A stretch of 64,000 bases of DNA from Aulosira sp. ZfuVER01 (lineage in GTDB: Bacteria > Cyanobacteriota > Cyanobacteriia > Cyanobacteriales > Nostocaceae): the NCBI GenBank assembly GCA_034530615.2, contig JAVRCV020000056.1:1-64000 (forward strand), in the 5' to 3' direction. This document shows positions 1 through 64,000 of this stretch, piece by piece. The position numbers were made by a program, and so were the translations under genes. Numbering within the stretch: the first letter of the stretch is position 1; each line of letters opens with the position of its first letter. A model generated the notes under the pieces. That model worked only from the letters and a program-made list of their open reading frames with translations, did not search any database and had not been told where the DNA came from.

Positions 1-69
1 TTACTCTGCAAGACTTAATTCCTGATTACTAGTTAAAAATCAGCGAACGCACAGAAATAAGTAATAATC

Positions 70-104
70 AATGCCCAATGCCCAATGCCCAATGCCCCAT
101 GCCC
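70..104. repeat. Heptamer short tandem repeat (AATGCCC x5, STRR type)
   Basis: aatgccc aatgccc aatgccc aatgccc catgccc read directly; typical of Nostocales intergenic regions. Confidence 0.9.
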
Positions 105-499
105 AAAACATGAGTATTCACACTGAGGTCAAACCACTAATATATGTTAATAACTTTTATGACAATCCCGTAGATTTTCATTTGCTTTGGTTGTAAATTA
201 ACCAAAGTGCTGTTTAATTCGATGTCCGGGCTGTTAATACTTGAGTTTACTGGCTCGAAGTAATTACAAGTTTCCCCCCAGATGCTACTAATCGCGTCTT
301 CATAATTGACCACTTATTCCGTGATGCTACAGAGCCAGCAGATTTATCTGTAGAGTCATTCTAAAATCCAAAATCCAAAATTCAGAATGCTTGCACAGTC
401 TCAAACATCAAGGAAGAGAAATCTCAAGCTACTAAATACACTTAGCTAACTACCAAATTCTCATCTGGTTTTCAGCCATCTCTTGATGAGGAGCTTTTC

Positions 500-970
500 A
501 TGACCCAAACCAATGAACGTTGGGGAACAGATTTGCATTTACTACGCAACTTAGAGCAGCAAAACGATCGCGATCGCAGTCACGATTTATTAATAAAGGT
601 GCGACAACAAACTCAGCAAGTAGATCTAGACTTACTCAGTGGTGCAGAAAATCTTATCCAAGCGCTACTGCTACGTTTCCTCACTCCTGTAGGCGAACTA
701 GCGCTTTTAGGACACCCTGATTATGGTTCAAGGCTGTTTGAGTTACTGGGCGAACGAAATACTGAAACTAACCGCAACCGTGCCAAGTTATTTGTCTTGC
801 AAGCATTGGCTCAGGAACCACGTGTGAAACAAGTGATATCGGTGAAAGTAACTCAAAATCGTTCCCGTCCTACACAGATGGATATTCAGGTGTCACTGAT
901 ACCGATAGATAGCGATACTGCACTAAATTTAGTTTTTCCCTTCTTTTTGGAAGGAGGTGTTAGTCCTTGA
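500..970 (+). CDS. GPW/gp25-family baseplate wedge protein (contractile injection system / phage tail)
   Basis: 156 aa; NLIQALLLRFLTPVGEL..HPDYGSRLFELLG and ALAQEPRVKQV motifs of gp25 family; RBS GAGGAG upstream. Confidence 0.85.
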   Translation: MTQTNERWGTDLHLLRNLEQQNDRDRSHDLLIKVRQQTQQVDLDLLSGAENLIQALLLRFLTPVGELALLGHPDYGSRLFELLGERNTETNRNRAKLFVLQALAQEPRVKQVISVKVTQNRSRPTQMDIQVSLIPIDSDTALNLVFPFFLEGGVSP

Positions 971-2571
971 ATTCTGAAACGACAACTTTAATAGATCGTC
1001 CTTACCAAGAAATTGTTGATGATATTCTCACAGCAATTGTTGGTGGGGTGGTGAATGAACCAATTATCTTTGATATCAAAACAGACCTTTATAAGTTGGC
1101 AGAACCAGCTAGAGAAATACGTGGTATTACTGGAACTATTAGAAATAAAGATACTGATATACAAGAACGTCACGCTTTCCAAAAACAAGTAGATTTTGTA
1201 TTTAGCGATCGCGATAATGCTGTCATCTGGCAAGAAGGCGGCACTTGGCCGGATGATGACACTAAGTTTTATGTGGATTACTTCCGCAAAGAAAGTCGTT
1301 CACCACTGACAGATATTAATGTTGGCAGTGTTACCCGCACTCTGGGTGAAGCTATCTCCCGTGAAATTGCTACGGTTTATCAACAAATTAATCTGGCATA
1401 TCTGGCTGGCTTCATCGATACCGCCGAAGGCAAATCTTTAGATTTGGTAGTCGCTATATTGGGGGTGATTCGCAAGACTAAAGATTATGCTCTGGGTTTG
1501 ATCACATTTTTCCGCGATACGGCAATTGAAGGTAATATCACGATTCCCGAAGGTACGCAGGTGAGTACGAGCAAAGGTGATGCAACTTTTGTCACAACTG
1601 AATTGCGGACTTTACAACGCGGTCAGGTACGAATTGATATCCCAGCCCAAGCAAGTGAAGCTTCTAAAGGTAATGTCGGGATTGTCAAAGCTGGAGACAT
1701 TACGACATTAGCCCAGCCAATCGCCGGCATATCGAAAATCACTAACTTTGATGCCACAATTTTAGGGGCTGAAGATGAGACTGACCAAGCCTTGCGCGAT
1801 CGCGCTAAAGCAGTGCTGCGAGGTTTGGGTAAAGCGACATTAGCAGCTTTGGCTCAAGTTATTTTTGAAGGACGAGCCACCTTAGCGGAAGTTTGGGACC
1901 CCAACAGCTCGATTGACAAACGCTCAGATCCAGGCAAAGTTGTCCTTTTGGTGGAAAGCGAACCAGAACGCTTTCCGAGTCTGCGCGGCGCAGTGGAAGG
2001 AACGCGCGCCGCCGGAGTAGAAACTACATTAGTAGCTCGTTATGTATTTTTCAAGCCGCGAATTGTTGCCGAAATTAACAAAGATATAACCGCACCAGGC
2101 AAAGTAAAAATAATTAATGAAATCATCGCCGCCTTGCAAGGATATGTTGATGGTTTAACTAGCAATCAGCCAGCTTTGGGTAAGGAAATGCTGAAGGCGA
2201 TTGAACAAGTAAAAGATGTCAAAAAAGACAAATTTAAAATTGTGGATGTGATGGCTTGGCGCACCGAATTAGGTGGTGGTGCAGATACCTTAGTCGAGGC
2301 GATTGTCGCAGCAATTCAGACAGCACCTCCCACAGGTGAAGAAGCAATGCGAAAAGCAATCGCAGACGTAGTTAAATCTGCATCTTCTTTAGTAGTACCA
2401 ACAGGCGATCGCATTCCAGATCGCAGCTTGGTACAAGGATTAACCGGACAACGAGCCACAGATACAGAAATTGAATCTGGAGAATTTCAGGTAGTTACTC
2501 CCACAGGCTCAGATAAGTGGTGGGTGGTACTAGATATGGAGCTAGCCGACATCATTCTCAAAGAAAGCTGA
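967..2571 (+). CDS. Baseplate J/gp47-like protein
   Basis: TTG start overlapping the gp25 stop with GGAGG RBS; NVGSVTRTLGEA, FIDTAEGKSLD, IPEGTQVST, GAEDETDQALRDR are baseplate-J hallmarks. Confidence 0.85.
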   Translation: MNSETTTLIDRPYQEIVDDILTAIVGGVVNEPIIFDIKTDLYKLAEPAREIRGITGTIRNKDTDIQERHAFQKQVDFVFSDRDNAVIWQEGGTWPDDDTKFYVDYFRKESRSPLTDINVGSVTRTLGEAISREIATVYQQINLAYLAGFIDTAEGKSLDLVVAILGVIRKTKDYALGLITFFRDTAIEGNITIPEGTQVSTSKGDATFVTTELRTLQRGQVRIDIPAQASEASKGNVGIVKAGDITTLAQPIAGISKITNFDATILGAEDETDQALRDRAKAVLRGLGKATLAALAQVIFEGRATLAEVWDPNSSIDKRSDPGKVVLLVESEPERFPSLRGAVEGTRAAGVETTLVARYVFFKPRIVAEINKDITAPGKVKIINEIIAALQGYVDGLTSNQPALGKEMLKAIEQVKDVKKDKFKIVDVMAWRTELGGGADTLVEAIVAAIQTAPPTGEEAMRKAIADVVKSASSLVVPTGDRIPDRSLVQGLTGQRATDTEIESGEFQVVTPTGSDKWWVVLDMELADIILKES

Positions 2572-2622
2572 TTTTTTCACACACTGCAAAAATGCTAAGA
2601 CCTTACTTGTGAATTGTTGAAT

Positions 2623-5600
2623 ATGCCTACCAAAACCGATCGCATTCTCAGCTATCTTCCCGGTACTTTCCAAGTTTTGCCTAGAGCCATAGTTTTATAT
2701 GCTGTGGCTGATGCTTTTGGCAAGGAATTGTTACAAGCTGAGAATAGCTTGGCAGAGGTGATGAGCGCTCACTGGGTAGATAAGGCAGATCGTGGTGCGG
2801 AAGTTATTAAAGACTTAGAACTTCTGGCGGCTCTCTACGGTTTGAAACCCCGTAAAGATGATGATGGGAATGTTTTAGAAACTGTTGAAGAATTTCGTAC
2901 TCATCTCAAGCGTTATGTTCGCACCTTCTTAGAGGGTACTGTCACTATCCAAGGAATTTTGCAGGTAACGGCTGAAGCATTGGGATTACAAATTGCAGAC
3001 GATTATCAAAATTTAGATAGTTGGTGGAATCGTCAGCCACAGGAATTAGTTACCTTTGCACCTCGTGAGGATGATGCTACGACATTAATTTTAGGGGTGA
3101 AGCAAGCTCAGGTAGTAGGTAGGGCGGCGCAGCCAGCGCAAATCAAAGGTAGTATCAAATTGAATTCGGGAGTGAATCTCCAAGATGCTAACAGGCTGCA
3201 AATCAAAGTAGACTCTCACAATCCCGTTACGATTGACTTAGTTGAAGGTGTGGCAGATCCAACCTCGGTAAGTTTAAATCACATCAAAGATAGAATTAAT
3301 GCCTCTTTAAATGCGATCGTAGCTAGTTCTGAAGATGGCTATTTGACTTTGACATCTCCAACCAAAGGAACAACGAGTCTTTTAGAAATTCAAGAAATCA
3401 CTAATGATGCAGCGCAAACTATCCTGGGGATATCTCCCCGAACTTACCGAGGTAGTGAAGCGACTGCGGCTCAAGTCACTGGAACAGTGGACTTAAATAG
3501 TGAAATCAGTTTGAGTCAGGAGCGATATCTGCGGTTGCTAATTGATGGCAGCAATCTAGCAGAAATTGACTTAACTGGAGGCAATTCCACCCCAATTACC
3601 TTAAATCAAATTCGGGATGCCATCAACAATTCCCTGACAATAAATGTCGCCAGCCACAACGATCGCTTTCTCACCCTGACTTCGCCCACAAGCGGTGCTA
3701 GCAGTAGTATTGTGTTTCAACAACCTGCGGCTCAAGATGCGAAAACAAAGTTGTTTGGTAATGTATTATCTTTCTACACTGGGCAAAATGCTCAACCTGC
3801 ATGCATAGTTGGTAAACGCGAACTGACACAAGGTGTAGATTTAAGCGATCGCGCTTCGATCAGATTACAAATTGATAACCAAGCCACAGTAACTATTAAT
3901 TGTGCAGGTGAAAATCCAGCTAATACCCAAGGTTTCGAGATTGTCACCAAAATTAATCAGGCTGTTGGGAGAGAAGTAGCCAGTTATAACGGTAAATTTG
4001 TGAGCTTAACTTCACCAACTGTCGGCGCGAATGTACAGATTGTCTTAGAAATAGCACCCACAGGTGACGCGAGTGAAGATATTTTTGGTATCGTCCCCCG
4101 AACTGTGCGAGGTGAAGCAGCCACAACAGCGCGAATAGTGGGTACACCTCAATTAGAAACTTTACCAGAATCCCAACCAGGCGTTGATTTACGGGCTGAA
4201 CATCGACTGCAAATTGCTGTAGATAGCAAAGCACCTGTGGAAATTAATTTGCGGTCGCACGCTGCAAATCTGCGCTTGGTAACTTTGGCAGAATTACAAA
4301 ATGCGATTAACGCCGTTTTGCCTAATGTGGTTAGCAATGACGGGACGCGCCTAATTTTCACTTCCCCGACAATTGGTAATGTTAGCAGTATTGCGATCGC
4401 ACCTTTAGAAAAAATCCTGCACCGTCGCCATGTCACCAGGGCGGCCATCCTTAACGAAGCAACCCAAGCTGTTTTTGGCTTCATTCATCGTCACGCCCAA
4501 GGTACGCCAGCAACCAAAGCTCAAGTTATTGGCGAACGTGACTTGAGTCGAGGAGTTGATTTGCAAACTCAACGCTTCCTCAGAATAAGTATTGATGGAC
4601 AACCACCTCAAGAAATAGACTTTGCCACTAATCCACGTATCGCCCGCCCCCGTGCAGCAACGCTTCCAGAAATTATCGCGGCGATTAACGAGAAACTAGG
4701 CACAGAAGTTGCTTCAGATAACGGTAAACAACTAATCTTAACCTCAGCCAACAAAATCGAATTTTTCCCACCGCAAGGAGCCGATGCGCGATCGCTATTA
4801 CTTGGTGTAGAACCAGGAACATTTCGCGGCCAAGATGCCACCCGCATTACCTTTATTGGTACTGTTGACCTGAGTAATGGCATCAATTTAGCAGCCAATG
4901 CCAAGATTAAGCTGGCACTCGATGGCGGAACAGCCGCAGAAATTACCATTGGTGAGGCTGAAGCTGGGACAAAATCGCTTTCAGAGATTGTCAGTAAGAT
5001 AAATCAAAGTTTAGGTAAGGTATTCGCCAGCCATGATGGCAAACATCTAATCCTCACATCTGAAAAACAGGGAGATGTGAGTCGAATTGAGTTTGCATCT
5101 CCCACTGATAACGATGCTACCAATGCAATTTTTGGCATTACTCCACCACGCAGCTATCAAGGTATAAATGCTATACCTGCACAAATTATTGGTACTACAG
5201 ATTTAAGCCCAGGTGTTGATTTACGAGTGGCGCGGTTCTTAAAACTGACAATAGAAGGAAAAACCGTAGAAATAGACTGTGCTGCGGGAATTGCCAACCC
5301 AGCTAACGTCAGAATAGACGATATTGTGAGACTAATTAATAATGCGATCGCTCCTGCAACTGCCACACACGACAACACACACTTAATTATTACTACCTCT
5401 ACTACAGGTACAGCCAGCCGCATTGACCTACTATCCTACACTCAAGGCGATGCCCGCGATATCCTCATTGGGAATGTGCCTGATGTGACTAATGGTAGCC
5501 CTCCTCTACCTGCCGCGATCGCAAGTGAAGTTGACTTACTCACACCTGTAAATTTAAGCGATCGCCAACTGATTCGCTTGAGTGTAGACGGCAATCGTCC

Positions 5601-7533
5601 GCTAGATATCAACATTAGCGGTGTTTTTCCAGAACAGACATTTTTAAGTGAGATTGTTGCCAAAATTAACGCCGTTGTACCTGGTTTAGCTTCAGCTAGT
5701 GAAAGCGATCGCCTGCAATTAACTTCGCCAACAGCCGGAGAGAACAGTCAGTTAACGGTGCTACCTCTGCGTTATTTAGAACTGATTGAGTATCCACCGG
5801 AAAAACAGCCAACAACAGCATATCTGTTGAAACATGGCGATCGCTTATCGGTAGTGCATCAAGGCAAAGAGGCAGAATTCGCCAAAATTACAATTACCGC
5901 CCTTGATGGTGTTGTCGGCCCAACCCTTGTTAACGAAGCTAGAGGATGGCAGATTCGTCTATTTACCGTGCTGAGTGTTAGGGACAAAGCTGAACTGTGG
6001 CGCGATCCTAACTTAGGAGTGCAAGTAAAAATTATTGAATCCTCTGGTACAACTCGCACTGTATCCGGTAGGGAAATTCTAGTAGGGCCAATTGGGGCAC
6101 AAACATGGATACCTTTTGCTGAAACAAAAAACTTGAGCAATGATAATATCCCCACATTGCAACTCAACAATCCTTTTGCACCCAACATCGTGCTGTTGCG
6201 GGCAGCTAATCGTCCAGGTATTATCGGCAACCAAATTACTGTCAGCGTTAGGGAGGCTGCGATACCAGCAGTTAGCGAACGATTGGGGGGCTTCATTGGT
6301 CAAATCCGTGTGGCAGAGGGAGCTTATCGTTTGTTGGGGCAAAATCAACAACTAATTGCCCAACTGCAACCAGGAGGTAATATAGATTTAGCAAGTTACG
6401 TCAACAGCATTGTTGTAATTAGAGGAATACAATCCCAAGATGAACCATTAATAATAGTTCAAGAAATTGCACATCTGTTCGACGTAACTTTGAGATTTCA
6501 ACCAGCAACAGGGCAATTAATCGAAGAAACATACAAAATTGTCACTATCGGCGTTAGTAGTAGCGATGAATATTCACTAGTCAGACAAATTAACATCTCT
6601 AATTCTGCCCAATTAGTCAAAGTAGAAGAACTTGATAAAGCCACAGTTTTAAGTATCTCTCCTGGTAAGTCTGAATGGGTTTATCTAGACTGCTACGGTA
6701 GCCGCTTCGATCGCGCAAACTTTAACAGCAGCTATTTCCCAGATGGCGTGTGTTGCGAACGTGGTGTCTTTAACATTAGCCGCTTTGTTTCTGAACCGCC
6801 AGATTTGGTGAACGCTGTGTTTACAGCATCAGATACCTTACCAGATCCAGGGGTTGAGGTTGTTTTTGATTGGGTAAGCCATCGTTCGGGTGCATTCATC
6901 GTCAATTTACCTGCCGATTTACAAGATGCGTTCGGTGGTAAGTTTAACGAAGCACGGTTTAGCCAAGGCAAAGATGAGCCAGAACTATACCCGCAAGCTG
7001 TTACTGAACCAGCTACCGATGCCTACTCTTTAGTCAAGCTGATTAATGAAGGTAATCCCAACCACGAAACCCCTATCTTGCCTTCAAACTTAGTCGCAGC
7101 CCAAGAAGTAGCTGTAGCGCCATTAGGTTGGCAACCAATAACAATTCCTTTCCGCAAGCCGCAGTTTCTAACTTTGGGACGAAATGTTTCCCCAGAAATT
7201 GCCGCCATAGATAGCCCAGGGAAAGACGGTTTTGCTCGGATTTACCTAGCTGAAGACGGGTTCAACAACTTGATTGAGTTGAAAGCCAAAGTATCAGGTG
7301 CTTGGGGTAACAAAATTGCTGTATCTGTGCGCAAAGCAGGCCCGGCAATGTATGACGTATCGATTATTTACAACGATAGCCGCTTTGAGAATGCGCGGGC
7401 AGTGGTATTAGGAGGTGAGGAACTACCAGCCCTAACAGCCGAGATTCTACAACCAGGAGCGATTGGTATTTTGCAAGCCAAAGCCGCTGGTGTGAAAGCA
7501 AAAGTGACACGCGATCGCTGCGGCGAAGAATGA
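2623..7533 (+). CDS. Giant baseplate-associated protein: wedge-like N-terminus plus eight ~110-aa repeats and sheath-like GxWGN motifs
   Basis: Follows baseplate J; ETVEEFRTHLKRYVRTFLEGTVTIQGI N-terminus; repeat consensus A.I.G..DL..GVDL....L.I.VDG.....I.....TL.EI...IN......VAS.DG..L.LTSPT.G..S.I. Confidence 0.7.
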   Translation: MPTKTDRILSYLPGTFQVLPRAIVLYAVADAFGKELLQAENSLAEVMSAHWVDKADRGAEVIKDLELLAALYGLKPRKDDDGNVLETVEEFRTHLKRYVRTFLEGTVTIQGILQVTAEALGLQIADDYQNLDSWWNRQPQELVTFAPREDDATTLILGVKQAQVVGRAAQPAQIKGSIKLNSGVNLQDANRLQIKVDSHNPVTIDLVEGVADPTSVSLNHIKDRINASLNAIVASSEDGYLTLTSPTKGTTSLLEIQEITNDAAQTILGISPRTYRGSEATAAQVTGTVDLNSEISLSQERYLRLLIDGSNLAEIDLTGGNSTPITLNQIRDAINNSLTINVASHNDRFLTLTSPTSGASSSIVFQQPAAQDAKTKLFGNVLSFYTGQNAQPACIVGKRELTQGVDLSDRASIRLQIDNQATVTINCAGENPANTQGFEIVTKINQAVGREVASYNGKFVSLTSPTVGANVQIVLEIAPTGDASEDIFGIVPRTVRGEAATTARIVGTPQLETLPESQPGVDLRAEHRLQIAVDSKAPVEINLRSHAANLRLVTLAELQNAINAVLPNVVSNDGTRLIFTSPTIGNVSSIAIAPLEKILHRRHVTRAAILNEATQAVFGFIHRHAQGTPATKAQVIGERDLSRGVDLQTQRFLRISIDGQPPQEIDFATNPRIARPRAATLPEIIAAINEKLGTEVASDNGKQLILTSANKIEFFPPQGADARSLLLGVEPGTFRGQDATRITFIGTVDLSNGINLAANAKIKLALDGGTAAEITIGEAEAGTKSLSEIVSKINQSLGKVFASHDGKHLILTSEKQGDVSRIEFASPTDNDATNAIFGITPPRSYQGINAIPAQIIGTTDLSPGVDLRVARFLKLTIEGKTVEIDCAAGIANPANVRIDDIVRLINNAIAPATATHDNTHLIITTSTTGTASRIDLLSYTQGDARDILIGNVPDVTNGSPPLPAAIASEVDLLTPVNLSDRQLIRLSVDGNRPLDINISGVFPEQTFLSEIVAKINAVVPGLASASESDRLQLTSPTAGENSQLTVLPLRYLELIEYPPEKQPTTAYLLKHGDRLSVVHQGKEAEFAKITITALDGVVGPTLVNEARGWQIRLFTVLSVRDKAELWRDPNLGVQVKIIESSGTTRTVSGREILVGPIGAQTWIPFAETKNLSNDNIPTLQLNNPFAPNIVLLRAANRPGIIGNQITVSVREAAIPAVSERLGGFIGQIRVAEGAYRLLGQNQQLIAQLQPGGNIDLASYVNSIVVIRGIQSQDEPLIIVQEIAHLFDVTLRFQPATGQLIEETYKIVTIGVSSSDEYSLVRQINISNSAQLVKVEELDKATVLSISPGKSEWVYLDCYGSRFDRANFNSSYFPDGVCCERGVFNISRFVSEPPDLVNAVFTASDTLPDPGVEVVFDWVSHRSGAFIVNLPADLQDAFGGKFNEARFSQGKDEPELYPQAVTEPATDAYSLVKLINEGNPNHETPILPSNLVAAQEVAVAPLGWQPITIPFRKPQFLTLGRNVSPEIAAIDSPGKDGFARIYLAEDGFNNLIELKAKVSGAWGNKIAVSVRKAGPAMYDVSIIYNDSRFENARAVVLGGEELPALTAEILQPGAIGILQAKAAGVKAKVTRDRCGEE

Positions 7534-7568
7534 AGAAATTAGTAAATAAATTACAGGAGAAATTTCCA

Positions 7569-8567
7569 ATGACAAATGAGTTAAATGTTTATGAAAAATA
7601 TGCTCCAGGTCAGTTGATTGATGCCAAGCGTATGAACGATATGCAGGCAAAAATTAAAGACGATATTACTAATCAAACTAAAAAAGCAATTGAGGAGATT
7701 AAAAGTGTGAAAAGTGCAGAAAATGCTACATTCTTAGGTGGTAAAAGCATCGGAGAATTAACACAAGATATTTTAAACGCAGTCTTCCAAGAACTGCCTA
7801 AAAAGACTGGTTATTTACAGTTGTATAAACAACTTAAACTCGATGAAGAAGAGGTAATTAAACATAATCTCAGAACTTTCCCACTAGTAGATATCTATCA
7901 GTTAGACTACTTTCGCGTAGTTATCTCTGAAGATGGCAACAAACCCTACGACGAATGGGTAAATTTCTATCTCTATCATTCCAGTGAGAAAAGAATTAGG
8001 CTAGAGAAAGCAAACGGCACAACAGAAAGTATCCCCATTGAACCGCCAACTGGGAATCCTTATAAAATTCCTTTTGCAGAATTGCTGGAAAGCTATAAAG
8101 TAAAATATACAGACAATTCCAGCTTAGGCGACTTAGAAACTGAATTTTGGAAAGCTTTATTTGCTGACCCTAACGATCGCTTTGACGATGACCAATACGG
8201 CCACTCTCCTTGGTGGGATCGCTGCTGTCGAGAAGAGAAAACCGTAGGCAATTTAAAAGATAAAGGCGATTGGGATGACATCTGGTTTCAAGTGCGACCG
8301 CGCAAGACAAGTAATTATACACAGCTAGCTATTCGTCCTCAAGAAGGTAATGCACCTATATCACCTACAGCTGCTCCCACCCAACTGGAAATAGTTCACT
8401 TTGACTTTGATACTCTTGGTATCAAATTAATAGGTGAAGCTACTTATCCAAATGTTCCCAACCCAGACGAAGCTAATAATCCGCCAATTAATTTAGTGGA
8501 TTACTTGAAAACCAAAGGTCGGGATATCAGTAAAGAACTAAAAGTTTTGCTGTTACTGAAAGTTTAA
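7569..8567 (+). CDS. Hypothetical tail-fibre/adaptor-like protein of the CIS operon
   Basis: ATG at 7569 with CAGGAG RBS (ORF track starts 7530); N-terminal PGQLIDAKRMNDMQ resembles fibre-anchor motifs; co-oriented in operon. Confidence 0.5.
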   Translation: MTNELNVYEKYAPGQLIDAKRMNDMQAKIKDDITNQTKKAIEEIKSVKSAENATFLGGKSIGELTQDILNAVFQELPKKTGYLQLYKQLKLDEEEVIKHNLRTFPLVDIYQLDYFRVVISEDGNKPYDEWVNFYLYHSSEKRIRLEKANGTTESIPIEPPTGNPYKIPFAELLESYKVKYTDNSSLGDLETEFWKALFADPNDRFDDDQYGHSPWWDRCCREEKTVGNLKDKGDWDDIWFQVRPRKTSNYTQLAIRPQEGNAPISPTAAPTQLEIVHFDFDTLGIKLIGEATYPNVPNPDEANNPPINLVDYLKTKGRDISKELKVLLLLKV

Positions 8568-8643
8568 TTATCAGGGATTGGGAATCGGCTAAAACCGAAC
8601 CAATCCCTAATCAGCTATCAAATTTAGGGCGGAGTGAGTTGAG

Positions 8644-11600
8644 ATGAAAATTCGCACCAAATATCAGGGCGGTAACGATCCGTTTGAAGGCGATCGCATA
8701 TTATGGTTGCGGAGTCTGCCTATTGGTGCAAACATCACTGGGGCAACGGTGACGCTAATACCAGCAAATGCTCCCCAGTTTGAGGAAACTTTTACTTTCC
8801 CATCTAATGATGGAGGTATTACCAAGACTGTAACTCCTGTAAATTCTTCTAACTCTGCAATTAAGCCTGCGGTTGAGATAGACTTCCACGCACGCCGCAC
8901 TGTAACTAGTGTCGAAGGTTCGGGAGGAGTTACAACTTTACAGATAGATATGGGAGGTGCCTACACTGGAATAGCAGATGACGGCACTTTCTTAACACCA
9001 GACAAGACAGATTTCAAAGTTAATCTTTCCTCAACAACAGCACCACTACCCAGCCTAACGCTCAACAAATTTAAATTGACTGGGGACAGAACCAATTTAG
9101 ATATCACAAAAGTTACGATCCGTTCTGTTCCCACCAATGTCAGCGTCCGTTTGGGACAGTTACCGCCGGTTTGGACAAAGTTGGGCGAACTAGCAACTGC
9201 TGATACTTCACCTAACTTTGCGACAGTGTTCAATGCCTTTCTGGCTACGGCACAACAACAAGACGGCTTTTATCAGATTCCGTTGCTTGTACATTCTGAT
9301 ACCATCGCCAGGTTGGATGTTGAGTTAGTTGTCGAATATTTTATTGAGCAAAGGGTACTACCACCACACTTACCAGAAGTGAAATTAGCTTATGGCTTTA
9401 GTACACTTCCCAGTCTAGAAGATACTTTTACCACAGTAACACTGCCAAAAGAAGCGCAAGCGATCGCTGGACGTAGCAGTGCAAAAATCATTGGTGAGTT
9501 TAATCCTACACGTATCGCGCTTGGCCCCATTGGTGACGACCCTACCAGCGTACCCAGTAAAACTACTGAAATTAATATTCTTGTTTCCCCTACTCAACAA
9601 CTAGCGCAACCATTAAAATCTGACACAGAAATTGCTGTCACTGGCATAGATGTACCCTTAGGCAAAATTGAGCCAGGATTAGCTGGTTTGAATATCTCTA
9701 TCCAATCTGATGCTGACGGTAAGCCATCAGGAGAAGTTTTGGTAAGTGCAGAAGTGCGTGTAGACAAACCCCTACCCGATCAGTCAACTTGGGGTAGCGC
9801 CACACTACCAACACCATTCCGTGCAGAAGCCACAAAGCGTTATTGGTTGATTCTCCAAAGCCAAGTTGGCGAAGCTCATTGGCTGGGAACCCATGACACT
9901 ACAAAAGATACTACTGGGCATCCAGGGTTACAAAGTAGCCGCGATGGTGGGCTTTCTTGGCGAATCGCCACTGTGGAGAAAGCCCCATCGCCATTAAGGG
10001 CATTGTTCCGACTGCGTACCGTGCCGGAAAATTTCACTGTACCCGTGCAGTTACAAATCGGCAAAGGAGCAGATGCAGTCCGCCTGCGTCTAGATGATTT
10101 CGCTCCCCTCGGTCGTATAGAATTTAGCTTTGATTTTGCCAAGCCCTTAGGAGAGTACTTAAGCAAAGTAGACAAGAGCAGTAATCCTTGTGGCACAGGA
10201 GAGCTATTAGTCAACGGAGACTTCAACCAACCACCTCATGACGATGCCACACGCCGACTATTTGGCTTTGATACTGCTAGCGGAGATTCTATAACTGGGA
10301 CGGTAAATCTTAGCCGAGGTGTGAATTTAAGCAGAGAGCGGTTCATTACTTTAGCTGTTAACAATGACAAACCAATTTCTATTGACTGCGCTGGTGTCAA
10401 TCCAGCTAGGACAACTTTAGAAGAAATCGTCAATGCGATCAACAAAGCAACGAAAAGGCAAATCGCCAGTAGTGAGGATGTATTGTTCCTATCTGCTCCC
10501 TCTGAAGGCAGAGTTGAGTTACTTCCCTGGCGTCGGGCTGGAATCCCTCAAGGATGGGAGCAATCAACCAATACTCAAGAACAACTCTGGCGAATTAAAG
10601 TACCCACTGCTGCCGACACCCAAGAACGTGTAGTAGCGGCTCTTTACGCTAAAGGCACGAACCCAGTAGTATTGGCACAGCGAATACCAGCCACTAGTGA
10701 GTGTACCTACAAACTCCAGTTCTTTTTTGAGATTGAAGATTATCCTGCTGATATTGGTTTACCAGAGTTTGGCCGCAGAGAACAGTTTGCTCCTGCTCGT
10801 TGGGAAGTACATTGGTTAGATGCTACGGGGCAAATTATTCAAGAAGAACAAGAAGCGATCGCTAGTTATGTAGAATTTTCTGGGCAATTTGCGGTATCAT
10901 CCCGCAGGCCGAAAAGAGGCATAGTTGAATTACTGCTGACGGCTCCCCAAAACACCAAGCAGGTGGAAATTCGCTTCGTTCAACCGCCGCCTGGTTTACT
11001 GATTGTAGATAACGTTTCTCTCCAGCCCACATCTCAACGGCTCCGCAACAGCTTGTTTCAGCAATGGCAGCAAGAATCTCGCAATTCTCCCGTAAGATTA
11101 CCCGCAGGCTGGCAAAACTTGAGTGGTTGGGTTGACGAGCAAAGTACGCCAAAAAGAGGTGCTAAGTTGCGGGGTGATGGGCCAGATGACGCTGTGATAG
11201 TTCAAACAGCAGCAGTTGTGGCTGGAGAACGCTACGAGTTACAAGTTAATTCGCAGTTTTTATCTGCATCAAATAGCGATGAAACGCGATCGCTACAACA
11301 ACGTTCTCGCCTAGAACTGCATTGGCAAAATAACGGCTCTGTTGGGACGCCAGTAATTATACCCTTAGATGGACGAGACTTTCCTACACACACATGGGTA
11401 GGAATCGCTCCTGATGGTGCAACCTCAGCAGAAATTCGGATTGTCCATCCCAAAAATCAAGGCGACTTACTAATTGAGTCGGTGTCACTATCACAGGCTG
11501 GGTTGGTTTCCGTACCGCTGATTTTCTTGGCTGAAGCTCCCGGCGAACTCACAGTTTCCGACTGGCGCGTAGCTTACGATTTGCCGACACCACCAGCACC

Positions 11601-12249
11601 AGCGAATCCTCCAAGGTCAACTCGTACCCCAATCGTACCACTCAGGGAAGCTAAGGCTTTACTGTCTCCACAACCAGTAGTAGAACCGTTAGAGGAACCT
11701 GAGATTCCAAGAGTATCTGCCCCTATTCCCCAACCTGTAACACCGCCGCCGTCGTCGCCTCCCGCACCACCGACTCCCTCAAACACTGCCGTTGAACCAA
11801 TACCAACGCAGATACAAGAAGAACCAGATACTTCTGACACTTCTGTTGAAGAAACGCCAAATCTGCCGCCAGCCTCAGACCCTTTCAATGATGATCCCGC
11901 ACCACCGACGCGCTCAAACACTGCCGTTGAGCCAACGCCAACGCAGATACCAGAACAGCCAGAGACTTCAGACACTTCTGTTGAAGAAACGCCAAATCTT
12001 CCGCCGCCAGCCTCAGACCCTTTTAATGATGAACCCCTAGCTTTTTTACCGCGATCGCCAGTAGTAGAGCCCCCCCAGGAGCCTGATTCGCCAGAGATTG
12101 CTGATGCACAAACACAGAACGATTCACCTCAGCCGGATGAAGCACAACCAAGAGTGAAAAAAATTCTGTTGCAAACCATACCCAAAATTATTGTTATTTT
12201 ACCTGCCACACAGATGGCAAAGGGGAGTTTGACATACTCACTGTCGTAA
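8644..12249 (+). CDS. Large putative fibre/receptor-binding protein with carbohydrate-binding-like jelly-roll domains and a Pro/acidic C-terminal tail
   Basis: 1201 aa; LLVNGDF and LRNSLF..W starts typical of CBM4/9-like domains; one copy of the repeat found in 2623..7533; Pro-rich duplicated tail. Confidence 0.55.
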   Translation: MKIRTKYQGGNDPFEGDRILWLRSLPIGANITGATVTLIPANAPQFEETFTFPSNDGGITKTVTPVNSSNSAIKPAVEIDFHARRTVTSVEGSGGVTTLQIDMGGAYTGIADDGTFLTPDKTDFKVNLSSTTAPLPSLTLNKFKLTGDRTNLDITKVTIRSVPTNVSVRLGQLPPVWTKLGELATADTSPNFATVFNAFLATAQQQDGFYQIPLLVHSDTIARLDVELVVEYFIEQRVLPPHLPEVKLAYGFSTLPSLEDTFTTVTLPKEAQAIAGRSSAKIIGEFNPTRIALGPIGDDPTSVPSKTTEINILVSPTQQLAQPLKSDTEIAVTGIDVPLGKIEPGLAGLNISIQSDADGKPSGEVLVSAEVRVDKPLPDQSTWGSATLPTPFRAEATKRYWLILQSQVGEAHWLGTHDTTKDTTGHPGLQSSRDGGLSWRIATVEKAPSPLRALFRLRTVPENFTVPVQLQIGKGADAVRLRLDDFAPLGRIEFSFDFAKPLGEYLSKVDKSSNPCGTGELLVNGDFNQPPHDDATRRLFGFDTASGDSITGTVNLSRGVNLSRERFITLAVNNDKPISIDCAGVNPARTTLEEIVNAINKATKRQIASSEDVLFLSAPSEGRVELLPWRRAGIPQGWEQSTNTQEQLWRIKVPTAADTQERVVAALYAKGTNPVVLAQRIPATSECTYKLQFFFEIEDYPADIGLPEFGRREQFAPARWEVHWLDATGQIIQEEQEAIASYVEFSGQFAVSSRRPKRGIVELLLTAPQNTKQVEIRFVQPPPGLLIVDNVSLQPTSQRLRNSLFQQWQQESRNSPVRLPAGWQNLSGWVDEQSTPKRGAKLRGDGPDDAVIVQTAAVVAGERYELQVNSQFLSASNSDETRSLQQRSRLELHWQNNGSVGTPVIIPLDGRDFPTHTWVGIAPDGATSAEIRIVHPKNQGDLLIESVSLSQAGLVSVPLIFLAEAPGELTVSDWRVAYDLPTPPAPANPPRSTRTPIVPLREAKALLSPQPVVEPLEEPEIPRVSAPIPQPVTPPPSSPPAPPTPSNTAVEPIPTQIQEEPDTSDTSVEETPNLPPASDPFNDDPAPPTRSNTAVEPTPTQIPEQPETSDTSVEETPNLPPPASDPFNDEPLAFLPRSPVVEPPQEPDSPEIADAQTQNDSPQPDEAQPRVKKILLQTIPKIIVILPATQMAKGSLTYSLS
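11761..12033 (+). repeat. Tandem duplication of ~135 bp (45 codons) inside the Pro-rich tail
   Basis: cccgcaccaccgac...cctcagacccttt.aatgatga starts at 11761 and again at 11896. Confidence 0.9.
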
Positions 12250-12326
12250 TACCCCCTGAATCACCATCTGCATTCACAAGGAACAATGAAAATACCTATT
12301 CTCTATTCCCTATTTTCAAGATAGTT

Positions 12327-14351
12327 CTATTTCCTCGTCATCAACCCCCGAGATTGCTCTACCAGGCGAATAAACTCACCTCGATAGCCCTCCTGATCTT
12401 CGCCCTTCCCTTGAGTTGCTAATTTCATCACCAAATCATAATTAGCATTACCCTTATACTCAGAGTCACGTAGTAACATCCCAAAGGTAGCTACCGCAGC
12501 AGCAAATCTCAGGTTTGTGGAGGGTACTCGTTCAGTGCTGAAATCAGCATCTGGGATGGGTTGGGTAATTAGCTGACTGGTACTGTCTTGGGGCAATTTA
12601 TATCGCAGTTTCACTTGCATTAACTCATTGCTGGCAGTATCGGTTTTAGTTATATCAGAACGCTGATATCGCAAGGGGTCTACTGTAGGCAGTTTCACAT
12701 CGCTCTTGATACCAGTGGGAATTATTTCATAAAGTGCTGTCACAGAATGACCAGCCCCAATATCGCCTGCATCTTTTTTATCGTCATTGAAATCTTGGTT
12801 TTGCAGCAGGCGGTTTTCGTAGCCAATCAAGCGATAAGCCTGAACTTTCGCTGGATTAAATTCCACCTGAATTTTCACATCCTTGGCAATGGTAAACAGA
12901 GTTCCCCTGAGATCGTTAACTAAAACTTTTTTGGCTTCCAAGAGGGTATCGATGTAAGCGTAGTTGCCGTTACCCTTATCAGCCAGTTGCTCCATTTTTG
13001 AGTCCTTATAATTGCCCGTACCAAATCCCAACACCGTCAGGAAAATTCCTTGCTCTCGCTTCTGTTCAATTAATCGTGTCAGTTCGGCATCGCTAGAAAC
13101 ACCAACATTAAAATCTCCATCGGTAGCTAAAATGACTCTATTATTAGCAGATTTGATGAAGCTTTGTTTGGCTATTTTGTAGGCGAGTTCAATACCTTGT
13201 CCACCAGCAGTGGAGCCTCCAGCCTTTAAGCGATCGATTGCTGAGTGAATTTTTGCTTTCTGACTACCAGGAGTAGCAGGTAACACCAATCCAGCATTCC
13301 CTGCATAGACTACCAAACTTACCCTGTCTTCAGGACGCAGTTGATTTACTAGCAATTTCAAGGACTGTTGCACCAAGGGTAATTTGTTGGGTTCATCCAT
13401 AGAACCGGAGACATCAATCAAAAATACTAGGTTGCTAGGTGGTAAAGCTGCACTCTCTAGGCGTTTACCTTGCAAACCTACCTGTACCAGCTTGTGTTGC
13501 GAATTCCAGGGAGCAGTAGCAACTTCCGTAGTCACAGAAAAAGGGCGATCGCCTTTTGGTTGGGGATAATTGTAAATAAAATAGTTAATCAATTCTTCAA
13601 TTCGTACTGCATCCTTTGGCGGTAAGTCTCCTTGAGTAATAAACCGTCGCACGTTGCTGTAGGATGCTGTATCAACATCAATAGAAAAGGTAGAAAGTGA
13701 GTCATTACTGACAAGATGAAAGGGATTGTCATCAATCCGGTTGTAGTTTTCTGTGTTGAATCTACCCGTTTGCGGTTCAGCAGCAACCGTTCCCATACGT
13801 CTAACAGCTTGAAGTTTAGGGCTGGCAGGGCGGTTAACAAATTGCTCTTGAGCAGATGAGCTAGACGGAATACTAGGAAGTGGGGGTAAGGCTTGAGTCT
13901 TGCGATTAGTCCTAGTAGGAGTGATGTTACTACGGGCATCCAACTCATCTGTCCGATTTCTGAGGGTTGCTAACTCTGGTGCAAATTCGTACTGCAAGCG
14001 TTGCAGGGTTTTCAGATCTGCTGGGTTGGGATTAGTCGCTATTAGCTCATTGCTGCGATTCACACAGGCATTTAAGACGCTGGCAAACTCAGCCCGGGTT
14101 ATAGGCAGAGTGCCAAAGTTTTGGATTGAGACGACACAACTATATTTTTGTACCAATGCCTGGAGTGACTGGTAGTCAGGGTGATTGGGTAGAATGGAGG
14201 TAGCTGGGGTAGAACTTTGAAGAGTCCGATCGGCTGGAATCGCAACCGTAGCAGGCTGACGTAAAATGGCAATTCCGACTGACGGTATCAATAATAACAC
14301 AGTCACAATACTGATTCGCTGCCAGAGTTTGGATGGAATCGGGTAAGACAT
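12327..14351 (-). CDS. YfbK-like VWA-domain protein with N-terminal signal/TM and porin-type SLH plus coiled coil
   Basis: STFSIDVDTASY, NLVFLIDVSGSM (MIDAS), ILATDGDFNVG, DAGDIGAGHSVTALYE; N-terminal LQALVQKYSC..ITRAEFASVLNAC. Confidence 0.85.
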   Translation of the reverse strand: MSYPIPSKLWQRISIVTVLLLIPSVGIAILRQPATVAIPADRTLQSSTPATSILPNHPDYQSLQALVQKYSCVVSIQNFGTLPITRAEFASVLNACVNRSNELIATNPNPADLKTLQRLQYEFAPELATLRNRTDELDARSNITPTRTNRKTQALPPLPSIPSSSSAQEQFVNRPASPKLQAVRRMGTVAAEPQTGRFNTENYNRIDDNPFHLVSNDSLSTFSIDVDTASYSNVRRFITQGDLPPKDAVRIEELINYFIYNYPQPKGDRPFSVTTEVATAPWNSQHKLVQVGLQGKRLESAALPPSNLVFLIDVSGSMDEPNKLPLVQQSLKLLVNQLRPEDRVSLVVYAGNAGLVLPATPGSQKAKIHSAIDRLKAGGSTAGGQGIELAYKIAKQSFIKSANNRVILATDGDFNVGVSSDAELTRLIEQKREQGIFLTVLGFGTGNYKDSKMEQLADKGNGNYAYIDTLLEAKKVLVNDLRGTLFTIAKDVKIQVEFNPAKVQAYRLIGYENRLLQNQDFNDDKKDAGDIGAGHSVTALYEIIPTGIKSDVKLPTVDPLRYQRSDITKTDTASNELMQVKLRYKLPQDSTSQLITQPIPDADFSTERVPSTNLRFAAAVATFGMLLRDSEYKGNANYDLVMKLATQGKGEDQEGYRGEFIRLVEQSRGLMTRK

Positions 14352-15015
14352 GACTAAATTCTCACACTAATTCGGGTATCGGCTCAAAACTTCATAGGAT
14401 GTGTGGCAGCCCTGTCTATTTAGACGGGGTTACTGACATTTGAAGGCTATAATCTAGAATAATCTTGAGCAGCTTGAGATTTCATAGCTGTTGCAGTTTT
14501 GGTAACTGTAACTGGTGGCAGTGATTGTACTGATACAGTGAGATTGCGTCACAACTGCCAGCCTATTGCTCATAATAAGTAGTCGTGCAAAATAAATTAT
14601 GCATTTAGACAAGGGAACAGGTAACAGACAGTTTGGTTGAAAACCTTGATTTTCTTGTTGACGAATTTCTATATGCCAAGAGCCTTAATAACGACCAGTT
14701 TTAATAACAGACTTTGGAATATGAAAATTATTGGAAGATTGTGCAATAGCACGAACATCTTGTCTCCCTATTTAAATATTTGCCCAAAAATGTTAAAAAT
14801 AATCTTCTAACTATCTATATATGAGATGAAGCTATTCATGTTAGATAAAGGCTCTATTTCTTCTAGATTCATAATTATTTTGAAGGTTGAATTAAAAATA
14901 TGTATCGAATTTGCATTATTAGTTTTTTCTACTCAGAAATTAATGATGCGTTGAACTATGATGCTTAAATTACAAGGGTTTGCTTCTAGCATCGCTTTTA
15001 TAAAAATTGTGTTTA

Positions 15016-15384
15016 CTACTCCAAATTTAACAATATTTTAGGTAATGATTTAAGAGCCTGAGTTAAACCTTTAGCACCTGTAATTTTCATTCCTGCGTAT
15101 GGTCTTTTGGCTTTGAGGATTTGAAAACAATGCCGTTGTGCATCTCGTTTTAGTACTCTGTGTAGGTTCTTATTGGTGACTTTTTCACCTAAAGTTTGCG
15201 AAAGCGATCGCCACAGTTCGTAACCAACATCTTTGATGTGACTAGCATCATATTTAACCTCTCGTGTCATTTCTTGGTAAGTTTTACCCTCCTAGGAATA
15301 ACGAAAGACAATTTCTTGAACTTTGGTTAAGCGTCCCCGTTCTAATAATTGCTCGACTAGTGCGATCGCCTCTTCTACGGTCAT
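15016..15384 (-). pseudogene. Remnant of the N-terminal wHTH of a cyanobacterial STAND (NB-ARC/WD40 or AAA-type) protein
   Basis: MTVEEAIALVEQLLERGRLTKVQEIVFRYS*EGKTYQEM..YDASHIKDVGYELWRSLSQTLGEKVT; TAG at 15292-15294 where W is expected; NTPase part missing. Confidence 0.7.
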
Positions 15385-15460
15385 TTACCGACTTAAGAAT
15401 ACCAACATCTTTACAATCTTCGCACTATTTATTCATCAATTTTACGTAAATCAACTAACT

Positions 15461-15502
15461 TTTTTCGACTTTTCTCCGTCTTTTCTCCGTCTTTTTTCCG
15501 AC
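15461..15502 (+). promoter_or_regulatory. 11-bp-period direct repeats (TTTCTCCGTCT-like)
   Basis: tttttcgactt ttctccgtctt ttctccgtctt ttttccgac between the STAND remnant and a divergent short ORF. Confidence 0.5.
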
Positions 15503-15889
15503 CCTCAAACTTGATACCAGGCAGTAAAGTAGTGATAGCCTCAACTTTTTATACAGGAGAAGCGATGTCTACGGTAAGGCAGGCGATCTCTTTCTCCAAC
15601 TAAATAAACTCTTAATTTACAGTTTTTTTGGAAAAACAAATGATTCAGAAAGTCAAATCATCGAAGAAGTTATGCATCTTGCCTGGGTTGTCAGCAGTTC
15701 TATCAACTTGTGTTTTAAACACAGATTCTAGCCGACTACTGCCTTCTATTAACTCAAGCGCTTTAGCCAAAAACCCTAACAATCTTCCGGTTGGCTTTCG
15801 TGAAAGAAGAGAGCAGGGGTAGCTTTTGGATCTGACCGATGACAAAAAGCTCCAAAATCCAAAACTGTATCACTACAAACTCATCAAAA

Positions 15890-18235
15890 TTAATGCGATA
15901 GACCAATAGCAGCTTGATACAAAGATTGAATCTTTTGCCCATCATGGGGATACTCAACCACAGCACAATTGCAAGCTACTTGAAAGCGATCGCCTCCGGG
16001 AATTGTGAATATTTGTTGGCGAAGGGTAGTTAAAATGTTACCAAGGCGGTCTTTGACTTCTGTTTTTGTTAACCCAGAAATCCCTATTACAAATTCGCCA
16101 TTGCCCCAATAACCGAGAACTTCACCACTGCAAAAGGCTGATTGAAATAGGCTACTCCATCTTTGCAATACTTGGTTTCCAGTTTCATGTCCGTACTTGC
16201 TATTAATTTGGCGTAACTCAGTCACACTCAATATCGCCAAGCAAAGGGAGTGTTGATGTTTCTGGGCTTGAACAATCAACTTTTGTAAGTCGCGGCTAGA
16301 CTGTAACTGATTTGCTAGTCCGGTTAAAGGGTCTTTGGTAGAGAGGGATTTAAGTAAGCGGCTGCGTTCTAAGCGATGGGTAATGCGTGCCAAAAGTTCT
16401 ACCCCGACAACCGGTTTCACCACATAGTCATCTCCGCCAACAGCAAACACCTGCTGCACGGTTTCTATATCCCGGTGTGCGGTGAGAAACACAATTGGTA
16501 ATTCCTGCCATTGGGGATCGGTGCGTACTGCTTGACACAGTTCTATCCCACTGATGTGGGGCATCTCTACATCCAAAATTAATAAATCTGGTGTGGTAGA
16601 TTGCAGTACCTCCCAGAAACGCAGGGGTTCATCTAAGCCCACGATCCGCATACCCCAAGGTTCTAACATGGGGCGCAATGCTGCTAAAACTACAGGATCG
16701 TCATCTACTACTAATACATTTACCCGCAGAGTATGGGTACGCTGTAATAATTGAGATGAACTATCCCAGATTTGAGCAGCTGTTACAGGCTTGGCTAAAA
16801 AACCCCGCGCCCCATACTGAGCCAAAGTTACACGTTCTACTAGTTCATCAGCAGCAGCTATCACAAGAACGGGTATAGGCGGAGTACGGGTTGCTAACTC
16901 TGATAAAAGTGCCAAACTTTCTTGCCGACATCCCACCTCACCTACATTTAGCACCACTAGATCGGGTGATGTAGTTTGCAATAAGTTTTTTGCATCCTCT
17001 AACTTAGTAATTTGCTGCCAGTGAATTCCTAAGTTCTGAACAAGTTGTTGCAACTGAGAACCCAGTTGCGGATCGGGGTCAATTAGTAGCAGTCGCGTAT
17101 TAATTTCTTCTACTATCAAATTGGTAGTTAGATTCTCAACCTTTTGCCCCATCAAGTTGATTAAGTTACCCAACTCTTGAATTTGCGATCGCAACTGACT
17201 TTTTTGGGTTGAAGACAAATCTCCATCTTTGCTGAGAATCTGTTCAATTTCCCTGGCTATTTGAGTACCAGTTTCTTGCTCAAACATTCCCAAAACGCCA
17301 GCTAGCTTATGTGCTTCTTTTTCTGCGGCTTGGCGTAACTCCTGAGTTAAGTTGCTAGAGAGGGCGGCGGCGGCTTGTTGCAGTACTGCCATCCGTTGCT
17401 GCATCAGCCCTGCATATTGATGCCACAACTTACTCATGGCTTGGTTGAACTGCTGTTCAATCTTCGAGATTGGTAATTTTTCTTGCTTTCCTCTAGTTAC
17501 CGTTGTAGGTTCCTGTTTAGTTGATTTCGGGCTTTCCTGCTTTCCTTGCTCACCTGCTTCTTTTACAGATGGGTTTAATCGATATCCCAAACCATAAACG
17601 TTTTCAATCCAGTCTACTGCTCCGGCGGCTTTCAACTTTTGCCGTAAGCCTTTAATGTGCGATTTTACACTTTCTTCTTGAGGCGGATCGTCAAAAGTCC
17701 AGAGATGTTCGATAATGTTCCCGCGGCTGAAAACCCGGGAAGGATTGCGGATAAATAGCTCTAGCAGGCTGTATTCTTTAGGTGTTAAATCTAGAACTTT
17801 ACTGTTAAATGTTACTTCACAACTACTGGGGTCGAGACGCAATCCCCCAATTTCCAATACTAAGGAAACTGGAGTATCAGCCCGACGTAACAGCGCCCGA
17901 ACTCTGGCTTGCAGTTCTCCTAAATCTAAAGGTTTAATCAGATAATCATCTGCACCAGCATCAAGCCCACGAATGCGATCGCTAGTTGCATCTTTTGCAG
18001 TCATTAACAAAATGGGAGTAGAATTGCCACTGGAGCGTAAGCGTTGACATAAGCTAATACCGTCCAGTTTGGGCAATCCCACATCTATTAATATCAAATC
18101 GTAGTTATAACTTTGAGTATATTCCCAACCCACAGATCCATCTTGTGCGATGTCAACCACATAGTGTTGTTGCGTTAGCGAATTCAATAAGATATTTACT
18201 AAAACCTCATCATCTTCGATCAGCAAGATTTTCAT
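15890..18235 (-). CDS. RcaC-like multidomain response regulator: REC-OmpR wHTH-Hpt-REC-REC-degenerate GGDEF
   Basis: MKILLIEDD start (ORF track extends to 18253); LTPKEYSLLELF..IENVYGLGY wHTH; EAHKLAGVLG Hpt; two more REC; DPLTGLAN..GYWGNGEF. Confidence 0.85.
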   Translation of the reverse strand: MKILLIEDDEVLVNILLNSLTQQHYVVDIAQDGSVGWEYTQSYNYDLILIDVGLPKLDGISLCQRLRSSGNSTPILLMTAKDATSDRIRGLDAGADDYLIKPLDLGELQARVRALLRRADTPVSLVLEIGGLRLDPSSCEVTFNSKVLDLTPKEYSLLELFIRNPSRVFSRGNIIEHLWTFDDPPQEESVKSHIKGLRQKLKAAGAVDWIENVYGLGYRLNPSVKEAGEQGKQESPKSTKQEPTTVTRGKQEKLPISKIEQQFNQAMSKLWHQYAGLMQQRMAVLQQAAAALSSNLTQELRQAAEKEAHKLAGVLGMFEQETGTQIAREIEQILSKDGDLSSTQKSQLRSQIQELGNLINLMGQKVENLTTNLIVEEINTRLLLIDPDPQLGSQLQQLVQNLGIHWQQITKLEDAKNLLQTTSPDLVVLNVGEVGCRQESLALLSELATRTPPIPVLVIAAADELVERVTLAQYGARGFLAKPVTAAQIWDSSSQLLQRTHTLRVNVLVVDDDPVVLAALRPMLEPWGMRIVGLDEPLRFWEVLQSTTPDLLILDVEMPHISGIELCQAVRTDPQWQELPIVFLTAHRDIETVQQVFAVGGDDYVVKPVVGVELLARITHRLERSRLLKSLSTKDPLTGLANQLQSSRDLQKLIVQAQKHQHSLCLAILSVTELRQINSKYGHETGNQVLQRWSSLFQSAFCSGEVLGYWGNGEFVIGISGLTKTEVKDRLGNILTTLRQQIFTIPGGDRFQVACNCAVVEYPHDGQKIQSLYQAAIGLSH

Positions 18236-18513
18236 GACTAAACTAGTCTTCAATAACGTGAGTTACCGTCTTGTCTATCGATGCACCTATGACCTGTATC
18301 GTTAATCATAATCTCTATTGGTTCTTTTGTACCATTTTGACAGCGTTAGCGATCGCTTGCGGTTTTTTCATATTTAGTAACACTCTGTGAATGAATTGCG
18401 TGCAAATCCAAAGATTGTATTAGGAAATATTGGCACTTACTCAAAAATATGATAACTAAGTAAAACCTTACATACCAAATATGAAATAGTTCTTGAAGGA
18501 GTAATACCAAGAA

Positions 18514-18882
18514 ATGTTAAGGAAATCCATCCTTATATGTGACGATCTTGTGGATAACTGTATTATCCTTCAAGTAATTTTAGAAATGGAAGGATATACA
18601 GTTGAGTGTGTAACCTCTGGTATAGAAGCCATCAATCAAATTAAATTAAATAAACCCGATTTGCTATTGCTAGATGTAATGATGCCGGGATTGAATGGTT
18701 TTGAAGTAGTTAAACTGCTCCGGCAAGATCAACATTTGCAAACTCTACCTATTTTGCTGATTACAGCATATAAACAAATGATTGTCCCGAAGTTAACTCA
18801 CATAAAAGTTAATAAAGTTCTCCACAAACCTGTGAATAGTGACGACTTGGTTGAAACAGTTCATGAGGTTCTACAAGCTTAG
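18514..18882 (+). CDS. Single-domain response regulator
   Basis: ILICDD, PDLLLLDVMMPGLNGF, KP motif. Confidence 0.85.
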   Translation: MLRKSILICDDLVDNCIILQVILEMEGYTVECVTSGIEAINQIKLNKPDLLLLDVMMPGLNGFEVVKLLRQDQHLQTLPILLITAYKQMIVPKLTHIKVNKVLHKPVNSDDLVETVHEVLQA

Positions 18883-18972
18883 AAATACGAGTAGCTGTAG
18901 ATTAGTTCAACAGGTTTATGAAGAAAGCTATCAACCTTTATATTGCTATTATATTTAAAATAAAAATCAACC

Positions 18973-20334
18973 TCATGCTAACCGTTCTGCTACAGTGCGA
19001 TCGCTAGAAAATAGAGAAAGAAAATTATTATTTGTGCGTTTGCGTCCCCGTTTCATTTCTTTTTTGATTTCATCGATGTAAGGGCAAAAATCTACCTGCA
19101 TTGTGTGTCGTTTGGAATTGACATACTGTTTTTGTGTCAGTCGCCGTTCTTTCTCTATATGGCGCAACATTTCTGCTTTGCTTGGTAAACTGACGTTTCC
19201 AGTAATCACTTCAGCAATCCACTTAGATTGCCATTCGGCTAAAGGCATAATTGCACCTATGGGTTGCAACAAACCAATAAAGTAAAGATTGGGATGTTCT
19301 GGGTGTACAACTCGCTTGTACAGGGGAAATTCATTATCTTGGGGATTAATAAACTCTTTGTCAAAAAACGGAAAAGCAATTTTATAACCCGTACCGTAAA
19401 TAATGATATCTATTGGCAGTTCTGTACCATCTTCAAAACGCACGCGATCGCCTGCGAGTTCTTTGATGTTTGGTTTGATTTTTACCCTACCGTAGCCCAC
19501 AAAATTCAGTAATTCTGAGGAGATTGTTGGATGTTCGCTTAAGAATTTATGGGTGGGATTGGGGAAACCATAAGCTGATTGCGGGCCGCGCGCTAGATAT
19601 AACAGGATTTGACCATATAATCTTCGTAAGGCTAATGGCAACGCAAAAAACAAAGGTGTGAGGTAACTATCAAGAGTTCTACCTAAAATGTACTTTGGTA
19701 AAACATAGGCACTGCGACGAGTAGAAAGATAAGTTTGATTTGCCACTCGTGAAGTCTCACAAGCGATATCACAAGCTGAATTACCAACACCTACAACTAG
19801 AACATTTTTGTCATCCATCCCTTCTGGAGTTTTATAGTCGTGGGTGTGCATTGTCTTTCCCGTAAATTCTCCCGGGAATTTAGGCAAATTTGGACACCAG
19901 TGATGGCCGTTAGCCACAATTACTGCACCATAGCGCTGCGTTCGTTCCCCGTTAGCGTTTTTGATAGTGACATCATAAGTACCATCGCCAACTGGCGCGA
20001 CACGACAGACTTGCGTTTTGAAAGTGATTTTGTCTCGAAACCCAAAATGGTCAACATAAGACTCAAAATATTTGAGAACCTGGTTATGATTGGCATACTG
20101 CGGGTAGTCCTCCGGCATGGGAAAATCAGAGTAGGCCATCTGCCCCTTAGATGAATTGATATGCAAGGATTTATAAGCTGAAGACATCCCGTTATCATTC
20201 ATGTAGCGCCAATTACCACCAATCCCAGAACCTTTTTCAAAGCAGTCAAAGGCTATGCCGCGCTCGTGTAAGATTTTAGCAGCAGCAATTCCGGATGAAC
20301 CAGCACCGATAATACAAACGCGATCAAGAATCAT
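18973..20334 (-). CDS. Class B flavin-containing monooxygenase (FMO-like)
   Basis: IIGAGSSG, FTGKTMHTHDYK (FxGxxxHxxxY), VVGVGNSA. Confidence 0.9.
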   Translation of the reverse strand: MILDRVCIIGAGSSGIAAAKILHERGIAFDCFEKGSGIGGNWRYMNDNGMSSAYKSLHINSSKGQMAYSDFPMPEDYPQYANHNQVLKYFESYVDHFGFRDKITFKTQVCRVAPVGDGTYDVTIKNANGERTQRYGAVIVANGHHWCPNLPKFPGEFTGKTMHTHDYKTPEGMDDKNVLVVGVGNSACDIACETSRVANQTYLSTRRSAYVLPKYILGRTLDSYLTPLFFALPLALRRLYGQILLYLARGPQSAYGFPNPTHKFLSEHPTISSELLNFVGYGRVKIKPNIKELAGDRVRFEDGTELPIDIIIYGTGYKIAFPFFDKEFINPQDNEFPLYKRVVHPEHPNLYFIGLLQPIGAIMPLAEWQSKWIAEVITGNVSLPSKAEMLRHIEKERRLTQKQYVNSKRHTMQVDFCPYIDEIKKEMKRGRKRTNNNFLSLFSSDRTVAERLA

Positions 20335-20434
20335 ATTAGTAATTCCTCAAAATTTGTTATTGTTAATCTTTTTTCTTTTAAATTCTCTGCGGTTCGTAAA
20401 AATACAACCTATAAAAGTGATTTGGTATGAATAT

Positions 20435-21310
20435 TTATTGCTCAGAAATGCATAGCTTCTTTTCTATTATCCAACTTGTCAAAAGATTTTGGTAAGCTAG
20501 CGATCGCTCGGCAAAAAATAGATGCCCCATGCCCTGCAATACAATTAGTTCAGCGTTAGGAATCTGGCTAGTAAGAAATTTTGCGTGTGCAAGAAGGATA
20601 ATTGGATCGCGATCGCCACTCAAAATCAGTGTAGGTGCTTGAATTTTGGGTAAGACATGGCTAATATCCATGTCTGCAAACCACTCAAACAAGTCAACAA
20701 TATTGTTGAGATTGTGTTTGACGGCATCTGGATACACTGCTTCTACTGTTGTTTGTAGAGTAGGTGCATTCCAATAAGCTGCGCGATCGCCTGCGTTAAA
20801 ACTACACGCCAACTTGTAGCCAGCTTGATTGAGCATCAACGCTTTGCAGAGAATTTTACAAAGGAATTTACCAATTACACTATTTTGAGTTAGCCTCTGT
20901 AACCATCCCAATAAACCGTGCCATTGTCCTTGAGAAAAACCAGAAATGCAGAAAACACCTTTTATTTGTTCGGGAAAATTAGCCGCGAGGTTTAAAGCAG
21001 CAAACCCACCTGTTGAATAACCAACTAAAGCCACTGGTTGCTTACCTACCAATTTGTGAATTGCACTCATCAGGATATCGGCTAGCATATCTGCTGTTAA
21101 TAACTCAGGTTGATAGGAGTCGGGATAATGGCCAGGCAAACTGAGGGAATACCAAGGAAGATGTTCTCTAACGAGGGGTGGTAAGTTTGCTATCCAAAAA
21201 TTAGCAGACAGCGTTATTCCATGCAGAAAAATAATTGGTATTCCTGGTTTATTTTGATTTGCACCAAGTGATATTAATTGATGTTCGCCAACTTCAATGT
21301 ACTGTGACAT
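20435..21310 (-). CDS. Alpha/beta hydrolase (possible ACP thioesterase)
   Basis: FLHG, GYSTGG nucleophile elbow, GDRDP, GMGH. Confidence 0.85.
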   Translation of the reverse strand: MSQYIEVGEHQLISLGANQNKPGIPIIFLHGITLSANFWIANLPPLVREHLPWYSLSLPGHYPDSYQPELLTADMLADILMSAIHKLVGKQPVALVGYSTGGFAALNLAANFPEQIKGVFCISGFSQGQWHGLLGWLQRLTQNSVIGKFLCKILCKALMLNQAGYKLACSFNAGDRAAYWNAPTLQTTVEAVYPDAVKHNLNNIVDLFEWFADMDISHVLPKIQAPTLILSGDRDPIILLAHAKFLTSQIPNAELIVLQGMGHLFFAERSLAYQNLLTSWIIEKKLCISEQ

Positions 21311-21767
21311 GAGAAGTAACTAATTCTTTTTCTGGCTGTATCTTACTTACACGCTGCCAAATTAAGCTACCAACAATCTCAATACCATTGACAAGCATAG
21401 GAGGTGTACTCAAAGTAAGTTGTTCGCCATTTAATTGTACAAACCGGACTTGATTTACACCTACCCAGTTTTGGAAAAAACTCACTTCCACATGATGAAT
21501 AACTCGTTCACCTTGAATTTCATAAGTTCCACAATAAGAAACATAACTGTCAGTCGCAGCCACTTTTTCTTCCACAGTACCCGCTGCAATATCTCCGGCT
21601 TGAAATTGCGGACGGTTCGCTTTCATCATTGCTACAGAAACATAGCCATTATCTGTATAAATAATGTAGCCACTGGGGTTATCTCCTAAAGGATAAAAAA
21701 CTTGACCAGTTTCAGTTCTAGTTTCACAGCTAAGAAGTTTCCAAGTACCTACCAGATTATTTTGCAT
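21294..21767 (-). CDS. Lipocalin-like domain protein
   Basis: LVGTWKLLS..PLGDNPSGYIIYTDNGYVS..YVSYCGTY..NWVGVNQVR. Confidence 0.8.
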   Translation of the reverse strand: MQNNLVGTWKLLSCETRTETGQVFYPLGDNPSGYIIYTDNGYVSVAMMKANRPQFQAGDIAAGTVEEKVAATDSYVSYCGTYEIQGERVIHHVEVSFFQNWVGVNQVRFVQLNGEQLTLSTPPMLVNGIEIVGSLIWQRVSKIQPEKELVTSHVTVH

Positions 21768-21822
21768 TTTGTTGAATATTCTATTTGCTAATTCTGTTTG
21801 ATGAGTGAAAGCCTGTTAACTT

Positions 21823-22707
21823 TTAATCAATGCGGCGAAAAGTTAAGCGTAAAAGAAGTAAATCTCCAGTTAAAAAGCCTAGAAGTGCCAGATAAAGATA
21901 ACGTTCGTAGCGATCGAAAACAGTTTTACCAACCAAATTGATGATTTCTGTACGCTTGCTTCTGAAGTTAGTTAACCATGCTTGGAGAGTGCGGACATAA
22001 TCTAGGCGATCGTTGCGAACTGTAATTACTTCAAAAATACCTTCTGCAGCGGCGGTAATTTCTGTGAGTCGCGGAGAATCAGATTCGGGAAATATTTCTT
22101 GATTAGCAAACTGAGCGCCTAAACTTTTTTGTACTTCTTCTGGTTTTCTCTTCCCATAGGCGATAGTTTGAATGGACATCGAACCCCCGGGATTCAACCA
22201 TTCATAACAGCGATTAAAGAAGGTACGATAAACATCAATTTTTTCCTGGCTGGATAATTCTGGTTTGACAAAATGTTCAAAAGCACCAATAGAAATAATG
22301 GCATCAAAAGGCTGTATTGGTGAGTAGTTTAACCAGCTTTCGAGATTAACTTCAATTTGAGGATGCTTGTTAGCAGAAATCCAATTCTTTTGAGCTTCAC
22401 TTAATGTTAGTCCTACAGCTTGCTCAACTCCATGCACATCTACTAAACGTTTGAGTACTGTTCCCCAACCACAACCGATATCTAAAACTCGCTTGGCATT
22501 CTTGGCTTTAGCTTGATTAATATGAAAATCAACTTTTCTAATTTGAGCTAATTCCAGTGCTTCCTCTGGTTCGCCTTCTTCCCAGATAGCACAAGAATAA
22601 ATCATAGTACTATCTAGCCAAAGTTGATAAAAATCATTGCCTACATCGTAATGGTGTTGGATTGCTTGAGGCGAAGCCCCAGGAGTTGCGGTGTTTGCAG
22701 TAGTCAT
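21823..22707 (-). CDS. Cyclopropane-fatty-acyl synthase-family SAM methyltransferase
   Basis: IQHHYDVGNDFYQLWLDSTMIYSCA, VLDIGCGWG, SIGAFEHF, IFP. Confidence 0.9.
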   Translation of the reverse strand: MTTANTATPGASPQAIQHHYDVGNDFYQLWLDSTMIYSCAIWEEGEPEEALELAQIRKVDFHINQAKAKNAKRVLDIGCGWGTVLKRLVDVHGVEQAVGLTLSEAQKNWISANKHPQIEVNLESWLNYSPIQPFDAIISIGAFEHFVKPELSSQEKIDVYRTFFNRCYEWLNPGGSMSIQTIAYGKRKPEEVQKSLGAQFANQEIFPESDSPRLTEITAAAEGIFEVITVRNDRLDYVRTLQAWLTNFRSKRTEIINLVGKTVFDRYERYLYLALLGFLTGDLLLLRLTFRRID

Positions 22708-22749
22708 GATGTTTATGTTTGTGATTAATCGATATGTTGAGCTAAAAAT

Positions 22750-23061
22750 CTAGAGCGCAATTTTAAGTTCTGTTGTGCCTGCTGCTAAACGTTGTGACAA
22801 AACTTCGATACTGGGTAAGTCATATAATAAAGTTGGCGATAAATCCTGTCCGATTAAACTTTCTAAATGGGAAATCAAACTGACTGATGATAATGAATCT
22901 AAACCGTATTCATTAAACCGAGCTTTAATATTAACTTGATGTGGCTCAACTTCTAAAATTTCGGCAATATAAGCAACTATCGATTCTTGAATTACCTCTG
23001 CACTCAGAGTATTTTTTTGAGAGTCTAAGGCATTATTAGTAACAGTACTGGTGAGTTCCAT
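22750..23061 (-). CDS. Acyl carrier protein (JamC-like)
   Basis: FNEYGLDSLSS phosphopantetheine site, LSPTLLYDLPSI; ATG at 23061 (ORF track 23067). Confidence 0.85.
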   Translation of the reverse strand: MELTSTVTNNALDSQKNTLSAEVIQESIVAYIAEILEVEPHQVNIKARFNEYGLDSLSSVSLISHLESLIGQDLSPTLLYDLPSIEVLSQRLAAGTTELKIAL

Positions 23062-23107
23062 CTTCAAAACCTTATTGAGTATCAGTTGAATTGCTTTGAT
23101 ACTTTAC

Positions 23108-23142
23108 AGATTAGAGATAAATCGGGGAGAACTAGGGGAGAA
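23108..23142 (-). promoter_or_regulatory. Conserved promoter box copy 1 (upstream of ACP sub-operon)
   Basis: minus strand TTCTCCCCTAGTTCTCCCCGAT-TTATCTC-TAATCT. Confidence 0.8.
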
Positions 23143-23268
23143 GAATACCAGGTGTAGATTTTAGATTTGGATTGCAAGTAATCGCCTTAAAGCTAAAAGC
23201 CCACATAGGTGGGCTAAATGTGAAAAACAACTGTTATGCTCTGCGCAACCGTATAAGAAGTTACATCA

Positions 23269-24282
23269 TTAGTCAAAAGCTTGAGAATTCCATAAACGCC
23301 GCCAAGCTTCTGTAATTGTTAATTGATTATAGTCTTGAGGAAAGTGCTTTTTCAGCAGATCGCTGACTAATGGATAGTAAGAAGGATGCATTGCTGGAAA
23401 TAGATGATGTTCGGTGTGATAAGAGAAATTGTTATGAATCAAATTGAACAAGGGAGGTACTGTTACAGATGTAGTACCTTGCACAGAATTATTTTGCGCT
23501 TTTATAGGATTGAGGAAATGATTCGTCGCTACATAAATGACTTCAATCACTGAAGCAATCAATATAGGTAATATCCCAACAAATAAGTACTTTAACCAGT
23601 TACATTGAACGGCTGAAAAAATTATAGTCTGGATTAAAATGATAATGCCTGTTTCAATAATAATTGAGAATTTTTCTTTGAGAGTATATGGTACTTGATA
23701 AGGAACTATATACAGCTTGCTTTTTGGTGAGATAAAAACAGCTATGAAATTACGCAAGATGTAAAAGACAAAGTGAATATAGGCGAAAGGATTAATGAAT
23801 CTTAGTAGTAATTTGTTTTTCTGCGGATAGAAGATCCAAGTATAAATCCATTTAATACAAGTTTTTTCTGAAGTTAACCATCGCCGATCGGGGTCTTTAA
23901 ATGTTGCTGCATTAGGATGATGCGTTCGATGATGAATATGTATCCACATCGTTAGAGGGATAAAATTTATTCCCCACACTAACACTTCTAGAAAATGTCT
24001 CTGCCAAGATTTTGCCATAACTGAGCCATGACTCAAATCGTGACCAAAAAAAACTAGACCTGGCAAGCAATTTCCTGACAATAAACTTGCAAGTAAAAAT
24101 ATCCAAATATTATTGGAGTAGTGTGTTAAGGTAATTGCTGAGATAAATAGCGAAAAATTAGCCAGAAAATACCAGAGATAACTTGGCTTTTTTTGAAAAG
24201 CTTCTTTAGGTAAAAAAGGACGGATGGTTTGAATATAGTATTGATCTGTATGTGTTAGGGGCTGTTGCTCTGTCGTATTCAT
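23269..24282 (-). CDS. Membrane fatty acid desaturase
   Basis: His boxes HDLSH, HIHHRTHH, HTEHH. Confidence 0.9.
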   Translation of the reverse strand: MNTTEQQPLTHTDQYYIQTIRPFLPKEAFQKKPSYLWYFLANFSLFISAITLTHYSNNIWIFLLASLLSGNCLPGLVFFGHDLSHGSVMAKSWQRHFLEVLVWGINFIPLTMWIHIHHRTHHPNAATFKDPDRRWLTSEKTCIKWIYTWIFYPQKNKLLLRFINPFAYIHFVFYILRNFIAVFISPKSKLYIVPYQVPYTLKEKFSIIIETGIIILIQTIIFSAVQCNWLKYLFVGILPILIASVIEVIYVATNHFLNPIKAQNNSVQGTTSVTVPPLFNLIHNNFSYHTEHHLFPAMHPSYYPLVSDLLKKHFPQDYNQLTITEAWRRLWNSQAFD

Positions 24283-24341
24283 AATTAAATTCTGCTTCGC
24301 TGATTATAGATTTGCTTTTGAAGAGCTAGAACTACACTTAT

Positions 24342-25310
24342 TTATAGCAATCGCACGCTTTTTGATTGCATCATTTCCGGTGTAGGTTGATTCACATCCC
24401 AAACTAAACCTAGACTCTGCAATACCACAATTACCCAATAGCCAATGTCAATTTGCCACCATTGCAACCCAAATTTAGCTGAGTTTTGAAAAGCGTGATG
24501 ATTGTTGTGCCAAGATTCGCCAAAAGTAGGTAAAGCCAGCCAAAGATTATTTGTGCTTTTTTCTTTGGTATCAAAACTACGAGTACCATAAAGATGGCAA
24601 ATTGAGTTAATGCACCAAGTTGTGTGCTGTCCTAAATATAGACGAATAACTCCACCCCACAAAAAACCATGCCAAGCACCAATCCAATTTCCTGTAAGAA
24701 TAAAAGCGACAACCGCCGGAAAAACCAGACCCAAAATCACCCAAACAAAATACAGTTGGTTAAGCTTGCAAATTGTTTTGTCTCGTAGCAGTTCCGGTGC
24801 ATAGTAAAGTGGGTTGGGATAATCGTACTCAACTTTCCACCACAGATGAGCGTGCCAAAATCCGGAAAGCTGATTGCGCCAACCTGTACCGTGTAAATGT
24901 GGAGAATGGGTATCCCCAACCTCATCACTATAGCGATGGTGGTGTCTGTGGTTAGCAACCCAAGAAAGCACAGGGCCTTCCGCACCTGTGGAACCGAGAA
25001 TTACTAGCAGAATCCGAATAATTGGATGTGCTTGAAAAGCACGATGGGTAAAGTAGCGGTGATAGCCAACGGTAATTCCTACAGAGGTGAGAAACCACAT
25101 CCCTAGAAACACTGTGATATCAACTATACCGATTGGCTTGCCCCATAAACAGGCGATCGCTAAAATAAACCCAACAAAAGGTAGAACATCACACAATAAA
25201 AAATGACGCTTTTGCAACAACTTAATGTAGCTGTTGCTCATGGTTTTCTTCTTTAATAAATCAGTAGCACGATTAATTGATGCAGATTCAACGCTAATAC
25301 TGGTTTCCAT
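24342..25310 (-). CDS. JamB-like acyl-ACP desaturase/acetylenase (delta-9 family)
   Basis: HRYFTH, HRHHH, HNNHH boxes; RHFLL and YPNPLYYAPELLRDKTI segments recall JamB. Confidence 0.8.
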   Translation of the reverse strand: METSISVESASINRATDLLKKKTMSNSYIKLLQKRHFLLCDVLPFVGFILAIACLWGKPIGIVDITVFLGMWFLTSVGITVGYHRYFTHRAFQAHPIIRILLVILGSTGAEGPVLSWVANHRHHHRYSDEVGDTHSPHLHGTGWRNQLSGFWHAHLWWKVEYDYPNPLYYAPELLRDKTICKLNQLYFVWVILGLVFPAVVAFILTGNWIGAWHGFLWGGVIRLYLGQHTTWCINSICHLYGTRSFDTKEKSTNNLWLALPTFGESWHNNHHAFQNSAKFGLQWWQIDIGYWVIVVLQSLGLVWDVNQPTPEMMQSKSVRLL

Positions 25311-25350
25311 ATTCCCAACTTTGATAACTGATGCAAGATTTATGCAGAGC

Positions 25351-25434
25351 TAGGGTGTGTTATGCCGTAGGCTAACGCACCATCAAAAATTCAAGCTGCG
25401 TCGGTGCGTTGCGCTGCGCGACAACACACCCTAC
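25351..25434. repeat. Palindromic dispersed repeat (REP/SDR-like); second copy 56168-56244, half copy 39179-39209
   Basis: tagggtgtgttatgccgtaggctaacgcacc...ggtgcgttgcgctgcgcgacaacacaccctac at both loci. Confidence 0.85.
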
Positions 25435-25439
25435 TGCGA

Positions 25440-27206
25440 TTATGCAGATAAAGGATGATTTACACTTGCAACTGGCGCTAAACTTGGCAAAATCTCTAAT
25501 TTCTGAGCTAAAAACTGCTCTCTGCAAGCATAGCGCTGGATTTTACCGCTAGAAGTTTTCGGGAGAGTGGCTGTTTTAATCAACGCTACAGTATGAATCT
25601 GTAACTCATGCTGTTGTAAAACCGCTTGCCGAATTTTCCCTACCACTTCTGCAACGTTGAGATGGCGCAGATATTGTCGCTCAACTTCTTGCACAATTAC
25701 TAGCCGTAGTACATTTTCGCGCTCAATGGTAAAAGCTGCACCAGCGCCAAGTCTGAGGGATGGATGAGCTTGAGCAACTGTTAATTCGATATCGTGGGGA
25801 TAATAGTTGCGTCCCCGAATAATGATTAAATCTTTGATACGTCCTGTAACGAAGAGTTCGCCTTGATGTAAAAAGCCTAAGTCTCCTGTGCGTAAAAATG
25901 GCCCTTGTTGGCTATCTGCCAAGTATGCTTGGAAATATTCTTTTGTAGCTTCGGGATTATTCCAGTATCCTTGAGCGACACTAGCACCTGACACCCAAAT
26001 TTCTCCGACTTCATTGGGCGAACATGGAGTTAAAGTTTCTGGATTGACAATGACAACTTGCAGATTTGCTAAACTTTGCCCACAACTCACAAGATTTTGG
26101 CTATCAAGATGATTATCGCTAGGAATCACTTGATGCTGTTTCAAAGCTTTTTCCGCTACCGTTTCCACAATGGGTAAAGCGGCTTTATCTCCCCCAGCAA
26201 TAATCAGCGTAGTTTCTGCCATCCCGTAACAGGGATAAAACGCTTCGCGACGGAAACCACAAGGTGTAAATAGAGTAGCAAACTGCTCCATTGTTTCTGC
26301 GCGTACGGGTTCCGCACCATTAAAAGCAACTTCCCAACTGCTCAAATCGAGAGTGGCACGTTGTTCTGGGGTAATTTTACGCACACATAAATCATAAGCA
26401 AAGTTGGGGCCGCCACTGGTAGTTGCTTGGTAACGCGAAATCGCTTGCAACCAGTAAAAAGGCTTTTGTAAGAAAATCATTGGCGGCATGAGGAAGACGG
26501 AAAAACCACCGTAAAGCGGTTGTAAAATACCGCCAATCAAGCCCATGTCATGGTAAGCAGGTAGCCAAATAACACCCCGACTCTCTGGAGAATGCTGAAA
26601 CGATTGATAAATTAAAGAGGAATTGTGCAGTAAATTAGCGTGGCTGATCGTCACACCTTTTGGTGTGGAGGTGGAGCCAGAAGTGTACTGTAAGAAGGCG
26701 AGGGTATCACTACTAACTTCCACTCGTCGCCAATCTTGCGCCCAATTGTTATCTAGGTTATCGGTAGCTTGCCATTGTAGCGATCGCAAATCCGCAAACT
26801 CTTGTAACTGCGGCTGAACCAGGGCTAAAACCGCTTTAGTTGTGAGTGCAATCTTAGCTTGAGCATTCGCTGCGATCGCTTGTAGTCGTGAGATAGATTG
26901 ATTGGGGCGCGGAGGATAAGCCGGAACCGCAACTGCACCTGCATACAAACAGCCAAAGAAAGCCGCAGCAAAATCTAATCCTGGTGGATAAAGTAATAAA
27001 ACTCGCTCTTGGTAGGCTTTTTGGCTTTGCAAATATGCTGCGATCGCTTGGGCTTTTTGATGTAATTCCCTATATGTAAAACTGCTATCTTCAGTAATCC
27101 CATCTGCAAGGAAGGTATAAGCTGTTTGCTGCGGCTGATGGCTGGCTCGATACTCCAACAGATCTACCAAAGTAGTCACGCTCGCATCGATTGATGTATG
27201 TCTCAT
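25440..27206 (-). CDS. Fatty acyl-AMP ligase (FAAL)
   Basis: AFLQYTSGSTSTPKG, WLPAYHDMGLIG, YPCYGMAE, LRTGDLG, PKTSSGKIQR. Confidence 0.92.
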   Translation of the reverse strand: MRHTSIDASVTTLVDLLEYRASHQPQQTAYTFLADGITEDSSFTYRELHQKAQAIAAYLQSQKAYQERVLLLYPPGLDFAAAFFGCLYAGAVAVPAYPPRPNQSISRLQAIAANAQAKIALTTKAVLALVQPQLQEFADLRSLQWQATDNLDNNWAQDWRRVEVSSDTLAFLQYTSGSTSTPKGVTISHANLLHNSSLIYQSFQHSPESRGVIWLPAYHDMGLIGGILQPLYGGFSVFLMPPMIFLQKPFYWLQAISRYQATTSGGPNFAYDLCVRKITPEQRATLDLSSWEVAFNGAEPVRAETMEQFATLFTPCGFRREAFYPCYGMAETTLIIAGGDKAALPIVETVAEKALKQHQVIPSDNHLDSQNLVSCGQSLANLQVVIVNPETLTPCSPNEVGEIWVSGASVAQGYWNNPEATKEYFQAYLADSQQGPFLRTGDLGFLHQGELFVTGRIKDLIIIRGRNYYPHDIELTVAQAHPSLRLGAGAAFTIERENVLRLVIVQEVERQYLRHLNVAEVVGKIRQAVLQQHELQIHTVALIKTATLPKTSSGKIQRYACREQFLAQKLEILPSLAPVASVNHPLSA

Positions 27207-27943
27207 TTGACGCCTACCAATTCAGGTTTAGCAGTAATTTTCTCACCTTGCCACTTAATAGCAGCTTCCAGTTCTGAACCTAAGTAGGGACGAATATTTA
27301 ATTCAGCCCGAATTTCTTCTAAAGGTTTTTCCCATAATGTATTCCAAGGAACGCCAAACAGAGGTTGTGCTTGTTGTCCCATAATCCAGCCGCGCACAAA
27401 AGCTTCCATGTGCTGACTGCACAAATCCATATCTTCAATCGCAGTTTTGAGGAAATTTTTCGCCAGTAACACCACCCAAAAACGAGCAGGATAAAACTGA
27501 GTCAAAGAAAATGTCTCTACTTGAATTTCTCCAGCTTTGTCTGTATTGCTACCAGTAACCACGTGCCAGATATCATGCGTTTCCATCACATAATTGAACA
27601 AATATCTATAGGTATCTGATGTATGTTCGCGCACTGGCGGCGGAGTTAATCTGTTTCTCAGCATGTGATCGGCGTAAATATAGCCAAAGGTGTTGGTAGG
27701 TAATTGATGGAGTTGCTGTAAATCAATCTTACCCAGGAGCTTTTTTTCAGCTAGGGCTATTCTTCCCCGTTCCGTGCGAGAGAGAAACTGCACAATTTGA
27801 TTGAGACTCTTGGGATCGATTGCTGCATCAGATAAATTGCCACCTGCGCCAAAGGAACCGTAAGGTAGCTGGACAATGCGCATGAAGCGATAGGCGAATA
27901 TCAGCTTTTTTAGCTCTTTTTTGAGATTTTGTAGAATTTGCAT
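27203..27943 (-). CDS. Coq4-family protein
   Basis: LPTNTFGYIYA, ETHDIWHVVTG..GE (HDxxH-x-E metal motif); 4-bp overlap with FAAL. Confidence 0.8.
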   Translation of the reverse strand: MQILQNLKKELKKLIFAYRFMRIVQLPYGSFGAGGNLSDAAIDPKSLNQIVQFLSRTERGRIALAEKKLLGKIDLQQLHQLPTNTFGYIYADHMLRNRLTPPPVREHTSDTYRYLFNYVMETHDIWHVVTGSNTDKAGEIQVETFSLTQFYPARFWVVLLAKNFLKTAIEDMDLCSQHMEAFVRGWIMGQQAQPLFGVPWNTLWEKPLEEIRAELNIRPYLGSELEAAIKWQGEKITAKPELVGVK

Positions 27944-27976
27944 TTGATTGATCTCCCAGCGATGCTTGTGTTTTTT

Positions 27977-28011
27977 AAGTTAAAGAGCGATCGGGGAGAA
28001 CTAGGGGAGAA
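27977..28011 (-). promoter_or_regulatory. Conserved promoter box copy 2 (upstream of coq4-FAAL operon)
   Basis: minus strand TTCTCCCCTAGTTCTCCCCGAT-CGCTCTT-TAACTT. Confidence 0.8.
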
Positions 28012-28065
28012 ATGAGAATCAGATGAGAAGAAGATGAGAGAGTTAAGATTGTAGGAGCACTTCAG

Positions 28066-28094
28066 ATCCCCGACTTCTTGAAGAAGTCGGGGAT
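28066..28094. repeat. Perfect 14-bp inverted repeat (dispersed palindrome or terminator)
   Basis: atccccgacttctt-g-aagaagtcggggat. Confidence 0.75.
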
Positions 28095-28122
28095 ATAGGC
28101 AACCATTCTTGCTTAAGTTATA

Positions 28123-28515
28123 TCAACTCTCTATTTCGCTATAAGCCCAACCCAATACTTCACTGATTTGCCCTGCCAGTTTTAAAGGACGAAAAGGCTT
28201 GGCAAATATAGCGGCTACATCTAATCCAGTAAAGCAGTCTTGATCTGAATCTTGAACTTTGGCAGTGAGTAAAATTACTGGAATTTGCTGAGTAACAGGG
28301 TTAGCCTTTAATTTTTGCAAGGTGGCACGCCCATCCATATCAGGCATCATCATATCTAGCAGGATGACATCAACTTGTGAGTTGGCAGCTATATTCAACG
28401 CTTCCCGTCCAGAACAAGCCGTCAACACATTCCAACCAGCACCCAATTCTAATCCCAATTTAGCGATCGCCTGCACATCTTCTTCATCATCAACAATCAA
28501 GATATTTCTGCTCAT
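28123..28515 (-). CDS. Single-domain response regulator (RcaF/CheY-like)
   Basis: MSRNILIVDD..ILLDMMMPDMDG..AKPF; the longer 28581 start overlaps the promoter box. Confidence 0.85.
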   Translation of the reverse strand: MSRNILIVDDEEDVQAIAKLGLELGAGWNVLTACSGREALNIAANSQVDVILLDMMMPDMDGRATLQKLKANPVTQQIPVILLTAKVQDSDQDCFTGLDVAAIFAKPFRPLKLAGQISEVLGWAYSEIES

Positions 28516-28567
28516 GGTGCCATCCTTGCATGATATGTGATGCTGACTAGCTTGATTACCTGGAGCT

Positions 28568-28602
28568 ATTCTAAAATGCAATCGGGGAGAAGTGGGGGAG
28601 AT
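28568..28602 (-). promoter_or_regulatory. Conserved promoter box copy 3 (upstream of single-REC gene)
   Basis: minus strand ATCTCCCCCACTTCTCCCCGAT-TGCATTT-TAGAAT. Confidence 0.8.
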
Positions 28603-28620
28603 TGAAGCAGCGATTAGTTG

Positions 28621-30150
28621 CTAATTAGAGACAGCTAAAGGTAAAAGTACATAAAAGGTGCTACCTTCCCCTAAAACGCTTTGAACCCAGATTTTACCGT
28701 TATGTTGCTGCACAATATTCCGGCAAATCGCCAGTCCTAAACCTGTTCCGCCTTTGTTGCGAGAATCAGATGCATCTACCTGCTGAAAGCGCTCAAAGAT
28801 AATTTGTAATTTATCTTCAGGAATTCCTCGCCCTTCATCTCGAATAGTAATCAACAGGTAGCTGGGTGTATCTTTTTGAGACTCAACACCTTGATTTTCT
28901 GAAAGTGTCGCACCGATCCAAACAGTATCCCCTGGTTCCGAAAACTTAATCGCATTGCTGAGTAAGTTAGTCAAGGTTTGCAAAAGGCGATCGGAATCTG
29001 CCCAAAGTTCAACTGCTAAAGGATTAACAATTAGTTTGACTTGGAGTTTATCTGCCATTGCTTGCATGGCTTCTGTTGCTGTAATCAGCAGTTCAGCAGC
29101 GTTGCACTTGCCCATACGCATGAAGATTTTGCCCGATTTCATCCGTTCTAAATCGAGAATATCGTTCACCAAACGAATTAGACGTTCCGTGTTATTGGTA
29201 GCAATGCTCAAAACTTTTTGTCCCTGTGCAGTTAAAGTTCCTAGTTGTCCTGCACCCAATAAATCTAATGCTCCCATTGTTGAAGTTAAAGGTGTACGTA
29301 ACTCATGACTGACTAAAGAAATAAACTCGTTTTCTAGGCGTTTGCGTTCGGTGATGTCATTGGCAATTAATAAAGCGCATGGTACTCCCGCTAGATCAAT
29401 TAATTCGATAGAAAGTAAGATGGTTTTGATTTCGGCAGATTTGGTAGAAAATTCAAATTCCAGATTGTACAGTGAACCACTATCAGGTAAACGTTGAATT
29501 GTTTGGGCGATCGCTGCTGTATTTTTACCTAAATCGAGTTCTGCAACTGTATGTCCAATTACCTCTTCTAAACAATAGCCACTCATTTTTAAGAAGCTGG
29601 GATTGACATCAAGAACCCGCGCTTCCGAAATTGTGGCGATCACGATCGGGTTAGGACTAGAACGAAAAACTTTAGCAAACTTCTCTTCGGCTTTAGCGCG
29701 CTCTCTTATTTCTTGCTGTAACTGCTGATTTTGCGCTTGGAGTTGCTTTTGGAGTTGGCGAATCGTCAAGTGATTTTCAATTCTGGCTAAAACTTCTTCT
29801 AGTTGAAAAGGCTTAGTAATATAGTCAACCCCGCCAACTGCAAACGCCTTCACCTTATCCAACACATCACCCAAAGCGCTGATAAAAATTACCGGAATCT
29901 CACAAGTGCGATCGCTTGTCTTTAATTGTTGACAAACTTCATAACCATTCATCTCTGGCATATTCACATCTAGCAAAATCAAATCAGGAGGAACTGCATT
30001 TGCTCCCCGCAACCCTGTAGAACCTTTAGTCACGCTGCGAACTTTATATCCTTGTTCGGTCAGCATCGCAGATAAAAGATTTAGATTTTCCGGTGTATCA
30101 TCAATTACCAATATGTCTGCTTTCGGAGAGTTGGATAATTGTTTGGGCAT
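28621..30150 (-). CDS. Hybrid histidine kinase REC-PAS-HisKA-HATPase
   Basis: ILVIDD..DVNMP; VSHELRTPL; NLLSNAIKF; GGTGLGLAIC. Confidence 0.92.
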   Translation of the reverse strand: MPKQLSNSPKADILVIDDTPENLNLLSAMLTEQGYKVRSVTKGSTGLRGANAVPPDLILLDVNMPEMNGYEVCQQLKTSDRTCEIPVIFISALGDVLDKVKAFAVGGVDYITKPFQLEEVLARIENHLTIRQLQKQLQAQNQQLQQEIRERAKAEEKFAKVFRSSPNPIVIATISEARVLDVNPSFLKMSGYCLEEVIGHTVAELDLGKNTAAIAQTIQRLPDSGSLYNLEFEFSTKSAEIKTILLSIELIDLAGVPCALLIANDITERKRLENEFISLVSHELRTPLTSTMGALDLLGAGQLGTLTAQGQKVLSIATNNTERLIRLVNDILDLERMKSGKIFMRMGKCNAAELLITATEAMQAMADKLQVKLIVNPLAVELWADSDRLLQTLTNLLSNAIKFSEPGDTVWIGATLSENQGVESQKDTPSYLLITIRDEGRGIPEDKLQIIFERFQQVDASDSRNKGGTGLGLAICRNIVQQHNGKIWVQSVLGEGSTFYVLLPLAVSN

Positions 30151-30341
30151 CGCAATCTTAGCTTGAGCCAGAATCGGCTACGTAATTGTGAATAAAAATT
30201 CTAACGTTAATTTCTTAGCTTAATAATCCTTTATAAAAACTTCTTCATAGCTTTATCGTAAATAAAAGGGTTTAAGACCCCTACTTCGATACGTAGCATC
30301 AGTTTCAGTCGGGGTTTAAATCCCCGTCTGAAAATATCTTT

Positions 30342-30380
30342 AATTTTGAATTTTGAATTTTGAATTTTGAATTTTGAATT
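30342..30380. repeat. Heptamer tandem repeat (AATTTTG x5)
   Basis: Read directly; similar tract at 39555-39579. Confidence 0.9.
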
Positions 30381-30386
30381 GTTAAT

Positions 30387-30421
30387 GTCTCCCCCAGTTC
30401 TCCCCGATTGTTTTTTATTTT
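30387..30421 (+). promoter_or_regulatory. Conserved promoter box copy 4
   Basis: GTCTCCCCCAGTTCTCCCCGAT-TGTTTTT-TATTTT upstream of 30461. Confidence 0.75.
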
Positions 30422-30460
30422 GAAAACATCAAGCCAAAAGTTTAATTCCTGACTAATAAT

Positions 30461-31006
30461 ATGACAAATCAACAAATATCTTCTTTACCAAAAACCGCCC
30501 GTCTTTTTGCTGCTTTGGGTTTAACTCTCAGTGCTAGCCTTTTTGTTTACCCTAGTACCAGTCAAGCAGGTAAAAATGGTGGGGCGATACCTGCTGAACT
30601 CCAAGGTGAGTGGCTTTACGGTCGAATTTCTTCTATCCAATACCAAGACCAAATTACAGGACAGTCAGCAGCACCGAATGGTTCGAGCGATCGCTTCCTA
30701 GTCGCAGCTAACGGTAGCTACCAGCGACAAAGGTTAATTCAAATCAACACCTACAACTGTGCGTCTAACCTCTTCATACAAGAGAAAGGTAAAGTTAGCG
30801 CTGACGATCGACAACTCACCTTCCAACCGACTGAAAGCTCATCTAAAGGGCAAATCTGCAATACTGGTCGCACTTACTCTGGAAAGAACACAGCCAAGCC
30901 TGAAACCTACGCTTGGTCAATCTCTAAAAACGAATACGGACAAGAAGTCCTCTTGCTTCAGACTACCGATGGTCAGGGTCAAGCTCATTATGGACGACCT
31001 CAGTAG
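30461..31006 (+). CDS. Secreted beta-rich hypothetical protein (lipocalin-like fold possible)
   Basis: Signal peptide ending SQA; IPAELQGEW motif; two Cys. Confidence 0.7.
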   Translation: MTNQQISSLPKTARLFAALGLTLSASLFVYPSTSQAGKNGGAIPAELQGEWLYGRISSIQYQDQITGQSAAPNGSSDRFLVAANGSYQRQRLIQINTYNCASNLFIQEKGKVSADDRQLTFQPTESSSKGQICNTGRTYSGKNTAKPETYAWSISKNEYGQEVLLLQTTDGQGQAHYGRPQ

Positions 31007-31101
31007 CTCAGTCACACAATTTTGGATTTATTCCGAGATAAATTTGCTTTCTCTAAGCTTGTTTAAATTTTTAAATCTAAAATTCGCTAGCAATTAGATT
31101 T

Positions 31102-31136
31102 TTCTCCCCTAGTTCTCCCCGATTGTTTCTTAATCT
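31102..31136 (+). promoter_or_regulatory. Conserved promoter box copy 5
   Basis: TTCTCCCCTAGTTCTCCCCGAT-TGTTTCT-TAATCT upstream of 31163. Confidence 0.8.
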
Positions 31137-31162
31137 ATAAAATATCGAACAGAGGTTATTCT

Positions 31163-31645
31163 ATGATTCACCATATTTCTTTTGCTGTTAACAACCCTCA
31201 ACACGTTGCCCAAGTTTTGGCAGAAATTTTAAAAGCAGAAGCTGTTCCATTTCCTCCTCACCCAGGTAGCTATATGGTTATACCTTTTGATGAACATGGT
31301 ACAGCCATTGAACTTTATCCTTTAGGTACTCAATTAGAACCTGGTGAAGGTGATGGACAATGTGCATTTGTACAAAATTCTATTTCTCCTAAGTTCGTAG
31401 ATATTCATGCAGCTATTTCTGTACCTGCTAGTCAAGAAGAAATTCAAAAAATTGGTGCGCGTGAAGGTTGGCGTGTTGTACGCTGTACCCGTGAAACTTT
31501 TTTTGATGTCATTGAGTTCTGGGTAGAAAACAGACTTATGATCGAACTGCTAACACCAGAAATGGCAACTCAATACGTAAAATTTACAACTCACCCAGAA
31601 ACTCGAAAAATATTTACGGCAGAACCTGCTTTAGCCACAGCATAA
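31163..31645 (+). CDS. VOC/glyoxalase-like hypothetical protein
   Basis: MIHHISFAV, GTAIELYP, HAAISV, VIEFWVENRLMIELL pattern. Confidence 0.65.
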   Translation: MIHHISFAVNNPQHVAQVLAEILKAEAVPFPPHPGSYMVIPFDEHGTAIELYPLGTQLEPGEGDGQCAFVQNSISPKFVDIHAAISVPASQEEIQKIGAREGWRVVRCTRETFFDVIEFWVENRLMIELLTPEMATQYVKFTTHPETRKIFTAEPALATA

Positions 31646-31836
31646 GTTTTGTTCGCAACTTTAGCACAGTTTTTATTTGAATAAATTGAAGCTTTATACT
31701 TAACTTAAAACTTCTCCTTTTACCGATCAAGAGGAGAAGTATATTTATTTTTGCGTTTTATTTGCGCAGTTGCGATCGCTATTAGTTTAATCAAGCAAAT
31801 TATAGTCTGTTATGGACTTTCTACTTCAACTAGTAA

Positions 31837-34800
31837 TTAGTTAAATAGATGTGATGTCAGTTCGAGAATTTCATCAAAGCAGAAACTCCGGACTAAATTT
31901 AATAATTTTTCTGCTAAGTCAGCATGAGATTGCGGAATTTGCTCAATTAATTGAAAAATTCTCTCACCATCAACTGCAATAGCTGCTTGATGAAGTTCCC
32001 CTATCCATTCAGTGGGCATAATTGTAATTGCAGAATGAATATCTAACATAGAATATTGAACATTCTCTGACTTTTTATCTGTTATATTTTCGCTACTTTC
32101 TTCTGAGAAAAGATAGCTTAAATGTAAATATTCAGCTATCTTTTCAAAAATTATTTGTTCGCGGAATGGTTTGCGAATTAAGTCGTCGCACCCTGCGGCT
32201 AAAATACTTGCTTGTTGTTCTTCAAAAGCACTGGCTGTCAGAGCAATAATCACTGTGTGGGAATTTGTCTCTAAACTTCTCTCCCTAGCTCTAATTTCTT
32301 TAGTGGCATCGTAGCCGTTCATTACAGGCATCCGCATATCCATCCAAATTAACTGAGGTTGCCATTTCTGCCACATAGCGATCGCTTCTTGTCCGTTACT
32401 AGCAGCCTCAACTTCAAAGCCAACACCGCCTAGAAGTTGCATCATTAAATCGCGGTTTTCTTTGCGATCGTCAACTACGAGAATACGGTAAGTTGGTTGG
32501 TCTGCTGCTAGTTTGAGTACGCGCCCCCGACTCAACTTTGGTGTAACTTTTAATGGTGTGGCTAAATTAACTTGAATGTCAAAGCTAAAAGTAGATCCTT
32601 GCCCTAAATTACTGCAAAGGTGAATATCTCCTCCCAACAACCGCACAAACTGTCGGCTAATAGTTAGACCTAGCCCAGTACCCTCCTTGGTTTGAATACC
32701 ACTGCTTGTCTGGACAAACGGCTGAAACAGATTATTCATTTCTGCTGCTGCTATCCCCCGTCCAGTATCCTCAACTTCAAAGATGATGAATTGGGAATGG
32801 GGCATAGATTTGTAGTTATTCTCCTTGTCCCCCTTGTCTCTCTTGCCCCCCTTGTCCCCCGCATCCCCCTCATCCCCCAATCTCGCCCGCAACGTCACTC
32901 CCCCGGTTTGGGTGAACTTGATGGCGTTACCCAACAGGTTGATCAAAACTTGGCGGAGTTTACCTTCATCTGTTTGGATATAACGCGGCAGATCGGCAGC
33001 AATTTCAAACTTGAGGTACAACTGTTTTGTCTGCGCCCGTACCTGAAACATTTCTTGTAATGTTTGCAACATCAGGTAGAGGTCGAAGTCTTCAGGATTG
33101 AAAACGATTTGTCCGGCCTCAATTTTGGACATTTCCAGGACATCGTTAATCAGGTTGAGTAGATGTTCTCCACTACGGTTAATCGTAGCTAAAGATTCAC
33201 GCTGGTTTGAGTTGAGACTAGCGTCTCGCTCCATCAACTGAGAAAAACCTAAGATGGCATTGAGAGGAGTGCGGAGTTCGTGGCTCATGTTAGCCAAGAA
33301 AGCACTTTTGGCACGGTTGGCAGTTTCGGCGGCTTCTTTTGCTACTCTCAAGGCTGCTTCTGCTTGATGTCTAGCCCTACCGATCGCAATGATTTCACCT
33401 ACCAATTTCAGGAGATTCATCTCCTGTTGATTCCAGTTTTTCGTATAGTGAATAGTATCTGCGGCAATAAACCCGACTACTTTACCAGAATGAATCATTG
33501 GTACACCTAATGCAGATTTAATTGACTGATTTTCAAAGAATTCTTTCTCAGGTGTATCGGGTGGTAAATCGGCTATGCATGGCAAAACAGAATTTTGCCC
33601 TATAAGTATTGGTGCAAGTAAAGGGAACATTTCTAAATTGCCCCTTCTGGCATTACCGCTTAATGGTGGAATATCAGCAGCACGCCATTCATGGACTATG
33701 TAGACTTCCCTTGGCTGATCGGATAACTCAAAAATCGAGCAGCGTTCAGCATTAATAAATTGAGCGATCGCCTGAAGTGTAAAATTAATTGCTGTGTCTA
33801 TATCTTGGTCGATAAATTGGCGGGAAATACTGCTGAGTATACTTTCTAGTTGAGCGCGACTTTGCAAAGCTTGCTCTACTTGCTTGCGATCGCTGATATC
33901 TGTAAAGACAGAATCTAAACAAGATTCTTCGGCGTTGAGGCGCAGTGATAATAGTACCCAAACCACAGAGCCATCGCCACGCCGTAGTGCTAATTCAAAA
34001 TTGCGAACTTCGCCAGATGCTGCTAACTCTGCTAACATCCGGGCGCGATCGTTGGGATTAACATACAATTCAGTTGTGAAATACCTGCCAATCAAGTCAC
34101 TAGCAGCAGCGAAACCTAAGATATCAGCACCGCGTTGATTTGCATCGACAATTAATCCATCTTGTTGACGAGTGCGGAAAATCCCTACTTGGGAATTTTC
34201 AAAGATGTTGCGGTATTTCATTTCACTACGACGCAAGGCTTCTTCTGTTTGCTTGCGTTCTGTAATGTCCCGCCCCACACCAGCGATCGCAATTTCACCA
34301 TCAGGAGTGTTAATGGTGGAAGTGTTAAAGCTGAACCATCGCCAGCTATTGTTTTTGTGTCTTAATCGCACCTCAATACCTGTCTGCTTTTCCCCAGCTA
34401 TGGCTTTTTGTATACCTGCGGCGCTAATTGCTAAATCTTCAGGATAAGTAAATTCGACTACAGAATGTCCCTCGATTTCTGGCAGGGTGTAGCCCATAAT
34501 TGGAGTCACATTAGGCGAGTGGTAAGTAAAAATTCCCTCTGGAGAGATGGTAAAAATTAAGTCATTGGCATTCTCTACAATAGTGCGGAACTTGATTTCA
34601 CTTTGTTGCAAAGCTGCTTGGGCGCGTTTACGTTCTGTAGCATCGGTACCAACTGAAAGTATTTCGATTAAGTTGCCTTGCTCGTCTAAAATAGGTTTAT
34701 TTGCCCAAACTATCCAGACGCGATCGCCATTTTTGCACGAGTTTTCATTTTCATTGAATAGGTAGTTTTCTGGGTGCTGGCAAATATCAACCATTAAAGC

Positions 34801-36558
34801 CTGTAAGTCGCGCCCAGAAGTTTCAGTTTCGGGGACAATTGTCCCGACCACATTGCGTCCTATAATCTCTTGGGCATCAAAACCAAAAAGCTTTTGACCG
34901 TAGTCATTTAAGTATATGATGTCACCGTGACTGTCCCAACGCAGAATAATGCAGTTGGCTGTTTGTACCAAATCGCGATACTGGACTTCGCTTTGTCGCA
35001 AAGCTGCTTCTGTGCGTTTGCGATCGCTAATATCTCGGACTATTGCCAAGACGTGTCGTTTGCCATTGTAAATGCAAGTCGTTCCTTTAACTTCCACATC
35101 TATTAAAGTGCCATCTTTGCAGATATCAACAGCTTGTCCATAAAATTGCCCCCCAGCGCGCGTTGTCTCAAGAAACTCATAGAAAACCGGATGTGAATTT
35201 GGGTGAATGTAAACTGATGGATGCAAAGTAATAAATTCTTCGTAAGTATAACCATGCATCTGACAAGCAGCGGGATTAACTTCGGCAACTGTTTCGGTTT
35301 CTATGTCAGTAATAAATAGTCCATCATTAATCGCTTCAAAAATACTGCGATATTGCAACTCACTTTGTCGCAATGCTGCTTCTGTTTTTTGGCGTTGGGT
35401 GACATCACGGAAACTCCACACTCTACCAATAATCTGGTCTTTGATGCGCTGAGGACAGGAGTATCTCTCAAAAACCCTACCATCTTGCAATTCTAAAAAG
35501 TCGTAACTATCTAGCTCTGGCTGGGCGTATAATTCTCGAACTCGCTGCAAAAATCCCTGAGGATCTTTTAACTGGTTTGCCAAATACGCCAGCCGCTTAG
35601 GATGGTCTGGTTCTGTTAAAAGTTCTGGTGGAATTGACCACATTTCTAAGAACTTTTGATTGTAACTGGTGATATTTCCTAAGCTATCAATTGCTAAGAT
35701 ACCGTCTTGAATCGATTCCAAGATCGCGCTTAACAAAGATAAGGAGTTTTCTAAAGCTACTTGGGTAAGTTTGCGATCGCTAACATCACGCCCTAAAACT
35801 ACCAGCGCCTTGCGTCTACCATCTGGGTGAAATACAGGCACTTTAATCATATCCACAATGCTCACTGTACCATCAGGGCGAGGTACAACTTCTTCTACCC
35901 GATTTACAGATCCCTGCTGCCAAGCTTGTTCGTCTGTTTGGTCGCAATTGAGTAAAGTATCGTGATAAAAATCGCTAAATTGCGCTAGTTCGGAATCAGT
36001 TTTTCCTTTGTAATCAACACCATGTATCTCTAAAAATTCCAGGTTAGCTTGATTCGACTCCAGCCATTTTCCTTCGCTGTCCTTTAAACAGATAATATCT
36101 GGTGTCGCGTTAATTAGCGTGCGTAAACGTTCTTCACTCTCTTGGAAGGATTTTTGAGCTTGTTGAGCCAGCGTAATATCCTGAATTACTAGTACAGCAC
36201 AATCATCCTCATTCAGTCCCGCACGACTACCAGAGATTTGCAGCACCAAAGAACGCTTACCTTGATGAAACTCATACTCTGTAGTTTCGTACTTTCCATT
36301 TTGGATCAGCACATCAGGGTAGGAGTTTAAAGCAACAGGTTTTCCTAATTTTAATAAGGGTAGTAACTCACTTAGCTGCCAGCCTGCGATCGCACTTTTG
36401 GGCCGATTCACCAGACACTCAAAGCTAGAATTACACCATTGAACACGTCGGTCTTCCCCAACCCAGACTACAGCATCAGCGATCGCACCTAGCGTTACTT
36501 CCATCTTGGTAAGGGTTGCTTGCAATAGCTTAACCTGCTCTAGCTGTTCAGCGCTCAT
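31837..36558 (-). CDS. Cytoplasmic multi-PAS/GAF hybrid sensor histidine kinase with C-terminal REC
   Basis: About seven PAS/PAC units (DITERK/DISDRK ends), GAF, FLANMSHELRTPLN, GTGLGL, ILVVDD..WMDMRMP; no evident TM helix. Confidence 0.92.
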   Translation of the reverse strand: MSAEQLEQVKLLQATLTKMEVTLGAIADAVVWVGEDRRVQWCNSSFECLVNRPKSAIAGWQLSELLPLLKLGKPVALNSYPDVLIQNGKYETTEYEFHQGKRSLVLQISGSRAGLNEDDCAVLVIQDITLAQQAQKSFQESEERLRTLINATPDIICLKDSEGKWLESNQANLEFLEIHGVDYKGKTDSELAQFSDFYHDTLLNCDQTDEQAWQQGSVNRVEEVVPRPDGTVSIVDMIKVPVFHPDGRRKALVVLGRDVSDRKLTQVALENSLSLLSAILESIQDGILAIDSLGNITSYNQKFLEMWSIPPELLTEPDHPKRLAYLANQLKDPQGFLQRVRELYAQPELDSYDFLELQDGRVFERYSCPQRIKDQIIGRVWSFRDVTQRQKTEAALRQSELQYRSIFEAINDGLFITDIETETVAEVNPAACQMHGYTYEEFITLHPSVYIHPNSHPVFYEFLETTRAGGQFYGQAVDICKDGTLIDVEVKGTTCIYNGKRHVLAIVRDISDRKRTEAALRQSEVQYRDLVQTANCIILRWDSHGDIIYLNDYGQKLFGFDAQEIIGRNVVGTIVPETETSGRDLQALMVDICQHPENYLFNENENSCKNGDRVWIVWANKPILDEQGNLIEILSVGTDATERKRAQAALQQSEIKFRTIVENANDLIFTISPEGIFTYHSPNVTPIMGYTLPEIEGHSVVEFTYPEDLAISAAGIQKAIAGEKQTGIEVRLRHKNNSWRWFSFNTSTINTPDGEIAIAGVGRDITERKQTEEALRRSEMKYRNIFENSQVGIFRTRQQDGLIVDANQRGADILGFAAASDLIGRYFTTELYVNPNDRARMLAELAASGEVRNFELALRRGDGSVVWVLLSLRLNAEESCLDSVFTDISDRKQVEQALQSRAQLESILSSISRQFIDQDIDTAINFTLQAIAQFINAERCSIFELSDQPREVYIVHEWRAADIPPLSGNARRGNLEMFPLLAPILIGQNSVLPCIADLPPDTPEKEFFENQSIKSALGVPMIHSGKVVGFIAADTIHYTKNWNQQEMNLLKLVGEIIAIGRARHQAEAALRVAKEAAETANRAKSAFLANMSHELRTPLNAILGFSQLMERDASLNSNQRESLATINRSGEHLLNLINDVLEMSKIEAGQIVFNPEDFDLYLMLQTLQEMFQVRAQTKQLYLKFEIAADLPRYIQTDEGKLRQVLINLLGNAIKFTQTGGVTLRARLGDEGDAGDKGGKRDKGDKENNYKSMPHSQFIIFEVEDTGRGIAAAEMNNLFQPFVQTSSGIQTKEGTGLGLTISRQFVRLLGGDIHLCSNLGQGSTFSFDIQVNLATPLKVTPKLSRGRVLKLAADQPTYRILVVDDRKENRDLMMQLLGGVGFEVEAASNGQEAIAMWQKWQPQLIWMDMRMPVMNGYDATKEIRARERSLETNSHTVIIALTASAFEEQQASILAAGCDDLIRKPFREQIIFEKIAEYLHLSYLFSEESSENITDKKSENVQYSMLDIHSAITIMPTEWIGELHQAAIAVDGERIFQLIEQIPQSHADLAEKLLNLVRSFCFDEILELTSHLFN

Positions 36559-36956
36559 TAGCGATTCCTTATTGCCTCTGGGATAGATTGAATACCAGTT
36601 TGGTATAGAGATTGTATCGCTAATTATAAATGCTTGAACAAGTTTCTAGAATTGCTTCATAGTATTCTGTTACACGAAATTACAGCAAGAGTATTAGCTT
36701 GTTTGAATTCTCGAAAATTTTAATAATGCTTTTTGAATAAGTTAATTTCTTTGCTTTATTGGTGTGGATTTAGTACCTCGACTTCTTTAATAATTCGGGG
36801 TTCTAGGCAATAATCTCCAATTCTCTCAACCATTACTAGGTATATAGGTGATACCACGATATTTAAGTGCAGATTTAGGTCGATTTTGAACTGGTTTCAA
36901 TTTTACAATCTGGTAACTAAATCCACTATCCTTTGCTGACTATTCCCACTACACAA

Positions 36957-37697
36957 CTACGAATACAGGCTTCCGGATTTATCTGTAGGCTGATTAATTT
37001 TACATTTTGAATTTTGAATTGTCTCAAGGGGTTGACGGCTTTTAATTACTCGTGCTGGTACACCCACAGCTACTGAAAATGGAGGAATATCTTTAGTAAC
37101 AACAGCGCCAGCACCTATTACACTACCTCTACCAATGGTCACGCCATCTAATACTTTCACCCCATGACCTAGCCAGCAGTCATCCTCAATTACGATCCCC
37201 TTACAAGTAATACCTTGGTATTTGATTGGCTCACTTGGATCTGCAAAGTTGTGATTATTTGCATATATTCCAGTGTGGGCTGCAATTAAGCAGTGCTTAC
37301 CAATTTTAATTTCTCCAGGGCCAGCAATACAAACGCTAGGGCCAATAAAAGTATCTTGACCGATGTGAATACAAGTGTTGTTTAATGCCCCTATGAGAAC
37401 ATTACGCTCAAGAACAACTCCATTTTCTAGATGAATTCTATTATTCTCGTGTCCTTTTCCATCTATACGAACACCTTTGAAAATATATGCTCCATTGCCA
37501 ATCTCAATAGCATCAGTACTAATAAATTCAACGCCATCTTGAATATAAACTGAGCTACCTAGCCGGGCAAAAATTGCGCGATACATCAAATTACGTAACT
37601 TTACGCCTCCAAAAATTGTGGGAATATCACCTAGAAAAGTAATTAGCAAAAGTTGTTGAAACCGCTTCAGTTTTGAAAAATATCTCAAGTCATTCAT
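36957..37697 (-). CDS. Hexapeptide-repeat acyltransferase
   Basis: IVIEDDCWLGHGVKVLDGVTIGRGSVIGAGAVVTKDIP; likely ATG 37697 (ORF track 37754). Confidence 0.85.
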   Translation of the reverse strand: MNDLRYFSKLKRFQQLLLITFLGDIPTIFGGVKLRNLMYRAIFARLGSSVYIQDGVEFISTDAIEIGNGAYIFKGVRIDGKGHENNRIHLENGVVLERNVLIGALNNTCIHIGQDTFIGPSVCIAGPGEIKIGKHCLIAAHTGIYANNHNFADPSEPIKYQGITCKGIVIEDDCWLGHGVKVLDGVTIGRGSVIGAGAVVTKDIPPFSVAVGVPARVIKSRQPLETIQNSKCKINQPTDKSGSLYS

Positions 37698-38739
37698 GGC
37701 TCTATTATTCTTGATTGCGTTATTGGAGATTTTTGGAATTGTGAAATACCTCACAATATCCTGTATTTGAGTCTTGCTATGTATTGCCTATATTGCTGTC
37801 TTTTGAGATTGCAAGTCCACGAATAAACAAGATAGCCGATCTAAAGTTTTTCAAACATTTGAAAAACCCAAAGCAAGCTCTCAGGTTAGAAGCTATTAAA
37901 TCTAGGGGCTATTTAATTATTAGCAATAGCTTTACAAGAGATGTCGTATATTTATTTACAAGCTTATGATTGAATCTATGTACTTGTTGAGAAATTCGAG
38001 CAAATACTTTTTCTATCTGTCACTGATGACTACTGAAGCTTAATGTTTCCCCACAAAATCAAATACTTAACTCTCGATGTGGATTAGTTAGTAATTTGAC
38101 AAGCTACTATAATTCAGTATTCAGTTATCAAATATCAAAGTAGTGATTTCAATTCAATTACATCTATTTATGCTGTTTCCAAGCAAGCATAAAATTTCCT
38201 CGCTAACTTCAAGATGCAATTGTTGAATTACTCATAAAATTTCCCAGCAAGTACAAGCACGTTAACTTAGGGGGGAGTGTCTCCAACTTCAGCCATCACA
38301 TTGAAGTTAACCATCGGAGCATACAAATAAACACTTCCCCGATTACTATAACGGCTTACTTGCAGCCAGTTTTTATAGTCTGCTGCTGTTCTCATCATTA
38401 CGTACACAGAGAATTTACATATTCACTAAAGCGCCTTTATAGTGACACCATTAGTGTGCTTTCCCCATCCTAGAAGAGACTGATAAAAGTATTGTTAAGG
38501 AACAGTAAAGTTTAAAGGAAAAATATAAAGATTTCAAAATAGACTTGATTTTGTAATCAGTATTTTTCTGGCTTTAGGCATTAATTATACTATCGATAAT
38601 ACCCAATTAAGCAAATAAATAAGCACTAAAAATCAGGGTAAATATTTCCTATGTGGTGCTGCATTAGACTAGAAAATTTACCATTGATTTATAATATTAA
38701 GTATTGTCGGTAAAAAGTTAACTAGTTTTTGATAAAAAC

Positions 38740-38973
38740 CTACTTAAAGAGCAATACAGGAATGTGGCTGCTGCGTCGCATTTGGGCTGTAGTACTGCTA
38801 ATGACTAAGTGCCGAATACATCTGTGTCCGTAGGCTTCTATAATCAGTAAATTCATATCTTGCTGTTCTACGTAGCTGGCTATAACCCTTTCTGGTTCGC
38901 CATGTATGATTTGACAAATTGGTACAAAACCACCTTTACGCGCTTCTATTTCAGCAGTTTGTAGGCGAGACAT
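38740..38973 (-). pseudogene. C-terminal fragment of a universal stress protein
   Basis: HGEPERVIASYV..LLIIEAYGH..IRHLVISSTT..HIPVLLF, degenerate versus the G..G.G....GS consensus; N-terminal half absent. Confidence 0.65.
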
Positions 38974-39322
38974 CGCTGCTGCATCTGGTTGTTTAGAGGC
39001 TAAGTCAACAACATTAGGAATTGATGAGCGATCGCTTCATCAATCCAAGTTTACAATCTTGATGCAGATTTTAATTCAGACAGGCGATCGCCTAGTGCAT
39101 CTTCATTAGGGATCAATATAATGTAGTATCTTTTTTCTTCGTTTTGGCAGCTTTCCTGAAATACCTTGACTTGAACTAGTGCGTTAGGCTACGCCATAAC
39201 ACACGCTACAAATACCTAATATTTTTTCAAAATTTAAATCGGATTTTTATAGTTGATTTTTACTACATAAAAAAAGCTTACAGCTAACAGAAATTTTTGG
39301 GTTCCTCGCTATTTTTAAAGTA

Positions 39323-39511
39323 ATGATGGAGCCGCTTCAAATGAAACGATGTGAAACACTAGCTGAATTGGTCGCACGAACTGTGGTTGAATTTGAGCAA
39401 CGCGAGCTAGAACTACAAAAAGCTCAGGTGCATCAAGTAAAGCCACAAGAAAAAGCTACTAAGCAGCGTAAATCGAATCAAGTTGCTTATACCATTTCAC
39501 CAAAAATATGA
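39323..39511 (+). CDS. Small hypothetical protein convergent with the XisF-like recombinase
   Basis: 62-aa ORF in otherwise empty intergenic space; helical, charged composition. Confidence 0.45.
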   Translation: MMEPLQMKRCETLAELVARTVVEFEQRELELQKAQVHQVKPQEKATKQRKSNQVAYTISPKI

Positions 39512-39583
39512 TGCAGACGCAAACCTTGGAACCTTTGCTGAGTCTCAATTTCTTAATTTTGAATTTTGAATTTTGAATTGGTA

Positions 39584-41146
39584 TTAGTGTAGGTATAACA
39601 GTTCAACTCCTGTTACTAGGTTGCCATCTACCACTATTCTTTTGATACATCCTTTAAGTAAAGCTTGTTTGTCCTGTTGTTCTAAACCTTGCCAATATCT
39701 CTCGTTAGAAAATGCAACAACAATTCGCTCTTTAGCTATGAGATATTGTTTAGATGTGTTGTTTGTTGTAGCGACAGCCGTTGCTATCTGCATCCTGATA
39801 TCCTCTTTAGCTTTTTCAATTGCTGGATTTGATGGTAATGCTTCTAATGTATTTAAAGAAGCCCGCAGTGTTTTAACCTCTGGTGATTCCTCGCAAGAAT
39901 CAACTTTTTGTTCTACTAATCCAGCTAACCTTTCTGCTTCCCGAATTAAATGATTAATTACTTGTTTTTCTAATTCATCTGAAGAAATCATGCGTCCGTT
40001 TTGACAAGCACCAGTACGATAAAAACTGCATTGATAGTGATGACGGACATAATTTTTACGTTTAACCAATTTCTTGCACTGGCGACTATAAGCAGCACCA
40101 CAATGAGCGCATTTAACTAAGTTGGCGAATGGGTTGACATATTTTTGCTCGGTAGCCCATCGGTTATTTCGGTTCTCACGGATCGTGGCTTTAATGCTTT
40201 CGTGTTCCTCACGGGTGATAATCGTTTCATCTTCGTGGGTTCCCCATGTTACTTCCCATTCATCGAAGGGTTTGCGATGTCCTTTGGGGCGAACCATCAC
40301 ATTATATGGTGTCCCCCCTGCATAAATAGGATTTACGAGGATAGAGCGTAACCCAGAAACCGACCACTTCAATCCTGTGTGCGGATAACGCAGATTTAAC
40401 GCACCTCCACGAGATTTGTTGATATTCTCTAGTACAATTTCCTCTGATTCCTTTAGGAGGTTAATTCTGGTATCGGTGGCTTTGGGAATGGCGTTTGCTT
40501 GTATACCAAAAGTCTCATGCAGTACTTTCACTGTTTGAGATACTGTACCTACTGCTAAAAAGGTATCAAATACAAATCGCATCAATTGCGATCGCGTGAA
40601 TTCTCTCTTCCCCTCAATTAAACAAACACAGGGACGCTCATCTCGTTTGTATTTGTCATCCTCAACCATATACCCCAATGGTGCATTCCAGTGAGGTTTT
40701 TTATTTTCTTTACGGGTGTCGCGTTCTTTTTTGACTCGCATTGCTAGCATTTTCACCTCATACTTAGATGCTGCTAGTCGCACATCGATTGTTAACTCAC
40801 CACCAATACTCGATAAGTCGAAAGGCTCATCTAGCGCATAGGGTTGTATACTTTTCTTTTTTAACGCATCCATCAAACGATAAAAAGTCATTGATGAAGA
40901 TGTTAAACGGTCGATGCGAATAAATAACAACTTCGATACTTTACCTGGTGCAGATGCATTAATATCTTCAATCAACTGTAACAGCCCTTTACGGCGATCG
41001 CTGGTACGGCTTTCTACGTCGTAATATATGTGCGTTGCACCAGCCTCACGCAACCGCCGCATTTGTTTGATTAACGCGCCTTTATCTTCCGCCTGCTCAT
41101 CTGTTGAAACCCGTGCGTAACCCAAAACGTCCATATACCAAACCAT
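39584..41146 (-). CDS. XisF-family large serine recombinase (nifK element)
   Basis: GYARVSTDEQ..DKGAL, RIDRL, GGELTID, PCVCLIEG, NPIYAGG, KCAHCG zinc ribbon; resembles Anabaena XisF; starts ~40-55 bp from the nifK break (alternative start 41134). Confidence 0.88.
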   Translation of the reverse strand: MVWYMDVLGYARVSTDEQAEDKGALIKQMRRLREAGATHIYYDVESRTSDRRKGLLQLIEDINASAPGKVSKLLFIRIDRLTSSSMTFYRLMDALKKKSIQPYALDEPFDLSSIGGELTIDVRLAASKYEVKMLAMRVKKERDTRKENKKPHWNAPLGYMVEDDKYKRDERPCVCLIEGKREFTRSQLMRFVFDTFLAVGTVSQTVKVLHETFGIQANAIPKATDTRINLLKESEEIVLENINKSRGGALNLRYPHTGLKWSVSGLRSILVNPIYAGGTPYNVMVRPKGHRKPFDEWEVTWGTHEDETIITREEHESIKATIRENRNNRWATEQKYVNPFANLVKCAHCGAAYSRQCKKLVKRKNYVRHHYQCSFYRTGACQNGRMISSDELEKQVINHLIREAERLAGLVEQKVDSCEESPEVKTLRASLNTLEALPSNPAIEKAKEDIRMQIATAVATTNNTSKQYLIAKERIVVAFSNERYWQGLEQQDKQALLKGCIKRIVVDGNLVTGVELLYLH

Positions 41147-41188
41147 AGAAGCGTTATCCTAATATAACTTGATAACTAGCGCATTAGT

Positions 41189-41446
41189 TCTCTTCTGTTC
41201 ACCGAGCCTGTAGACCTGTTAATCGGTAACTCCTACGGTAAGTACCTGTGGCGCGATTGTAAGGTTCCCCTCGTAAGAATTGGCTATCCCATCATGGATC
41301 GTCACCACCTGCACCGCTACAGCACCATCGGTTATCAAGGTGTAATCAACCTCCTCAACTGGGTTGTTAATACAATCTTCGAGGAAATCGATCACAACAC
41401 TAACATTCCTTCTAAGACCGACATTTCCTACGACTTGATTCGTTAA
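41189..41446 (+). CDS. nifK: Nitrogenase MoFe protein beta chain, 3' fragment (gene interrupted; no start codon)
   Basis: Not in ORF track; translates SLLFTEPVDLLIGNSYGKYLWRDCKVPLVRIGYPIMDRHHLHRYSTIGYQGVINLLNWVVNTIFEEIDHNTNIPSKTDISYDLIR*, the NifK C-terminus. Confidence 0.93.
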   Translation, partial: SLLFTEPVDLLIGNSYGKYLWRDCKVPLVRIGYPIMDRHHLHRYSTIGYQGVINLLNWVVNTIFEEIDHNTNIPSKTDISYDLIR

Positions 41447-41471
41447 GAATCACATTCACTCGCGACGTGTC

Positions 41472-41526
41472 TAAAAAGTAAAAAGTAAAAAGTTAAAAAG
41501 AAATATCTTTTTACTTTTTACTTTTT
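41472..41526 (+). terminator. Hairpin formed by inverted TAAAAAG/CTTTTTA heptamer arrays after nifK
   Basis: taaaaagtaaaaagtaaaaagttaaaaag-aaatat-ctttttactttttacttttt. Confidence 0.55.
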
Positions 41527-41548
41527 CCTCGTACCTGAAGTATTGATT

Positions 41549-41893
41549 ATGGAAACTATCACCAAACATCACTCTCATTCTCATCCTCATCCTCAGCCTA
41601 ACTACCATCCACCCAACTATAAACGCTCTGGTACTTTTGATATCTTGAATCCCTTGCGTCGGTTGGTTGATGGCATTACAGTAAAAAATGCTCGTTTTGC
41701 CCATATAATTTGTCAGGTAATACCTTGCTGTTGTCCCTTTGAGCGCAATATTCAATTATTAGGCAAGACTTTTCATATTCCCGCACTGTGCAAACTCAAT
41801 CCTTTGTATGATGAGTTTGTGATGTTGCGTTTTCGTGCGCTCTCTTATCTTGCAGATGAATGTGGAGAGGATGTCACAAAATACATTTGTTAG
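41549..41893 (+). CDS. Mo-dependent nitrogenase C-terminal domain protein
   Basis: ICQVIPCCCPFERNI..IPALCKLNPLYDE..LRFRALSYLADECGEDV; lies between nifK and nifE. Confidence 0.85.
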   Translation: METITKHHSHSHPHPQPNYHPPNYKRSGTFDILNPLRRLVDGITVKNARFAHIICQVIPCCCPFERNIQLLGKTFHIPALCKLNPLYDEFVMLRFRALSYLADECGEDVTKYIC

Positions 41894-42022
41894 AAATTAG
41901 TTGCTACTCATTACTCATTACCATTAGTCAAAAGTCATTAGTCATTGGTTATTAATTATTAATTATTAGTTATTCAAATGACAAATGACAAATAACAACT
42001 GCCATCCAGCAAGAGAAGAGAG

Positions 42023-42586
42023 ATGAAAATCACCCAAGGCAAAATTAACGAGCTGCTTAGTGAGCCAGGATGCGAACATAATCAGCACAAACAAAGCGAA
42101 AAGAAAAACAAGTCTTGTACCCAACAGGCGCAACCAGGCGCGGCTCAAGGGGGTTGTGCTTTTGATGGCGCAATGATTGCCTTAGTGCCAATTACTGATG
42201 CGGCTCATTTAGTCCACGGGCCGATCGCCTGTGCTGGTAATTCCTGGGGAAGTCGTGGTAGTCTCTCTTCAGGCCCCATGCTCTACAAAACGGGGTTTAC
42301 CACTGACTTAAGTGAAAATGATGTAATCTTTGGGGGCGAAAAGAAACTCTACAAAGCCATCCTCGAAATACATAAACGCTACAATCCAGCCGCAGTTTTT
42401 GTTTACGCTACCTGCGTGACTGCTTTGATTGGTGATGATATCGATGCTGTTTGCAAAACTGCGGCAGAAAAAATTGGCACTCCTGTTATTCCGGTAATTG
42501 CTCCGGGATTTATTGGGAGTAAAAATCTGGGTAATCGCTTTGGCGGTGAAGCTTTGCTGGAATATGTAGTAGGTACAGCAGAACCA
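42023..42586 (+). CDS. nifE: FeMo-cofactor scaffold protein NifE, 5' fragment (gene interrupted)
   Basis: [38 protein letters not shown]; homology stops after GTAEP and the frame ends at 42619. Confidence 0.93.
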
Positions 42587-42646
42587 CAACACTTACAACC
42601 ACACCTTGTTATGATATGATTTTGGGACTGATTTAAATAAATTCCC

Positions 42647-44053
42647 ATGAGAGTTTACGGTTACGCCCGCGTTAGCACGCAAGAACAAGCTGAGGAGTTT
42701 GACGCACTAAATCAGCAAATAGCTAGATTAAAGGCGGCGGGTGCAACGGAAGTATTAATAGATATTGAGTCGGGACGCAACGATGGGAGAAAACAGTATA
42801 ACGAGTTGCTCAAGTTGACGCAACAAAACCAAGTTGACGAAATTATCATAACTCGCGTCGATCGCTTAGGTAGGAGTGTGATAGCTATCCATAAGGCGAT
42901 CGATATTTTCGTGAAGCATAATGTTAATCTGCGAATATTGGATGCACCTGTCGATCCTAATTCCCCTTTCGGCTGGTTTAGTATTAATCAAATGTCTGGG
43001 TTGGCAGAATTTGAATCAAGGTTATTATCTCAGAGGATTAAGCATGGAAATAATTATTTTCGACAGCAACTAAAGTTTTGCAGTCCGCCATTTGGATATG
43101 CTAAAGACGAAAATCAGCGGTTAATTCCTAATAACAATATTCACGAAAAATCAGGGAAAACTTACTTTGAACTAGCTAAGATTATTATTGATTTAACACT
43201 CTCGATGCGATCGCTTAAGGATGTCTGCAATCATATTTACACTGAATACGAAGTAGTTTTTAGTGTTGCAGGCTTGCGAGATTGGGTGAAAAACCCGGCA
43301 CTGCAAGGACATACAGCTTATTTCGTCAAAAAGAAGAAAGGCGTTAATCGCGAACCAATCATAAATTTCAACACCCACGAAGCCTTAATTACCGCAGACA
43401 CAGTAGACGCAATCCAACGTAAGTTGTTAGCAAATAAGAAGTATCGCAGTTCCGCACAATCAACTCGTGGCGACTATCCCCTCGCAGGCTTAATTAAATG
43501 TGCCTATTGTGGGGGAGGTATGTATCGTAACTTTTCCCGCCACAAAACTAGAACCGAGTACATACGCTGCGTTAATTACAACAAACCGGGAAAGTATCAC
43601 TGCGAAAATTCCAAATGTACCCGACTGCGGGAAATTATCGCCCAGACGATCGCGGCTTTATGTGCAAATGCGCCGAATTTAATTGAGTATCTAGAAACTC
43701 AGTCAACCACAATGCAGGCGATTAATACCAAAGAAATCGAAAACTTAACCAATGAATTGTCCGTTATGCGGGGGCTACGCAGCTCCAACCCCGATATCAT
43801 TGAAGCGATCGCCAAAATCGAGGCGACAATTAACACCCTATCAAGTCCCACTAGAATTGTTGATAGGGATGCTTTTGAGAATGCTAAGAGGAAAATAGCG
43901 ATCGCATCTCAGGCTACATTCTGGGAATCTTTGGATGATTCGGAATTGCGATCGGCGTTGGCTGAGTTTGTCGAGAAGGTTGAGGTGGATTCGTCGGGGG
44001 ATATAACTCCTGCTTTTAAATTGCCATTAACCCTATCTTCAATGCGTCCGTAG
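42647..44053 (+). CDS. Large serine recombinase (nifE element)
   Basis: MRVYGYARVSTQEQ, ESGR, TRVDRLGRS, AEFESRLLSQR, PPFGY, KCAYCGG zinc ribbon. Confidence 0.9.
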   Translation: MRVYGYARVSTQEQAEEFDALNQQIARLKAAGATEVLIDIESGRNDGRKQYNELLKLTQQNQVDEIIITRVDRLGRSVIAIHKAIDIFVKHNVNLRILDAPVDPNSPFGWFSINQMSGLAEFESRLLSQRIKHGNNYFRQQLKFCSPPFGYAKDENQRLIPNNNIHEKSGKTYFELAKIIIDLTLSMRSLKDVCNHIYTEYEVVFSVAGLRDWVKNPALQGHTAYFVKKKKGVNREPIINFNTHEALITADTVDAIQRKLLANKKYRSSAQSTRGDYPLAGLIKCAYCGGGMYRNFSRHKTRTEYIRCVNYNKPGKYHCENSKCTRLREIIAQTIAALCANAPNLIEYLETQSTTMQAINTKEIENLTNELSVMRGLRSSNPDIIEAIAKIEATINTLSSPTRIVDRDAFENAKRKIAIASQATFWESLDDSELRSALAEFVEKVEVDSSGDITPAFKLPLTLSSMRP

Positions 44054-44479
44054 GTTTTGATGAACTCTTCGGGAGACATATCCCCAACCTTCAAGTCTCC
44101 GTAGTATTTTTCATAAGCTTCCAGCAACTTGTCACTGAGCATTTTTAGTACTTTTTGGGAATGTGTGGAAGTCATAAAACATTCTGTAGCGATGTTTTTA
44201 GATTATTTGTTGGCTGGAATTTTTCTGTTAGCAGTGAACGACTTGAAAATGCCAACATTGATGAAGCAACATCCTGAAAGCTCAAATTTTCACATTAGGT
44301 AGTAATGTTGACATTGTTTGTTGAGTCAAATTACTAACCTCTTTGAGTTATTTTTTAATTTAAGAATGAATTACTTTTTATAGTGCGATCGCAATAGTTT
44401 TACTTACATCCACAAAGACTTTGCGTAAGCACAATTATTATTTGAGAGAATTCCCAGCTTAAGCATATCTCAAATTTTT

Positions 44480-44580
44480 ATTCAGGGCTTTGAGTGAATT
44501 GTCAAAAGTAGCCAGGATGTTGCCGAAGCCGGAGCATCAGGAATGGCTGACGCAGATATCAGTACGGCATCGGTGGTCTT
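44480..44580 (+). pseudogene. Fragment of a PBP-like (molybdate-binding) domain of a VnfR-type regulator
   Basis: IQGFE*IVKSSQDVAEAGASGMADADISTASVV resembles the I.G.....SH..VA..VASG.ADAG motif; internal stop, no start. Confidence 0.45.
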
Positions 44581-44807
44581 GAGCGATCGCAACTATATCA
44601 AAATCAACACAATAGAGCGTATTAGATCGGTCGTTAATCAGGTAACAACATCAATGAGTAAGGGAAAAAGGGGAAAGGCTTGAATTCATTTCCCCCTTAA
44701 ACTTTTTTCAAAGCATAACAAACAGAGATGAAAATTGCTGCTTTGAACCTTGATTTGTAGGTATTTTAGGCTAACAATAGCTGTCGATTTTCTTAAAAAA
44801 AAGTCTT

Positions 44808-44888
44808 AATATAGCAATCCTTGTAAGAGTTACAAACATCTCTCTTTCTTGTCACCTTCGTTCCTATATCAAATAGGATTGCTATATT
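44808..44888. mobile_element. MITE-like element with 14-bp terminal inverted repeats
   Basis: aatatagcaatcct...aggattgctatatt immediately downstream of modA. Confidence 0.6.
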
Positions 44889-44893
44889 GAAAA

Positions 44894-45688
44894 TTAAGGC
44901 AGAATAAAGCCGTATTTTTGGAGTACTGCTTTAGCTTGACTGCTAGAGAGAAATTTGGCAAAATCCTTGGCAGCATCAGCATTTTTGCTACTTTTAAGGA
45001 CTGCAAGTGGATAAACAATCGCAGAATGATATTTTTCGTCAGCCGCCACTACAACTTTTACCTTATCGGAAATTTTGGCATCAGTGATATAAACTAAACC
45101 TGCATCAGCGTTGCCACTTTCTACAGATGCTAGTACTTGACGTACATTGTTAGCGTAAACCAATTTTGACTTGACCTGTGGCAAAAGTTTGAGCTTCTGA
45201 AGTACTTGCTCACCATATTGTCCTGCGGGTACACTTCTAGGTTCACCAATGGCAATTTTCTTAATTTTGGCGTCTTTGAGGTTGTAGAAGCTGGTGATGC
45301 CCACAACATTTTTAGGTACTATCAAAACCAGACGGTTCTTAGCCAAGATAGAACGTGTTCCAGATAGTAAGAGTCCTTTTTCTTCTAGAGCATCCACTTG
45401 CTTTTTAGCAGCCGAAATAAAGATATCTGCGGGCGCACCCTGCTCAATCTGTTGCTGCAATGCACCAGAAGCCCCAAAATTATAATTAATGTTGGTCTTT
45501 GGTTGAGTTTGTTGGTAAAGAGGCTTAAGCTCTTCCAGCGCATCTTTCAAACTGGCGGCGGCTGACACAAGAAGCTTGGCCTGTGACTGTGCTAATACAG
45601 GTGAGGGAGCAACTGCTGGTAAACAAGTGGTTACTAGCACACTAGCAACTGCTGTACTAATTAAGGTAAGAATTCGTCTTCTGTTCAT
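44894..45688 (-). CDS. modA: Molybdate ABC transporter substrate-binding protein
   Basis: VSAAASLKDA, NFGASGALQQQIEQGAPADIFISA, VPAGQY, ADAGLVY. Confidence 0.93.
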   Translation of the reverse strand: MNRRRILTLISTAVASVLVTTCLPAVAPSPVLAQSQAKLLVSAAASLKDALEELKPLYQQTQPKTNINYNFGASGALQQQIEQGAPADIFISAAKKQVDALEEKGLLLSGTRSILAKNRLVLIVPKNVVGITSFYNLKDAKIKKIAIGEPRSVPAGQYGEQVLQKLKLLPQVKSKLVYANNVRQVLASVESGNADAGLVYITDAKISDKVKVVVAADEKYHSAIVYPLAVLKSSKNADAAKDFAKFLSSSQAKAVLQKYGFILP

Positions 45689-45761
45689 AGAAAAAACTAC
45701 AAGCCAAAGATTTGTTTATAAAATTGACACTTGGTAAAATCGTACAAGATAACCAAAATAT

Positions 45762-46080
45762 TACCAACTTAATTGGTGATGCTATTTAAGATATTACACA
45801 GTCTTAATCAGTACTCCTCAGCATCACTATAATTACCAACTCCACCGTTTCACTATTACTCTGCACTCCTGAATAAGCTTAGTTTTTAGCATTTGTTTTG
45901 GTATTGTAAATGCTTGGTGTTTGCAAATTGGTAACTAGTGCTACATTTTTTCCAACTTAATTGGTATAAGTTGTATACCAACTAAATTGGTTTAGATAGA
46001 CAACCGTAATACTGCGAGAAACGTAGTGTGATGGTTGCAATAGCTGTAATTCTTGTTACTTTATACCAACTATGTTGGTC
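45762..46080. promoter_or_regulatory. Four palindromic T(A/T)CCAACT-N3-TTGG operators (45762, 45950, 45976, 46064) plus a half site (45834)
   Basis: taccaacttaattggtg, ttccaacttaattggta, taccaactaaattggtt, taccaactatgttggtc in the modA/porin divergent region. Confidence 0.8.
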
Positions 46081-46095
46081 AAATATATTTGAGGT

Positions 46096-47934
46096 GTGAG
46101 GGTAATGTCCACTTTTGTACGGTCTTCGTTGTTACTACTGCTAGCTAGTATGATGACAGCTAAAGCTGCATCAGCAACTCCAGCGGGAGGAGATACCAAG
46201 CAATTACAAGCTGATAGCCAACTAAATAATTCACAGACAGAACTATCCCAACAGAGTCAGCAGGTTCCAGATGACAACGCACAACCAAGCTCTTTGATGG
46301 ATCAGGTAACATCAGTATCGCAACTCTCTGATGTGCAACCGACAGATTGGGCCTTTCAAGCTTTACAGTCTTTAGTTGAGCGCTATGGTTGTATTGCTGG
46401 ATATCCAGACAGCAGCTTTCGAGGTAATCGCGCAATGACTCGCTATGAGTTTGCAGCAGGTTTGAATGCTTGTTTGAATAGAGTCAACGAACTGATTGCG
46501 ACTGGTACAGCCGACTTAGTAAGCAAGCAAGACTTGGAAACTCTGCAAAAATTGCAACAAGAGTTTGCTGATGGATTAGTAGAACTGCGGGGAAGGTTGG
46601 ATGGTTTAGAAGGTCGTACTGATACCTTAGAAAGTCAACAATTTTCCACTACTACCAAGTTGAATGGAGAGGTAATTTTCAGTGTTGGTGGTGTATTTGG
46701 TGAAGATAGAGCATTAAACTCAGATGTTTGGAACGAAATTAATGCTAGGCCCGCAGGCGCAACCAGGGAGGCTTTCACAAACAATCAGTATGCAGCATCA
46801 GGAGGACGAAGGTTACAAGATAGAGCAGTTTTTAGCGATCGCATCCGACTCAATTTAATTACTAGCTTTACTGGTAAAGACCAATTATTTACTCGTTTAG
46901 AAGCCAATAACACCATTGCCTTTAGTGGTGCTGTCACAGGTACAAACATGACTCGCACATCCTGGGACACCACTAATAATGCTGACAACAGTGTTCAGTT
47001 AGGTAAGTTATTTTATCGCTTTCCTGTAGGCGATCGCCTCAACGTGATTGTGGATGCCATTGGTGGAGAATTTTACGACAACTTCAATACATTGAACCCC
47101 TTGTTGTCTTCAACTCCTGTTGGTTCTTTGTCTCGCTTCGGTCGCTTTTCTCCGATTTATCGCGCAAGTAACACTGGTTCTGGTAGCAATATAGGTTCAG
47201 GTGTAAGTGCGATTTTCAAGTTGAGTGACACAATCACTTTATCAGGTGGTTATCTGGCTCGCAGAGCTAACGATCCGATTTCTGGAAAGGGCTTATTTGA
47301 CGGTAGTTATGGCGCATTAGCCCAATTGGCATTTCAGCCAAACAAAAACTTTAACCTTGGTTTGACTTATGCTCACTCCTACCTCAGAGGTGCGAACAAT
47401 GATGGTGATGTCGTAGTTTCCGGAGCCTATGGGAGTGCATTTGCGAACAATCCCTTTAACTCTACTGCGACTACTCCGGTTAACACTACCGCCAATCACT
47501 ACGGCTTAGAAGCTAACTATCGTTTTAGCCCACAATTTACCCTTGCAGGTTGGGTTGGATATACTCAGGCGATCGCAGAAAATAGTTCTGGTGCTAATGT
47601 TAATCGTGGCGATAAAGCAGATATTTGGAATTGGGCAGTTACTTTCGCCTTTCCCGACCTAGGTAAAAAGGGTAATTTAGGGGGTATCATCTTTGGACAA
47701 CCGCCGAAGGTAACTGGTAACGACTTTGGAACGAATACTGTTACTGCAACAAATCTTGTACCTGACAGACGTATAGACACTGATACCTCTTTCCATTTAG
47801 AGGCTTTATATCGTTATCAAGTTAATAGCAATCTTTCAATTACGCCAGGATTGATTGTGATATTTAATCCAGAGCATAACAGCGATAACGACACCATCTA
47901 TACAGGTGTTCTTCGCACTACATTCCGCTTCTAA
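46096..47934 (+). CDS. SLH-domain OprB-type outer-membrane porin
   Basis: QVTSVSQLSDVQPTDWAFQALQSLVERYGC, QFSTTTKLNGE, C-terminal RTTFRF. Confidence 0.92.
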   Translation: MRVMSTFVRSSLLLLLASMMTAKAASATPAGGDTKQLQADSQLNNSQTELSQQSQQVPDDNAQPSSLMDQVTSVSQLSDVQPTDWAFQALQSLVERYGCIAGYPDSSFRGNRAMTRYEFAAGLNACLNRVNELIATGTADLVSKQDLETLQKLQQEFADGLVELRGRLDGLEGRTDTLESQQFSTTTKLNGEVIFSVGGVFGEDRALNSDVWNEINARPAGATREAFTNNQYAASGGRRLQDRAVFSDRIRLNLITSFTGKDQLFTRLEANNTIAFSGAVTGTNMTRTSWDTTNNADNSVQLGKLFYRFPVGDRLNVIVDAIGGEFYDNFNTLNPLLSSTPVGSLSRFGRFSPIYRASNTGSGSNIGSGVSAIFKLSDTITLSGGYLARRANDPISGKGLFDGSYGALAQLAFQPNKNFNLGLTYAHSYLRGANNDGDVVVSGAYGSAFANNPFNSTATTPVNTTANHYGLEANYRFSPQFTLAGWVGYTQAIAENSSGANVNRGDKADIWNWAVTFAFPDLGKKGNLGGIIFGQPPKVTGNDFGTNTVTATNLVPDRRIDTDTSFHLEALYRYQVNSNLSITPGLIVIFNPEHNSDNDTIYTGVLRTTFRF

Positions 47935-47997
47935 TTCAACCCCAATTCGAGTAGTGCGAATTTTTTCAATATTCAATAGTAAACGGAGAAATGTTTT

Positions 47998-48675
47998 ATG
48001 CGTTTTAGCCGCAAGATACCTATTGCATCTTTAATACTATCGATACTGGTTTTATGGCAGCCTACTTTAGCTGACTCCAGGGCTGATGTTCCTTGGAATC
48101 GAGAAGAAACACCATCTATTTGGTGGAATAAAAATAAGTGTACTGGAGGCTTTTCGCAAAGTTTTCGCTTGGGTGGAGAACTCAATAATCCAACCACCTA
48201 TAACTTGCAAAACCTGAGAAATTTGCGAGATGCTTTAAAAAACCAAAATCCCGCAATAGTTACGGAAATCACTGTTAGCTTTCAAACAGGCTCAGGCCCA
48301 CGCACAGAAACATACTATGGAGTTCCCCTCTGGGAGTTGATTAATAATCCACAAGCCGCAGGTGGTCTAAAACCTGGGAATTCTGGGGTGAATTCTAAAA
48401 ACTCTTTTCTGAGGCAATATGTTCTAGTTGAAGCCACAGATTGTTATGGTGCAGTTGTAGCTATTGGTGAAATTCAACCGAACTTTGAAGGAAAAACAGT
48501 GCTAGTTGCATTTGAAAAAAAAGGTAGTGATGGTAAAGTCACAACTTTAATAGATGAAGGATTTGCTCGCTTAGTAGTTCCTCTTGACAAAGCTGGAGGT
48601 CGTTACGTTAGTAATGTGAGAAATATTCTCGTCTTTTCTGCTCCTCCATCTCCTTTGAAACCAAAAGATTTCTGA
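47998..48675 (+). CDS. Secreted molybdopterin-oxidoreductase-like domain protein
   Basis: Signal peptide; YYGVPLWELI, VEATDCY, ARLVVPLDKAGGRYVSNV resemble the sulfite-oxidase-type Moco-binding fold. Confidence 0.65.
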   Translation: MRFSRKIPIASLILSILVLWQPTLADSRADVPWNREETPSIWWNKNKCTGGFSQSFRLGGELNNPTTYNLQNLRNLRDALKNQNPAIVTEITVSFQTGSGPRTETYYGVPLWELINNPQAAGGLKPGNSGVNSKNSFLRQYVLVEATDCYGAVVAIGEIQPNFEGKTVLVAFEKKGSDGKVTTLIDEGFARLVVPLDKAGGRYVSNVRNILVFSAPPSPLKPKDF

Positions 48676-48771
48676 TAACTTTTTCTACCTTTGTGATTAA
48701 AGACGCTGCACGAACGGAGAGTTATTTCCGTTATCGGGGTAATAGTAAGTTAAAAAAAATGTGACAGATGG

Positions 48772-48800
48772 GTAAGGGCACAACAATGTTGTGCCCTTAC
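48772..48800. repeat. Perfect palindromic dispersed repeat
   Basis: gtaagggcacaaca-a-tgttgtgcccttac. Confidence 0.75.
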
Positions 48801-49085
48801 GAATAATTTATCTTTTGCAAACATTATTTGAATTAGGATAACTTCTTATCTGCGTAATCAGCTACTGTGTTTTCATCATCTTGGTTGCAATATGTAATTC
48901 TCAAGTACTATTTACCTGACGCCAGTTTAATTACTATTACTTATAGCTGTAAGCATTTTCACTTGAAAAATCTGACATATTCAGATAGAATCTTCATATA
49001 ATCAAGTAGTTCTATCAATTTAACTTAGTATTTTAAATATTTATGAATAAATTGCCAAAGTTGTATAACTATTGCCTTGTCCAAT

Positions 49086-49889
49086 ATGAAACAAATTAAA
49101 TTTGTAAATAATGCTGGAAAAATAACTGCACTTTTATTTTTAATCACAATTTTACTGACACCTTTTGTGGTTGTAAATGCTGGAGAACGCGGAGTTTTAA
49201 TGCAGTTTGGCAAGGTTCAGGAAACAGTATTGGGCGAAGGAATACATATTATAATTCCCATTGTCAATACAGTTAAAAAAATCAGTGTCAGAGTTCAAAA
49301 ACAAGAAATCTCTGCTGAAGCTTCTTCTAAGGATTTGCAAGATGTTTTTACAGATGTAGCATTAAACTGGCACGCTATTCCGGAAGAAACTAATATAATG
49401 TTTCAAGAAATAGGTGATGAAAAAGCTTTAGTTGATAAAATTATCAATCCTGCGGTAGAAGAAGTTTTAAAAGCTATTATAGCAAGGTATACAGCAGAAG
49501 AAGTAGTTACTAAACGAGGAGAAGTAAAATCTGGTGTTGATGATACTTTAAAAGCGAGATTGCATGACTACCATATTGCGGTTGATGATATTTCTCTGGT
49601 TCATGTCAATTTTTCGGATAAGTTTAGTGAAGCAGTTGAGGCAAAACAAATTGCAGAACAAGATGCCAAACGAGCAGATTTTATAGCACTAAAAGCAGCA
49701 AAACAAGCAGAAGCTAAGGTTAATTTAGCTAGGGGAGAAGCAGAAATAAACAGATTACTACGTGATAGTTTGACTAATGAGATTTTAGAAAGGCAAGCAA
49801 TAGAAAAATGGGATGGTAAATTACCTTTGATTATGTCTAAAGATGCTCCTAAGCTTTTAAATATGAATGAAATTTTAAAATTAAAGTAA
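49086..49889 (+). CDS. Prohibitin/SPFH family protein
   Basis: VNAGERGVLMQFG, SKDLQDV, AVEAKQIAEQ, IEKWDGKLP. Confidence 0.9.
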   Translation: MKQIKFVNNAGKITALLFLITILLTPFVVVNAGERGVLMQFGKVQETVLGEGIHIIIPIVNTVKKISVRVQKQEISAEASSKDLQDVFTDVALNWHAIPEETNIMFQEIGDEKALVDKIINPAVEEVLKAIIARYTAEEVVTKRGEVKSGVDDTLKARLHDYHIAVDDISLVHVNFSDKFSEAVEAKQIAEQDAKRADFIALKAAKQAEAKVNLARGEAEINRLLRDSLTNEILERQAIEKWDGKLPLIMSKDAPKLLNMNEILKLK

Positions 49890-49986
49890 TTTGGCTATAG
49901 CAAGCCTATTTCAGTTGTGAAAAACAATCAGTGTTGACAGTCTGTATTCGATATTCCACAAATTATTTATAAAATTTATATAAAAT

Positions 49987-50012
49987 AACCCAGTATGGTG
50001 AACTGGGTTTTT
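49987..50012. terminator. Hairpin between convergent genes
   Basis: aacccagt-atggtga-actgggtt followed by T run. Confidence 0.6.
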
Positions 50013-50014
50013 CA

Positions 50015-50443
50015 TTAACTACCAGAGAAGAAACTAGGAGTATCGAGAATTTTAAAATGGATTAATGCCATAATCAAAAATGTATAGGCAGTTGAAGAAA
50101 CTAAACCTGTCAATAGTTCTTTTTTGACATTACGTTCTTGAGTTTGTTTTTGTAACATATCAATTGCACCTGCTTGCATCAATAGAATACCAATAATGTT
50201 AGATAGCCAGTAACCAATGATGACACCAGGCATAAGTAATTTAGGTGCAAAAAGACTACAAATATAACCGAAAAAATAAGCAATTGGTAAATTGAATACT
50301 AAATCATTCCACCAGCATAATGGTGATAATAAATATCCAATCACTAAGAAAAATCCACCTCTGAGCTTCTGGAGTAATGTTTTAGGTAAATTTTCTGGAG
50401 TTGGTGATAACAACTCTTGACCACTCTCTTTGATTTCATTCAT
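50015..50443 (-). CDS. Hypothetical membrane protein
   Basis: GYLLSPLCWWNDLVFNLPIAY; several hydrophobic segments. Confidence 0.75.
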   Translation of the reverse strand: MNEIKESGQELLSPTPENLPKTLLQKLRGGFFLVIGYLLSPLCWWNDLVFNLPIAYFFGYICSLFAPKLLMPGVIIGYWLSNIIGILLMQAGAIDMLQKQTQERNVKKELLTGLVSSTAYTFLIMALIHFKILDTPSFFSGS

Positions 50444-50591
50444 ATTTGTACACTATTTCTACCAACTAACCGTACTTTAAAACAAAAATTTCAAAAAGTC
50501 TAGAGTCACACAGAAATTTAAATTCCAAAAACCTGTTAATTGTAAGTAAAGTTTCTGTATTAATAAACTCTGTAATTACAACTGAAAATTT

Positions 50592-51383
50592 TTATTCTTG
50601 ATTGAGAAATTGCTGTTCTTCAGGGAGTAACTTCGTTTCACTCACTGGTTTTTCAGTTGTAATATTTGCTGACTGTGATAATGGTCGAATAATGAAACTC
50701 ACGCCAATTGCCCAAGCGATCGCCACCATCCAACCTGCAATAATATCACTGGGAAAATGTACCCCTAGATATAGACGTGTCCAGGCTATGGCAAAGACAT
50801 ACAAACTACCTAAAATCACTGTTAACCAGCACCAAACGCTACCCCAAGTTAAAACTACCAAAAGAGTAATCAACGTCATACTTGTCATAGCATGACCACT
50901 GGGAAAAGAATAATCAAACTCTGGTGCAACTGAAGTCCACAAATCAGGACGGACTCTGTGCCAGAATTCTTTGGCGGTGCGGTTGATAGCGATATTACCA
51001 GCAGCAGTAATCAGTAAATAGGTGAGCGATCGCCAGCGTCGTTGTCCTAGTAAAAGAAGTGCGATCGCGCTCAGAATGGGTAACACAGTCCAAACAGAAC
51101 CCAATTTTGTCAATATCAGGGCAAAGACATCTAACTGTGGCTGTGCTAGAGAGTGAATAGTCACCAAAATCGGTAAATCCCAAGGGAAACCACCCTCGTT
51201 GTAGCGCACCTCTAACGCTAGCAGTCCAAAAATTTGTAGTGGTACATATACCCCTATAAACAGCAGCAACAAAGAACGCCAATAGGTAATTAACAATTTT
51301 TGCACAAACCCGAGGGGCGATTGCGGCTTTGGCAAAGATGCGGCTTGTTGATTTTTATCCTTGGCTCTTTCTAACTCTGGCAT
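50592..51383 (-). CDS. PAP2-family phosphatase
   Basis: K....RVRP, SFPSGHA, TRLYLGVHFPSD. Confidence 0.9.
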   Translation of the reverse strand: MPELERAKDKNQQAASLPKPQSPLGFVQKLLITYWRSLLLLFIGVYVPLQIFGLLALEVRYNEGGFPWDLPILVTIHSLAQPQLDVFALILTKLGSVWTVLPILSAIALLLLGQRRWRSLTYLLITAAGNIAINRTAKEFWHRVRPDLWTSVAPEFDYSFPSGHAMTSMTLITLLVVLTWGSVWCWLTVILGSLYVFAIAWTRLYLGVHFPSDIIAGWMVAIAWAIGVSFIIRPLSQSANITTEKPVSETKLLPEEQQFLNQE

Positions 51384-51734
51384 ACAAACTACGGTATTGC
51401 AATTGAATTAAAGTAGTTTTTTGAGATACTATCATTTAGTCTACTACTGAAGTACCAATATCTTCCAAAATCCTATTGCTCGCAAAAAAGCTTTTTTTAT
51501 TAAGTATAAATTACAACTAATTGTTAATCAAACTTTACAAAAATAATAGACTTTGGCTATTTTTCGCTTTAAAATACGGTAAGTCGATGAGGTTTTAGTG
51601 TTTGATGAATTTATCCCAGGGGTTCTTCAAAACTTGCAATTACATGAAAGCTTCTGCACGACAGCGTTACAGCCAATCTTTTAGTTTCAGCTAAACAAAG
51701 TCACATTCGCAAAACCCCACTTAAGGACAGGAGT

Positions 51735-52526
51735 ATGGATTTTTTATTGTTGCCTCTTTTCAGCTTTCTCGTTGGTATTGTCGTTGGTCTGACAGGCATT
51801 GGTGGTGCTTCTCTCATCACTCCCATGTTGATTTTTGTTTTCCAAGTACCACCTGCGGTAGCAGTCAGTTCTGATGTTGTAGCGGCGACGTTAATGAAAC
51901 TCGTTGGTAGCATCAAACATTGGCAACAACAAACCCTCGATACAGAAGTAGTAAAATGGCTGGCTTTGGGGAGCGTTCCTGGTTCTTTGTTGGGAGTAGG
52001 AATCTTGCACCTGATTAAATTCAAGGCCGAATATAACCTGAATAACATAATGCTGCATTTGTTGGGTGTGGCGATTTTATCAGTCACTCTTTTGGCATTA
52101 GTGCAAATGCTGCTATTGACCTTTTTTCCACAATTGCAACTACCCGAACTACCCAAATTTGACTTAACCACTCGAGTAGGACGCTTGCAGACGGTAAGTA
52201 TAGGAGCATTTTTAGGCTGTGTTGTCGGTCTAACAAGTGTTGCTTCTGGTTCAATGTTTGCCTTGGTACTGATTGCATTTTTTCGTTTGGATGCGCGGAA
52301 GTTAGTGGGTACAGATATTTCCCAAGCTGCAATCTTATTATTATTCACTGCTGTTGGCCATCTCACCTTGGGAACAGTTGATTGGAATTTAGTATTACCA
52401 ATATGGCTTGGTTCAGTACCAGGAGTATTGTTAGGGGCTAAAGTCTGTCAAATTGTGCCACAAAAACCACTGCGGTTTATGGTTTATTTTATATTGATGA
52501 TGGTAAGTTTAAAGTTGGTTTATTAG
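51735..52526 (+). CDS. TauE/SafE sulfite exporter family protein
   Basis: GLTGIGGASLITPML, AVSSD, LVGTD. Confidence 0.88.
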   Translation: MDFLLLPLFSFLVGIVVGLTGIGGASLITPMLIFVFQVPPAVAVSSDVVAATLMKLVGSIKHWQQQTLDTEVVKWLALGSVPGSLLGVGILHLIKFKAEYNLNNIMLHLLGVAILSVTLLALVQMLLLTFFPQLQLPELPKFDLTTRVGRLQTVSIGAFLGCVVGLTSVASGSMFALVLIAFFRLDARKLVGTDISQAAILLLFTAVGHLTLGTVDWNLVLPIWLGSVPGVLLGAKVCQIVPQKPLRFMVYFILMMVSLKLVY

Positions 52527-52607
52527 ACAAAAATTGTCAAAAAATTTTGGATTGCAAAAATAATGATGAACTAATAAAAAATCAGCAACAAATCAGGATA
52601 GTTTGGA

Positions 52608-53294
52608 ATGAGTGAGTTACTTACTACACTTTTAGTGGGAATCTCAGCCTTTGTTGCCACTAATATTGATGATATCGTTATTTTATTAATACTGTTTTCT
52701 CAGCTAAATTCTAGCTTTAGGTATCGGCACATTATTGCTGGTCAATATTTAGGCTTTACAGTGTTAATTATTGCCAGTCTTCCTGGGTTATTAAGTGGGT
52801 TAATCTTACCACCCAACTGGATTGGACTGCTGGGATTAATACCGATGACGATAGGTATCAGCAGTTTGATTAATCGCGAAGAAAATGAAAAGCTAGAGGT
52901 TGAAACTATAACAGCAGAGTATCAGGATGCAAACACTTCCAGTTTGTTTAATGTGAAAACTTACAGCGTTGCAGCCATAACCATCGCTAATGGTAGCGAT
53001 AATATCAGCGTCTATGTACCATTATTTGCAAGTAGTAATGCAGGTGATTTTATAATTATTATTGGAGTATTTTTTCTACTAATAGCAATTTGGTGTTATT
53101 TAGCTTATAAATTGACCTATCAAACAAAGATAGCAAATTTATTAACTCAGTATAGCAATTATATTTTGCCTTTCGCATTAATAATCTTGGGTGGGATAAT
53201 TATTTTAAAAACCGCAGCTTTAAGTTCAATCAAGTTAGCGGCTAGTTGTATTTGTTTAGCAATTTTAGTAAAAAAGCAACCATTATCGAACTAA
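52608..53294 (+). CDS. CadD-family (cadmium resistance) transporter
   Basis: FVATNIDD, GQYLGF, TIANGSDNISVYVPLF. Confidence 0.88.
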   Translation: MSELLTTLLVGISAFVATNIDDIVILLILFSQLNSSFRYRHIIAGQYLGFTVLIIASLPGLLSGLILPPNWIGLLGLIPMTIGISSLINREENEKLEVETITAEYQDANTSSLFNVKTYSVAAITIANGSDNISVYVPLFASSNAGDFIIIIGVFFLLIAIWCYLAYKLTYQTKIANLLTQYSNYILPFALIILGGIIILKTAALSSIKLAASCICLAILVKKQPLSN

Positions 53295-54226
53295 GCCACC
53301 TGTACATTCTCTTGCATCAAGATTGATTCAAAAGCTGTCATGACTCGCGTATGAAAACGTTGACGATGTTTCAGTTTCCAAACAGGCTGGACAATTTCTA
53401 ATTTCTTCGTAGATTTTTTTTGCGGATCGATAATTTGCACAGAGTGTAATGTCCCTATTTGTAATTCTTTTTTCACCATTGATTCTGGAAGTGCAGCCGC
53501 ACCAACACCACTTTCTACAACTGCTTTCACCATTTCACTAGTGTTGAGGTTAAGTACAACATCTAGGTTATTAGGTTCAATTCCCCAAGTTTGTAAGGCT
53601 CTTTCAAACATCTGCTGTGCGCCAGAACCAGATTCACGCATTACCCAATTTGTGCTGAATAATTCATCTAAATAAATTTCGGTACGCTGATACCAAGAGT
53701 GAGACTTACCTACAACAATTTGCAGGCGATCGCTTCCTACTTGGTCTTTCTCTAAAGATTGCTGTAACGATGGTTTAATCTCCCCTGTTACTAAACCTAA
53801 ATCATACATACCTACAGCAGTTCCTTCACAAATTTCTTCCGCATTTCCTAGCCGACAATTGATAAAAATGCCAGGATACAACTGCTTAAACTGGCTAATT
53901 TTTTCGGGTAGCCAATAGTTACCAACTGTCAGACTTGCACCTATTTTTAATTCTCCCCGTTGCAGATTATTTAATTCCTTCAAGCCACGTTCTGTTAACT
54001 CTACATGGTCGAGAATTTTTTGCGCCTCACCCTGTAATAATTTACCTGCATCTGTGATTTCAATATGACGACCAATGCGATGAAATAACCTGACACCATA
54101 TTCTGTCTCTAGACTTTGGATCGCAGCACTGACTGCTGGTTGAGTGATATAAAGTGCTTCTGCTGCACGGGTAAAGTGCAACATTTCTGCTACAGCTAAA
54201 AAAATTCGCAATTGTTCCAATGTCAT
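53291..54226 (-). CDS. LysR-family transcriptional regulator (CysL-like)
   Basis: MTLEQLRIF..FTRAAEALYITQPAVS; MRESGSG; ORF track extends to 54265. Confidence 0.9.
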   Translation of the reverse strand: MTLEQLRIFLAVAEMLHFTRAAEALYITQPAVSAAIQSLETEYGVRLFHRIGRHIEITDAGKLLQGEAQKILDHVELTERGLKELNNLQRGELKIGASLTVGNYWLPEKISQFKQLYPGIFINCRLGNAEEICEGTAVGMYDLGLVTGEIKPSLQQSLEKDQVGSDRLQIVVGKSHSWYQRTEIYLDELFSTNWVMRESGSGAQQMFERALQTWGIEPNNLDVVLNLNTSEMVKAVVESGVGAAALPESMVKKELQIGTLHSVQIIDPQKKSTKKLEIVQPVWKLKHRQRFHTRVMTAFESILMQENVQVA

Positions 54227-54402
54227 TTGGACTATATACAGGCTTGTATGGTAATGATTTTTCACACCCTGAGAGAATTATACGGTAAATTTAGCGGAAA
54301 GCTGTAGTTAAGTGTAATTGTTTTAAATTACATACTTGCAATCATATCTGTGTATCGATAAATTCAATCTATGGATTTAACAAAAAAGACTGTTTGCTCT
54401 TA

Positions 54403-54526
54403 TTGATGGGTAGCCATAGAGTGAAACTATGCCTTTCACACAGGTTCCTTAGTCAAGCAAATCGTCAGTTAGATTAAACCTCCGTATCACTGATACAGAT
54501 GCTTGAGAGGCACTACCATTGAGGAG
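54403..54526 (+). ncRNA. Candidate structured 5' leader upstream of second cadD gene
   Basis: Nested stems TTGATGG(G)TAG/CTACCATTGA, CATAG/CTATG, TGCCTT/GAGGCA, TCAAGCA/TGCTTGA, GTATC/GATAC ending at RBS GAGGAG. Confidence 0.4.
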
Positions 54527-54539
54527 ACACAACGCACCC

Positions 54540-55292
54540 ATGAGTGGATTACTGACCGCTATACCTACAGGACTCACCGCCTTCGCTGCTACTAATCTTG
54601 ATGATATCGTCGTCCTATCACTATTTTTCTCACAGATAAATGCTTGCTTTCGCCGTCGTCACATCGTTATCGGTCAGTATTTGGGTTTTAGTGCGTTAGT
54701 AGTTGCCAGCTTACCCAGCTTTTTTGGCAGATTCATTCTACCAGAATCCTGGATTGGGTTACTCGGTATTGTGCCAATCATCATCGGTATGAATCGCTTA
54801 CTCAATCAAGAGACTAACGATACAGAAGATTTAAACACCCCTGAATCTTCGCAAGCTTGGTGGAGCAATTTCCTTTCACCACAAGCCTATGGTGTAGCAG
54901 CAGTTACCATTGCCAATGGTAGTGACAACATTAGTATCTATATGCCTTTATTTGCCACCCATACCTGGGATAGCTTACTTGTGATTTTGGTAGTTTTCTT
55001 CCTGTTGGTAGGTGTGTGGTGTTATACAGCTTATCACTTAACTCAAATAAGTGCGATCGCCTCTGCAATTACTCGCTACGGTAACTCTTTAGTTCCCTTT
55101 ATTTTAATGGGATTGGGTGTTTCCATTTTAATAGAAAGCCAAACCTTACAAACTCCTGCTTTAGTTTTCATTACCTGTGTAGGTATTGGTTCTTACCTGT
55201 TAATTTTAGGCAAGAACATTTGGCGAGAAAATTATGGCTTTTCTTTGGGAGCGTCTGAAGCTGAAGTTATACCCAGAGTTAAACAAAAATGA
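54540..55292 (+). CDS. CadD-family transporter (second paralog)
   Basis: FAATNLDD, GQYLGF, TIANGSDNISIYMPLF; ATG 54540 after GAGGAG. Confidence 0.88.
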   Translation: MSGLLTAIPTGLTAFAATNLDDIVVLSLFFSQINACFRRRHIVIGQYLGFSALVVASLPSFFGRFILPESWIGLLGIVPIIIGMNRLLNQETNDTEDLNTPESSQAWWSNFLSPQAYGVAAVTIANGSDNISIYMPLFATHTWDSLLVILVVFFLLVGVWCYTAYHLTQISAIASAITRYGNSLVPFILMGLGVSILIESQTLQTPALVFITCVGIGSYLLILGKNIWRENYGFSLGASEAEVIPRVKQK

Positions 55293-55399
55293 GTTTTGAT
55301 GTTTATAACTTCCACCAACAGACAGATGAACAAATGTTTAATTAATACCTTAAATTAGGTAATTAGTACTGAGAAAAATTAATTTCTGAGGAAAAACAC

Positions 55400-56023
55400 A
55401 TGAAATTTTTCAAAAATACTCTTGTTAAAATTACGCTGGTTTGCTTATTACTATTGATAAACTTGACGATTGCTCAACCATCTTGGGCAGGAAAAAAATT
55501 AGCTGATGACCCAGACTATATAGAAATTACCAAATCACTAGAATCTGCTTTACAGGATAAGCAAACCCAAGGAACTACACCAGAAATTGAGCAAAAAATT
55601 TCTAATTTGAGATACCAAAAGTACATTGTGGAAAATAGTGAAGATCCTGTAGCAATTTGTCGCAATGAAACAGATAAAACCCTGTTAATATACGGTCAAA
55701 AACCCAAAAAATCTACCTCATCTTATGACAATGAATTGTATCTGCTACCCAGTGGCGCAGAAACAGATGACGAGTGGGACTGCCAAGGCGTTTATATTCC
55801 TGGAAAACCAGCTACAGAACAACAAGCAGCCACATCAGCTAAAGCTTTGAAGATTGTTCATGGAACTCGGTTAGTTGTCACAACCAACCCCGAAACTGGA
55901 GAAATTGATTTCAATCTTCCGCCTGCGAAGGTTTTTCAATCTGGCGAAGCTAACTGGTTTATTCCTGACGATTTGCAAGCCACACTAGATGCGGGAATTA
56001 CCACAGCAAAAATTAACGATTAA
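55400..56023 (+). CDS. Secreted hypothetical protein
   Basis: Signal peptide ending PSWA; GAGGA RBS. Confidence 0.75.
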   Translation: MKFFKNTLVKITLVCLLLLINLTIAQPSWAGKKLADDPDYIEITKSLESALQDKQTQGTTPEIEQKISNLRYQKYIVENSEDPVAICRNETDKTLLIYGQKPKKSTSSYDNELYLLPSGAETDDEWDCQGVYIPGKPATEQQAATSAKALKIVHGTRLVVTTNPETGEIDFNLPPAKVFQSGEANWFIPDDLQATLDAGITTAKIND

Positions 56024-56167
56024 GCGAATAGTATAGATTGAATAGGCAAATTCAACCAGAATTTTCAATAAAAAACTCCATCCCCTTGTGGGTGGATTTT
56101 TTGTTAGTAAGTAAGTGAGTGAGAAAAATTCAACATTTCTGAATAAAGATAAATAATTCGTAGATTC

Positions 56168-56244
56168 GTAGGGTGTGTTATGCCGTAGGCTAACGCACCT
56201 TAAAATGTTGGCGGTGCGTTGCGCTGCGCGACAACACACCCTAC
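56168..56244. repeat. Palindromic dispersed repeat, copy of 25351-25434
   Basis: Identical arms, different central spacer. Confidence 0.85.
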
Positions 56245-56429
56245 AAATGACTACTGTAATGCGAATTACAATAAAATAAATTGATTAAAAGCTTAAAGTT
56301 AATCAATAAGTTTTATTGTGTATCAATAAAATGCTATTTAATTGCCAAATAAATTATTGATATAGTTTTTTTAGTGGAAAATAAATAAATATAGAAAATT
56401 TTGAGTAATTAATTCAACAAGTAAATCTC

Positions 56430-56855
56430 ATGAAGATAGAAGCAGCAAAAGTAGAAACAAATAATTCAGAAAAAAAGAAGTACAGGTCAGACCGAGTTCG
56501 GGATCACTTAGCAAATGAGCGTACCTATCTAGCATGGATGCGCAGTGGTATTGCGCTCATGGGTTTTGGTGTTTTGATTGTACGATTGCGAATAATTCGA
56601 CCTCCATTAGCACCACAACCTCCAGGTAGTGGTTGGAAGCTAGGTTTAGCATTTGCTTTAGTTGGTGTGTTAACAGTATTACTTTCAACTCAGCATTATT
56701 TCGCTGTCCGTCGAGACATTGACGAGGATACTTATCAGCCGCCAGACCGTTGGATACTTCTGGCGAGTTTAGCTGTGGTTCTCCTCGGTGGGGGTGTACT
56801 ATACTATGTGTTCACGGTTCCTCTAGATTATTTGAATAGTTTTATACTAGAGTGA
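56430..56855 (+). CDS. DUF202/YidH family membrane protein
   Basis: RDHLANERTYLAWMRSGIAL. Confidence 0.88.
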   Translation: MKIEAAKVETNNSEKKKYRSDRVRDHLANERTYLAWMRSGIALMGFGVLIVRLRIIRPPLAPQPPGSGWKLGLAFALVGVLTVLLSTQHYFAVRRDIDEDTYQPPDRWILLASLAVVLLGGGVLYYVFTVPLDYLNSFILE

Positions 56856-56931
56856 GAAATTTACCTGCAATCCTTGTAAAGACGGAGCATCGCTACGTCT
56901 CTACATTATTTTTCAGCCAGATTGGAAGTTT

Positions 56932-57897
56932 CTAATTGAATATAGGTATTTCCAACTCTGATAAATCCTTAAACAACGTGGTACTCAAGTAGCGTTCGCC
57001 AAAACTAGGTTGAACTATAACAATCAACTTACCGTTATTTTCTGGACGCTTTGCCACCTGAATAGCTGCATACAAAGCTGCACCTGTAGAGATACCCGAT
57101 AATAAACCTTCTTCTCTTGCTAATCTCCGACTATATGCGATCGCATCTTCATCCGACACCGCAATCACTTCATCAATAAGTTCTAGCCGACAAATTGCTG
57201 GGACAAATCCTGCGCCAATCCCTTGAATTTTATGCGCTCCCGATTGTCCTCCCGACAGCACCCGACTATTACTTGGTTCTACAGCAATAGCTTGAAAACT
57301 GGGCTTACGTTGTTTAATTACCTCAGCTACACCAGTTAATGTTCCCCCAGTACCAACTCCTGCTACCAAAATATCTACCTGTCCATCGGTATCTTGCCAA
57401 ATTTCTTCAGCAGTTGTTTGACGATGGATTTTAGGATTAGCTGGGTTACGGAACTGTTGCAACATATAGGCATTGGGCAATTCTGCCACAATTTGCTCGG
57501 CTCTAGCGATCGCTCCCCGCATCCCCTCTAAACCAGGAGTTAATTCTAACTGTGCGCCATAAGCTCGCAACATCGCCTGTCTTTCTGTACTCATCGTATC
57601 TGGCATAGTCAGAATCAAATGATAGCCTTTAGCCGCAGCCACCATTGCCAAAGCGATACCCGTATTCCCAGAAGTTGGTTCTACTAATGTTGTCTTACCT
57701 GGATGAATTAAACCCGCCTGTTCTGCATTTTCCACCATACTCACGCCAATTCTGTCTTTTACAGATGCAGATGGATTCATGCTTTCTAACTTCACCACAA
57801 TATCTGCTACAGCTCCCTCTGCTTGAGGAATCCTGTTTAACTGCACCAGTGGTGTGCGCCCAACTAACTCTGTCATATCTTTGGCAATTTTCATCAC
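56932..57897 (-). CDS. cysK: Cysteine synthase A
   Basis: [43 protein letters not shown]. Confidence 0.95.
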
Positions 57898-58011
57898 AAC
57901 TCCTCACGTCAAAATCTCACAAAAAAATATAAAAATTCTTACCCCTTCTGCCTTGAAAGAGGCAATAGGCAAGAGTCATTAATTAATTATTCTTCCGATC
58001 TCCCTTGTCCA

Positions 58012-58100
58012 CGCCACTTGCTACAACGCGACGGCACTTCCTTCAAGTCGGCAAAGCCGCCCAACGGAGTGCCTTGGAAACCCGCACAACGCAGTGGCTC
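58012..58100. repeat. Nested short dispersed repeats
   Basis: Inner ggcacttccttcaagtcggcaaagccgcccaacggagtgcc inside outer gccacttgctacaacgcg...gaaacccgcacaacgcagtggc. Confidence 0.6.
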
Positions 58101-58174
58101 CCCTTGTCTTCCTTGTCCTTTTTCATGCATGGCGATGAAATTTTTTCATTGGGACTGCCCTCTGCCTTCTGTTG

Positions 58175-58645
58175 CTAAATGTAATACATCTGACTTTTCT
58201 GTAAACGTGCTTCTCGTTGGTCACACAAGTCTTGGATGGTATATTGGCTCAAAACAGCTTGTGCTGCTACATCCGCTTGTCGCCAAATCTCCGACACCAA
58301 GGTTTTTTCTAAATTTTCTGGCGAAGGGGATTCTTTTTCTTTTTGCTCTCCATCCAACATAATTACGACTTCTAACAATGTCAGTTGCCGAGGTTCGCGC
58401 ACCAAAATAAAGCCACCCCTAGAGCCACGTTGACTCTGCACCACACCCGCCCGCCGTAGATTGGAAAGAATCTGCTCCAGATAACGCTCTGGTATTGGAT
58501 GCTTGGCGGAGATGTCACTCATGGTGGTGGGCGTTTTGTGAGCATAATGGTTGGCTAGTTCTAAAAGTGCCAATAACGCATATTCCACTTTGGCAGACAA
58601 ATCCAAGAGGGTATAGTTTTGTTTTTTTAAGCTCTCTGTCATCAT
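58175..58645 (-). CDS. Rrf2-family regulator (CymR-like, lacks the Fe-S Cys triad)
   Basis: LSAKVEYALLALLEL, ERYLEQIL, SQRGSRGGF; upstream of cysK. Confidence 0.9.
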   Translation of the reverse strand: MMTESLKKQNYTLLDLSAKVEYALLALLELANHYAHKTPTTMSDISAKHPIPERYLEQILSNLRRAGVVQSQRGSRGGFILVREPRQLTLLEVVIMLDGEQKEKESPSPENLEKTLVSEIWRQADVAAQAVLSQYTIQDLCDQREARLQKSQMYYI

Positions 58646-58898
58646 ACTACTGTTAGCTGGTAGACTTATTGTACTTTAAACGAGAAAATTGCTAAAAACA
58701 ATGTTTAATGAGATACAGTTATCTAACTCATACTAAATTACTATAATTCTATCAACTTATCGGGGTTTATTTGTAAAGCTCTTGATTTAAGGCTGAATTA
58801 GTCTATACAAACTTCATCTAATCAAACATAGCTATTTTCAGCTTGTAACAAATATCACTACAAAATCAAACCACATCTTCATTTGCCAAGGCAAAAAT

Positions 58899-59621
58899 AT
58901 GCTTTTAACTGACTTACGCACAATTTCTGAACGCGATCCCGCAGCCCGTAATTGGCTAGAGATTGTATTCTGTTATCCTGGCGTTCAAGCTTTGATGTTT
59001 CATCGCCTTACCCACTGGTTGTACAAAATCGGGATTCCCTTTGTACCAAGATTTATTTCTACTATCAGTCGGTTTTTGACAGGGATTGAAATTCACCCTG
59101 GCGCAAAAATTGGTAAAGGTGTATTTATCGATCACGGTATGGGTGTAGTCATTGGGGAAACAGCTATCGTGGGTGATTATGCACTGATTTATCAAGGTGT
59201 CACCCTTGGCGGTACAGGAAAAGAAAGTGGTAAGCGTCATCCTACATTGGGTGAGAATGTCGTTGTAGGAGCAGGTGCAAAAGTCTTAGGTAATATTCAA
59301 ATTGGTAATAATGTTCGTATTGGTGCCGGTTCAGTAGTTTTGCGCGATGTTCCCAGTAATACAACTGTGGTAGGAATTCCAGGACGTTTGATTCGCACAG
59401 ATAATACTAATGTTTTAGAGCATGGAAAAGTCCGAGATGTCGAAGCAGAGGTAATTCGCGCCCTCTTTGAACGTGTCAAAAACCTAGAACACCAGGTAGA
59501 ACAGTTAGACGTTAATAATATTCATCTATCCCACAACCAAGCGAACAATGAACACATTGACGAAACTAAAGCCGAGAGTGACTTAGTGATTGAAGAGTTT
59601 TTAGATGGCGCAGGAATTTAG
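58899..59621 (+). CDS. cysE: Serine O-acetyltransferase
   Basis: RDPAAR, GIEIHPGA, FIDHGMGVVIGET, GKRHPTLG. Confidence 0.95.
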   Translation: MLLTDLRTISERDPAARNWLEIVFCYPGVQALMFHRLTHWLYKIGIPFVPRFISTISRFLTGIEIHPGAKIGKGVFIDHGMGVVIGETAIVGDYALIYQGVTLGGTGKESGKRHPTLGENVVVGAGAKVLGNIQIGNNVRIGAGSVVLRDVPSNTTVVGIPGRLIRTDNTNVLEHGKVRDVEAEVIRALFERVKNLEHQVEQLDVNNIHLSHNQANNEHIDETKAESDLVIEEFLDGAGI

Positions 59622-59871
59622 GAAAACGCCAACCTCCTCAATCAATTTTTGATGTTCACAAAGAGACGCGGAGAAAGGGAGACGCGGAGACACGGGGACA
59701 GAAATTGGAAGAGGATTGTGACCTCGCCCAATTTCAAGCGTCTGAATAAAAGATTCAGACGGGGTTTCAGATCCGTGGAGCTTCCACTCCGGACACGGGG
59801 ACGCATCAAACGCTCCGCGTCTCCGCGTCCCTGTATCTTCTTTGATGAGTGAGGAGGTCAGAACACAGCCA

Positions 59872-60891
59872 CTACCTTAAGCCATTAGCAGTAGCAAACA
59901 CCTTTGTTTGTTTGGGTTTGATATAGACACGTTGACCCTTTTGTAACTGAAGTTGATAAAACTGTTCTCGGCTAAGATGAGCATTGAGTATTTCACCAGA
60001 CCGTAAAACTAACTCCACACGAATTTCCCAACCAAGGTGAGTAATTCGCTCAACGATCGCAAGAGTACTATTTTCATCGTCATTCTTACCAATTAAGATA
60101 TCGTGTGGTCGCAAAAATACTTTTTCACTAGGAGACACAGCACTTGTGTCAGGAATGATATCGACATGACTGGATAGAACATTCACCGGGCCGATAAAAC
60201 TCATCACAAACGGTGTAGCTGGGTTATCATAAATCTCCGCCGGAGTCCCAACTTGTTCTACTCTTCCTTTATTCATCACCACAATTTCGTCAGCCACTTC
60301 CATTGCTTCTTCTTGATCGTGGGTGACAAATACAGTCGTGACATGAACTTCTGAATGCAGATTGCGTAACCACATACGCAAATCCTTACGGACTTTGGCA
60401 TCTAATGCGCCAAAAGGCTCATCTAACAATAATATTTGGGGTTGCACAGCTAATGAGCGTGCTAATGCAACTCGTTGTCTTTGTCCACCAGATAGTTGAG
60501 AAGGATAGCGATCGCCAAATCCCTGCATCTGTACCAATTCCAAAAGTTCATCAACCCTCTGACGGATGCGGTTTTTAGGATGTTTACGCAAATCCATAGC
60601 GAAGGCAATATTCTCACGTACTGTCAGGTGTTTAAACAGCGCGTAATGCTGGAAAACAAAGCCAATGTTCCGTTCTTGTACGCTGCGGTATGTAGCATTT
60701 TCACCCACTAACCAAATTTCGCCATTATCTGGTGTTTCTAAACCAGCAATGATGCGCAGTAGTGTGGATTTTCCTGAACCGGAAGGGCCTAACAACGCTA
60801 CCAGAGAATCTGTCTTGATCTCTAAACTCACATTATCAACAGCATAAAAACTTCCATAGTGCTTAGAAACGTTTTCAACTAAGATTCCCAT
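59872..60891 (-). CDS. cysA: Sulfate ABC transporter ATP-binding protein
   Basis: [47 protein letters not shown]-like tail. Confidence 0.9.
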
Positions 60892-61046
60892 ATTCTTTGC
60901 TTCTAAATTTGGTATTTAGTTAATTTAACTACGATTATTCTACTGATTTTTAGTATTTAATTAAAATGGCAATTATTTTGTATCATAAAATACATAAAAT
61001 TTTACTACTAAAAAATTAAATATTTTGCCGATTCAAGTTACATAAC

Positions 61047-61337
61047 TTAACAGTACCAACTATCGCCATCTGTATTTGGTTTACCCACAATTTTGATATT
61101 TAAAGTTTCCAAATAATTTAAACTCTCCTGTATTTGAGACATATAACCTCGCAATTCTAAATCAAAACATCCTGGGAGATTAGTATTTTTTTCTAGTTGT
61201 GCCCCAGTAATATTAACAGTTAAGTTGAACCGCGAAATAATTTGAGAAATAATTGGCTCTTGCCAGTAAGATTTAGGAATATATAAACGCACGCGCAGTT
61301 GAGTCATACTGCCATTTTTAGTCAAAAATGAAATCAT
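61047..61337 (-). CDS. Standalone NIL-domain protein
   Basis: RLYIP..QEPIISQIISRFNLTVNITGA..FDLELRG. Confidence 0.8.
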   Translation of the reverse strand: MISFLTKNGSMTQLRVRLYIPKSYWQEPIISQIISRFNLTVNITGAQLEKNTNLPGCFDLELRGYMSQIQESLNYLETLNIKIVGKPNTDGDSWYC

Positions 61338-61352
61338 AGATAAATATTCGCT

Positions 61353-61991
61353 TTAAATGACATATCCATGTAAAAAAGACGAGTCCAACCACAGTGGTAA
61401 CTGTAGTTTTTTTAAATAATTGAAACTAGAAAAAAGTTGCTGTGGTTTACCCCAAAGGTCTAAATCAAACCAACCATCATCTTGCTGATTTGCTGGTAGT
61501 GATGCTTCAATAATATTGACTGTAATTCCATAGCGTGAAACTAAGTTAAAGATGATTGGTTGCTTGTAGTAATCTTTCAAGATGCAAATCTGTAAGCGTA
61601 GTCGGCAAGATTGACTGTTGCGAATGTTGTAGGCTGGAGTGTTTAAAGTTGTTGGTAAAGGTGCAAGTTCTTTACTTACTTGAGGAAACATCTGAGAACT
61701 AGGATTATGCTCCACATTGCCAGGGATACTTAGATGCATGACATCTACTCCCAAATTCTGCAAATACAACAAACCATCACAGATCTGTTCTGAATTGCCT
61801 TGGAGTTGCAAGTCAAACCAACCATAATTTTCTGTAGCTGTCAGCATCGCCGCCATGATATTGACTGTGACACCATAGCGCGATACCAAACGGGAAATTA
61901 AAGGTTGACGTTGATAATGCTGAGGTATCCGAATACGGCTATCAACTGGAGTGGGTTGAGGTAATTTCTTACGCGGCATAGGAATCTGCAA
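61353..61991 (-). CDS. Tandem two-NIL-domain protein
   Basis: Two copies of QP.I..LVSRYG.TVNI..A....GWFDL.L.G. Confidence 0.8.
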   Translation of the reverse strand: MQIPMPRKKLPQPTPVDSRIRIPQHYQRQPLISRLVSRYGVTVNIMAAMLTATENYGWFDLQLQGNSEQICDGLLYLQNLGVDVMHLSIPGNVEHNPSSQMFPQVSKELAPLPTTLNTPAYNIRNSQSCRLRLQICILKDYYKQPIIFNLVSRYGITVNIIEASLPANQQDDGWFDLDLWGKPQQLFSSFNYLKKLQLPLWLDSSFLHGYVI

Positions 61992-62006
61992 GGGGAGAAC
62001 GTTTAA

Positions 62007-62273
62007 TCACCAATTACCAACGCTGTTTTCGTCCCAGATTTCTAGTTCAATCTCCTGAAGATGATTGATAGCACGATCTATCTGTGCTGTTGTACCTTGT
62101 AACTCGAGGTCAAACCAACCGTCACCAACAGCGTTTGCACCTAAAATCGCGGCTGTAATATTTATAGTTAGACCATAATCTGAAACTAAGCGGGAAATTA
62201 CAGGTTCTTGATGAAAATTCCTCGGAATTCGCAGGCGAATTTGTTTGTGAACGATCTGATTGTCAGTAACCAT
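62007..62273 (-). CDS. Standalone NIL-domain protein
   Basis: RLRIP..QEPVISRLVSDYGLTINITAA..GWFDLELQG. Confidence 0.85.
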   Translation of the reverse strand: MVTDNQIVHKQIRLRIPRNFHQEPVISRLVSDYGLTINITAAILGANAVGDGWFDLELQGTTAQIDRAINHLQEIELEIWDENSVGNW

Positions 62274-62804
62274 ATCTCAATTACCTATTCTTCAGAAATC
62301 AAAGAAGTAAATATAGCCTCCGCACCACAGCCAAATTAGTGTGTGCGATCGCCAATAACCTATTTTTCGTTTAGACTGGCTTCTGTATTGTTTGTAGATG
62401 ACGCAATTTCGCCGTTAACAGAACAGGCTACCCTACACTTAAAATTACTCACACCCAAAATCAAGAGGTGCGTTTCCATCGATGCTAGATATCCCTCCAA
62501 ATAGCCACTTTCTGCTTCTGGCTTTAAACTACAGTTTGTCTATCAATTATTTGTACTTTAAGGTCTTAGTAATACATACTACAGATATTTAGATGAAATA
62601 GCAATAGGAAACACCATAATCCCGGTCAAATATGTGGTAATTCCATTATTGTTCAGAATGCAAGCTGGGTAATACCATTTTGGATTTTAGATTTTGGATT
62701 GTAAAAGATTGATTGACCAAGCTTTTGGGCGCTCCATCTGTCGCAATCATTTTTCAAATTGGTATTAGGCATCTGCGATCGCTCTCACTCATCTAAAAAA
62801 TGAT

Positions 62805-62845
62805 AAAAAAATAGCAGATGGGGATGGACTTACCCAACTGCTATT
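62805..62845 (-). terminator. Rho-independent terminator after ssuE
   Basis: minus strand aatagcagttgggt..cccatctgctat followed by T run. Confidence 0.65.
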
Positions 62846-62874
62846 GAGGAAGGAGTAACAAGAACTCTGAACAA

Positions 62875-63444
62875 CTAACCAGCATGGGTCAATTCTTTAG
62901 CCAGATTCTGGGAATGATTCACTGCTAAAGCAAACTCGTTGACGACATCTTGCAACCTGTGGTCTATTTCCTCATCAAATTGCACGCTACCATCAGGCTG
63001 AATTTTAATTTGCTTATCGACTGCGTAAACTGTACTCAATATATGCCGTGCGCCTAATTCAGATAACACAGGTTTTAATGCATACTCTACTGATAATAAA
63101 TGGGCGATTGTGCCACCTACGGCTAGAGGTAGCACAACTTTGCCTGCTAAAGCTTTCTGGGGTAATAAATCTAAAAATGCTTTGAGTACACCTGTGTAGG
63201 CTGCTTTATAAATGGGAGTTGCAATAATTACACCGCTTGCTTTTTCTAGCAGTGCTTTTGGTTGTTCTAATGCGGGACTATCATAACGTCCATAGGCTAA
63301 GACTTCAGCAGGTATATCTCGGACTGAGATGATATTTGTGGATAAATCTTTTTGCTGTGACAGAAGTTGAGCAGCGTATTCCACAAGGGCGTAGGTTCTG
63401 GAAGGATGAGTGGGACTACCAGCGATCGCTAATATTTGTGTCAT
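62875..63444 (-). CDS. ssuE: NADPH-dependent FMN reductase
   Basis: IAGSP..SRT, ATPIYKAAYTGVLKAFLDLLP, HLLSVEYALKPVL. Confidence 0.9.
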   Translation of the reverse strand: MTQILAIAGSPTHPSRTYALVEYAAQLLSQQKDLSTNIISVRDIPAEVLAYGRYDSPALEQPKALLEKASGVIIATPIYKAAYTGVLKAFLDLLPQKALAGKVVLPLAVGGTIAHLLSVEYALKPVLSELGARHILSTVYAVDKQIKIQPDGSVQFDEEIDHRLQDVVNEFALAVNHSQNLAKELTHAG

Positions 63445-63687
63445 GTTGAGTGAGACCTTTTAGGGTTTTTAAACGCAGAGGTGTGAGGAGGGAAGTGCAG
63501 CGAAAAGTTACAAGGAAGCCACCCGCAAGCAAGCGACTCAACTTTTCAAGATAGCCGATCGTGGGAAAAACCCACAAACATACATGAAAATATGATACCT
63601 TCTGGAGAGAGGACAAGGGGGACAAAGAGATGCAAAGACGCGGAGACGCGGAGAAATAATCAATGCTCCATGCCCAATGCCCAATTT

Positions 63688-64000
63688 TTAGTCTACGGTG
63701 GCGATTGTCTTTTCTTTGATCGGTTGGCTGGGGAATTCTTGGTTAGCTACAACTTCGCCAAAGGGACTCAGTAGTTGTGGTTCTACTGGTGGTTGATTCT
63801 GTAGTGGTAAACGAGGGAAGAGTAATTCTGCTACTCGATAGGCTTCTTCTAGATGGGGATAACCAGAGAAGATAAAGGTGTCGATACCTAATTCTTGATA
63901 TTCCAGCATTCTTTGAGCTACTGTATCAGGATCGCCTACTAAGGCAGTTCCGGCACCACCACGCACTAAGCCAATTCCTGCCCACAAATTTGGGCTAATT
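63688..64000 (-). CDS. ssuD: FMNH2-dependent alkanesulfonate monooxygenase, 3' part (truncated by window edge)
   Basis: [40 protein letters not shown]. Confidence 0.9.

Follow-up and report, generated by a model that had tools for sequence, protein, structure and literature searches.

An orphan fatty-acid cassette among the exchangeable outputs of a predicted tandem-box phosphorelay in Aulosira sp. ZfuVER01

In this study, a stretch of 64,000 nt from Aulosira sp. ZfuVER01 (JAVRCV020000056.1; hereafter the window) was analysed, and the locus at 15890..36558 was found to hold an orphan fatty-acid cassette that is probably an interchangeable output of a signalling relay. Two kinases, a 130-aa receiver and an OmpR/Hpt regulator probably form a phosphorelay that is common to many filamentous cyanobacteria and switches on every promoter with a tandem box. 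Its main cargo in this strain would be a nine-gene cassette with a modified free fatty acid as its predicted product; in most relatives, lanthipeptide genes take this place. A search of the literature returned no description of the cassette or of the box.

Genes of the locus

Besides the nine genes of the cassette, the locus encodes two kinases, two lone receivers and one regulator, all of them present as an earlier note on this DNA had listed them. The cassette runs from 27943 to 18973 on the minus strand. Its first gene encodes a Coq4-like metalloprotein (27203..27943; PF05019, HDxxH-x11-E motif) and is followed by genes for a fatty acyl-AMP ligase (FAAL; 25440..27206; PF00501), whose top NCBIfam matches are FAAL families at scores below their cut-offs, membrane desaturase 1 (24342..25310) and membrane desaturase 2 (23269..24282). 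Both desaturases belong to PF00487 and have three His boxes; the second is optional and is absent from loci L020, L032 and L034. An acyl carrier protein (ACP) of 103 aa from the ATG at 23061 (22750..23061; PF00550, DSL motif) precedes a single-domain SAM methyltransferase of the CMAS/CFAS family (21823..22707; PF02353). Among solved proteins, this enzyme is closest to mycolic-acid and cyclopropane synthases (E about 1e-34), and it scores under the NCBIfam cut-offs of those families. The remaining genes encode a lipocalin-like Lipocalin_5 protein (21294..21767; PF13924, E 1e-37), an alpha/beta hydrolase with a GYSTGG nucleophile motif (20435..21310; PF00561), predicted to be a thioesterase or hydrolase, and an FMO-family flavin monooxygenase (18973..20334; PF00743, E 2e-100) with two Rossmann motifs and the motif FxGxxxHxxxY.

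The signalling genes were assigned by Pfam. The largest encodes a cytoplasmic hybrid kinase of 1573 aa (31837..36558, minus strand) with about seven PAS domains, a GAF domain, HisKA/HATPase and a receiver (REC), in which H1093 and D1407 are the phospho-residues and the hydrophobicity of every 19-residue window is at most 1.6. A REC-PAS histidine kinase of 509 aa (28621..30150, minus strand; D61 and H282) lies next to the 130-aa lone receiver (28123..28515, minus strand, from the ATG at 28515), which is a conserved relay member. The output regulator (15890..18253, minus strand; 787 aa with TTG as start, 781 aa if translation begins at the seventh codon) had been described as REC-wHTH-Hpt-REC; its actual order is REC-wHTH-Hpt-pseudoREC-REC-degenerate GGDEF, and the second receiver has Asn436 at the Asp position, where Asp occurs in only 2 of 120 homologues. 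The other phospho-residues are nearly invariant in this set (D57 in 119, H315 and D561 in all 120). The second lone receiver, of 122 aa (18514..18882, plus strand; D54), has no box within 400 nt upstream and stands beside the regulator in only two other cassette loci that were read (L130 and L163); it is therefore regarded as accessory.

Two small core genes lie between the kinases on the plus strand. One encodes a protein of 181 aa with a signal-peptide-like N-terminus (30461..31006) and no Pfam or NCBIfam match, whose Atlas neighbours are hypothetical proteins, with a weak lipocalin lead at 0.87. The other encodes a protein of 160 aa (31163..31645) without a Pfam match that is possibly VOC/glyoxalase-like, given an Atlas lead to VOC clusters only (0.87-0.88). 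A sequence search for solved relatives of the 160-aa protein returned none, and its fold predicted from the single sequence had a mean pLDDT of 37, too low to use.

The tandem box and its candidate binder

Five exact copies of the box TCTCCCC-N4-TCTCCCC-GAT occur in the whole 8,029,144-base genome, all at this locus and each 60-86 nt upstream of a start codon, as the earlier note had seen for both synthase sub-operons, one receiver gene and two accessory genes. Three lie on the minus strand: box 1 (23121-23141; 23108..23141 with its -10 hexamer) before the ACP-to-FMO genes, box 2 (27990-28010; 27977..28010) before the Coq4-like, FAAL and desaturase genes, and box 3 (28581-28601; 28568..28601) before the 130-aa receiver. 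Box 4 (30388-30408; 30388..30421) and box 5 (31103-31123; 31103..31136) lie on the plus strand before the 181-aa and 160-aa genes. The chance expectation for the box in the window is 0.01, allowing up to two mismatches, and in a genome scan with a weight matrix the five sites scored 42-58 bits, the next-best site 11.4. Its 7-mers are 11 bp apart, and a -10 hexamer of the pattern TAnnnT follows the pair at 10 nt. Of 94 distinct box sites, chosen without regard to this hexamer, 93 have it at the fixed spacing and none at offsets 1 to 3; at the cassette box of genome G957 the -10 position reads TGTAAT. These features support the box as a real promoter element of the activator type. Across relatives, it lies upstream of the Coq4-like gene in all ten cassette loci that hold this gene and upstream of the 130-aa receiver in 15 of 23 orthologues. 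For the two kinases and the regulator, no box was found upstream in the orthologue loci (0/22, 0/25 and 0/37). Six further box matches with other spacers, each single-copy, were also observed.

Comparison across genomes indicates that the OmpR/Hpt regulator is the likely binder of the box and that it probably acts on the cassette and one receiver. The box was present in 38 of 39 genomes with a regulator orthologue versus 4 of 41 without; among 48 genomes chosen because they lack an exact box, a one-mismatch box was found in 8 of the 9 that have the regulator versus 2 of the 39 that do not, although the genomes in these counts are related and hence not independent. The recognition helix reads EE(S/T)(V/I)KSHIK in the regulator orthologues of box-bearing genomes; it is altered in G432, which has the regulator and no box, and is the same in another order. 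The regulator is 73% identical to its named N. punctiforme orthologue WP_012411331.1, and its plasmid-borne relatives are only distant (<46% identity). Since every cassette seen is led by a box, the cassette appears to depend on the relay. A broken HTH gene upstream of 15890, which is interrupted by an in-frame stop and encodes no other domain, was considered as a box binder and rejected.

There is a slim chance that the actual binder of the box is a different protein, such as an alternative sigma factor or a transcription factor encoded elsewhere, and that the relay genes merely co-travel. The link between regulator and box comes from co-occurrence, the box does occur in the four regulator-negative genomes, among them the drafts G460 and G636, which gave no regulator match, and this genome encodes a 225-aa paralogue with a nearly identical recognition helix. 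Yet the paralogue does not track the box, occurring in 3 of 5 box-free and 1 of 5 box-bearing genomes, and was rejected as its binder. Two of the four exceptional genomes keep the 509-aa kinase, and the box in one of the four (G454) resembles a local repeat. Furthermore, tandem 7-mers with an 11-bp period in place of a -35 element are the usual geometry of OmpR/PhoB-family sites, which argues for the regulator as the binder.

Cargo of the relay and the question of product sensing

The survey covered 80 genomes, of which 39 contain an orthologue of the 509-aa kinase and 41 contain this kinase, the regulator or both; the two occur together in 37 of the 41. Laboratory strains that carry the cassette include Tolypothrix tenuis PCC 7101 and Calothrix membranacea FACHB-236. 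The cassette was present in only 8 of the 41 relay genomes, and 33 have the relay without it, so that the co-conservation of kinase, relay and FAAL cassette for which the earlier note proposed a synteny check did not hold. The enclosure of the cassette by signalling genes is true of this locus, but the nesting is not conserved elsewhere; in G602, for example, the receiver directly adjoins the regulator and the cassette is absent. In 15 of 31 genomes, the gene directly behind the box belongs to the lanthipeptide or exporter type (Nif11/LanM, some nostolanthin-type), and the precursors at L117 and L122 match the nostolanthin core motif. G957 has the relay and a box-led LanM gene on one contig and a box-led cassette on another. 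Because the cassette occurs in so few relay genomes and lanthipeptide-type cargo is commoner, the circuit is, on gene distribution, not reserved for the fatty acid. In many relatives, lanthipeptide genes come with the same box and the same signalling genes; the relay thus probably controls natural-product genes in general and does not serve to sense its own fatty acid. The proposal that the relay activates the cassette and one of its own components may stand as regards the targets; the idea that the circuit is the cassette's own is not supported.

In the preferred reading, a cue from outside or from the state of the cell, other than the cassette product, would alter the activity of the cytoplasmic PAS kinases. 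By analogy with the ripp4/nlt cluster of N. punctiforme, this cue may be host contact or hydrophobic density mediators from another gene cluster. Phosphate would pass from a kinase His, through a receiver Asp and Hpt H315, to D57 or D561 of the regulator, perhaps in that order, a path suggested by the intact residues, and the winged helix would dock on the two 7-mers, which stand in for the -35 element. The box leads the two parts of the cassette, the 130-aa receiver and the pair of small core genes; as the receiver is the sole boxed relay member, any feedback, positive or negative, would run through it. Enzyme families predict that FAAL charges the ACP with a fatty acid, that desaturase 1 and optionally desaturase 2 introduce double bonds, and that the CMAS-type enzyme adds a SAM-derived carbon as a cyclopropane, methyl or vinyl branch. 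Oxidation or decarboxylation may then fall to the FMO and Coq4-like proteins, release of the product to the hydrolase, and its binding or cyclisation to the lipocalin.

The earlier note had suggested that the cytoplasmic PAS kinase may sense the cassette product in a quorum-sensing-like loop; in this reading the product is an autoinducer sensed by a PAS domain of the hybrid kinase, with the relay amplifying its own signal. Several features suit such a loop: the cassette is consistently box-led, one relay member is box-led as well, and the hybrid kinase is cytoplasmic, as would suit a diffusible lipid. In addition, among solved relatives of the fifth PAS domain of this kinase (aa 523-645), the DSF-binding PAS of RpfR ranks first (E 4.6e-4), and in this weak alignment two of five ligand residues, Y183 and N202, are kept in 28 of 28 orthologues. 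However, LOV domains match equally well (E 4.8e-4), S169, N172 and R187 are not kept, and the domain is 75-97% identical across relatives irrespective of cargo; it was not found in G957, which has a box-led cassette. A sensor inherited with the synthase and specific for it, as expected of an autoinducer loop, was not seen. The 509-aa kinases of cassette carriers do not form a clade (p-AU 4e-5), and no cassette-diagnostic column was found in seven PAS domains when 3-5 carriers were compared with 14 others. In G020, where the regulator is on another contig, five compared cassette proteins are 82-92% identical to those of the window, against 75% for the 509-aa kinase and 64% for the regulator. 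On these results, a dedicated signal-receptor pair was rejected. With sensors that carry no cargo-specific residues and with kinases and regulator that lack the box, product sensing is unlikely, and the loop as a whole is improbable. A variant holds that the relay is the missing Nostocales receptor pathway for small hydrophobic cues, that the RpfR-like PAS binds a fatty-acid-type ligand, and that strains acquiring the cassette produce this ligand themselves. We give it a similarly low probability; if true, an outside-cue switch would have become a genuine autoinducer loop, the first in cyanobacteria, and its signal would be a new oxylipin with a cyclopropyl, methyl or vinyl branch.

It is equally doubtful that what the relay senses is physical or metabolic in nature (redox, oxygen, nutrient or light state) and that the cassette serves membrane-lipid remodelling or makes a protective lipid, with no secreted metabolite. 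Multi-PAS kinases frequently sense redox or oxygen, CMAS enzymes and desaturases alter membrane lipids in other bacteria, and Pfam detected no exporter gene within the cassette. Against this, the cassette is patchily distributed, the GAF domain has no Cys-His pair and is lost from five kinase orthologues (L031, L033, L125, L126 and L128), and the box also leads exporters, lanthipeptides, an M4 protease, an NRPS and a type III PKS region. FAAL with a dedicated ACP is a secondary-metabolite route, as in the fsh pathway (PMC13548996).

Likeness to known systems

A close parallel to the switch is the nostolanthin (nlt) cluster of N. punctiforme, formerly ripp4, with the regulatory genes NltR1/NltR2 (bioRxiv 10.64898/2026.08.14.744816). 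According to two sources, this homologous lanthipeptide cluster responds to outside cues, with induction by host contact or by nostoclide/nostovalerolactone (PMC9324945; bioRxiv 10.64898/2026.08.14.744816). In the preprint sections consulted, all 57 homologous nlt systems accompany LanM, two regulatory genes are counted and no promoter motif is described (bioRxiv 10.64898/2026.08.14.744816). The nlt cluster, as presented there, and the window appear to be alike in having a multidomain kinase and a response regulator linked to a natural-product cluster in Nostocales, and orthologues of the window's relay in relatives flank box-led genes for Nif11 precursors that fit the nlt core motif, for LanM and for NHLP-type exporters; the window differs in its fatty-acid cargo. 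Linked Nif11 precursors, LanM and three transporters were found together in relatives and not in this genome, where no nlt-type precursor matched and the two LanM genes (42% and 28%), located on other contigs, have no box. A search of this genome with the FkbH family for a tetronate (nostovalerolactone-type) gene gave no match, and its controls gave none either.

For Nostoc, chemical mediators that act in a density-dependent manner have already been described, without autoinduction (PMC9324945). As to their perception, the main text of one of two papers names no receptor and the other, in the parts considered, goes no further than the suggestion that the host might be sensed by NltR1/NltR2 (PMC9324945; bioRxiv 10.64898/2026.08.14.744816). 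Now that the box is defined and a candidate regulator and a putative relay of four proteins are named, the question of how Nostoc senses density mediators or host contact and activates cryptic clusters becomes testable by reporters and single deletions. The box can also serve as a genome-mining tag, since it marks unlinked clusters that would be under the same control. Constitutive regulator alleles could turn the cassette on, and its CMAS-type methyltransferase, Coq4-like protein and FMO should yield an undescribed fatty-acid derivative. If a lipid can fill the slot of a symbiosis-linked lanthipeptide, the conserved unit is the regulon and not the molecule.

The likeness to the RcaC/RcaF relay drawn by the earlier note extends to the layout and no further. 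A lone receiver and an OmpR-class Hpt regulator are present, the latter with two domains beyond what we take to be the RcaC order. The 1573-aa kinase has no Cys-His pair of the kind presumed to bind bilin, and what we take to be the L-box consensus, which in an Rca system precedes phycocyanin and phycoerythrin genes, has two sites in the genome, on contigs C6 and C28, and none in the window. As described in parts of the sources, the RcaE-RcaF-RcaC phosphorelay of type 3 chromatic acclimation likewise combines a kinase, a lone receiver and an Hpt-bearing OmpR-class regulator that activates from a promoter repeat element, but its targets belong to the phycobilisome, whereas those of the window are biosynthetic (PMC8256508, PMC13492139, PMC5737509). 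The window relay further differs in its box sequence, its two kinases, its extra pseudo-receiver and degenerate GGDEF and its lack of a bilin-binding GAF; a true Rca system was rejected on GAF, box and targets. The DSF system (RpfF/RpfR, PMC6361424) is similar in that a cytoplasmic PAS might bind a fatty acid, with the fifth PAS as the weak match. Unlike DSF signalling, the output here is a phosphorelay, the sensor keeps two of the five ligand residues and does not co-vary with the cassette, and Pfam found no RpfF-type crotonase or enoyl-CoA hydratase among the cassette proteins.

For the chemistry, the fischerazole (fsh) starter module FshA/FshD/FshE/FshF offers a close comparison at the level of enzyme families: FAAL, desaturase, ACP and CMAS families act on an ACP-bound fatty acid (PMC13548996). 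FAAL, a free ACP, a membrane desaturase and a CMAS-family methyltransferase occur together in the window as well. In contrast to fsh, no PKS/NRPS assembly line or halogenase was found in the cassette, which has Coq4-like, FMO, hydrolase and lipocalin genes instead; this gene content points to a free modified fatty acid as the product. Related starters without the box, at L200 and L201, do have PKS/NRPS genes, as judged from N-terminal sequence only.

The probable relay, its promoter box and the predicted regulator

ORF calling and Pfam searches of the window bore out the gene layout claimed in an earlier note. The minus strand carries a 1573-aa hybrid kinase (about seven PAS domains, GAF, HisKA/HATPase and REC), a 509-aa REC-PAS kinase, a lone 130-aa receiver and a 787-aa regulator. 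A nine-gene cassette (18973-27943, same strand) encodes Coq4-like, FAAL, two membrane desaturase and ACP proteins in its first five genes, followed by a CMAS-family methyltransferase, Lipocalin_5, an alpha/beta hydrolase and an FMO. A second receiver and two small genes (181 and 160 aa) lie on the plus strand. Catalytic and phospho-acceptor motifs are intact. Hydrophobic windows above 1.6 were sought in the 1573-aa kinase and none was found; the 509-aa kinase has one short hydrophobic window, inside its PAS region. The regulator has the REC, wHTH and Hpt domains formerly assigned to it, but ends in pseudoREC-REC-GGDEF instead of a single REC. Its second receiver has Asn436 at the Asp position, where 2 of 120 homologues have Asp, and most homologues read GNGEF at the GGDEF signature.

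Five copies of the box TCTCCCC-N4-TCTCCCC-GAT lie in the window, against 0.01 expected, and none was found elsewhere in the 8.03-Mb genome; by weight matrix the five sites score 42-58 bits and the next genomic site 11.4. The copies lie 60-86 nt upstream of the genes for the ACP, the Coq4-like protein, the 130-aa receiver and the 181-aa and 160-aa proteins, so that both cassette halves, one receiver and two small genes are preceded by a box, as the note had described. The hexamer TAnnnT stands 10 nt downstream of the second repeat in 93 of 94 distinct sites and at offsets of 1 to 3 nt in none, a count confined to loci not chosen for the hexamer (those fetched with a hexamer-containing pattern were excluded). 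Judged from sequence, this layout is that of a predicted activator site replacing the -35 element.

Of 301 genomes of the family, 30 have the exact box (reversed control, 0), and 11 of 401 genomes of the order have a looser-spacer form. Our survey of 80 genomes took in 32 that have the exact box and 48 that lack it, drawn mainly from the same genera; regulator orthologues were taken at 61% identity or more over residues 1-370, where paralogues reach at most 57%. The orthologue was found in 30 of the 32 exact-box genomes versus 9 of the 48 others, and a one-mismatch box in 8 of these 9 versus 2 of the 39 regulator-free genomes; such counts are support and not a statistical test, because the genomes are related and were picked by the box. 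The 509-aa kinase occurs in 39 of the 80, in 37 of them with the regulator. The recognition helix is kept in orthologues of box-bearing genomes and changed in the sole box-free one (G432). We infer that the regulator binds the box, and binding by another factor seems improbable. A 225-aa paralogue with a similar recognition helix was considered and rejected; its distribution does not follow the box.

Biosynthetic cargo in relatives

The system is probably a conserved phosphorelay with a box-defined regulon and exchangeable biosynthetic cargo. The cassette methyltransferase (at least 92% identity) was found in 8 of 80 genomes, all eight with relay and box. These are just 8 of the 41 genomes with either relay marker, and a circuit dedicated to the cassette is not supported. 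The stretches fetched from 31 genomes contain 81 box sites; the first gene after the box encodes a cupin (14), HlyD (12), the 160-aa protein (11), a Nif11 precursor (11), the 181-aa protein (6), ACP (5), a receiver (5), a Coq4-like protein (4), a C39 exporter (2), a cytochrome-b5 protein (1) or another product (10); the cassette boxes of two genomes (G453, G586) lie outside these stretches and are not in the tally. Lanthipeptide or exporter genes are targets in 15 of the 31 genomes, and the cassette in 5. The Nif11 precursors of loci L117 and L122 match the core motif of nostolanthin, the lanthipeptide of the N. punctiforme nlt (ripp4) cluster, and those of L022, L120, L154 and L165 are close variants.

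Tolypothrix tenuis PCC 7101, Calothrix membranacea FACHB-236 and Nostoc sp. T09 carry the cassette in the window's arrangement, and Nostoc sp. 106C does so in part; Nostoc flagelliforme FACHB-838 has cassette and boxes, with no relay genes within the 12.6 kb examined. These strains may overlap with our coded genomes and loci and are not summed with them. Nesting of the cassette in the relay is not a fixed layout, for the receiver-regulator slot is empty in G602 and holds other genes in G577 and G519. The kinase and regulator of G434 and G510 enclose a lanthipeptide cluster. G957, from another order, has the relay and a box-led LanM on one contig and a box-led cassette on another; identities of that cassette are 51-74%, with the hydrolase, which a transposase has displaced, at 45%. 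G1026 shares this relay and has, of the cassette, the methyltransferase only (53%).

The window's regulator shares 73% identity with the N. punctiforme protein WP_012411331.1. According to the accessible part of one preprint, the nostolanthin cluster encodes a response regulator and a multidomain kinase, the 57 Nostocales strains with homologous systems all have LanM, and physical contact with Blasia induces ripp3 and ripp4; that part gives no promoter motif (bioRxiv 10.64898/2026.08.14.744816). The window's system is probably akin to the nlt module in ancestry, but the nlt lanthipeptide is absent here. Its relay resembles the Rca relay in layout, as far as the available portions of the sources describe it (PMC8256508, PMC5737509, PMC13492139), yet the system belongs with neither the Rca relay nor the DSF system. 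A literature search, which left subscription journals mostly uncovered, returned no description of cassette or box.

Sensor and product

The window's cargo would be an orphan cassette, with a desaturated, SAM-alkylated, oxidised free fatty acid as its predicted product. In the parts of the sources available, an alkene bound to ACP is converted by a CMAS-type enzyme to vinyl or cyclopropane products (PMC13548996), and Coq4 is described as an oxidative decarboxylase (10.1101/2023.11.13.566839). A membrane or stress role seems unlikely.

The earlier note proposed an autoinducer loop in which a relay kinase may sense the cassette product. Among solved structures, the DSF-binding PAS of RpfR is indeed the best match to the fifth PAS domain (E 4.6e-4, with LOV domains on a par), and 2 of 5 RpfR ligand residues, as given in the available part of PMC6361424, are kept in 28 of 28 orthologues. 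However, lanthipeptide genomes conserve this domain equally well, and a search of G957 (genome 99% complete) did not find it. In a tree of 26 509-aa kinases, taken from part of the fetched loci with metagenome loci and a probable duplicate left out, a clade of the seven cassette carriers was rejected (p-AU 4e-5), and the kinases of two carriers are nearly identical to those from lanthipeptide-cargo or cargo-free genomes. No column in seven PAS domains separates carriers (3-5 rows) from 14 others, and GAF loss tracks lineage rather than cargo. A co-oriented box precedes 15 of 23 receivers but none of 37 regulators, 25 small kinases or 22 large kinases; self-activation of the relay, also proposed, would thus run through the receiver and not through the kinases or regulator. 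We saw no sign that the sensor follows the product and consider the loop unlikely. By analogy with ripp4, the conserved phosphorelay would most likely respond to an outside cue: nostoclide and nostovalerolactone, products of the separate pks1 cluster, induce ripp3 and ripp4, with no autoinduction in the available part of that report (PMC9324945).

Five cassette proteins compared between G020 and the window are 82-92% identical, versus 75% for the kinase and 64% for the regulator, which in G020 lies on another contig. The closer match of the cassette suggests that it entered a resident relay.

Additional observations in the window and relatives

A phosphate-scavenging block (phytase-like, nuclease, GDPD, PhoX) lies between the receiver and the 509-aa kinase in G020 (L021:2749-11823). 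In G957 the kinase pair and receiver are present a second time, adjoining a box-led broken exporter (L204:934-6584). At L131:4457-4774, L129 near 9752 and L137 near 9641, sites unlinked to the relay in G594, G610 and G457, a box precedes the gene for a small protein (about 95-105 aa) whose N-terminus is signal-like and whose acidic C-terminus is conserved and finishes with Cys-Phe; a 359-aa gene (no Pfam match) follows. Related FAAL-desaturase-ACP-CMAS starters, with identities of about 40-60% and no box, occur at L200, L201 and L202, and PKS-like genes follow two of them.

Within 39584-44053 of the window, flanked by two XisF-like serine recombinases, are the nifK 3' end (41165-41443) and the nifE 5' part (42035-42598); contigs C22 and C63 of the same genome hold the remaining halves. 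The nifK 3' piece lies within about 5-12 kb of the 5' part on the opposite strand in G453, G586, G577 and G519; in G594 both pieces share a strand and lie about 410 kb apart. Contractile injection system baseplate genes (gp25-like, baseplate J, long downstream ORFs; Pfam) occupy 500-12249. At about 15000-15500 (minus strand) is a remnant of an N-terminal HTH such as cyanobacterial NB-ARC proteins carry; an in-frame stop interrupts it after 29 codons, and it has its own 11-bp tandem repeat upstream (15457-15497). The stretch at about 38850-39150 (minus strand) resembles, by eye, a decayed universal-stress-protein gene.

Follow-up and report, generated by a model that had tools for sequence, protein, structure and literature searches.

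A polyketide synthase-free fatty acid operon with a predicted direct-repeat switch in a cyanobacterial phosphorelay locus

Several characterised systems resemble parts of the locus described here. In the fischerazole pathway, the substrate of FshF is an ACP-tethered cis-alkene, and vinyl and cyclopropane products are both formed in vitro (PMC13548996). In bacterial polyyne clusters, a triad of desaturases is essential (PMC8406139). On the regulatory side, the RcaE-RcaF-RcaC and CcaS-CcaR systems are known from chromatic acclimation (PMC5737509). According to the accessible portions of two reports on nostolanthin, a nostolanthin reporter is induced by host contact and nostoclide/nostovalerolactone, and those portions describe neither a promoter box nor an RcaC-like regulator (bioRxiv 10.64898/2026.08.14.744816; PMC9324945).

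The window analyzed here is a stretch of 64,000 nucleotides from Aulosira sp. ZfuVER01. We consider it somewhat better than an even chance that it encodes a stand-alone pathway to a small fatty acid carrying oxygen and a SAM-derived carbon, likeliest as a cyclopropane, and that this pathway is switched by the neighbouring phosphorelay through a predicted direct-repeat box. The five promoter-like direct repeats and the surrounding phosphorelay genes are new relative to the first-pass annotation of this DNA.

Gene content and conservation of the operon

The nine genes listed below were verified from the open reading frames, and all lie on the minus strand in the span and order that had been claimed for them.

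27203..27943, minus strand: Coq4-like lipid-binding metalloprotein (Pfam Coq4, E 7e-29); first gene of predicted transcription unit 1
25440..27206, minus strand: fatty acyl-AMP ligase (FAAL; Pfam AMP-binding; the top NCBIfam matches are fatty acyl-AMP ligases)
24342..25310, minus strand: desaturase 1, a delta-9-type acyl-ACP desaturase (Pfam FA_desaturase; outside the JamB clade)
23269..24282, minus strand: desaturase 2, of a different subfamily (Pfam FA_desaturase; top NCBIfam match DesB delta-10, below cut-off)
22750..23061, minus strand: acyl carrier protein (ACP), ATG at 23061 (Pfam PP-binding; GLDS motif)
21823..22707, minus strand: short CFAS/CMAS-family SAM methyltransferase of the FshF-like group (Pfam CMAS, E 2e-62)
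21294..21767, minus strand: lipocalin-like beta-barrel, predicted lipid carrier (Pfam Lipocalin_5; model pLDDT 94)
20435..21310, minus strand: alpha/beta serine hydrolase, predicted release enzyme (Pfam Abhydrolase_1; GYSTG motif)
18973..20334, minus strand: class B flavin monooxygenase (FMO; Pfam FMO-like, E 2e-100; FMO-type fingerprint)

The catalytic motifs are unbroken (ACP GLDS, hydrolase GYSTG, Coq4 HDxxH-x11-E, FMO FxGxxxHxxxY, and the His boxes of the desaturases), and the pairwise dN/dS against seven orthologous loci was 0.06-0.31 for each gene present. The top PDB match was Alr8543 (6E12, E 4.5e-72) for the Coq4-like protein and 8Z12 (E 1e-92) for the FMO. The surroundings of Alr8543 on its plasmid are not biosynthetic. 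The closest fold to the model of the lipocalin-like protein was the 4GZV lipocalin (Z 12.2, rmsd 4.0, 114 aligned); the top matches in the fold search were uncharacterised barrels only, so no enzyme role can be assigned to this protein. All nine genes were covered by four RNA-library contig sets from one study (word share 0.05; a relative about 90% identical), in which DNA carry-over is possible, so this coverage is no proof of expression.

A ketosynthase (KS) query gave no match on contig C56, and neither KS or NRPS genes nor the downstream PKS/NRPS genes and halogenases of the fischerazole cluster occur among the nine genes, in agreement with the first-pass annotation. That annotation had also described the gene combination as unfamiliar, and our literature search gave no characterised cluster that matches it. 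The gene content supports the prediction of a PKS-free, ACP-based pathway that tailors fatty acids and includes a release enzyme of its own.

Judging from gene content and similarity, the FAAL/desaturase/ACP/CFA-methyltransferase core is a fischerazole-type starter cassette (FshA/D/E/F) minus the PKS; all four components of the fsh-type starter set, including the short CFAS methyltransferase, are held in a single unit. The FAAL, desaturase and methyltransferase were 61%, 47% and 52% identical to the genes in the FshA, FshD and FshF positions of the G690 cluster, in which genes were assigned to Fsh names by gene order (the order matches fshA-N). The bicarbonate site reads Glu/Gln/Tyr in 54 of 54 ingroup methyltransferases, including that of the operon and the FshF-position gene, and the Gln of the operon enzyme takes the place of a His present in 6 of 6 long-form outgroup enzymes. 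Cotton cyclopropane synthases also carry Gln at this site, and we therefore rejected the His-to-Gln change as an indicator of chemistry other than cyclopropane formation. The operon methyltransferase forms its own clade and is not sister to the FshF-position gene, so that ring or branch formation cannot be read from its sequence.

The nine-gene operon was conserved in the 10 genomes examined, which belong to two orders; in the genome from the other order (G994), all nine genes are kept in a rearranged order. Across the 10 orthologous loci, desaturase 2 was intact in six, carried a stop codon in one and was absent from three, and it is apparently dispensable. Methyltransferase relatives at E ≤ 1e-70 were found in 43 of 389 family genomes, and FAAL, desaturase and methyltransferase genes were present together in all 27 non-orthologous loci retrieved. 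Cassettes with a release enzyme but no PKS recur in other phyla, and plasmids of Thalassospira and Pseudonocardia carry PKS-free desaturase-ACP-methyltransferase-P450-hydrolase-FAAL cassettes. A metagenome scan with desaturase 2 alone as the query gave no match; with a desaturase 2 alignment, 80 distant loci were found, of which 8 had a second matching gene and none had the cluster. In Trichocoleus and Leptolyngbya records, desaturase 1, desaturase 2 and the methyltransferase are adjacent (accession numbers step by 2).

The direct-repeat box and the signalling genes

The operon lies among signalling genes, and five copies of a direct-repeat box occur in the same region.

15890..18253, minus strand: RcaC-like regulator (REC, OmpR-type winged helix, Hpt, REC, REC, GGDEF), predicted box binder
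28123..28581, minus strand: stand-alone receiver protein, likely start ATG 28515
28621..30150, minus strand: REC-PAS-HisKA-HATPase kinase
30461..31006, plus strand: 181-aa protein (no Pfam match; N-terminus signal-peptide-like by eye)
31163..31645, plus strand: 160-aa conserved protein (no Pfam match)
31837..36558, minus strand: multi-PAS, GAF, hybrid histidine kinase, predicted sensor
23121..23140, minus strand: box with -10 hexamer, predicted internal promoter of acp-cfa-lipocalin-hydrolase-fmo
27990..28009, minus strand: box with -10 hexamer, upstream of coq4
28581..28600, minus strand: box upstream of the stand-alone receiver gene
30389..30408, plus strand: box upstream of the 181-aa gene
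31104..31123, plus strand: box upstream of the 160-aa gene
23198..23215, minus strand: terminator-like hairpin between the two predicted transcription units

The Atlas gave weak leads for the two small proteins, namely Lipocalin_4 for the 181-aa protein (score 0.87, below 0.9, on 29% of members) and glyoxalase/VOC for the 160-aa protein (0.87-0.88; fold model pLDDT 44). In the multi-PAS kinase, the PAS domains were the best-matching stretch in 0 of the 60 PDB matches listed.

The five exact boxes are the only ones in the 8.03 Mb genome; all lie within the locus, two of them inside the operon, and a reversed control gave 0. When up to two mismatches were allowed, there were 41 copies in the window plus nine orthologous stretches, vs 1 in 117 other loci. 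In 101 of 101 distinct contexts, drawn from Nostocaceae and one further genome of the same order, the hexamer TAnnnT, which lay outside the searched pattern, sat exactly 7 nt behind the box. The G994 copy was left out of this set; its box has no TAnnnT at the usual offset. The box, a direct repeat with an 11-bp period set at a fixed distance before a -10 hexamer, has the layout of an OmpR/PhoB-type activator site. In G006, the operon is divided precisely at the junction of the two predicted units, and each half keeps its box. A generic sigma-70 scan stayed at chance level (34 found vs 34.0 expected). Terminator-like hairpins were no commoner than in shuffles (13 vs 11.9), so the one between the two units is suggestive through its position alone. 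The box is a predicted on-switch for the operon, with the RcaC-like regulator as its putative binder.

The box was present in 81 of the 389 family genomes. With seven candidates scored per genome, the regulator was matched at the preset cut-off in 71 of the 81 box-positive genomes (10 gave no match) vs 42 of the 308 box-negative ones, and at a stricter post-hoc cut-off in 68 vs 5, although related genomes are not independent in these counts. Starting from the observed motif, we infer a mechanism in which the multi-PAS and REC-PAS kinases would pass the signal via the receiver protein to the RcaC-like regulator, whose winged-helix domain would bind the 11-bp-period repeat, replacing a -35 element. 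Three neighbouring genes would be activated along with the units coq4-faal-des1-des2 and acp-cfa-lip-hydrolase-fmo.

In other genera, the matching signalling locus carries nostolanthin-type lanthipeptide genes behind the same box, and at two of the loci (L244 and L246) the box precedes precursor genes whose products have the published nostolanthin core motif. The REC-PAS kinase is 86% identical to a gene beside a nostolanthin-motif cluster. The multi-PAS kinase is about 71% identical to its counterpart next to precursors with that motif, and 65-74% identical to kinases that neighbour lanthipeptide clusters in genera g53, g186 and g196. A homologous multidomain kinase and a PAS-bearing regulator of the nlt-family regulatory module are both present, and these putatively correspond to NltR1/NltR2. 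Nif11-type precursors had no match in the Aulosira genome, and its LanM relatives (41%, 27%) are on other contigs. Since one signalling locus and box carry nostolanthin cargo in other genera, the locus looks like a sensor socket that takes swappable cargo, and we propose that it is older than the fatty acid cargo. A bolder view, to which we give only a small chance, is a conserved sense-and-make socket of Nostocales (PAS kinases, RcaC-like activator and one promoter box) whose cargo here would produce a strained fatty acid bearing oxygen. That acid would itself diffuse as a signal, be sensed by the PAS kinase and be amplified via the boxed receiver gene in an autoinducer circuit, possibly with the Coq4-family protein as a new fatty acid-modifying enzyme.

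Product and alternative readings

The following chemistry is suggested by the behaviour of the protein families. The FAAL would load a fatty acid, probably of medium-to-long chain, onto the ACP; desaturase 1 would form a cis alkene; and the FshF-like methyltransferase would add a CH2 from SAM to give a cyclopropane, or a vinyl branch, as FshF can. Desaturase 2 could introduce an optional second double bond, the FMO would oxygenate the chain (as an epoxide or hydroxyl), and the serine hydrolase would free the acid. FMO-type enzymes often oxidise N or S, not carbon. The lipocalin and the Coq4-like protein may handle lipids, and the latter is possibly also catalytic. The product is likely to be a free fatty acid with a cyclopropane favoured and a vinyl group possible, then oxygenated, and not an alkyne. 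Of the products named in the first-pass annotation, a free oxygenated or cyclopropane acid released by the hydrolase stands as a prediction, whereas the ene-yne/alkyne does not, because desaturase 1 is outside the JamB clade.

FAAL, desaturase and ACP occur together, as the JamABC label attached to the cluster requires, and desaturase 1 is 52% identical to JamB. In the phylogeny, however, desaturase 1 and the JamB clade formed separate supported clades in both a 172-row FastTree and an IQ-TREE of 59 rows hand-picked from these. The third His box reads QNNHH in 30 of 33 JamB-clade rows and in 0 of 139 other rows, a signature derived in the present analysis and not from the literature, vs the canonical HNNHH of desaturase 1; similarly, 29 of the 33 read DN..L.[IV]NS, where desaturase 1 reads QH..W.INS. 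The closest relatives of desaturase 1 with known context are linked to methyltransferases, and the two desaturases of the operon contrast with the essential triad of polyyne clusters (PMC8406139). The JamABC/alkyne label is not supported. The JamB clade is nested in a larger group (97% support) that also holds desaturase 1 and leaves the FshD-position desaturase outside, which keeps some room for acetylenase activity, and the FAAL-desaturase-desaturase-ACP order is similar to polyyne cores. Even so, we regard it as improbable that desaturase 1 is a JamB-like acetylenase and that the pathway yields an alkyne or ene-yne acid, which methylenation might turn into a cyclopropene. A furan-type or rearranged product is very doubtful. 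The methylase, second desaturase and oxygenase supply the three functions of the furan fatty acid route, and the adjacency in the Trichocoleus and Leptolyngbya records would fit methylation with a double-bond shift, diene formation by desaturase 2 and closure of a furan or other oxygen ring by the FMO. However, DUF1365, which we take to be the UfaO oxygenase, had 0 matches in the whole genome (99.99% complete), making a UfaM/D/O-type route unlikely, and no amine-oxidase-type desaturase occurs among the nine genes. Moreover, 4 of 10 loci lack an intact desaturase 2 and yet keep their FMO under purifying selection, so the FMO does not need the diene.

The acyl-ACP might also be a starter passed in trans to a PKS/NRPS or to membrane/glycolipid synthesis, with no free product. 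A KS gene is nearby in 16 of the 27 other, non-orthologous cassettes, KS loci on contigs C8, C79, C70 and C49 are potential acceptors, and the operon FAAL is the only one of its type in a genome that otherwise holds nothing more than 39% identical to it. We consider this unlikely, given that the hydrolase gene is retained within or next to every orthologous cluster, the box occurs at no other locus of the genome and PKS-free cassettes elsewhere have release enzymes; a KS gene was near 0 of 7 orthologous loci. As for the predicted switch, the box may be a real promoter element read by a paralogous regulator or an alternative sigma factor, the place of the operon in the signalling locus being incidental. 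RcaC-like regulators have at least five paralogous copies in the genome, the operon does not adjoin the regulator in G055, G561 and G994, and the co-occurrence could stem from linkage on one mobile block. Yet these unlinked operons keep the box and their genomes keep a regulator orthologue; in G994, boxes flank the regulator gene itself; and in the own genus, the box is found in 10 of 10 genomes with a regulator of at least 89% identity and in 0 of 4 with 75-77% relatives, so we judge this reading to be rather unlikely as well.

Under the preferred reading of a cyclopropane-forming pathway under phosphorelay control, the operon offers a small, PKS-free setting for an ACP-dependent CFAS-family enzyme and ties a bacterial Coq4 homologue to a specific lipid pathway. 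It is also a candidate source of the free cyclopropane fatty acids of cyanobacteria; the accessible part of a review names no gene cluster for these (PMC10088813). The box is a concrete candidate control element for the nostolanthin family; it marks genes under the predicted control of the module in 81 genomes and suggests a route to activating a cryptic cluster.

Comparison with known systems

The operon shares FAAL, desaturase and ACP with the JamABC terminal-alkyne cassette and differs in having a methyltransferase partner, no PKS acceptor and canonical His boxes in desaturase 1. With the seven-gene bacterial polyyne cassette (PMC8406139), it shares FAAL, desaturases, ACP, hydrolase and the absence of a PKS, but it has two desaturases instead of three and adds a CFAS methyltransferase. 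The fischerazole cassette (PMC13548996) has the FAAL, membrane desaturase, ACP, short CFAS-family methyltransferase and bicarbonate-site Gln in common with it, although the methyltransferase and desaturase fall in clades separate from those of the fsh genes. The PKS, NRPS, halogenases and P450 of the fischerazole cluster are missing from the operon, which in turn adds the Coq4-like protein, second desaturase, lipocalin, serine hydrolase and FMO. In common with RcaE-RcaF-RcaC and CcaS-CcaR (PMC5737509), the signalling locus has a kinase, a receiver and a winged-helix regulator predicted to act on short promoter repeats; here, in contrast, the sensor is a PAS array whose GAF domain shows no bilin-binding cysteine motif by eye, and the predicted targets are genes of biosynthesis. 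Finally, the nostolanthin (nlt/ripp4) family (bioRxiv 10.64898/2026.08.14.744816; PMC9324945) shares the signalling genes and the box upstream of precursor and transporter genes; its cargo is Nif11/LanM, whereas that of the present locus is a fatty acid operon.

Gene content and distribution of the nine-gene cluster

The cluster is real, conserved and uncharacterized, and represents a previously undescribed version of the fsh-type cassette (the fischerazole starter cassette) that stands alone. The first-pass annotation had claimed nine co-oriented genes here, and the ORF list bore out their order and strand:

27943–18973, minus strand: coq4-like, FAAL, desaturase 1, desaturase 2, ACP, CFA-type methyltransferase, lipocalin-like, alpha/beta hydrolase, FMO

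The Pfam and NCBIfam matches of the nine ORFs agreed with the expected families, the catalytic motifs of the encoded proteins were intact, and the dN/dS values of the genes, calculated against seven orthologous loci (the same cluster elsewhere), were 0.06–0.31. The claim that no ketosynthase (KS) lies nearby also held, as the KS query matched four other contigs and none on JAVRCV020000056.1. The annotation had not recognized the gene combination, and our literature search, with most subscription papers outside its coverage, likewise gave no paper on this gene set. All chemical steps of the cluster, and its function, are ones that we infer.

The closest solved relative of the Coq4-like protein was Alr8543, in whose structure an oleic acid chain adjoins two metal ions; eukaryotic COQ4 is reported to be an oxidative decarboxylase (bioRxiv 10.1101/2023.11.13.566839). 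In this cluster, the protein may serve in binding or in catalysis. The lipocalin-like protein gave a confident beta-barrel model, with uncharacterized lipocalins as its best fold matches. The FMO carries an FMO-type fingerprint, and its best PDB match was 8Z12, followed by ancestral FMO5. No DUF1365 gene was found anywhere in the genome.

Methyltransferase orthologues (89–96% identity) occurred in 6 of the 14 other genomes of the same genus. Beyond the genus, a close orthologue was present in one further genome among 388 family genomes searched, and one more was found in another family (genome G055). When 331 genomes of the class were searched with desaturase 1, an orthologous cluster was detected in another order (G994), in which nine of nine genes are retained at 45–74% identity; there, desaturase 2 is relocated and transposase-like fragments stand between the hydrolase and the rest. 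Three co-oriented genes downstream of the FMO in G994 (L261:2006–5404) resemble, by eye, a B12 radical-SAM protein, an SDR and a GDSL lipase. In records named Trichocoleus and Leptolyngbya, desaturase 1, the methyltransferase and desaturase 2 have accession numbers two apart.

Desaturase 2 was intact in 6 of 10 loci and interrupted by an in-frame stop in G003. The loci of G008, G055 and G561 lack desaturase 2, the search being genome-wide for G008 and confined to the locus for the other two. An opposite-strand ORF of 185–194 aa takes its place at L021:8743–9300 (G008) and L027:10887–11471 (G055), in two families; the G008 ORF has no Pfam match.

Elsewhere in the window, short intergenic repeats lie at 25340–25435 and 28060–28095, where the ends of many unrelated RNA contigs fall, as expected for dispersed cyanobacterial repeats. 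Positions 8644–12249 hold a 1201-aa ORF whose C-terminus is repetitive and rich in proline; at an orthologous locus, the neighbors look phage-baseplate-like by eye.

A conserved putative promoter box and its predicted reader

A direct repeat with an 11-bp period, hereafter the box, is a predicted promoter element. Its five genome copies all lie within window positions 23121–31123, upstream of coq4, the ACP gene, a receiver gene and two small genes; the reversed control pattern had 0 genome matches. Its placement was conserved among orthologous stretches: 10 stretches held 41 copies, vs. 1 copy in 117 other loci. Of the 389 family genomes, 81 contained the exact box and none matched the control. 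Furthermore, TAnnnT, whose positions are outside the search pattern, begins 7 nt behind the box in 101 of 101 distinct contexts (39 stretches), which are related and so non-independent. The motif and its fixed −10 spacing had gone unnoticed, and the literature search, with the same limited coverage, found no paper describing such an element. In G994, the box before coq4 deviates: one position is mismatched, and the hexamer is absent at the usual offset.

A terminator-like hairpin, of a kind found at chance level on its own, stands just before the internal box, and at this position the operon of G006 is split, its halves being on separate contigs. Together, these observations suggest two transcription units.

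Boxes also occurred outside the signalling locus (L231:8752, L232:6392 and L253:12933), preceding a small signal-peptide-like ORF together with a 359-aa gene that matches no Pfam family, and a CARDB/subtilase gene. At L129:2461 (G528), a three-unit variant of the box precedes a PfaA/Hgl-like PKS gene.

On one side, the operon borders the receiver gene and the genes of two kinases, one REC-PAS and one multi-PAS hybrid; on the other lies an RcaC-like regulator. The regulator has an OmpR-type winged helix, the only DNA-binding domain among the locus proteins scanned, and related regulators are reported to bind short promoter repeats (PMC5737509). Box and regulator co-occurred: with the N-terminal 231 residues as query and seven candidates scored per genome, a match at the preset cut-off was found in 71 of 81 box-positive vs. 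42 of 308 box-negative genomes, kin among these being non-independent. At a stricter cut-off of about 77% identity, set post hoc, the counts were 68 of 81 vs. 5 of 308; for genus g53 they were 48 of 54 vs. 5 of 73. The regulator is the likely reader of the box, to which it would bind.

Exchange of cargo at the signalling locus

In G002, G010 and G014, the signalling genes and boxes are present and the operon is absent. In other genera, the same signalling genes flank LanM, HlyD and small precursor genes, with a box before each unit. The precursors at loci L244 and L246 contain the published core motif of the nostolanthins, a lanthipeptide family, and their REC-PAS kinase shares 86% identity with the window kinase. 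The locus looks like a socket with swappable cargo. For nostolanthin, a two-component module conserved in 57 strains and induction by host contact are reported (10.64898/2026.08.14.744816), and the same reporter also answers to nostoclide and nostovalerolactone (PMC9324945); the accessible parts of these two sources describe no box, which their supplements could mention. Through the box, the operon is joined to this nostolanthin-family module; the binder and the signal involved are ones that we infer. A boxed Cupin_2 gene (L236:14844–15296 and orthologues), not present in the window, lies in the signalling locus of many genomes.

Comparison with the JamABC and fsh-type cassettes

The first-pass label of a JamABC-like (terminal-alkyne) cassette was not upheld. 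Desaturase 1 shares 52% identity with a Moorena producens JHB protein, annotated in UniRef as “hex-5-enoyl-ACP acetylenase” and treated in this analysis as JamB. In the phylogeny proposed as a check (172-row tree and 59-row subset), it formed a separate clade, next to desaturases linked to methyltransferases and distinct from the JamB clade, with which it shares one supported parent group. The third His box, which by a signature derived in the present analysis is QNNHH in 30 of 33 JamB-clade rows and 0 of 139 others, is HNNHH in desaturase 1. Polyyne clusters reportedly require three desaturases (PMC8406139).

Relatives of the methyltransferase (E ≤ 1e-70) were present in 43 of 389 family genomes. 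In the 27 of 36 non-orthologous loci that were compared, FAAL and a desaturase adjoin the methyltransferase in all 27, a KS lies within the stretch in 16 and a Coq4 gene in one; the lipocalin, FMO, hydrolase and desaturase 2 had no match in any. PKS-free cassettes on plasmids of Thalassospira and Pseudonocardia (with a P450 and a hydrolase) and Burkholderia (with two desaturases) support stand-alone products as a class.

Related cassettes showed further gene combinations. L127:8477–13882 (G664) combines FAAL, desaturase, ACP and methyltransferase with DUF1365, an amine-oxidase-type gene, a second CMAS and an adjoining PKS, and looks like furan-fatty-acid genes within an assembly-line cluster. 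Two cassettes resemble a sphingolipid-like route, each having an SDR and a class I/II aminotransferase; L028:6152–14017 (G025) adds a Rieske protein, and L124:524–13219 (G705) a glycosyltransferase and phosphatidylserine decarboxylase. Three tandem FshF-like methyltransferases precede PKS/NRPS genes at L121, L128, L141 and L032, and three tandem delta-9-type desaturases with up to two ACPs precede a methyltransferase and KS at L117 and L143. In the PKS-free cassette L122:5933–17587 (G531), a Coq4-like gene is accompanied by two thioesterases, a GMC oxidoreductase and an asparagine-synthase-like gene.

Among the 27 loci, the cluster of G690 agrees with the published order fshA–N. FshA is reported to load C12–C16 acids, and FshF to methylate an ACP-bound cis-alkene, with vinyl-branched and cyclopropane products in vitro (PMC13548996). 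The window methyltransferase shares 52% identity with the FshF-position gene of G690 and, like all 54 ingroup rows, has Gln at the bicarbonate His site, whereas it falls in its own clade. Because cotton cyclopropane synthases also carry this Gln (PMC3132707), sequence does not settle ring against branch; a cyclopropane product is favored because it is the family default.

Follow-up and report, generated by a model that had tools for sequence, protein, structure and literature searches.

Activation of cryptic natural-product clusters in cyanobacteria is largely an open question, and the present locus raises it in a concrete form, namely which factor may switch on its predicted modified-fatty-acid pathway and through which DNA site. 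The window, i.e., the whole analysed stretch of 64,000 nucleotides, contains five copies of a promoter box among the genes of one module. These features are as follows.

15890-18235, minus strand: RcaC-like regulator, REC-wHTH-Hpt-pseudoREC-REC-degenerate GGDEF by Pfam, candidate binder of the box
18514-18882, plus strand: single receiver protein, transcribed divergently from the regulator gene, without a box; a putative module member only
18973-20334, minus strand: flavin monooxygenase, FMO-like
20435-21310, minus strand: alpha/beta hydrolase, predicted thioesterase (putative role)
21294-21767, minus strand: lipocalin-like protein
21823-22707, minus strand: CMAS/CFAS-family SAM methyltransferase
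22750-23061, minus strand: acyl carrier protein (ACP) with the DSL motif
23121-23141, minus strand: box 1, TCTCCCC-TAGT-TCTCCCC-GAT, -10-like TAATCT at 23108-23113; heads the ACP, methyltransferase, lipocalin-like, hydrolase and monooxygenase genes
23269-24282, minus strand: membrane fatty-acid desaturase, His boxes present
24342-25310, minus strand: membrane fatty-acid desaturase, His boxes present
25440-27206, minus strand: fatty acyl-AMP ligase (FAAL)
27203-27943, minus strand: Coq4-like protein, a relative of Alr8543 (PDB 6E12)
27990-28010, minus strand: box 2, -10-like TAACTT at 27977-27982; heads the Coq4-like, FAAL and two desaturase genes
28123-28515, minus strand: RcaF-like single receiver, 52% identical to the RcaF-type protein of the genome
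28581-28601, minus strand: box 3, -10-like TAGAAT at 28568-28573; heads the RcaF-like single receiver
28621-30150, minus strand: REC-PAS-histidine kinase of 509 aa, 44% identical to the RcaE-type kinase, with no GAF and no box of its own
30388-30408, plus strand: box 4, -10-like TATTTT at 30416-30421; heads the 181-aa protein
30461-31006, plus strand: conserved module protein of 181 aa, without a family in Pfam or NCBIfam
31103-31123, plus strand: box 5, -10-like TAATCT at 31131-31136; heads the 160-aa protein
31163-31645, plus strand: conserved 160-aa module protein, no family match
31837-36558, minus strand: hybrid kinase with five PAS stretches, GAF, HisKA, HATPase and REC, no membrane helix; likely the sensor

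The box is a 7-4-7 direct repeat with an 11-bp period. In the window, TCTCCCCGAT follows TCTCCCC-N4 in five exact copies, with 0.05 expected by chance, and none of 100 shuffles yielded five copies. An earlier note on this DNA had described these copies, and their number and strands were confirmed, its coordinates including one upstream base more than the 21-mers listed above. The identity of three copies over 22 bp, counted with this extra base, is borne out by the copy contexts, and the hexamers indeed stand exactly 7 nt downstream with the letters given there. All five boxes are intergenic and oriented toward the downstream gene, as had been claimed, with the ATG lying 39-65 nt beyond the box. 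A mechanically called TTG ORF (28123-28581) seemingly touches the box at 28581, but this overlap is only apparent, because orthologues conserve the ATG at 28515 as the start.

No box matches beyond the five were found in the window at up to three mismatches, which agrees with their alleged absence elsewhere in it. Scanning of the whole genome (both strands, 8.03 Mb) gave five exact matches, all gene-oriented, none with one mismatch, five with two mismatches, none of these having a -10 at the same spacing, and 42 with three. In a weight-matrix scan, the five window boxes scored 40-54 bits and the next-best site 21. All exact copies in the genome are confined to one 8-kb stretch, and the term "local regulon" used in the earlier note is correct for this genome; it fails elsewhere, where boxes also stand at clusters that are unlinked and as far as 2.1 Mb away.

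Short C-rich repeats are common in the genome, and in six of the 11 matched genomes some matches had different spacers; most of these were 11-bp tandem repeats, and none had a -10 at the spacing of the box. The box could accordingly be regarded as a dispersed STRR-like repeat or a small mobile-element remnant devoid of any regulatory role. This is hardly credible with only five copies in 8 Mb, each pointing at a gene 39-65 nt away, with unconserved flanks around the boxes and a conserved hexamer across sites, and with at least ten unrelated gene families found behind the box. An STRR/HIP-type dispersed repeat, the scatter of which is not seen in the genome-wide scan, was rejected.

The geometry of the putative promoters is strict. 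TANNNT begins exactly 7 nt past the box in 133 of 136 sites across cyanobacteria; at other offsets, it was met never at 3-6, 8-11 and 13 and twice at 12. The hexamer was absent from the box search pattern. The 136 sites are 143 contexts minus seven with other spacers or no -10 (L028, L029, L030, three in L031 and the Sphingopyxis match L041), and long flanks were present for only 80 of the 115 box-matching stretches. The gap from the second repeat to TANNNT is fixed at 10 nt, and the box covers the -35 position. In the five window copies, no more than 2/6 letters agree with TTGACA at 16-18 nt, i.e., there is no -35 hexamer, and a TG ahead of the -10 was found in none of them, so the promoters should be weak without a helper. 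A generic sigma-70 scan remained at chance level (38 found versus 39 expected) and recovered none of the five promoters, the expected outcome in the absence of a -35. A dRNA-seq paper on C. fritschii/Fischerella (PMC5580265), as far as its accessible text goes, offers no usable genome-wide TSS table. Features of an OmpR/PhoB-type activator box are found together here: direct repeats with an 11-bp period, a -35 location without a -35 hexamer, a -10 and a co-occurring wHTH regulator.

Occupancy of the -35 position may also be read in the opposite way, with the same regulator acting as a repressor or dual regulator that keeps the genes off until a signal comes. The box overlaps the position bound by sigma region 4, and RcaC activates some promoters and represses others, according to the available part of the source (PMC5737509). 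Repression is nevertheless improbable in our opinion, as the five window promoters, having no usable -35 hexamer or TG, would be weak unaided, and the invariant spacing (133/136) is that expected for polymerase contact.

Judging from sequence comparisons, the protein at 15890-18235 is likely to be the binder of the box and is well supported in this role. It starts with the ATG at 18235 and is 781 aa long; residues are numbered here from the TTG at 18253, so Ser198 of the recognition helix (codon 17660-17662) is Ser192 when counted from the ATG. Phosphoacceptors D57, H315 and D561 are present, and the middle receiver has Asn. The wHTH of the regulator, at about residues 129-232, is the sole DNA-binding domain among the scanned conserved proteins of the module. 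Neither the regulator nor either kinase has its own box in this window.

Distribution of the box follows that of the regulator. Among 221 genomes of the family (regulator, called present at E<=1e-43, in 52; C-type box, TCTCCCC, in 35; T-type box, TCTTCYC, in 26), the box was found in 50 of the 52 with the regulator and in nine of the 169 without it, counts that overstate independence since genomes and sites are related. In G333 and G579, the regulator is present and no box was found. Outside the family, all five box-bearing genomes have a Ser-type regulator with 75-87% identity. As a control, Coq4-like paralogues (46-52%) are box-free in 18 of 18 cases, and orthologues have the box in seven of seven. 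The 160-aa protein and the HlyD/ABC exporter have unlinked paralogues in this genome, and no box was found at these; a paralogous box was sought without success near the other RcaC-like genes of the genome (C55, C52).

Nine genomes have boxes and no regulator orthologue detected even at 1e-33; most of them are fragmented, but G409 consists of only 30 contigs. The genome under study has about 17 other wHTH paralogues, one of which resembles the regulator in its helix and has a related 11-bp repeat close by. These data could point to another reader of the box, inherited with the module or encoded elsewhere, such as an OmpR-family paralogue or an alternative sigma factor. We consider it an unlikely one, because 160 of the 169 regulator-free genomes are boxless despite 11-36 candidate paralogues each among the matches listed, and the box type shifts with the helix of the regulator, even within a genus.

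In all 31 genomes with a Ser198 regulator, the boxes are mostly of the C type; of the 21 genomes with Ala198, 19 have T boxes and two are boxless. Repeat position 4 is C in 80 and T in two repeats beside Ser regulator genes (14 loci with sites), and C in none and T in 96 beside Ala regulator genes (14 loci with sites and five with none). Genera g173 and g166 each hold both types, and there the box type tracks the regulator. The Ala regulators form one clade (support 100/97), which makes the pairing of residue and base one event on the tree. A Q192L change lies on nearly the same branch as the switch at 198; locus L021, combining Leu192 and Ser198 with mostly C boxes, favours 198 over 192. Ser198 as a sufficient code was rejected, since distant paralogues, including the RcaC-type protein, also carry it. 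Solved structures closest to the wHTH are those of PhoB, and residue 198 is aligned with V197 of PhoB, which makes a base-specific contact, as described in the part of the paper available (PMC3264566). The Ser/Ala pair offers a natural test of recognition in the OmpR family, with one residue and one base exchanged. The tracking of box type by this residue, together with the co-occurrence of box and regulator, supports the suggestion of the earlier note that the box is an activator site of the RcaC-like protein.

It is likely, with good though not complete confidence, that the wHTH of this regulator binds the 7-4-7 box head-to-tail over the -35 of the five predicted promoters, and it would activate them as PhoB does. 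The class II pho box of E. coli shares tandem 7-bp repeats, the 11-bp period and the position over -35, and lies 10 nt from the -10. Its code is TGTCA versus TCTCCCC here, and the present system differs from PhoB in its 781-aa multi-domain relay regulator and in its biosynthetic and secretion targets. No paper describing the TCTCCCC box was found among openly accessible papers and preprint texts, and the box is, in our judgement, a familiar mechanism with a hitherto undescribed DNA code.

In the proposed scheme, the PAS-rich hybrid kinase would sense a cytoplasmic signal, and phosphate would pass, in an order predicted by homology only, from it to the REC-PAS kinase, the RcaF-like receiver, the Hpt of the regulator and finally its first receiver. 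The phosphorylated regulator on the box would recruit RNA polymerase and turn on both halves of the fatty-acyl pathway and the two proteins without a known family, box 3 giving the relay's own receiver as a predicted feedback. FAAL would load ACP, and desaturases, the CMAS-type methyltransferase, monooxygenase and hydrolase would modify and release the chain.

This relay resembles RcaE-RcaF-RcaC in consisting of a kinase, a single receiver and a REC-wHTH-Hpt-REC regulator, and the regulator matches the RcaC architecture REC-wHTH-Hpt-REC-REC with its phosphoacceptors, the degenerate GGDEF tail being extra. The module kinase, receiver and regulator are 44%, 52% and 39% identical to the genome's own Rca-type proteins, a GAF-bearing trio on contig C28, separate from the box locus. 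The regulator is an RcaC paralogue with a different recognition helix (wHTH identity 46%) and not RcaC itself. Unlike RcaE, the RcaE-like kinase lacks a GAF domain and carries a receiver at its N-terminus; a PAS-rich hybrid kinase is additional, and the targets are not phycobiliprotein genes. The L box consensus is TTGCACA-N4-TTGCACA. The L boxes of the genome, as defined by this consensus, are on C28 and C6, and the one at C6:25967 shares the 7-4-7, 10-nt and TANNNT layout. RcaC/L-box membership was rejected in view of the TCTCCCC box, the 509-aa kinase without GAF and the targets. Nothing relevant on RcaC-like regulators of secondary metabolism was found among openly accessible papers and preprint texts.

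The box recurs in many related cyanobacteria, also outside Nostocales, and heads a conserved relay paralogous to RcaE-RcaF-RcaC together with a swappable payload: here the FAAL/desaturase/methyltransferase cluster, elsewhere nostolanthin-type lanthipeptide or type I secretion genes, which the same switch would drive. The regulator would likely switch on whichever natural-product genes sit behind the boxes, in this case the predicted modified-fatty-acid pathway. Homologous kinases, NltR1/NltR2, are known in the nostolanthin (nlt, formerly ripp4) cluster of Nostoc punctiforme, where they adjoin Nif11 precursors, LanM and three exporters; as far as the available main text goes, it has two regulatory genes, mentions no DNA-binding regulator, binding site or repeat, and limits the family to Nostocales lanthipeptide clusters (bioRxiv 10.64898/2026.08.14.744816). 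In contrast, the payload here is a fatty-acyl cluster, and the box extends beyond Nostocales. A nostolanthin-type cluster at this locus was rejected, as no Nif11 precursors, LanM or three exporters stand beside the kinases; LanM and HlyD/ABC genes of the genome are unlinked to the locus and box-less. In L077 and G576, boxes precede precursors with the published nostolanthin core motif.

Co-regulation of unlinked clusters is predicted. In one complete genome, two LanM clusters lying 2.1 Mb from each other both have boxes; this would agree with the published ripp3/ripp4 co-induction, provided that the box is present at ripp3 and ripp4. Plant contact and nostoclide/nostovalerolactone induce the nostolanthin cluster, as stated in the accessible part of the source. 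The results provide a candidate factor, a 21-bp site for it and a residue that may set its specificity, and such a DNA code makes activation of cryptic clusters testable. The box may serve as a search tag for co-regulated clusters, and the uncharacterised fatty-acyl pathway might be awakened by over-expression of the regulator.

A wider reading, that filamentous cyanobacteria re-purposed the chromatic-acclimation relay as a portable chemical-sensing switch with exchangeable outputs, the FAAL-cluster fatty acid of this lineage being a self-inducing, quorum-sensing-like signal, is rather doubtful as a whole. Support is good for the portable switch, and the idea of an autoinducer is drawn purely from the anatomy of the locus. 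The fatty acid, diffusible, methylated or cyclopropanated and oxidised, would then feed back on the cytoplasmic PAS sensors, and the same box would couple the circuit to host-contact lanthipeptides in other strains.

Among openly accessible papers and preprint texts, a search on the FAAL cluster led only to fischerazoles. FAAL, a free ACP, a desaturase and a CMAS-type enzyme also occur together in that cyanobacterial cluster, in which, by the part of the paper available, FshF is a CMAS/CFAS-type methyltransferase acting on acyl-ACP (PMC13548996). The present cluster differs in having no PKS, NRPS or halogenase and in its added Coq4-like, lipocalin-like and FMO genes. A PDB sequence search with the 160-aa protein found nothing; its look may be VOC/glyoxalase-like. 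The desaturase at 23269-24282 is absent from three related loci (L025, L070/L139 and L143), and scanning of metagenomes for the methyltransferase yielded a single locus.

Five copies of the C-type box, a 7-4-7 direct repeat of TCTCCCC, are found at 23121-31123, all of them present as the earlier note had stated, against a chance mean of 0.05 for the window. Each copy faces an ATG 39–65 nt off and is followed after 7 nt by a -10-like TANNNT, in line with the orientation and spacing described in that note, and the boxes lack a -35 hexamer, with at most 2 of its 6 positions matched. The genome-wide scan proposed there as a check revealed no further exact or one-mismatch box in the 8.03-Mb genome; with a weight matrix the fifth box still scores 40 bits and the next site only 21. 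The boxes precede both pathway halves, a single receiver gene and two genes for proteins without known family. The module includes:

Minus strand: Coq4-like protein, fatty acyl-AMP ligase, two desaturases, ACP, CMAS-type methyltransferase, lipocalin-like protein, hydrolase and flavin monooxygenase
15890-18235, minus strand, downstream of the monooxygenase gene: regulator, REC-wHTH-Hpt-REC-REC-GGDEF
28123-28515: single receiver
30461-31006, plus strand: 181-aa protein
31163-31645, plus strand: 160-aa protein

The rest consists of two kinases, one of REC-PAS type and the other a hybrid kinase that has five PAS domains and lacks membrane helices; the size of the hybrid kinase varies from ~800 to 1960 aa across genomes. 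A precedent for a CMAS-type enzyme acting on acyl-ACP is reported for fischerazole FshF (PMC13548996). A run of TTTTGAA heptamers lies immediately 5' of box 4 (30340-30380), and an inverted repeat is situated between the receiver gene and box 2 (28060-28100).

The box is a real and conserved feature. An exact scan with one genome per species gave 115 box-bearing stretches, nearly all cyanobacterial, mostly from Nostocales, with Coleofasciculaceae, Chroococcales, Limnofasciculus and Myxacorys records also present; the single match in Sphingopyxis has no -10. TANNNT starts exactly 7 nt past the box in 133 of the 136 contexts retained from 143 distinct ones, although the hexamer was no part of the search pattern; the sites are not independent, since many are orthologous. 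Sorted by a rough pattern scheme, the genes that follow the box encode the lanthipeptide exporter HlyD (38), a cupin (18), the 160-aa protein (13), Nif11 precursors (13), the 181-aa protein, Coq4-like protein and ACP (7 each), peptidase ABC exporters (6), the receiver (5) and others. Locus maps show a single relay with two main payloads, lanthipeptide or fatty-acyl. As a control, the box was found before 7/7 Coq4-like orthologues and 0/18 paralogues. In the complete genome G576, six boxes fall at the relay and at a cluster with precursors matching the core motif published for nostolanthin; a second LanM cluster, 2.1 Mb distant, has one more. In several Nostoc records (L040, L047, L081, L107), a lone box precedes a 990-aa peptidase ABC exporter amid an unlinked secretion locus.

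The earlier note had assigned the box to the RcaC-like protein, and co-occurrence in 221 family genomes, our own included, argues for this assignment. The C-type box occurs in 35/221 genomes and the regulator wHTH in 52/221; where wHTH identity is at least 79%, 27/27 genomes carry the box. A variant (T-type) box, TCTTCYC-trbt-TCTTCYC-gat-N7-TANNNT, found in 26/221 genomes, clusters around more diverged regulators and often precedes the regulator gene itself or type I secretion or lanthipeptide genes. Either type is present in 50/52 genomes with the regulator vs 9/169 without it; those nine yielded no orthologue at a looser threshold either. Outside the family, 5/5 box-bearing genomes have a Ser-type regulator. 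At L146-L185, T-type boxes stand before short conserved ORFs (63-65 aa) and genes for small RTX-like proteins; these may represent secreted peptides missed by annotation.

Box type also tracks recognition-helix residue 198 of the regulator, aligned to PhoB V197, for which a base-specific contact is described (PMC3264566). Ser accompanies C boxes in 31/31 genomes and Ala accompanies T boxes in 19/21, with no box found in the other two; in two genera containing both regulator types, box type follows the regulator in each. Our inference is that cytosine is the better fit for Ser, and the methyl group of thymine for Ala. The pairing counts as one evolutionary event, because the Ala proteins form one clade (100/97); a Q192L change falls on almost the same branch, and Ser is present in distant paralogues too. 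In G271, four dispersed C-type boxes end in TTT, not GAT, and the helix is slightly changed (RSKL), a possible further code variant. Triple 11-bp repeats TCT(C/A)CCCGATT, without a -10 at 7-nt spacing, occur outside the window (G000:C33:100605) and at L001, L002, L003 and L008. They lie no more than 5 kb from a gene for a single-domain OmpR protein (225-251 aa), the helix of which, EET[IV]K[ST], resembles that of the regulator; this is possibly a third, more distant box/regulator pair.

OmpR/PhoB proteins are reported to bind tandem repeats head-to-tail and to contact sigma region 4 near -35 (PMC10235972). Activation is the most likely role, and in our opinion a rather probable one, because the box layout fits this arrangement; judged from sequence, the box is most likely an activator site of the adjacent regulator. 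Homology and anatomy suggest an order of phosphorelay among the module proteins, which would respond to a cytoplasmic ligand, with feedback through the box-controlled receiver.

The module kinase, receiver and regulator share 44%, 52% and 39% identity with a separate trio on contig C28. This trio is a likely chromatic-acclimation system, since it contains a GAF kinase and an L box precedes phycocyanin-like genes; therefore, the "RcaC-like" protein of the window is a paralogue of RcaC, not RcaC itself.

The OmpR/PhoB-type mechanism is textbook knowledge. The nostolanthin preprint (bioRxiv 10.64898/2026.08.14.744816) describes two-component genes homologous to those here next to 57 clusters of Nif11 type, as well as induction on Blasia contact; its main text, as far as accessible, mentions neither a binding site or repeat nor a factor of OmpR/RcaC type. 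Nostoclide and nostovalerolactone are described as co-inducing ripp3 and ripp4 (Krumbholz et al., PMC9324945). A literature search by box string found no paper, and neither the DNA code nor the regulator clade nor the payload-swapping relay turned up in the literature covered. All three open the activation of cryptic and symbiosis-linked clusters to direct testing.

Elsewhere in the window, the terminal portion of a cluster of contractile injection system type occupies 500-12249, with genes for a baseplate wedge, a baseplate J-like and a long tail-like protein, and nitrogenase-related fragments lie between two serine recombinases at 39584-44053.

Follow-up and report, generated by a model that had tools for sequence, protein, structure and literature searches.

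Known interruption elements of nifK and nifE

Interruption elements of nif genes were surveyed by Hilton, Meeks and Zehr in 2016 (PMC4874684), who described elements of up to nearly 1 Mb with variable content, and Table B of that survey lists two that resemble the locus considered here. One of these, nifK-1277, has a GTTC/GTTCT repeat and a serine recombinase at the element's end, on the minus strand and at a distance of 51-62 bp; it measures 16-85 kb and is listed for Calothrix PCC 7102 and PCC 7103, Microchaete PCC 7126, Rivularia PCC 7116, Scytonema UTEX 2349 and C. rhizosoleniae SC01. The other, nifE-558, has a TGAACC repeat, a serine recombinase at its beginning (plus strand, 66 bp) and a size of 9.5 kb, and is listed for Scytonema hofmanni PCC 7110 and, with the remark ‘odd assembly’, for Calothrix PCC 6303. 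Uesaka et al. (2024; PMC11249958), in the available parts of their report, describe restoration both by excision and by inversion, together with contigs that join the excised ends; restoration at the nifK element of Calothrix NIES-4101, beside a serine recombinase, was shown there by reads and PCR, and a flipped nifD3'-nifK5' piece was noted in Fischerella PCC 9339. The logic of combining inversion with excision is therefore already published. A 2026 preprint (10.64898/2026.01.15.699626), as far as its available text goes, counts, among 163 Nostocaceae strains, 37 with a fragmented nifK and 21 with a fragmented nifE, and names Aulosira; the available text of PMC8461463 adds nothing on nifK or nifE.

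Both insertions found in Aulosira sp. ZfuVER01 appear, by breakpoint, repeat core and recombinase position, to be of these described kinds, and they lie side by side in a layout that is common in relatives. The nifK interruption falls at nucleotide 1277, with a GTTC(T) core, a recombinase at the element's end on the opposite strand (53 bp) and a size within the 16-85 kb range; it differs from nifK-1277 in its cargo (a lantipeptide cluster, an eCIS and a fatty-acyl cluster) and in adjoining a nifE element. The nifE interruption falls at nucleotide 557, with a GAACC core and a recombinase placed at its start, on the same strand (68 bp from the repeat start, against 66 bp listed), whereas its interval is at least 62.7 kb long rather than 9.5 kb. 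Calothrix NIES-4101, in the available description (PMC11249958), is alike in its several serine recombinases beside their sites, its long intervals with no xisHI inside and its use of one enzyme class for excision and inversion; in contrast, its nifE is intact and nine events are involved, as compared with four in Aulosira and no demonstrated need for inversion.

A further comparison is provided by the fdxN element of Anabaena PCC 7120 (XisF-XisH-XisI), whose recombinase family includes the two Aulosira enzymes, XisK and XisE, in that both pass the NCBIfam XisF model. An identification of either element with the fdxN element was nevertheless rejected: the targets here are nifK and nifE, none of the 10 xisH copies in the genome lies on the contigs that carry the assembled intervals (C22, C56 and C63), and Aulosira has its own separate fdxN element on C22. 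No description of the side-by-side nifK/nifE ‘module’, or of its flipped form, was found in the literature, although the supplements of surveys may list such cases. What is added here is the frequency of the paired module, its flipped form in cultured strains, and evidence that large size arises through captured accessory DNA.

The nif island and its partner halves

The window is the whole 64,000-bp stretch that was analysed, positions 1-64000 of contig JAVRCV020000056.1 (C56), in a draft genome of 8.03 Mb in 83 contigs. Contigs are cited below by C numbers and read sets as X1-X4; G000 is the Aulosira sp. ZfuVER01 genome, and other G numbers are family genomes.

Between two XisF-family serine recombinases lies an island, nifK3'-orf-nifE5', at 41187-42585 (+). 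It begins with the last ~86 codons of nifK (41187..41446, +), which align to residues 426-511 of a solved NifK, continues with a Mo-nitro_C orf (PF06967 by Pfam; 41543/41549..41893, +), the customary gene between nifK and nifE in these genomes, and ends with ~187 codons of the nifE 5' part (42023..42585, +), which match the NifE N-terminus with an E-value of 6e-72. A profile search of C56 with PF00148 returned only the nifK and nifE fragments, and Pfam scanning of 52 of the 87 listed window ORFs revealed no further nif gene, in agreement with the initial annotation, which had called this the sole nif DNA present.

The island is very probably a short piece of ordinary nif operon caught between two neighbouring interruption elements that are restored in heterocysts, each equipped, at its island-side end, with its own XisF-type recombinase. 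The anatomy of the locus, the partner halves and the in-frame joins between them, the symmetry of the sites, the purifying selection, the distribution and the turnover of cargo are all observations. Heterocyst-specific timing, the pairing of each enzyme with its site and the persistence of circles would follow from published systems, by analogy with which each recombinase almost certainly rejoins its split gene in nitrogen-fixing cells.

The missing halves had been placed at least 41 kb to the left and at least 21 kb to the right. Both were located, beyond those minima, on other contigs (nifK5' runs up to C22:77022, and nifE3' from C63:28244 onward), and the cluster is intact. An 8-bp repeat that starts GTTCT at the left edge of the island (41187..41194, +) matches the end of nifK5' at C22:77015-77022 and marks the crossover region at nifK nt 1277; a 7-bp repeat that ends GAACC at the right edge (42579..42585, +) matches the start of nifE3' at C63:28244-28250, in the crossover region at nifE nt 557. 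Joining the halves at these repeats yields a NifK of 511 aa and a NifE of 474 aa, both free of gaps, at 96.7% and 97.9% respectively to the intact congener genes, with offsets of 1277 and 557.

On the element side, the arm of the right nifK site (41163..41186) is an inverted repeat of the arm at C22:77019-77044, and the arm of the left nifE site (42586..42611) is an inverted repeat of the arm before C63:28244. In each pair 15 of 26 positions are symmetric, a value reached by 0.08% of 200,000 random pairs, and the arm inverted repeats around the core are kept across relatives. A promoter overlapping the nifE arm was considered and is not claimed (3 promoter-like sites, against 3.3 expected).

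The two recombinases

The large serine recombinase gene of the nifK element, xisK, occupies 39584..41134 (-), with an ORF open to 41146 and an ATG at 41134 that is conserved in relatives; its counterpart in the nifE element, xisE, occupies 42647..44053 (+). Both products contain Resolvase, Recombinase and zinc-ribbon domains (Pfam) and score above the 375-bit cut-off of the NCBIfam XisF model (541 bits for XisK and 503 for XisE), and they are only about 25% identical to one another. The xisK ATG is 53 bp from the start of the nifK repeat, and the xisE ATG is 62 bp past the end of the nifE repeat (68 bp from its start), which bears out the earlier description of two recombinases that face away from the island and start within ~60 bp of their junctions.

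Values of dN/dS are 0.067-0.084 for xisK against nine relatives and 0.066-0.093 for xisE in eight comparisons; by these ratios both recombinases are under purifying selection, and their dS, of the same order as that of the nif fragments, fits vertical inheritance with the operon. Among named genomes, the closest xisE sequences (87-94%) belong to records of Aulosira, Calothrix, Nostoc, Tolypothrix and Plectonema, which marks this as a Nostocales genome of the heterocyst type. With their sites mapped, the two recombinases may also serve as tools for handling large DNA fragments.

Elsewhere in the genome, a serine recombinase at C22:42585-44123 (+), inside the fdxN element, also passes the XisF model, with no interrupted gene seen upstream, and others are found at C12:13745-15262 and C57:1033-2154. 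A remnant of a Usp domain lies beside the xisK 3' end (window 38740-39036).

The nifK element

The first 41.2 kb of the window (1..41186) form the right part of the nifK element, and contain an IS end, the second half of an eCIS cluster (500-12249), VWA/response-regulator genes, a fatty-acyl-AMP ligase/desaturase/ACP/CMAS (‘lipid’) cluster (18973-27943) and PAS kinases. The right end of C22 and the left end of C56 are opposite ends of one IS and carry an identical 6-bp duplication; for every one of the 6 ends of the first type of that IS, exactly one partner was present among 7 opposite ends. The eCIS, moreover, runs over the gap, with VgrG-like genes on C22 and gp25 and baseplate J on C56. 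From the unique duplication and the continuity of the eCIS we infer that C22 and C56 join, across an IS that no read spans, which would place the nifK halves in direct orientation on one replicon.

The element comprises 70.7 kb of assembled sequence plus the unassembled IS interior, or about 72 kb. The interval also holds signalling genes and a cinnamycin-family lantipeptide/LanM/prenyltransferase cluster, and the assignment of eCIS, lipid and signalling genes to the DNA between direct nifK sites was thus well founded. The lantipeptide cluster, at the left end of the element (C22:~81500-90400), consists of a cinnamycin-family precursor, LanM, a Nif11-leader protein and a LynF/TruF-type prenyltransferase. 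The eCIS as a whole (window 1-12249 plus C22:~91800-106499) has the IS inserted between its spike genes and gp25, and includes a 1856-aa protein with an OmpA-like stretch.

The nifE interval

The left part of the nifE interval (42586..64000, continuing to C56:77033) carries a second modA (44894-45688), an OprB porin, TauE/Cad/LysR genes and, by profile matches, a sulfur cluster (cysK-rrf2-cysE-cysA-NIL-ssuE-ssuD). The interval measures at least 62.7 kb (34.4 kb on C56 plus 28.2 kb on C63). The right end of C56 and the left end of C63 belong to different IS families, so that at least one more piece must lie between them; tests of joined flanks gave no spanning match for either end, and synteny tests did not connect the two. 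A join of C56 to C46 (3-bp duplication) was rejected, as synteny joins that end of C46 to C20, and C4-C65 and C59-C1 were excluded as partners. Synteny puts the left part of C35 next to the C56 end in G007, G008 and G013; the partner of this end may be C35, C33 or C55, or else a small piece, bounded by two IS, that is missing from the assembly.

Within this interval, a PAP2/TauE pair (window 50558-52528) has a 90%-identical second copy on C54, and three consecutive NIL-domain ORFs lie in the sulfur cluster (window 61047-62273). On C63 are a short psbA-like fragment (4927-5256) and a gene (16522-17488) whose homologues lie inside the nifD element of G006, G007 and G008 and the nifK element of G003.

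Distribution and flipped modules in relatives

Among 389 family genomes, 41 have an xisE match at 76% identity or above (55 matched in all, 14 being dropped with best matches of 39-49%) and 70 have an xisK match at 72% or above (82 matched, 12 at 52-54% being dropped). The back-to-back module, defined as divergent genes on one contig 1.2-2.3 kb apart, occurs in 23 of the 389, the island having been confirmed directly in G000 and 7 congeners and the other 15 counted from coordinates. The 40 loci taken from named genomes, which overlap the 389-genome set and do not provide independent counts, include 36 xisE orthologues; 20 of these have the full module and 7 an uninterrupted nifK at this point; in 6, xisE stands reversed at the nifE3' end, and the other 3 either are too short or show no nif fragment. 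The 2016 survey has two entries for the nifE element, which is thus seen to be common (41/389) and is often found beside the nifK element.

Close relatives differ in which elements they have. Neither element is present in G005, G006 or G008, and in the closest congeners (G006 and G008) nifK and nifE are uninterrupted; G003 and G012 have the nifK element only (411 kb and 15 kb), G013 the nifE element only (42 kb) and G011 both (116 and 6 kb), and G009 has xisE, nifK not being found there. Genomes with neither element, with one, with both direct, and with both but the island flipped offer a natural test series for the question of whether such elements are selfish relics or useful.

In 7 of the 23 module genomes (G002, G004, G007, G010, G014, G146 and G344) a partner half is on the opposite strand; 4 are direct for both halves, 7, among them G000 by inference, are direct for the sole placeable partner, and the remaining 5 have no partner that can be placed. 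From geometry, an opposite-strand partner half implies one inversion and one excision, in either order. Five flipped congeners have a ~150-bp repeat, inverted, on both sides of the module, which is a candidate for the breakpoint of one ancestral inversion. Flipping through cross-reaction of the nifK and nifE sites, both of which read GAAC toward the recombinase, was rejected: each recombinase stays with its own fragment in flipped genomes. In cultured strains, nifK5' is opposite to the island in Nostoc carneum NIES-2107 (L152) and Tolypothrix tenuis PCC 7101 (L154), which would make these cultures a much simpler model of inversion followed by excision than the nine-step Calothrix.

Reversal of xisE at the nifE3' end, with an unchanged core, as if the interior had flipped between inverted arms, is seen at L176, L168, L171, L173, L177 and L185 and in G013. 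In G012 (C57:100250-104560; L046), 4.3 kb of transporter genes lie between xisK and its site, parting the enzyme from its junction.

Proposed sequence of events

The number of rearrangements is larger than supposed. At least two independent recombinations had been proposed, and these are needed; the count is, however, an understatement, for four interruptions (fdxN, nifD, nifK and nifE) have to be resolved. In addition to nifK5', C22 holds nifB, fdxN split by about 40 kb, nifSUH, and nifD split by 19,063 bp at an xisA site, and C63 continues downstream of nifE3' with nifN, X, W, hesAB and fdxH. The fdxN element (C22:10620-50570; ~40 kb) contains a type III CRISPR locus and RT-Cas1; the 19-kb nifD element, with its xisA site, spans C22:56307-75370.

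In vegetative cells, nifK and nifE would remain split. Late in heterocyst development, each recombinase would recognise the inverted-repeat arms at both of its own sites, with crossover in the short core (GTTC for nifK and GAAC for nifE). Excision by XisK would release about 72 kb, in circular form since the nifK sites are direct; XisE would remove its interval should nifE3' be direct, and would otherwise invert it. Together with the fdxN and nifD events on C22, these four events would rebuild nifB-fdxN-nifSUHDK-orf-ENX; at least ~190 kb, some 2.4% of the genome, would be cut out or turned to make one nif operon. In this scheme an element would need only two sites and a recombinase, and would be removed only in non-dividing cells; accessory DNA between the sites would then be tolerated, which would account for the large size and non-conserved content of the elements. 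Against the scheme, no loose end at 41187 or 42585, as expected of an excised or rejoined junction, occurs among the X1-X3 rows listed, from contigs that drop rare forms, and the contigs seen are of the vegetative type; a contig of X4, from a ~93%-identical relative, has nifK5'-type letters joined exactly at 41187, and is indistinguishable from an element-free strain.

Alternative explanations

A dead, decaying nif cluster or a misassembly, named at the outset as possible refutations, is hardly credible. The assembly is a draft of 83 contigs, and X1-X3 may be its own source reads and hence not fully independent of it, so that more weight falls on other genomes, of which 22 have the same junctions. 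Every half is present and in frame, and the nif fragments have dN/dS of 0-0.07. The genome has single sets of nifD/K/E/N and a single nifB, and thus no spare nif cluster. In X1 and likewise in X2 (Logan), a single contig of 9,248 bp spans 39558-46500, both junctions included, with zero differences, and X3 contigs span the same region in two pieces. A second alternative concerns nifE alone: the nifE3'-nifNX block may face the island, in which case XisE would flip the interval and leave modA and the sulfur genes on the heterocyst chromosome. Precedents exist, since nifE3' is on the opposite strand in G002, G004, G007, G010 and G014 and also in G344, G317 and G162, and an opposite-strand nifE3' has been published for Calothrix NIES-3974 and PCC 6303 (in the available text of PMC11249958). 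Against this, the ~150-bp inverted repeat that flanks the module in the five flipped congeners was not found in G000, nifK5' is also opposite in four flipped congeners where it is visible but direct in G000, and nifE is direct in G001, G011, G013, G130, G369 and G376. Inversion is accordingly an unlikely course here, and a direct nifE3', with excision of the interval, is the more likely arrangement; the earlier suggestion that genes might be inverted rather than lost is borne out in relatives, and may apply to nifE in Aulosira as well.

The cargo invites an alternative of a different kind, in which eCIS, lantipeptide, lipid, molybdate and sulfur genes were selected to reside in the elements for a heterocyst-specific change in dosage or expression. 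The cargo ORFs appear undamaged; the genome has one copy each of ligase, CMAS, gp25, baseplate J, ssuE and ssuD; a block from LysR to DUF202 lies inside a nif element in three genomes (the nifK element in G001 and G011, the nifE interval in G000); and ModA and sulfur assimilation are relevant to synthesis of the FeMo-cofactor. Selection of this kind is nonetheless very improbable in light of what relatives contain. In a search of 7 near-complete congeners, the distance between nif and the lipid/signalling block is about 1.6 Mb in G003, 1.5 Mb in G004 and 0.33 Mb in G007, while G002 and G014 have just the signalling part of the block, and G011 and G013 nothing but paralogs; relatives of modA/oprB are outside the nifK and nifE intervals in 7 near-complete congeners. 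A canonical modA-modBC is present on C49, cysK, cysE and cysA have paralogs elsewhere in the genome, and the elements, which range from a few kb to 411 kb, have little content in common. A DNA search with the C22 part of the eCIS, run with no positive control genome, gave no match in five of five congeners. The original proposal of developmental editing with functional cargo, taken as an adaptive feature, is not supported by these observations.

Origin and turnover of the cargo

Several observations are evidence that element size comes from captured accessory DNA. Only 33% of 400 kb of the G003 nifK element has a counterpart in G000, compared with 77% for 20 evenly spaced control stretches, and this, with the absences among congeners, marks the intervals as accessory-rich DNA of fast turnover rather than core chromosome. 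No housekeeping genes were found among the matches shown in the two intervals, and no tRNA in their assembled parts. A prophage or conjugative element was rejected for the assembled parts: no capsid/terminase or relaxase/T4SS appeared among the Pfam matches listed for 52 ORFs of the window or the NCBIfam matches listed for 118 flanking ORFs (best 5 families each). The flanks had also been called HIP1-rich and chromosomal in character. Their density is indeed genome-like (1.16 per kb in the nifK interval and 0.87 and 1.38 in the two nifE parts, against 0.96 for the genome), but it is uninformative, as the ordinary 19-kb nifD element has 1.31 per kb and HIP1 therefore does not set these flanks apart.

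A broader proposal treats xisK-[nifK3'-orf-nifE5']-xisE as an old, orientation-tolerant two-recombinase module whose intervals serve as germline ‘sinks’ for accessory DNA, the cargo being carried on heterocyst circles with dosage or expression changed by excision. As a whole this is speculative and improbable. The module, the flips and the range of sizes (72 kb here, 116 kb and 411 kb in congeners) are seen in sequence; a regulatory role of excision on the eCIS, RiPP, lipid and sulfur/molybdate cargo is its unproven part. In strains with a flipped module, such as L152 and L154, the enzyme that acts first would invert and the second would excise a hybrid nifK/nifE circle. Excised elements are reported, in the available text of PMC11249958, to persist as circles in heterocysts, so that excision need not remove a function.

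The LysR-to-DUF202 block occupies 53291-56855 of the window, and lies directly after nifK5' in G001 and G011; an exchange of cargo between the nifK and nifE elements by double inversion was rejected, as the shared block faces the same way with respect to nif in both G011 and G000. The 411-kb nifK element of G003 (C1:3657000-4067900; L080-L099) includes a tRNA-Ala(CGC) gene, and it also contains DNA that in G000 sits just downstream of the nif cluster.
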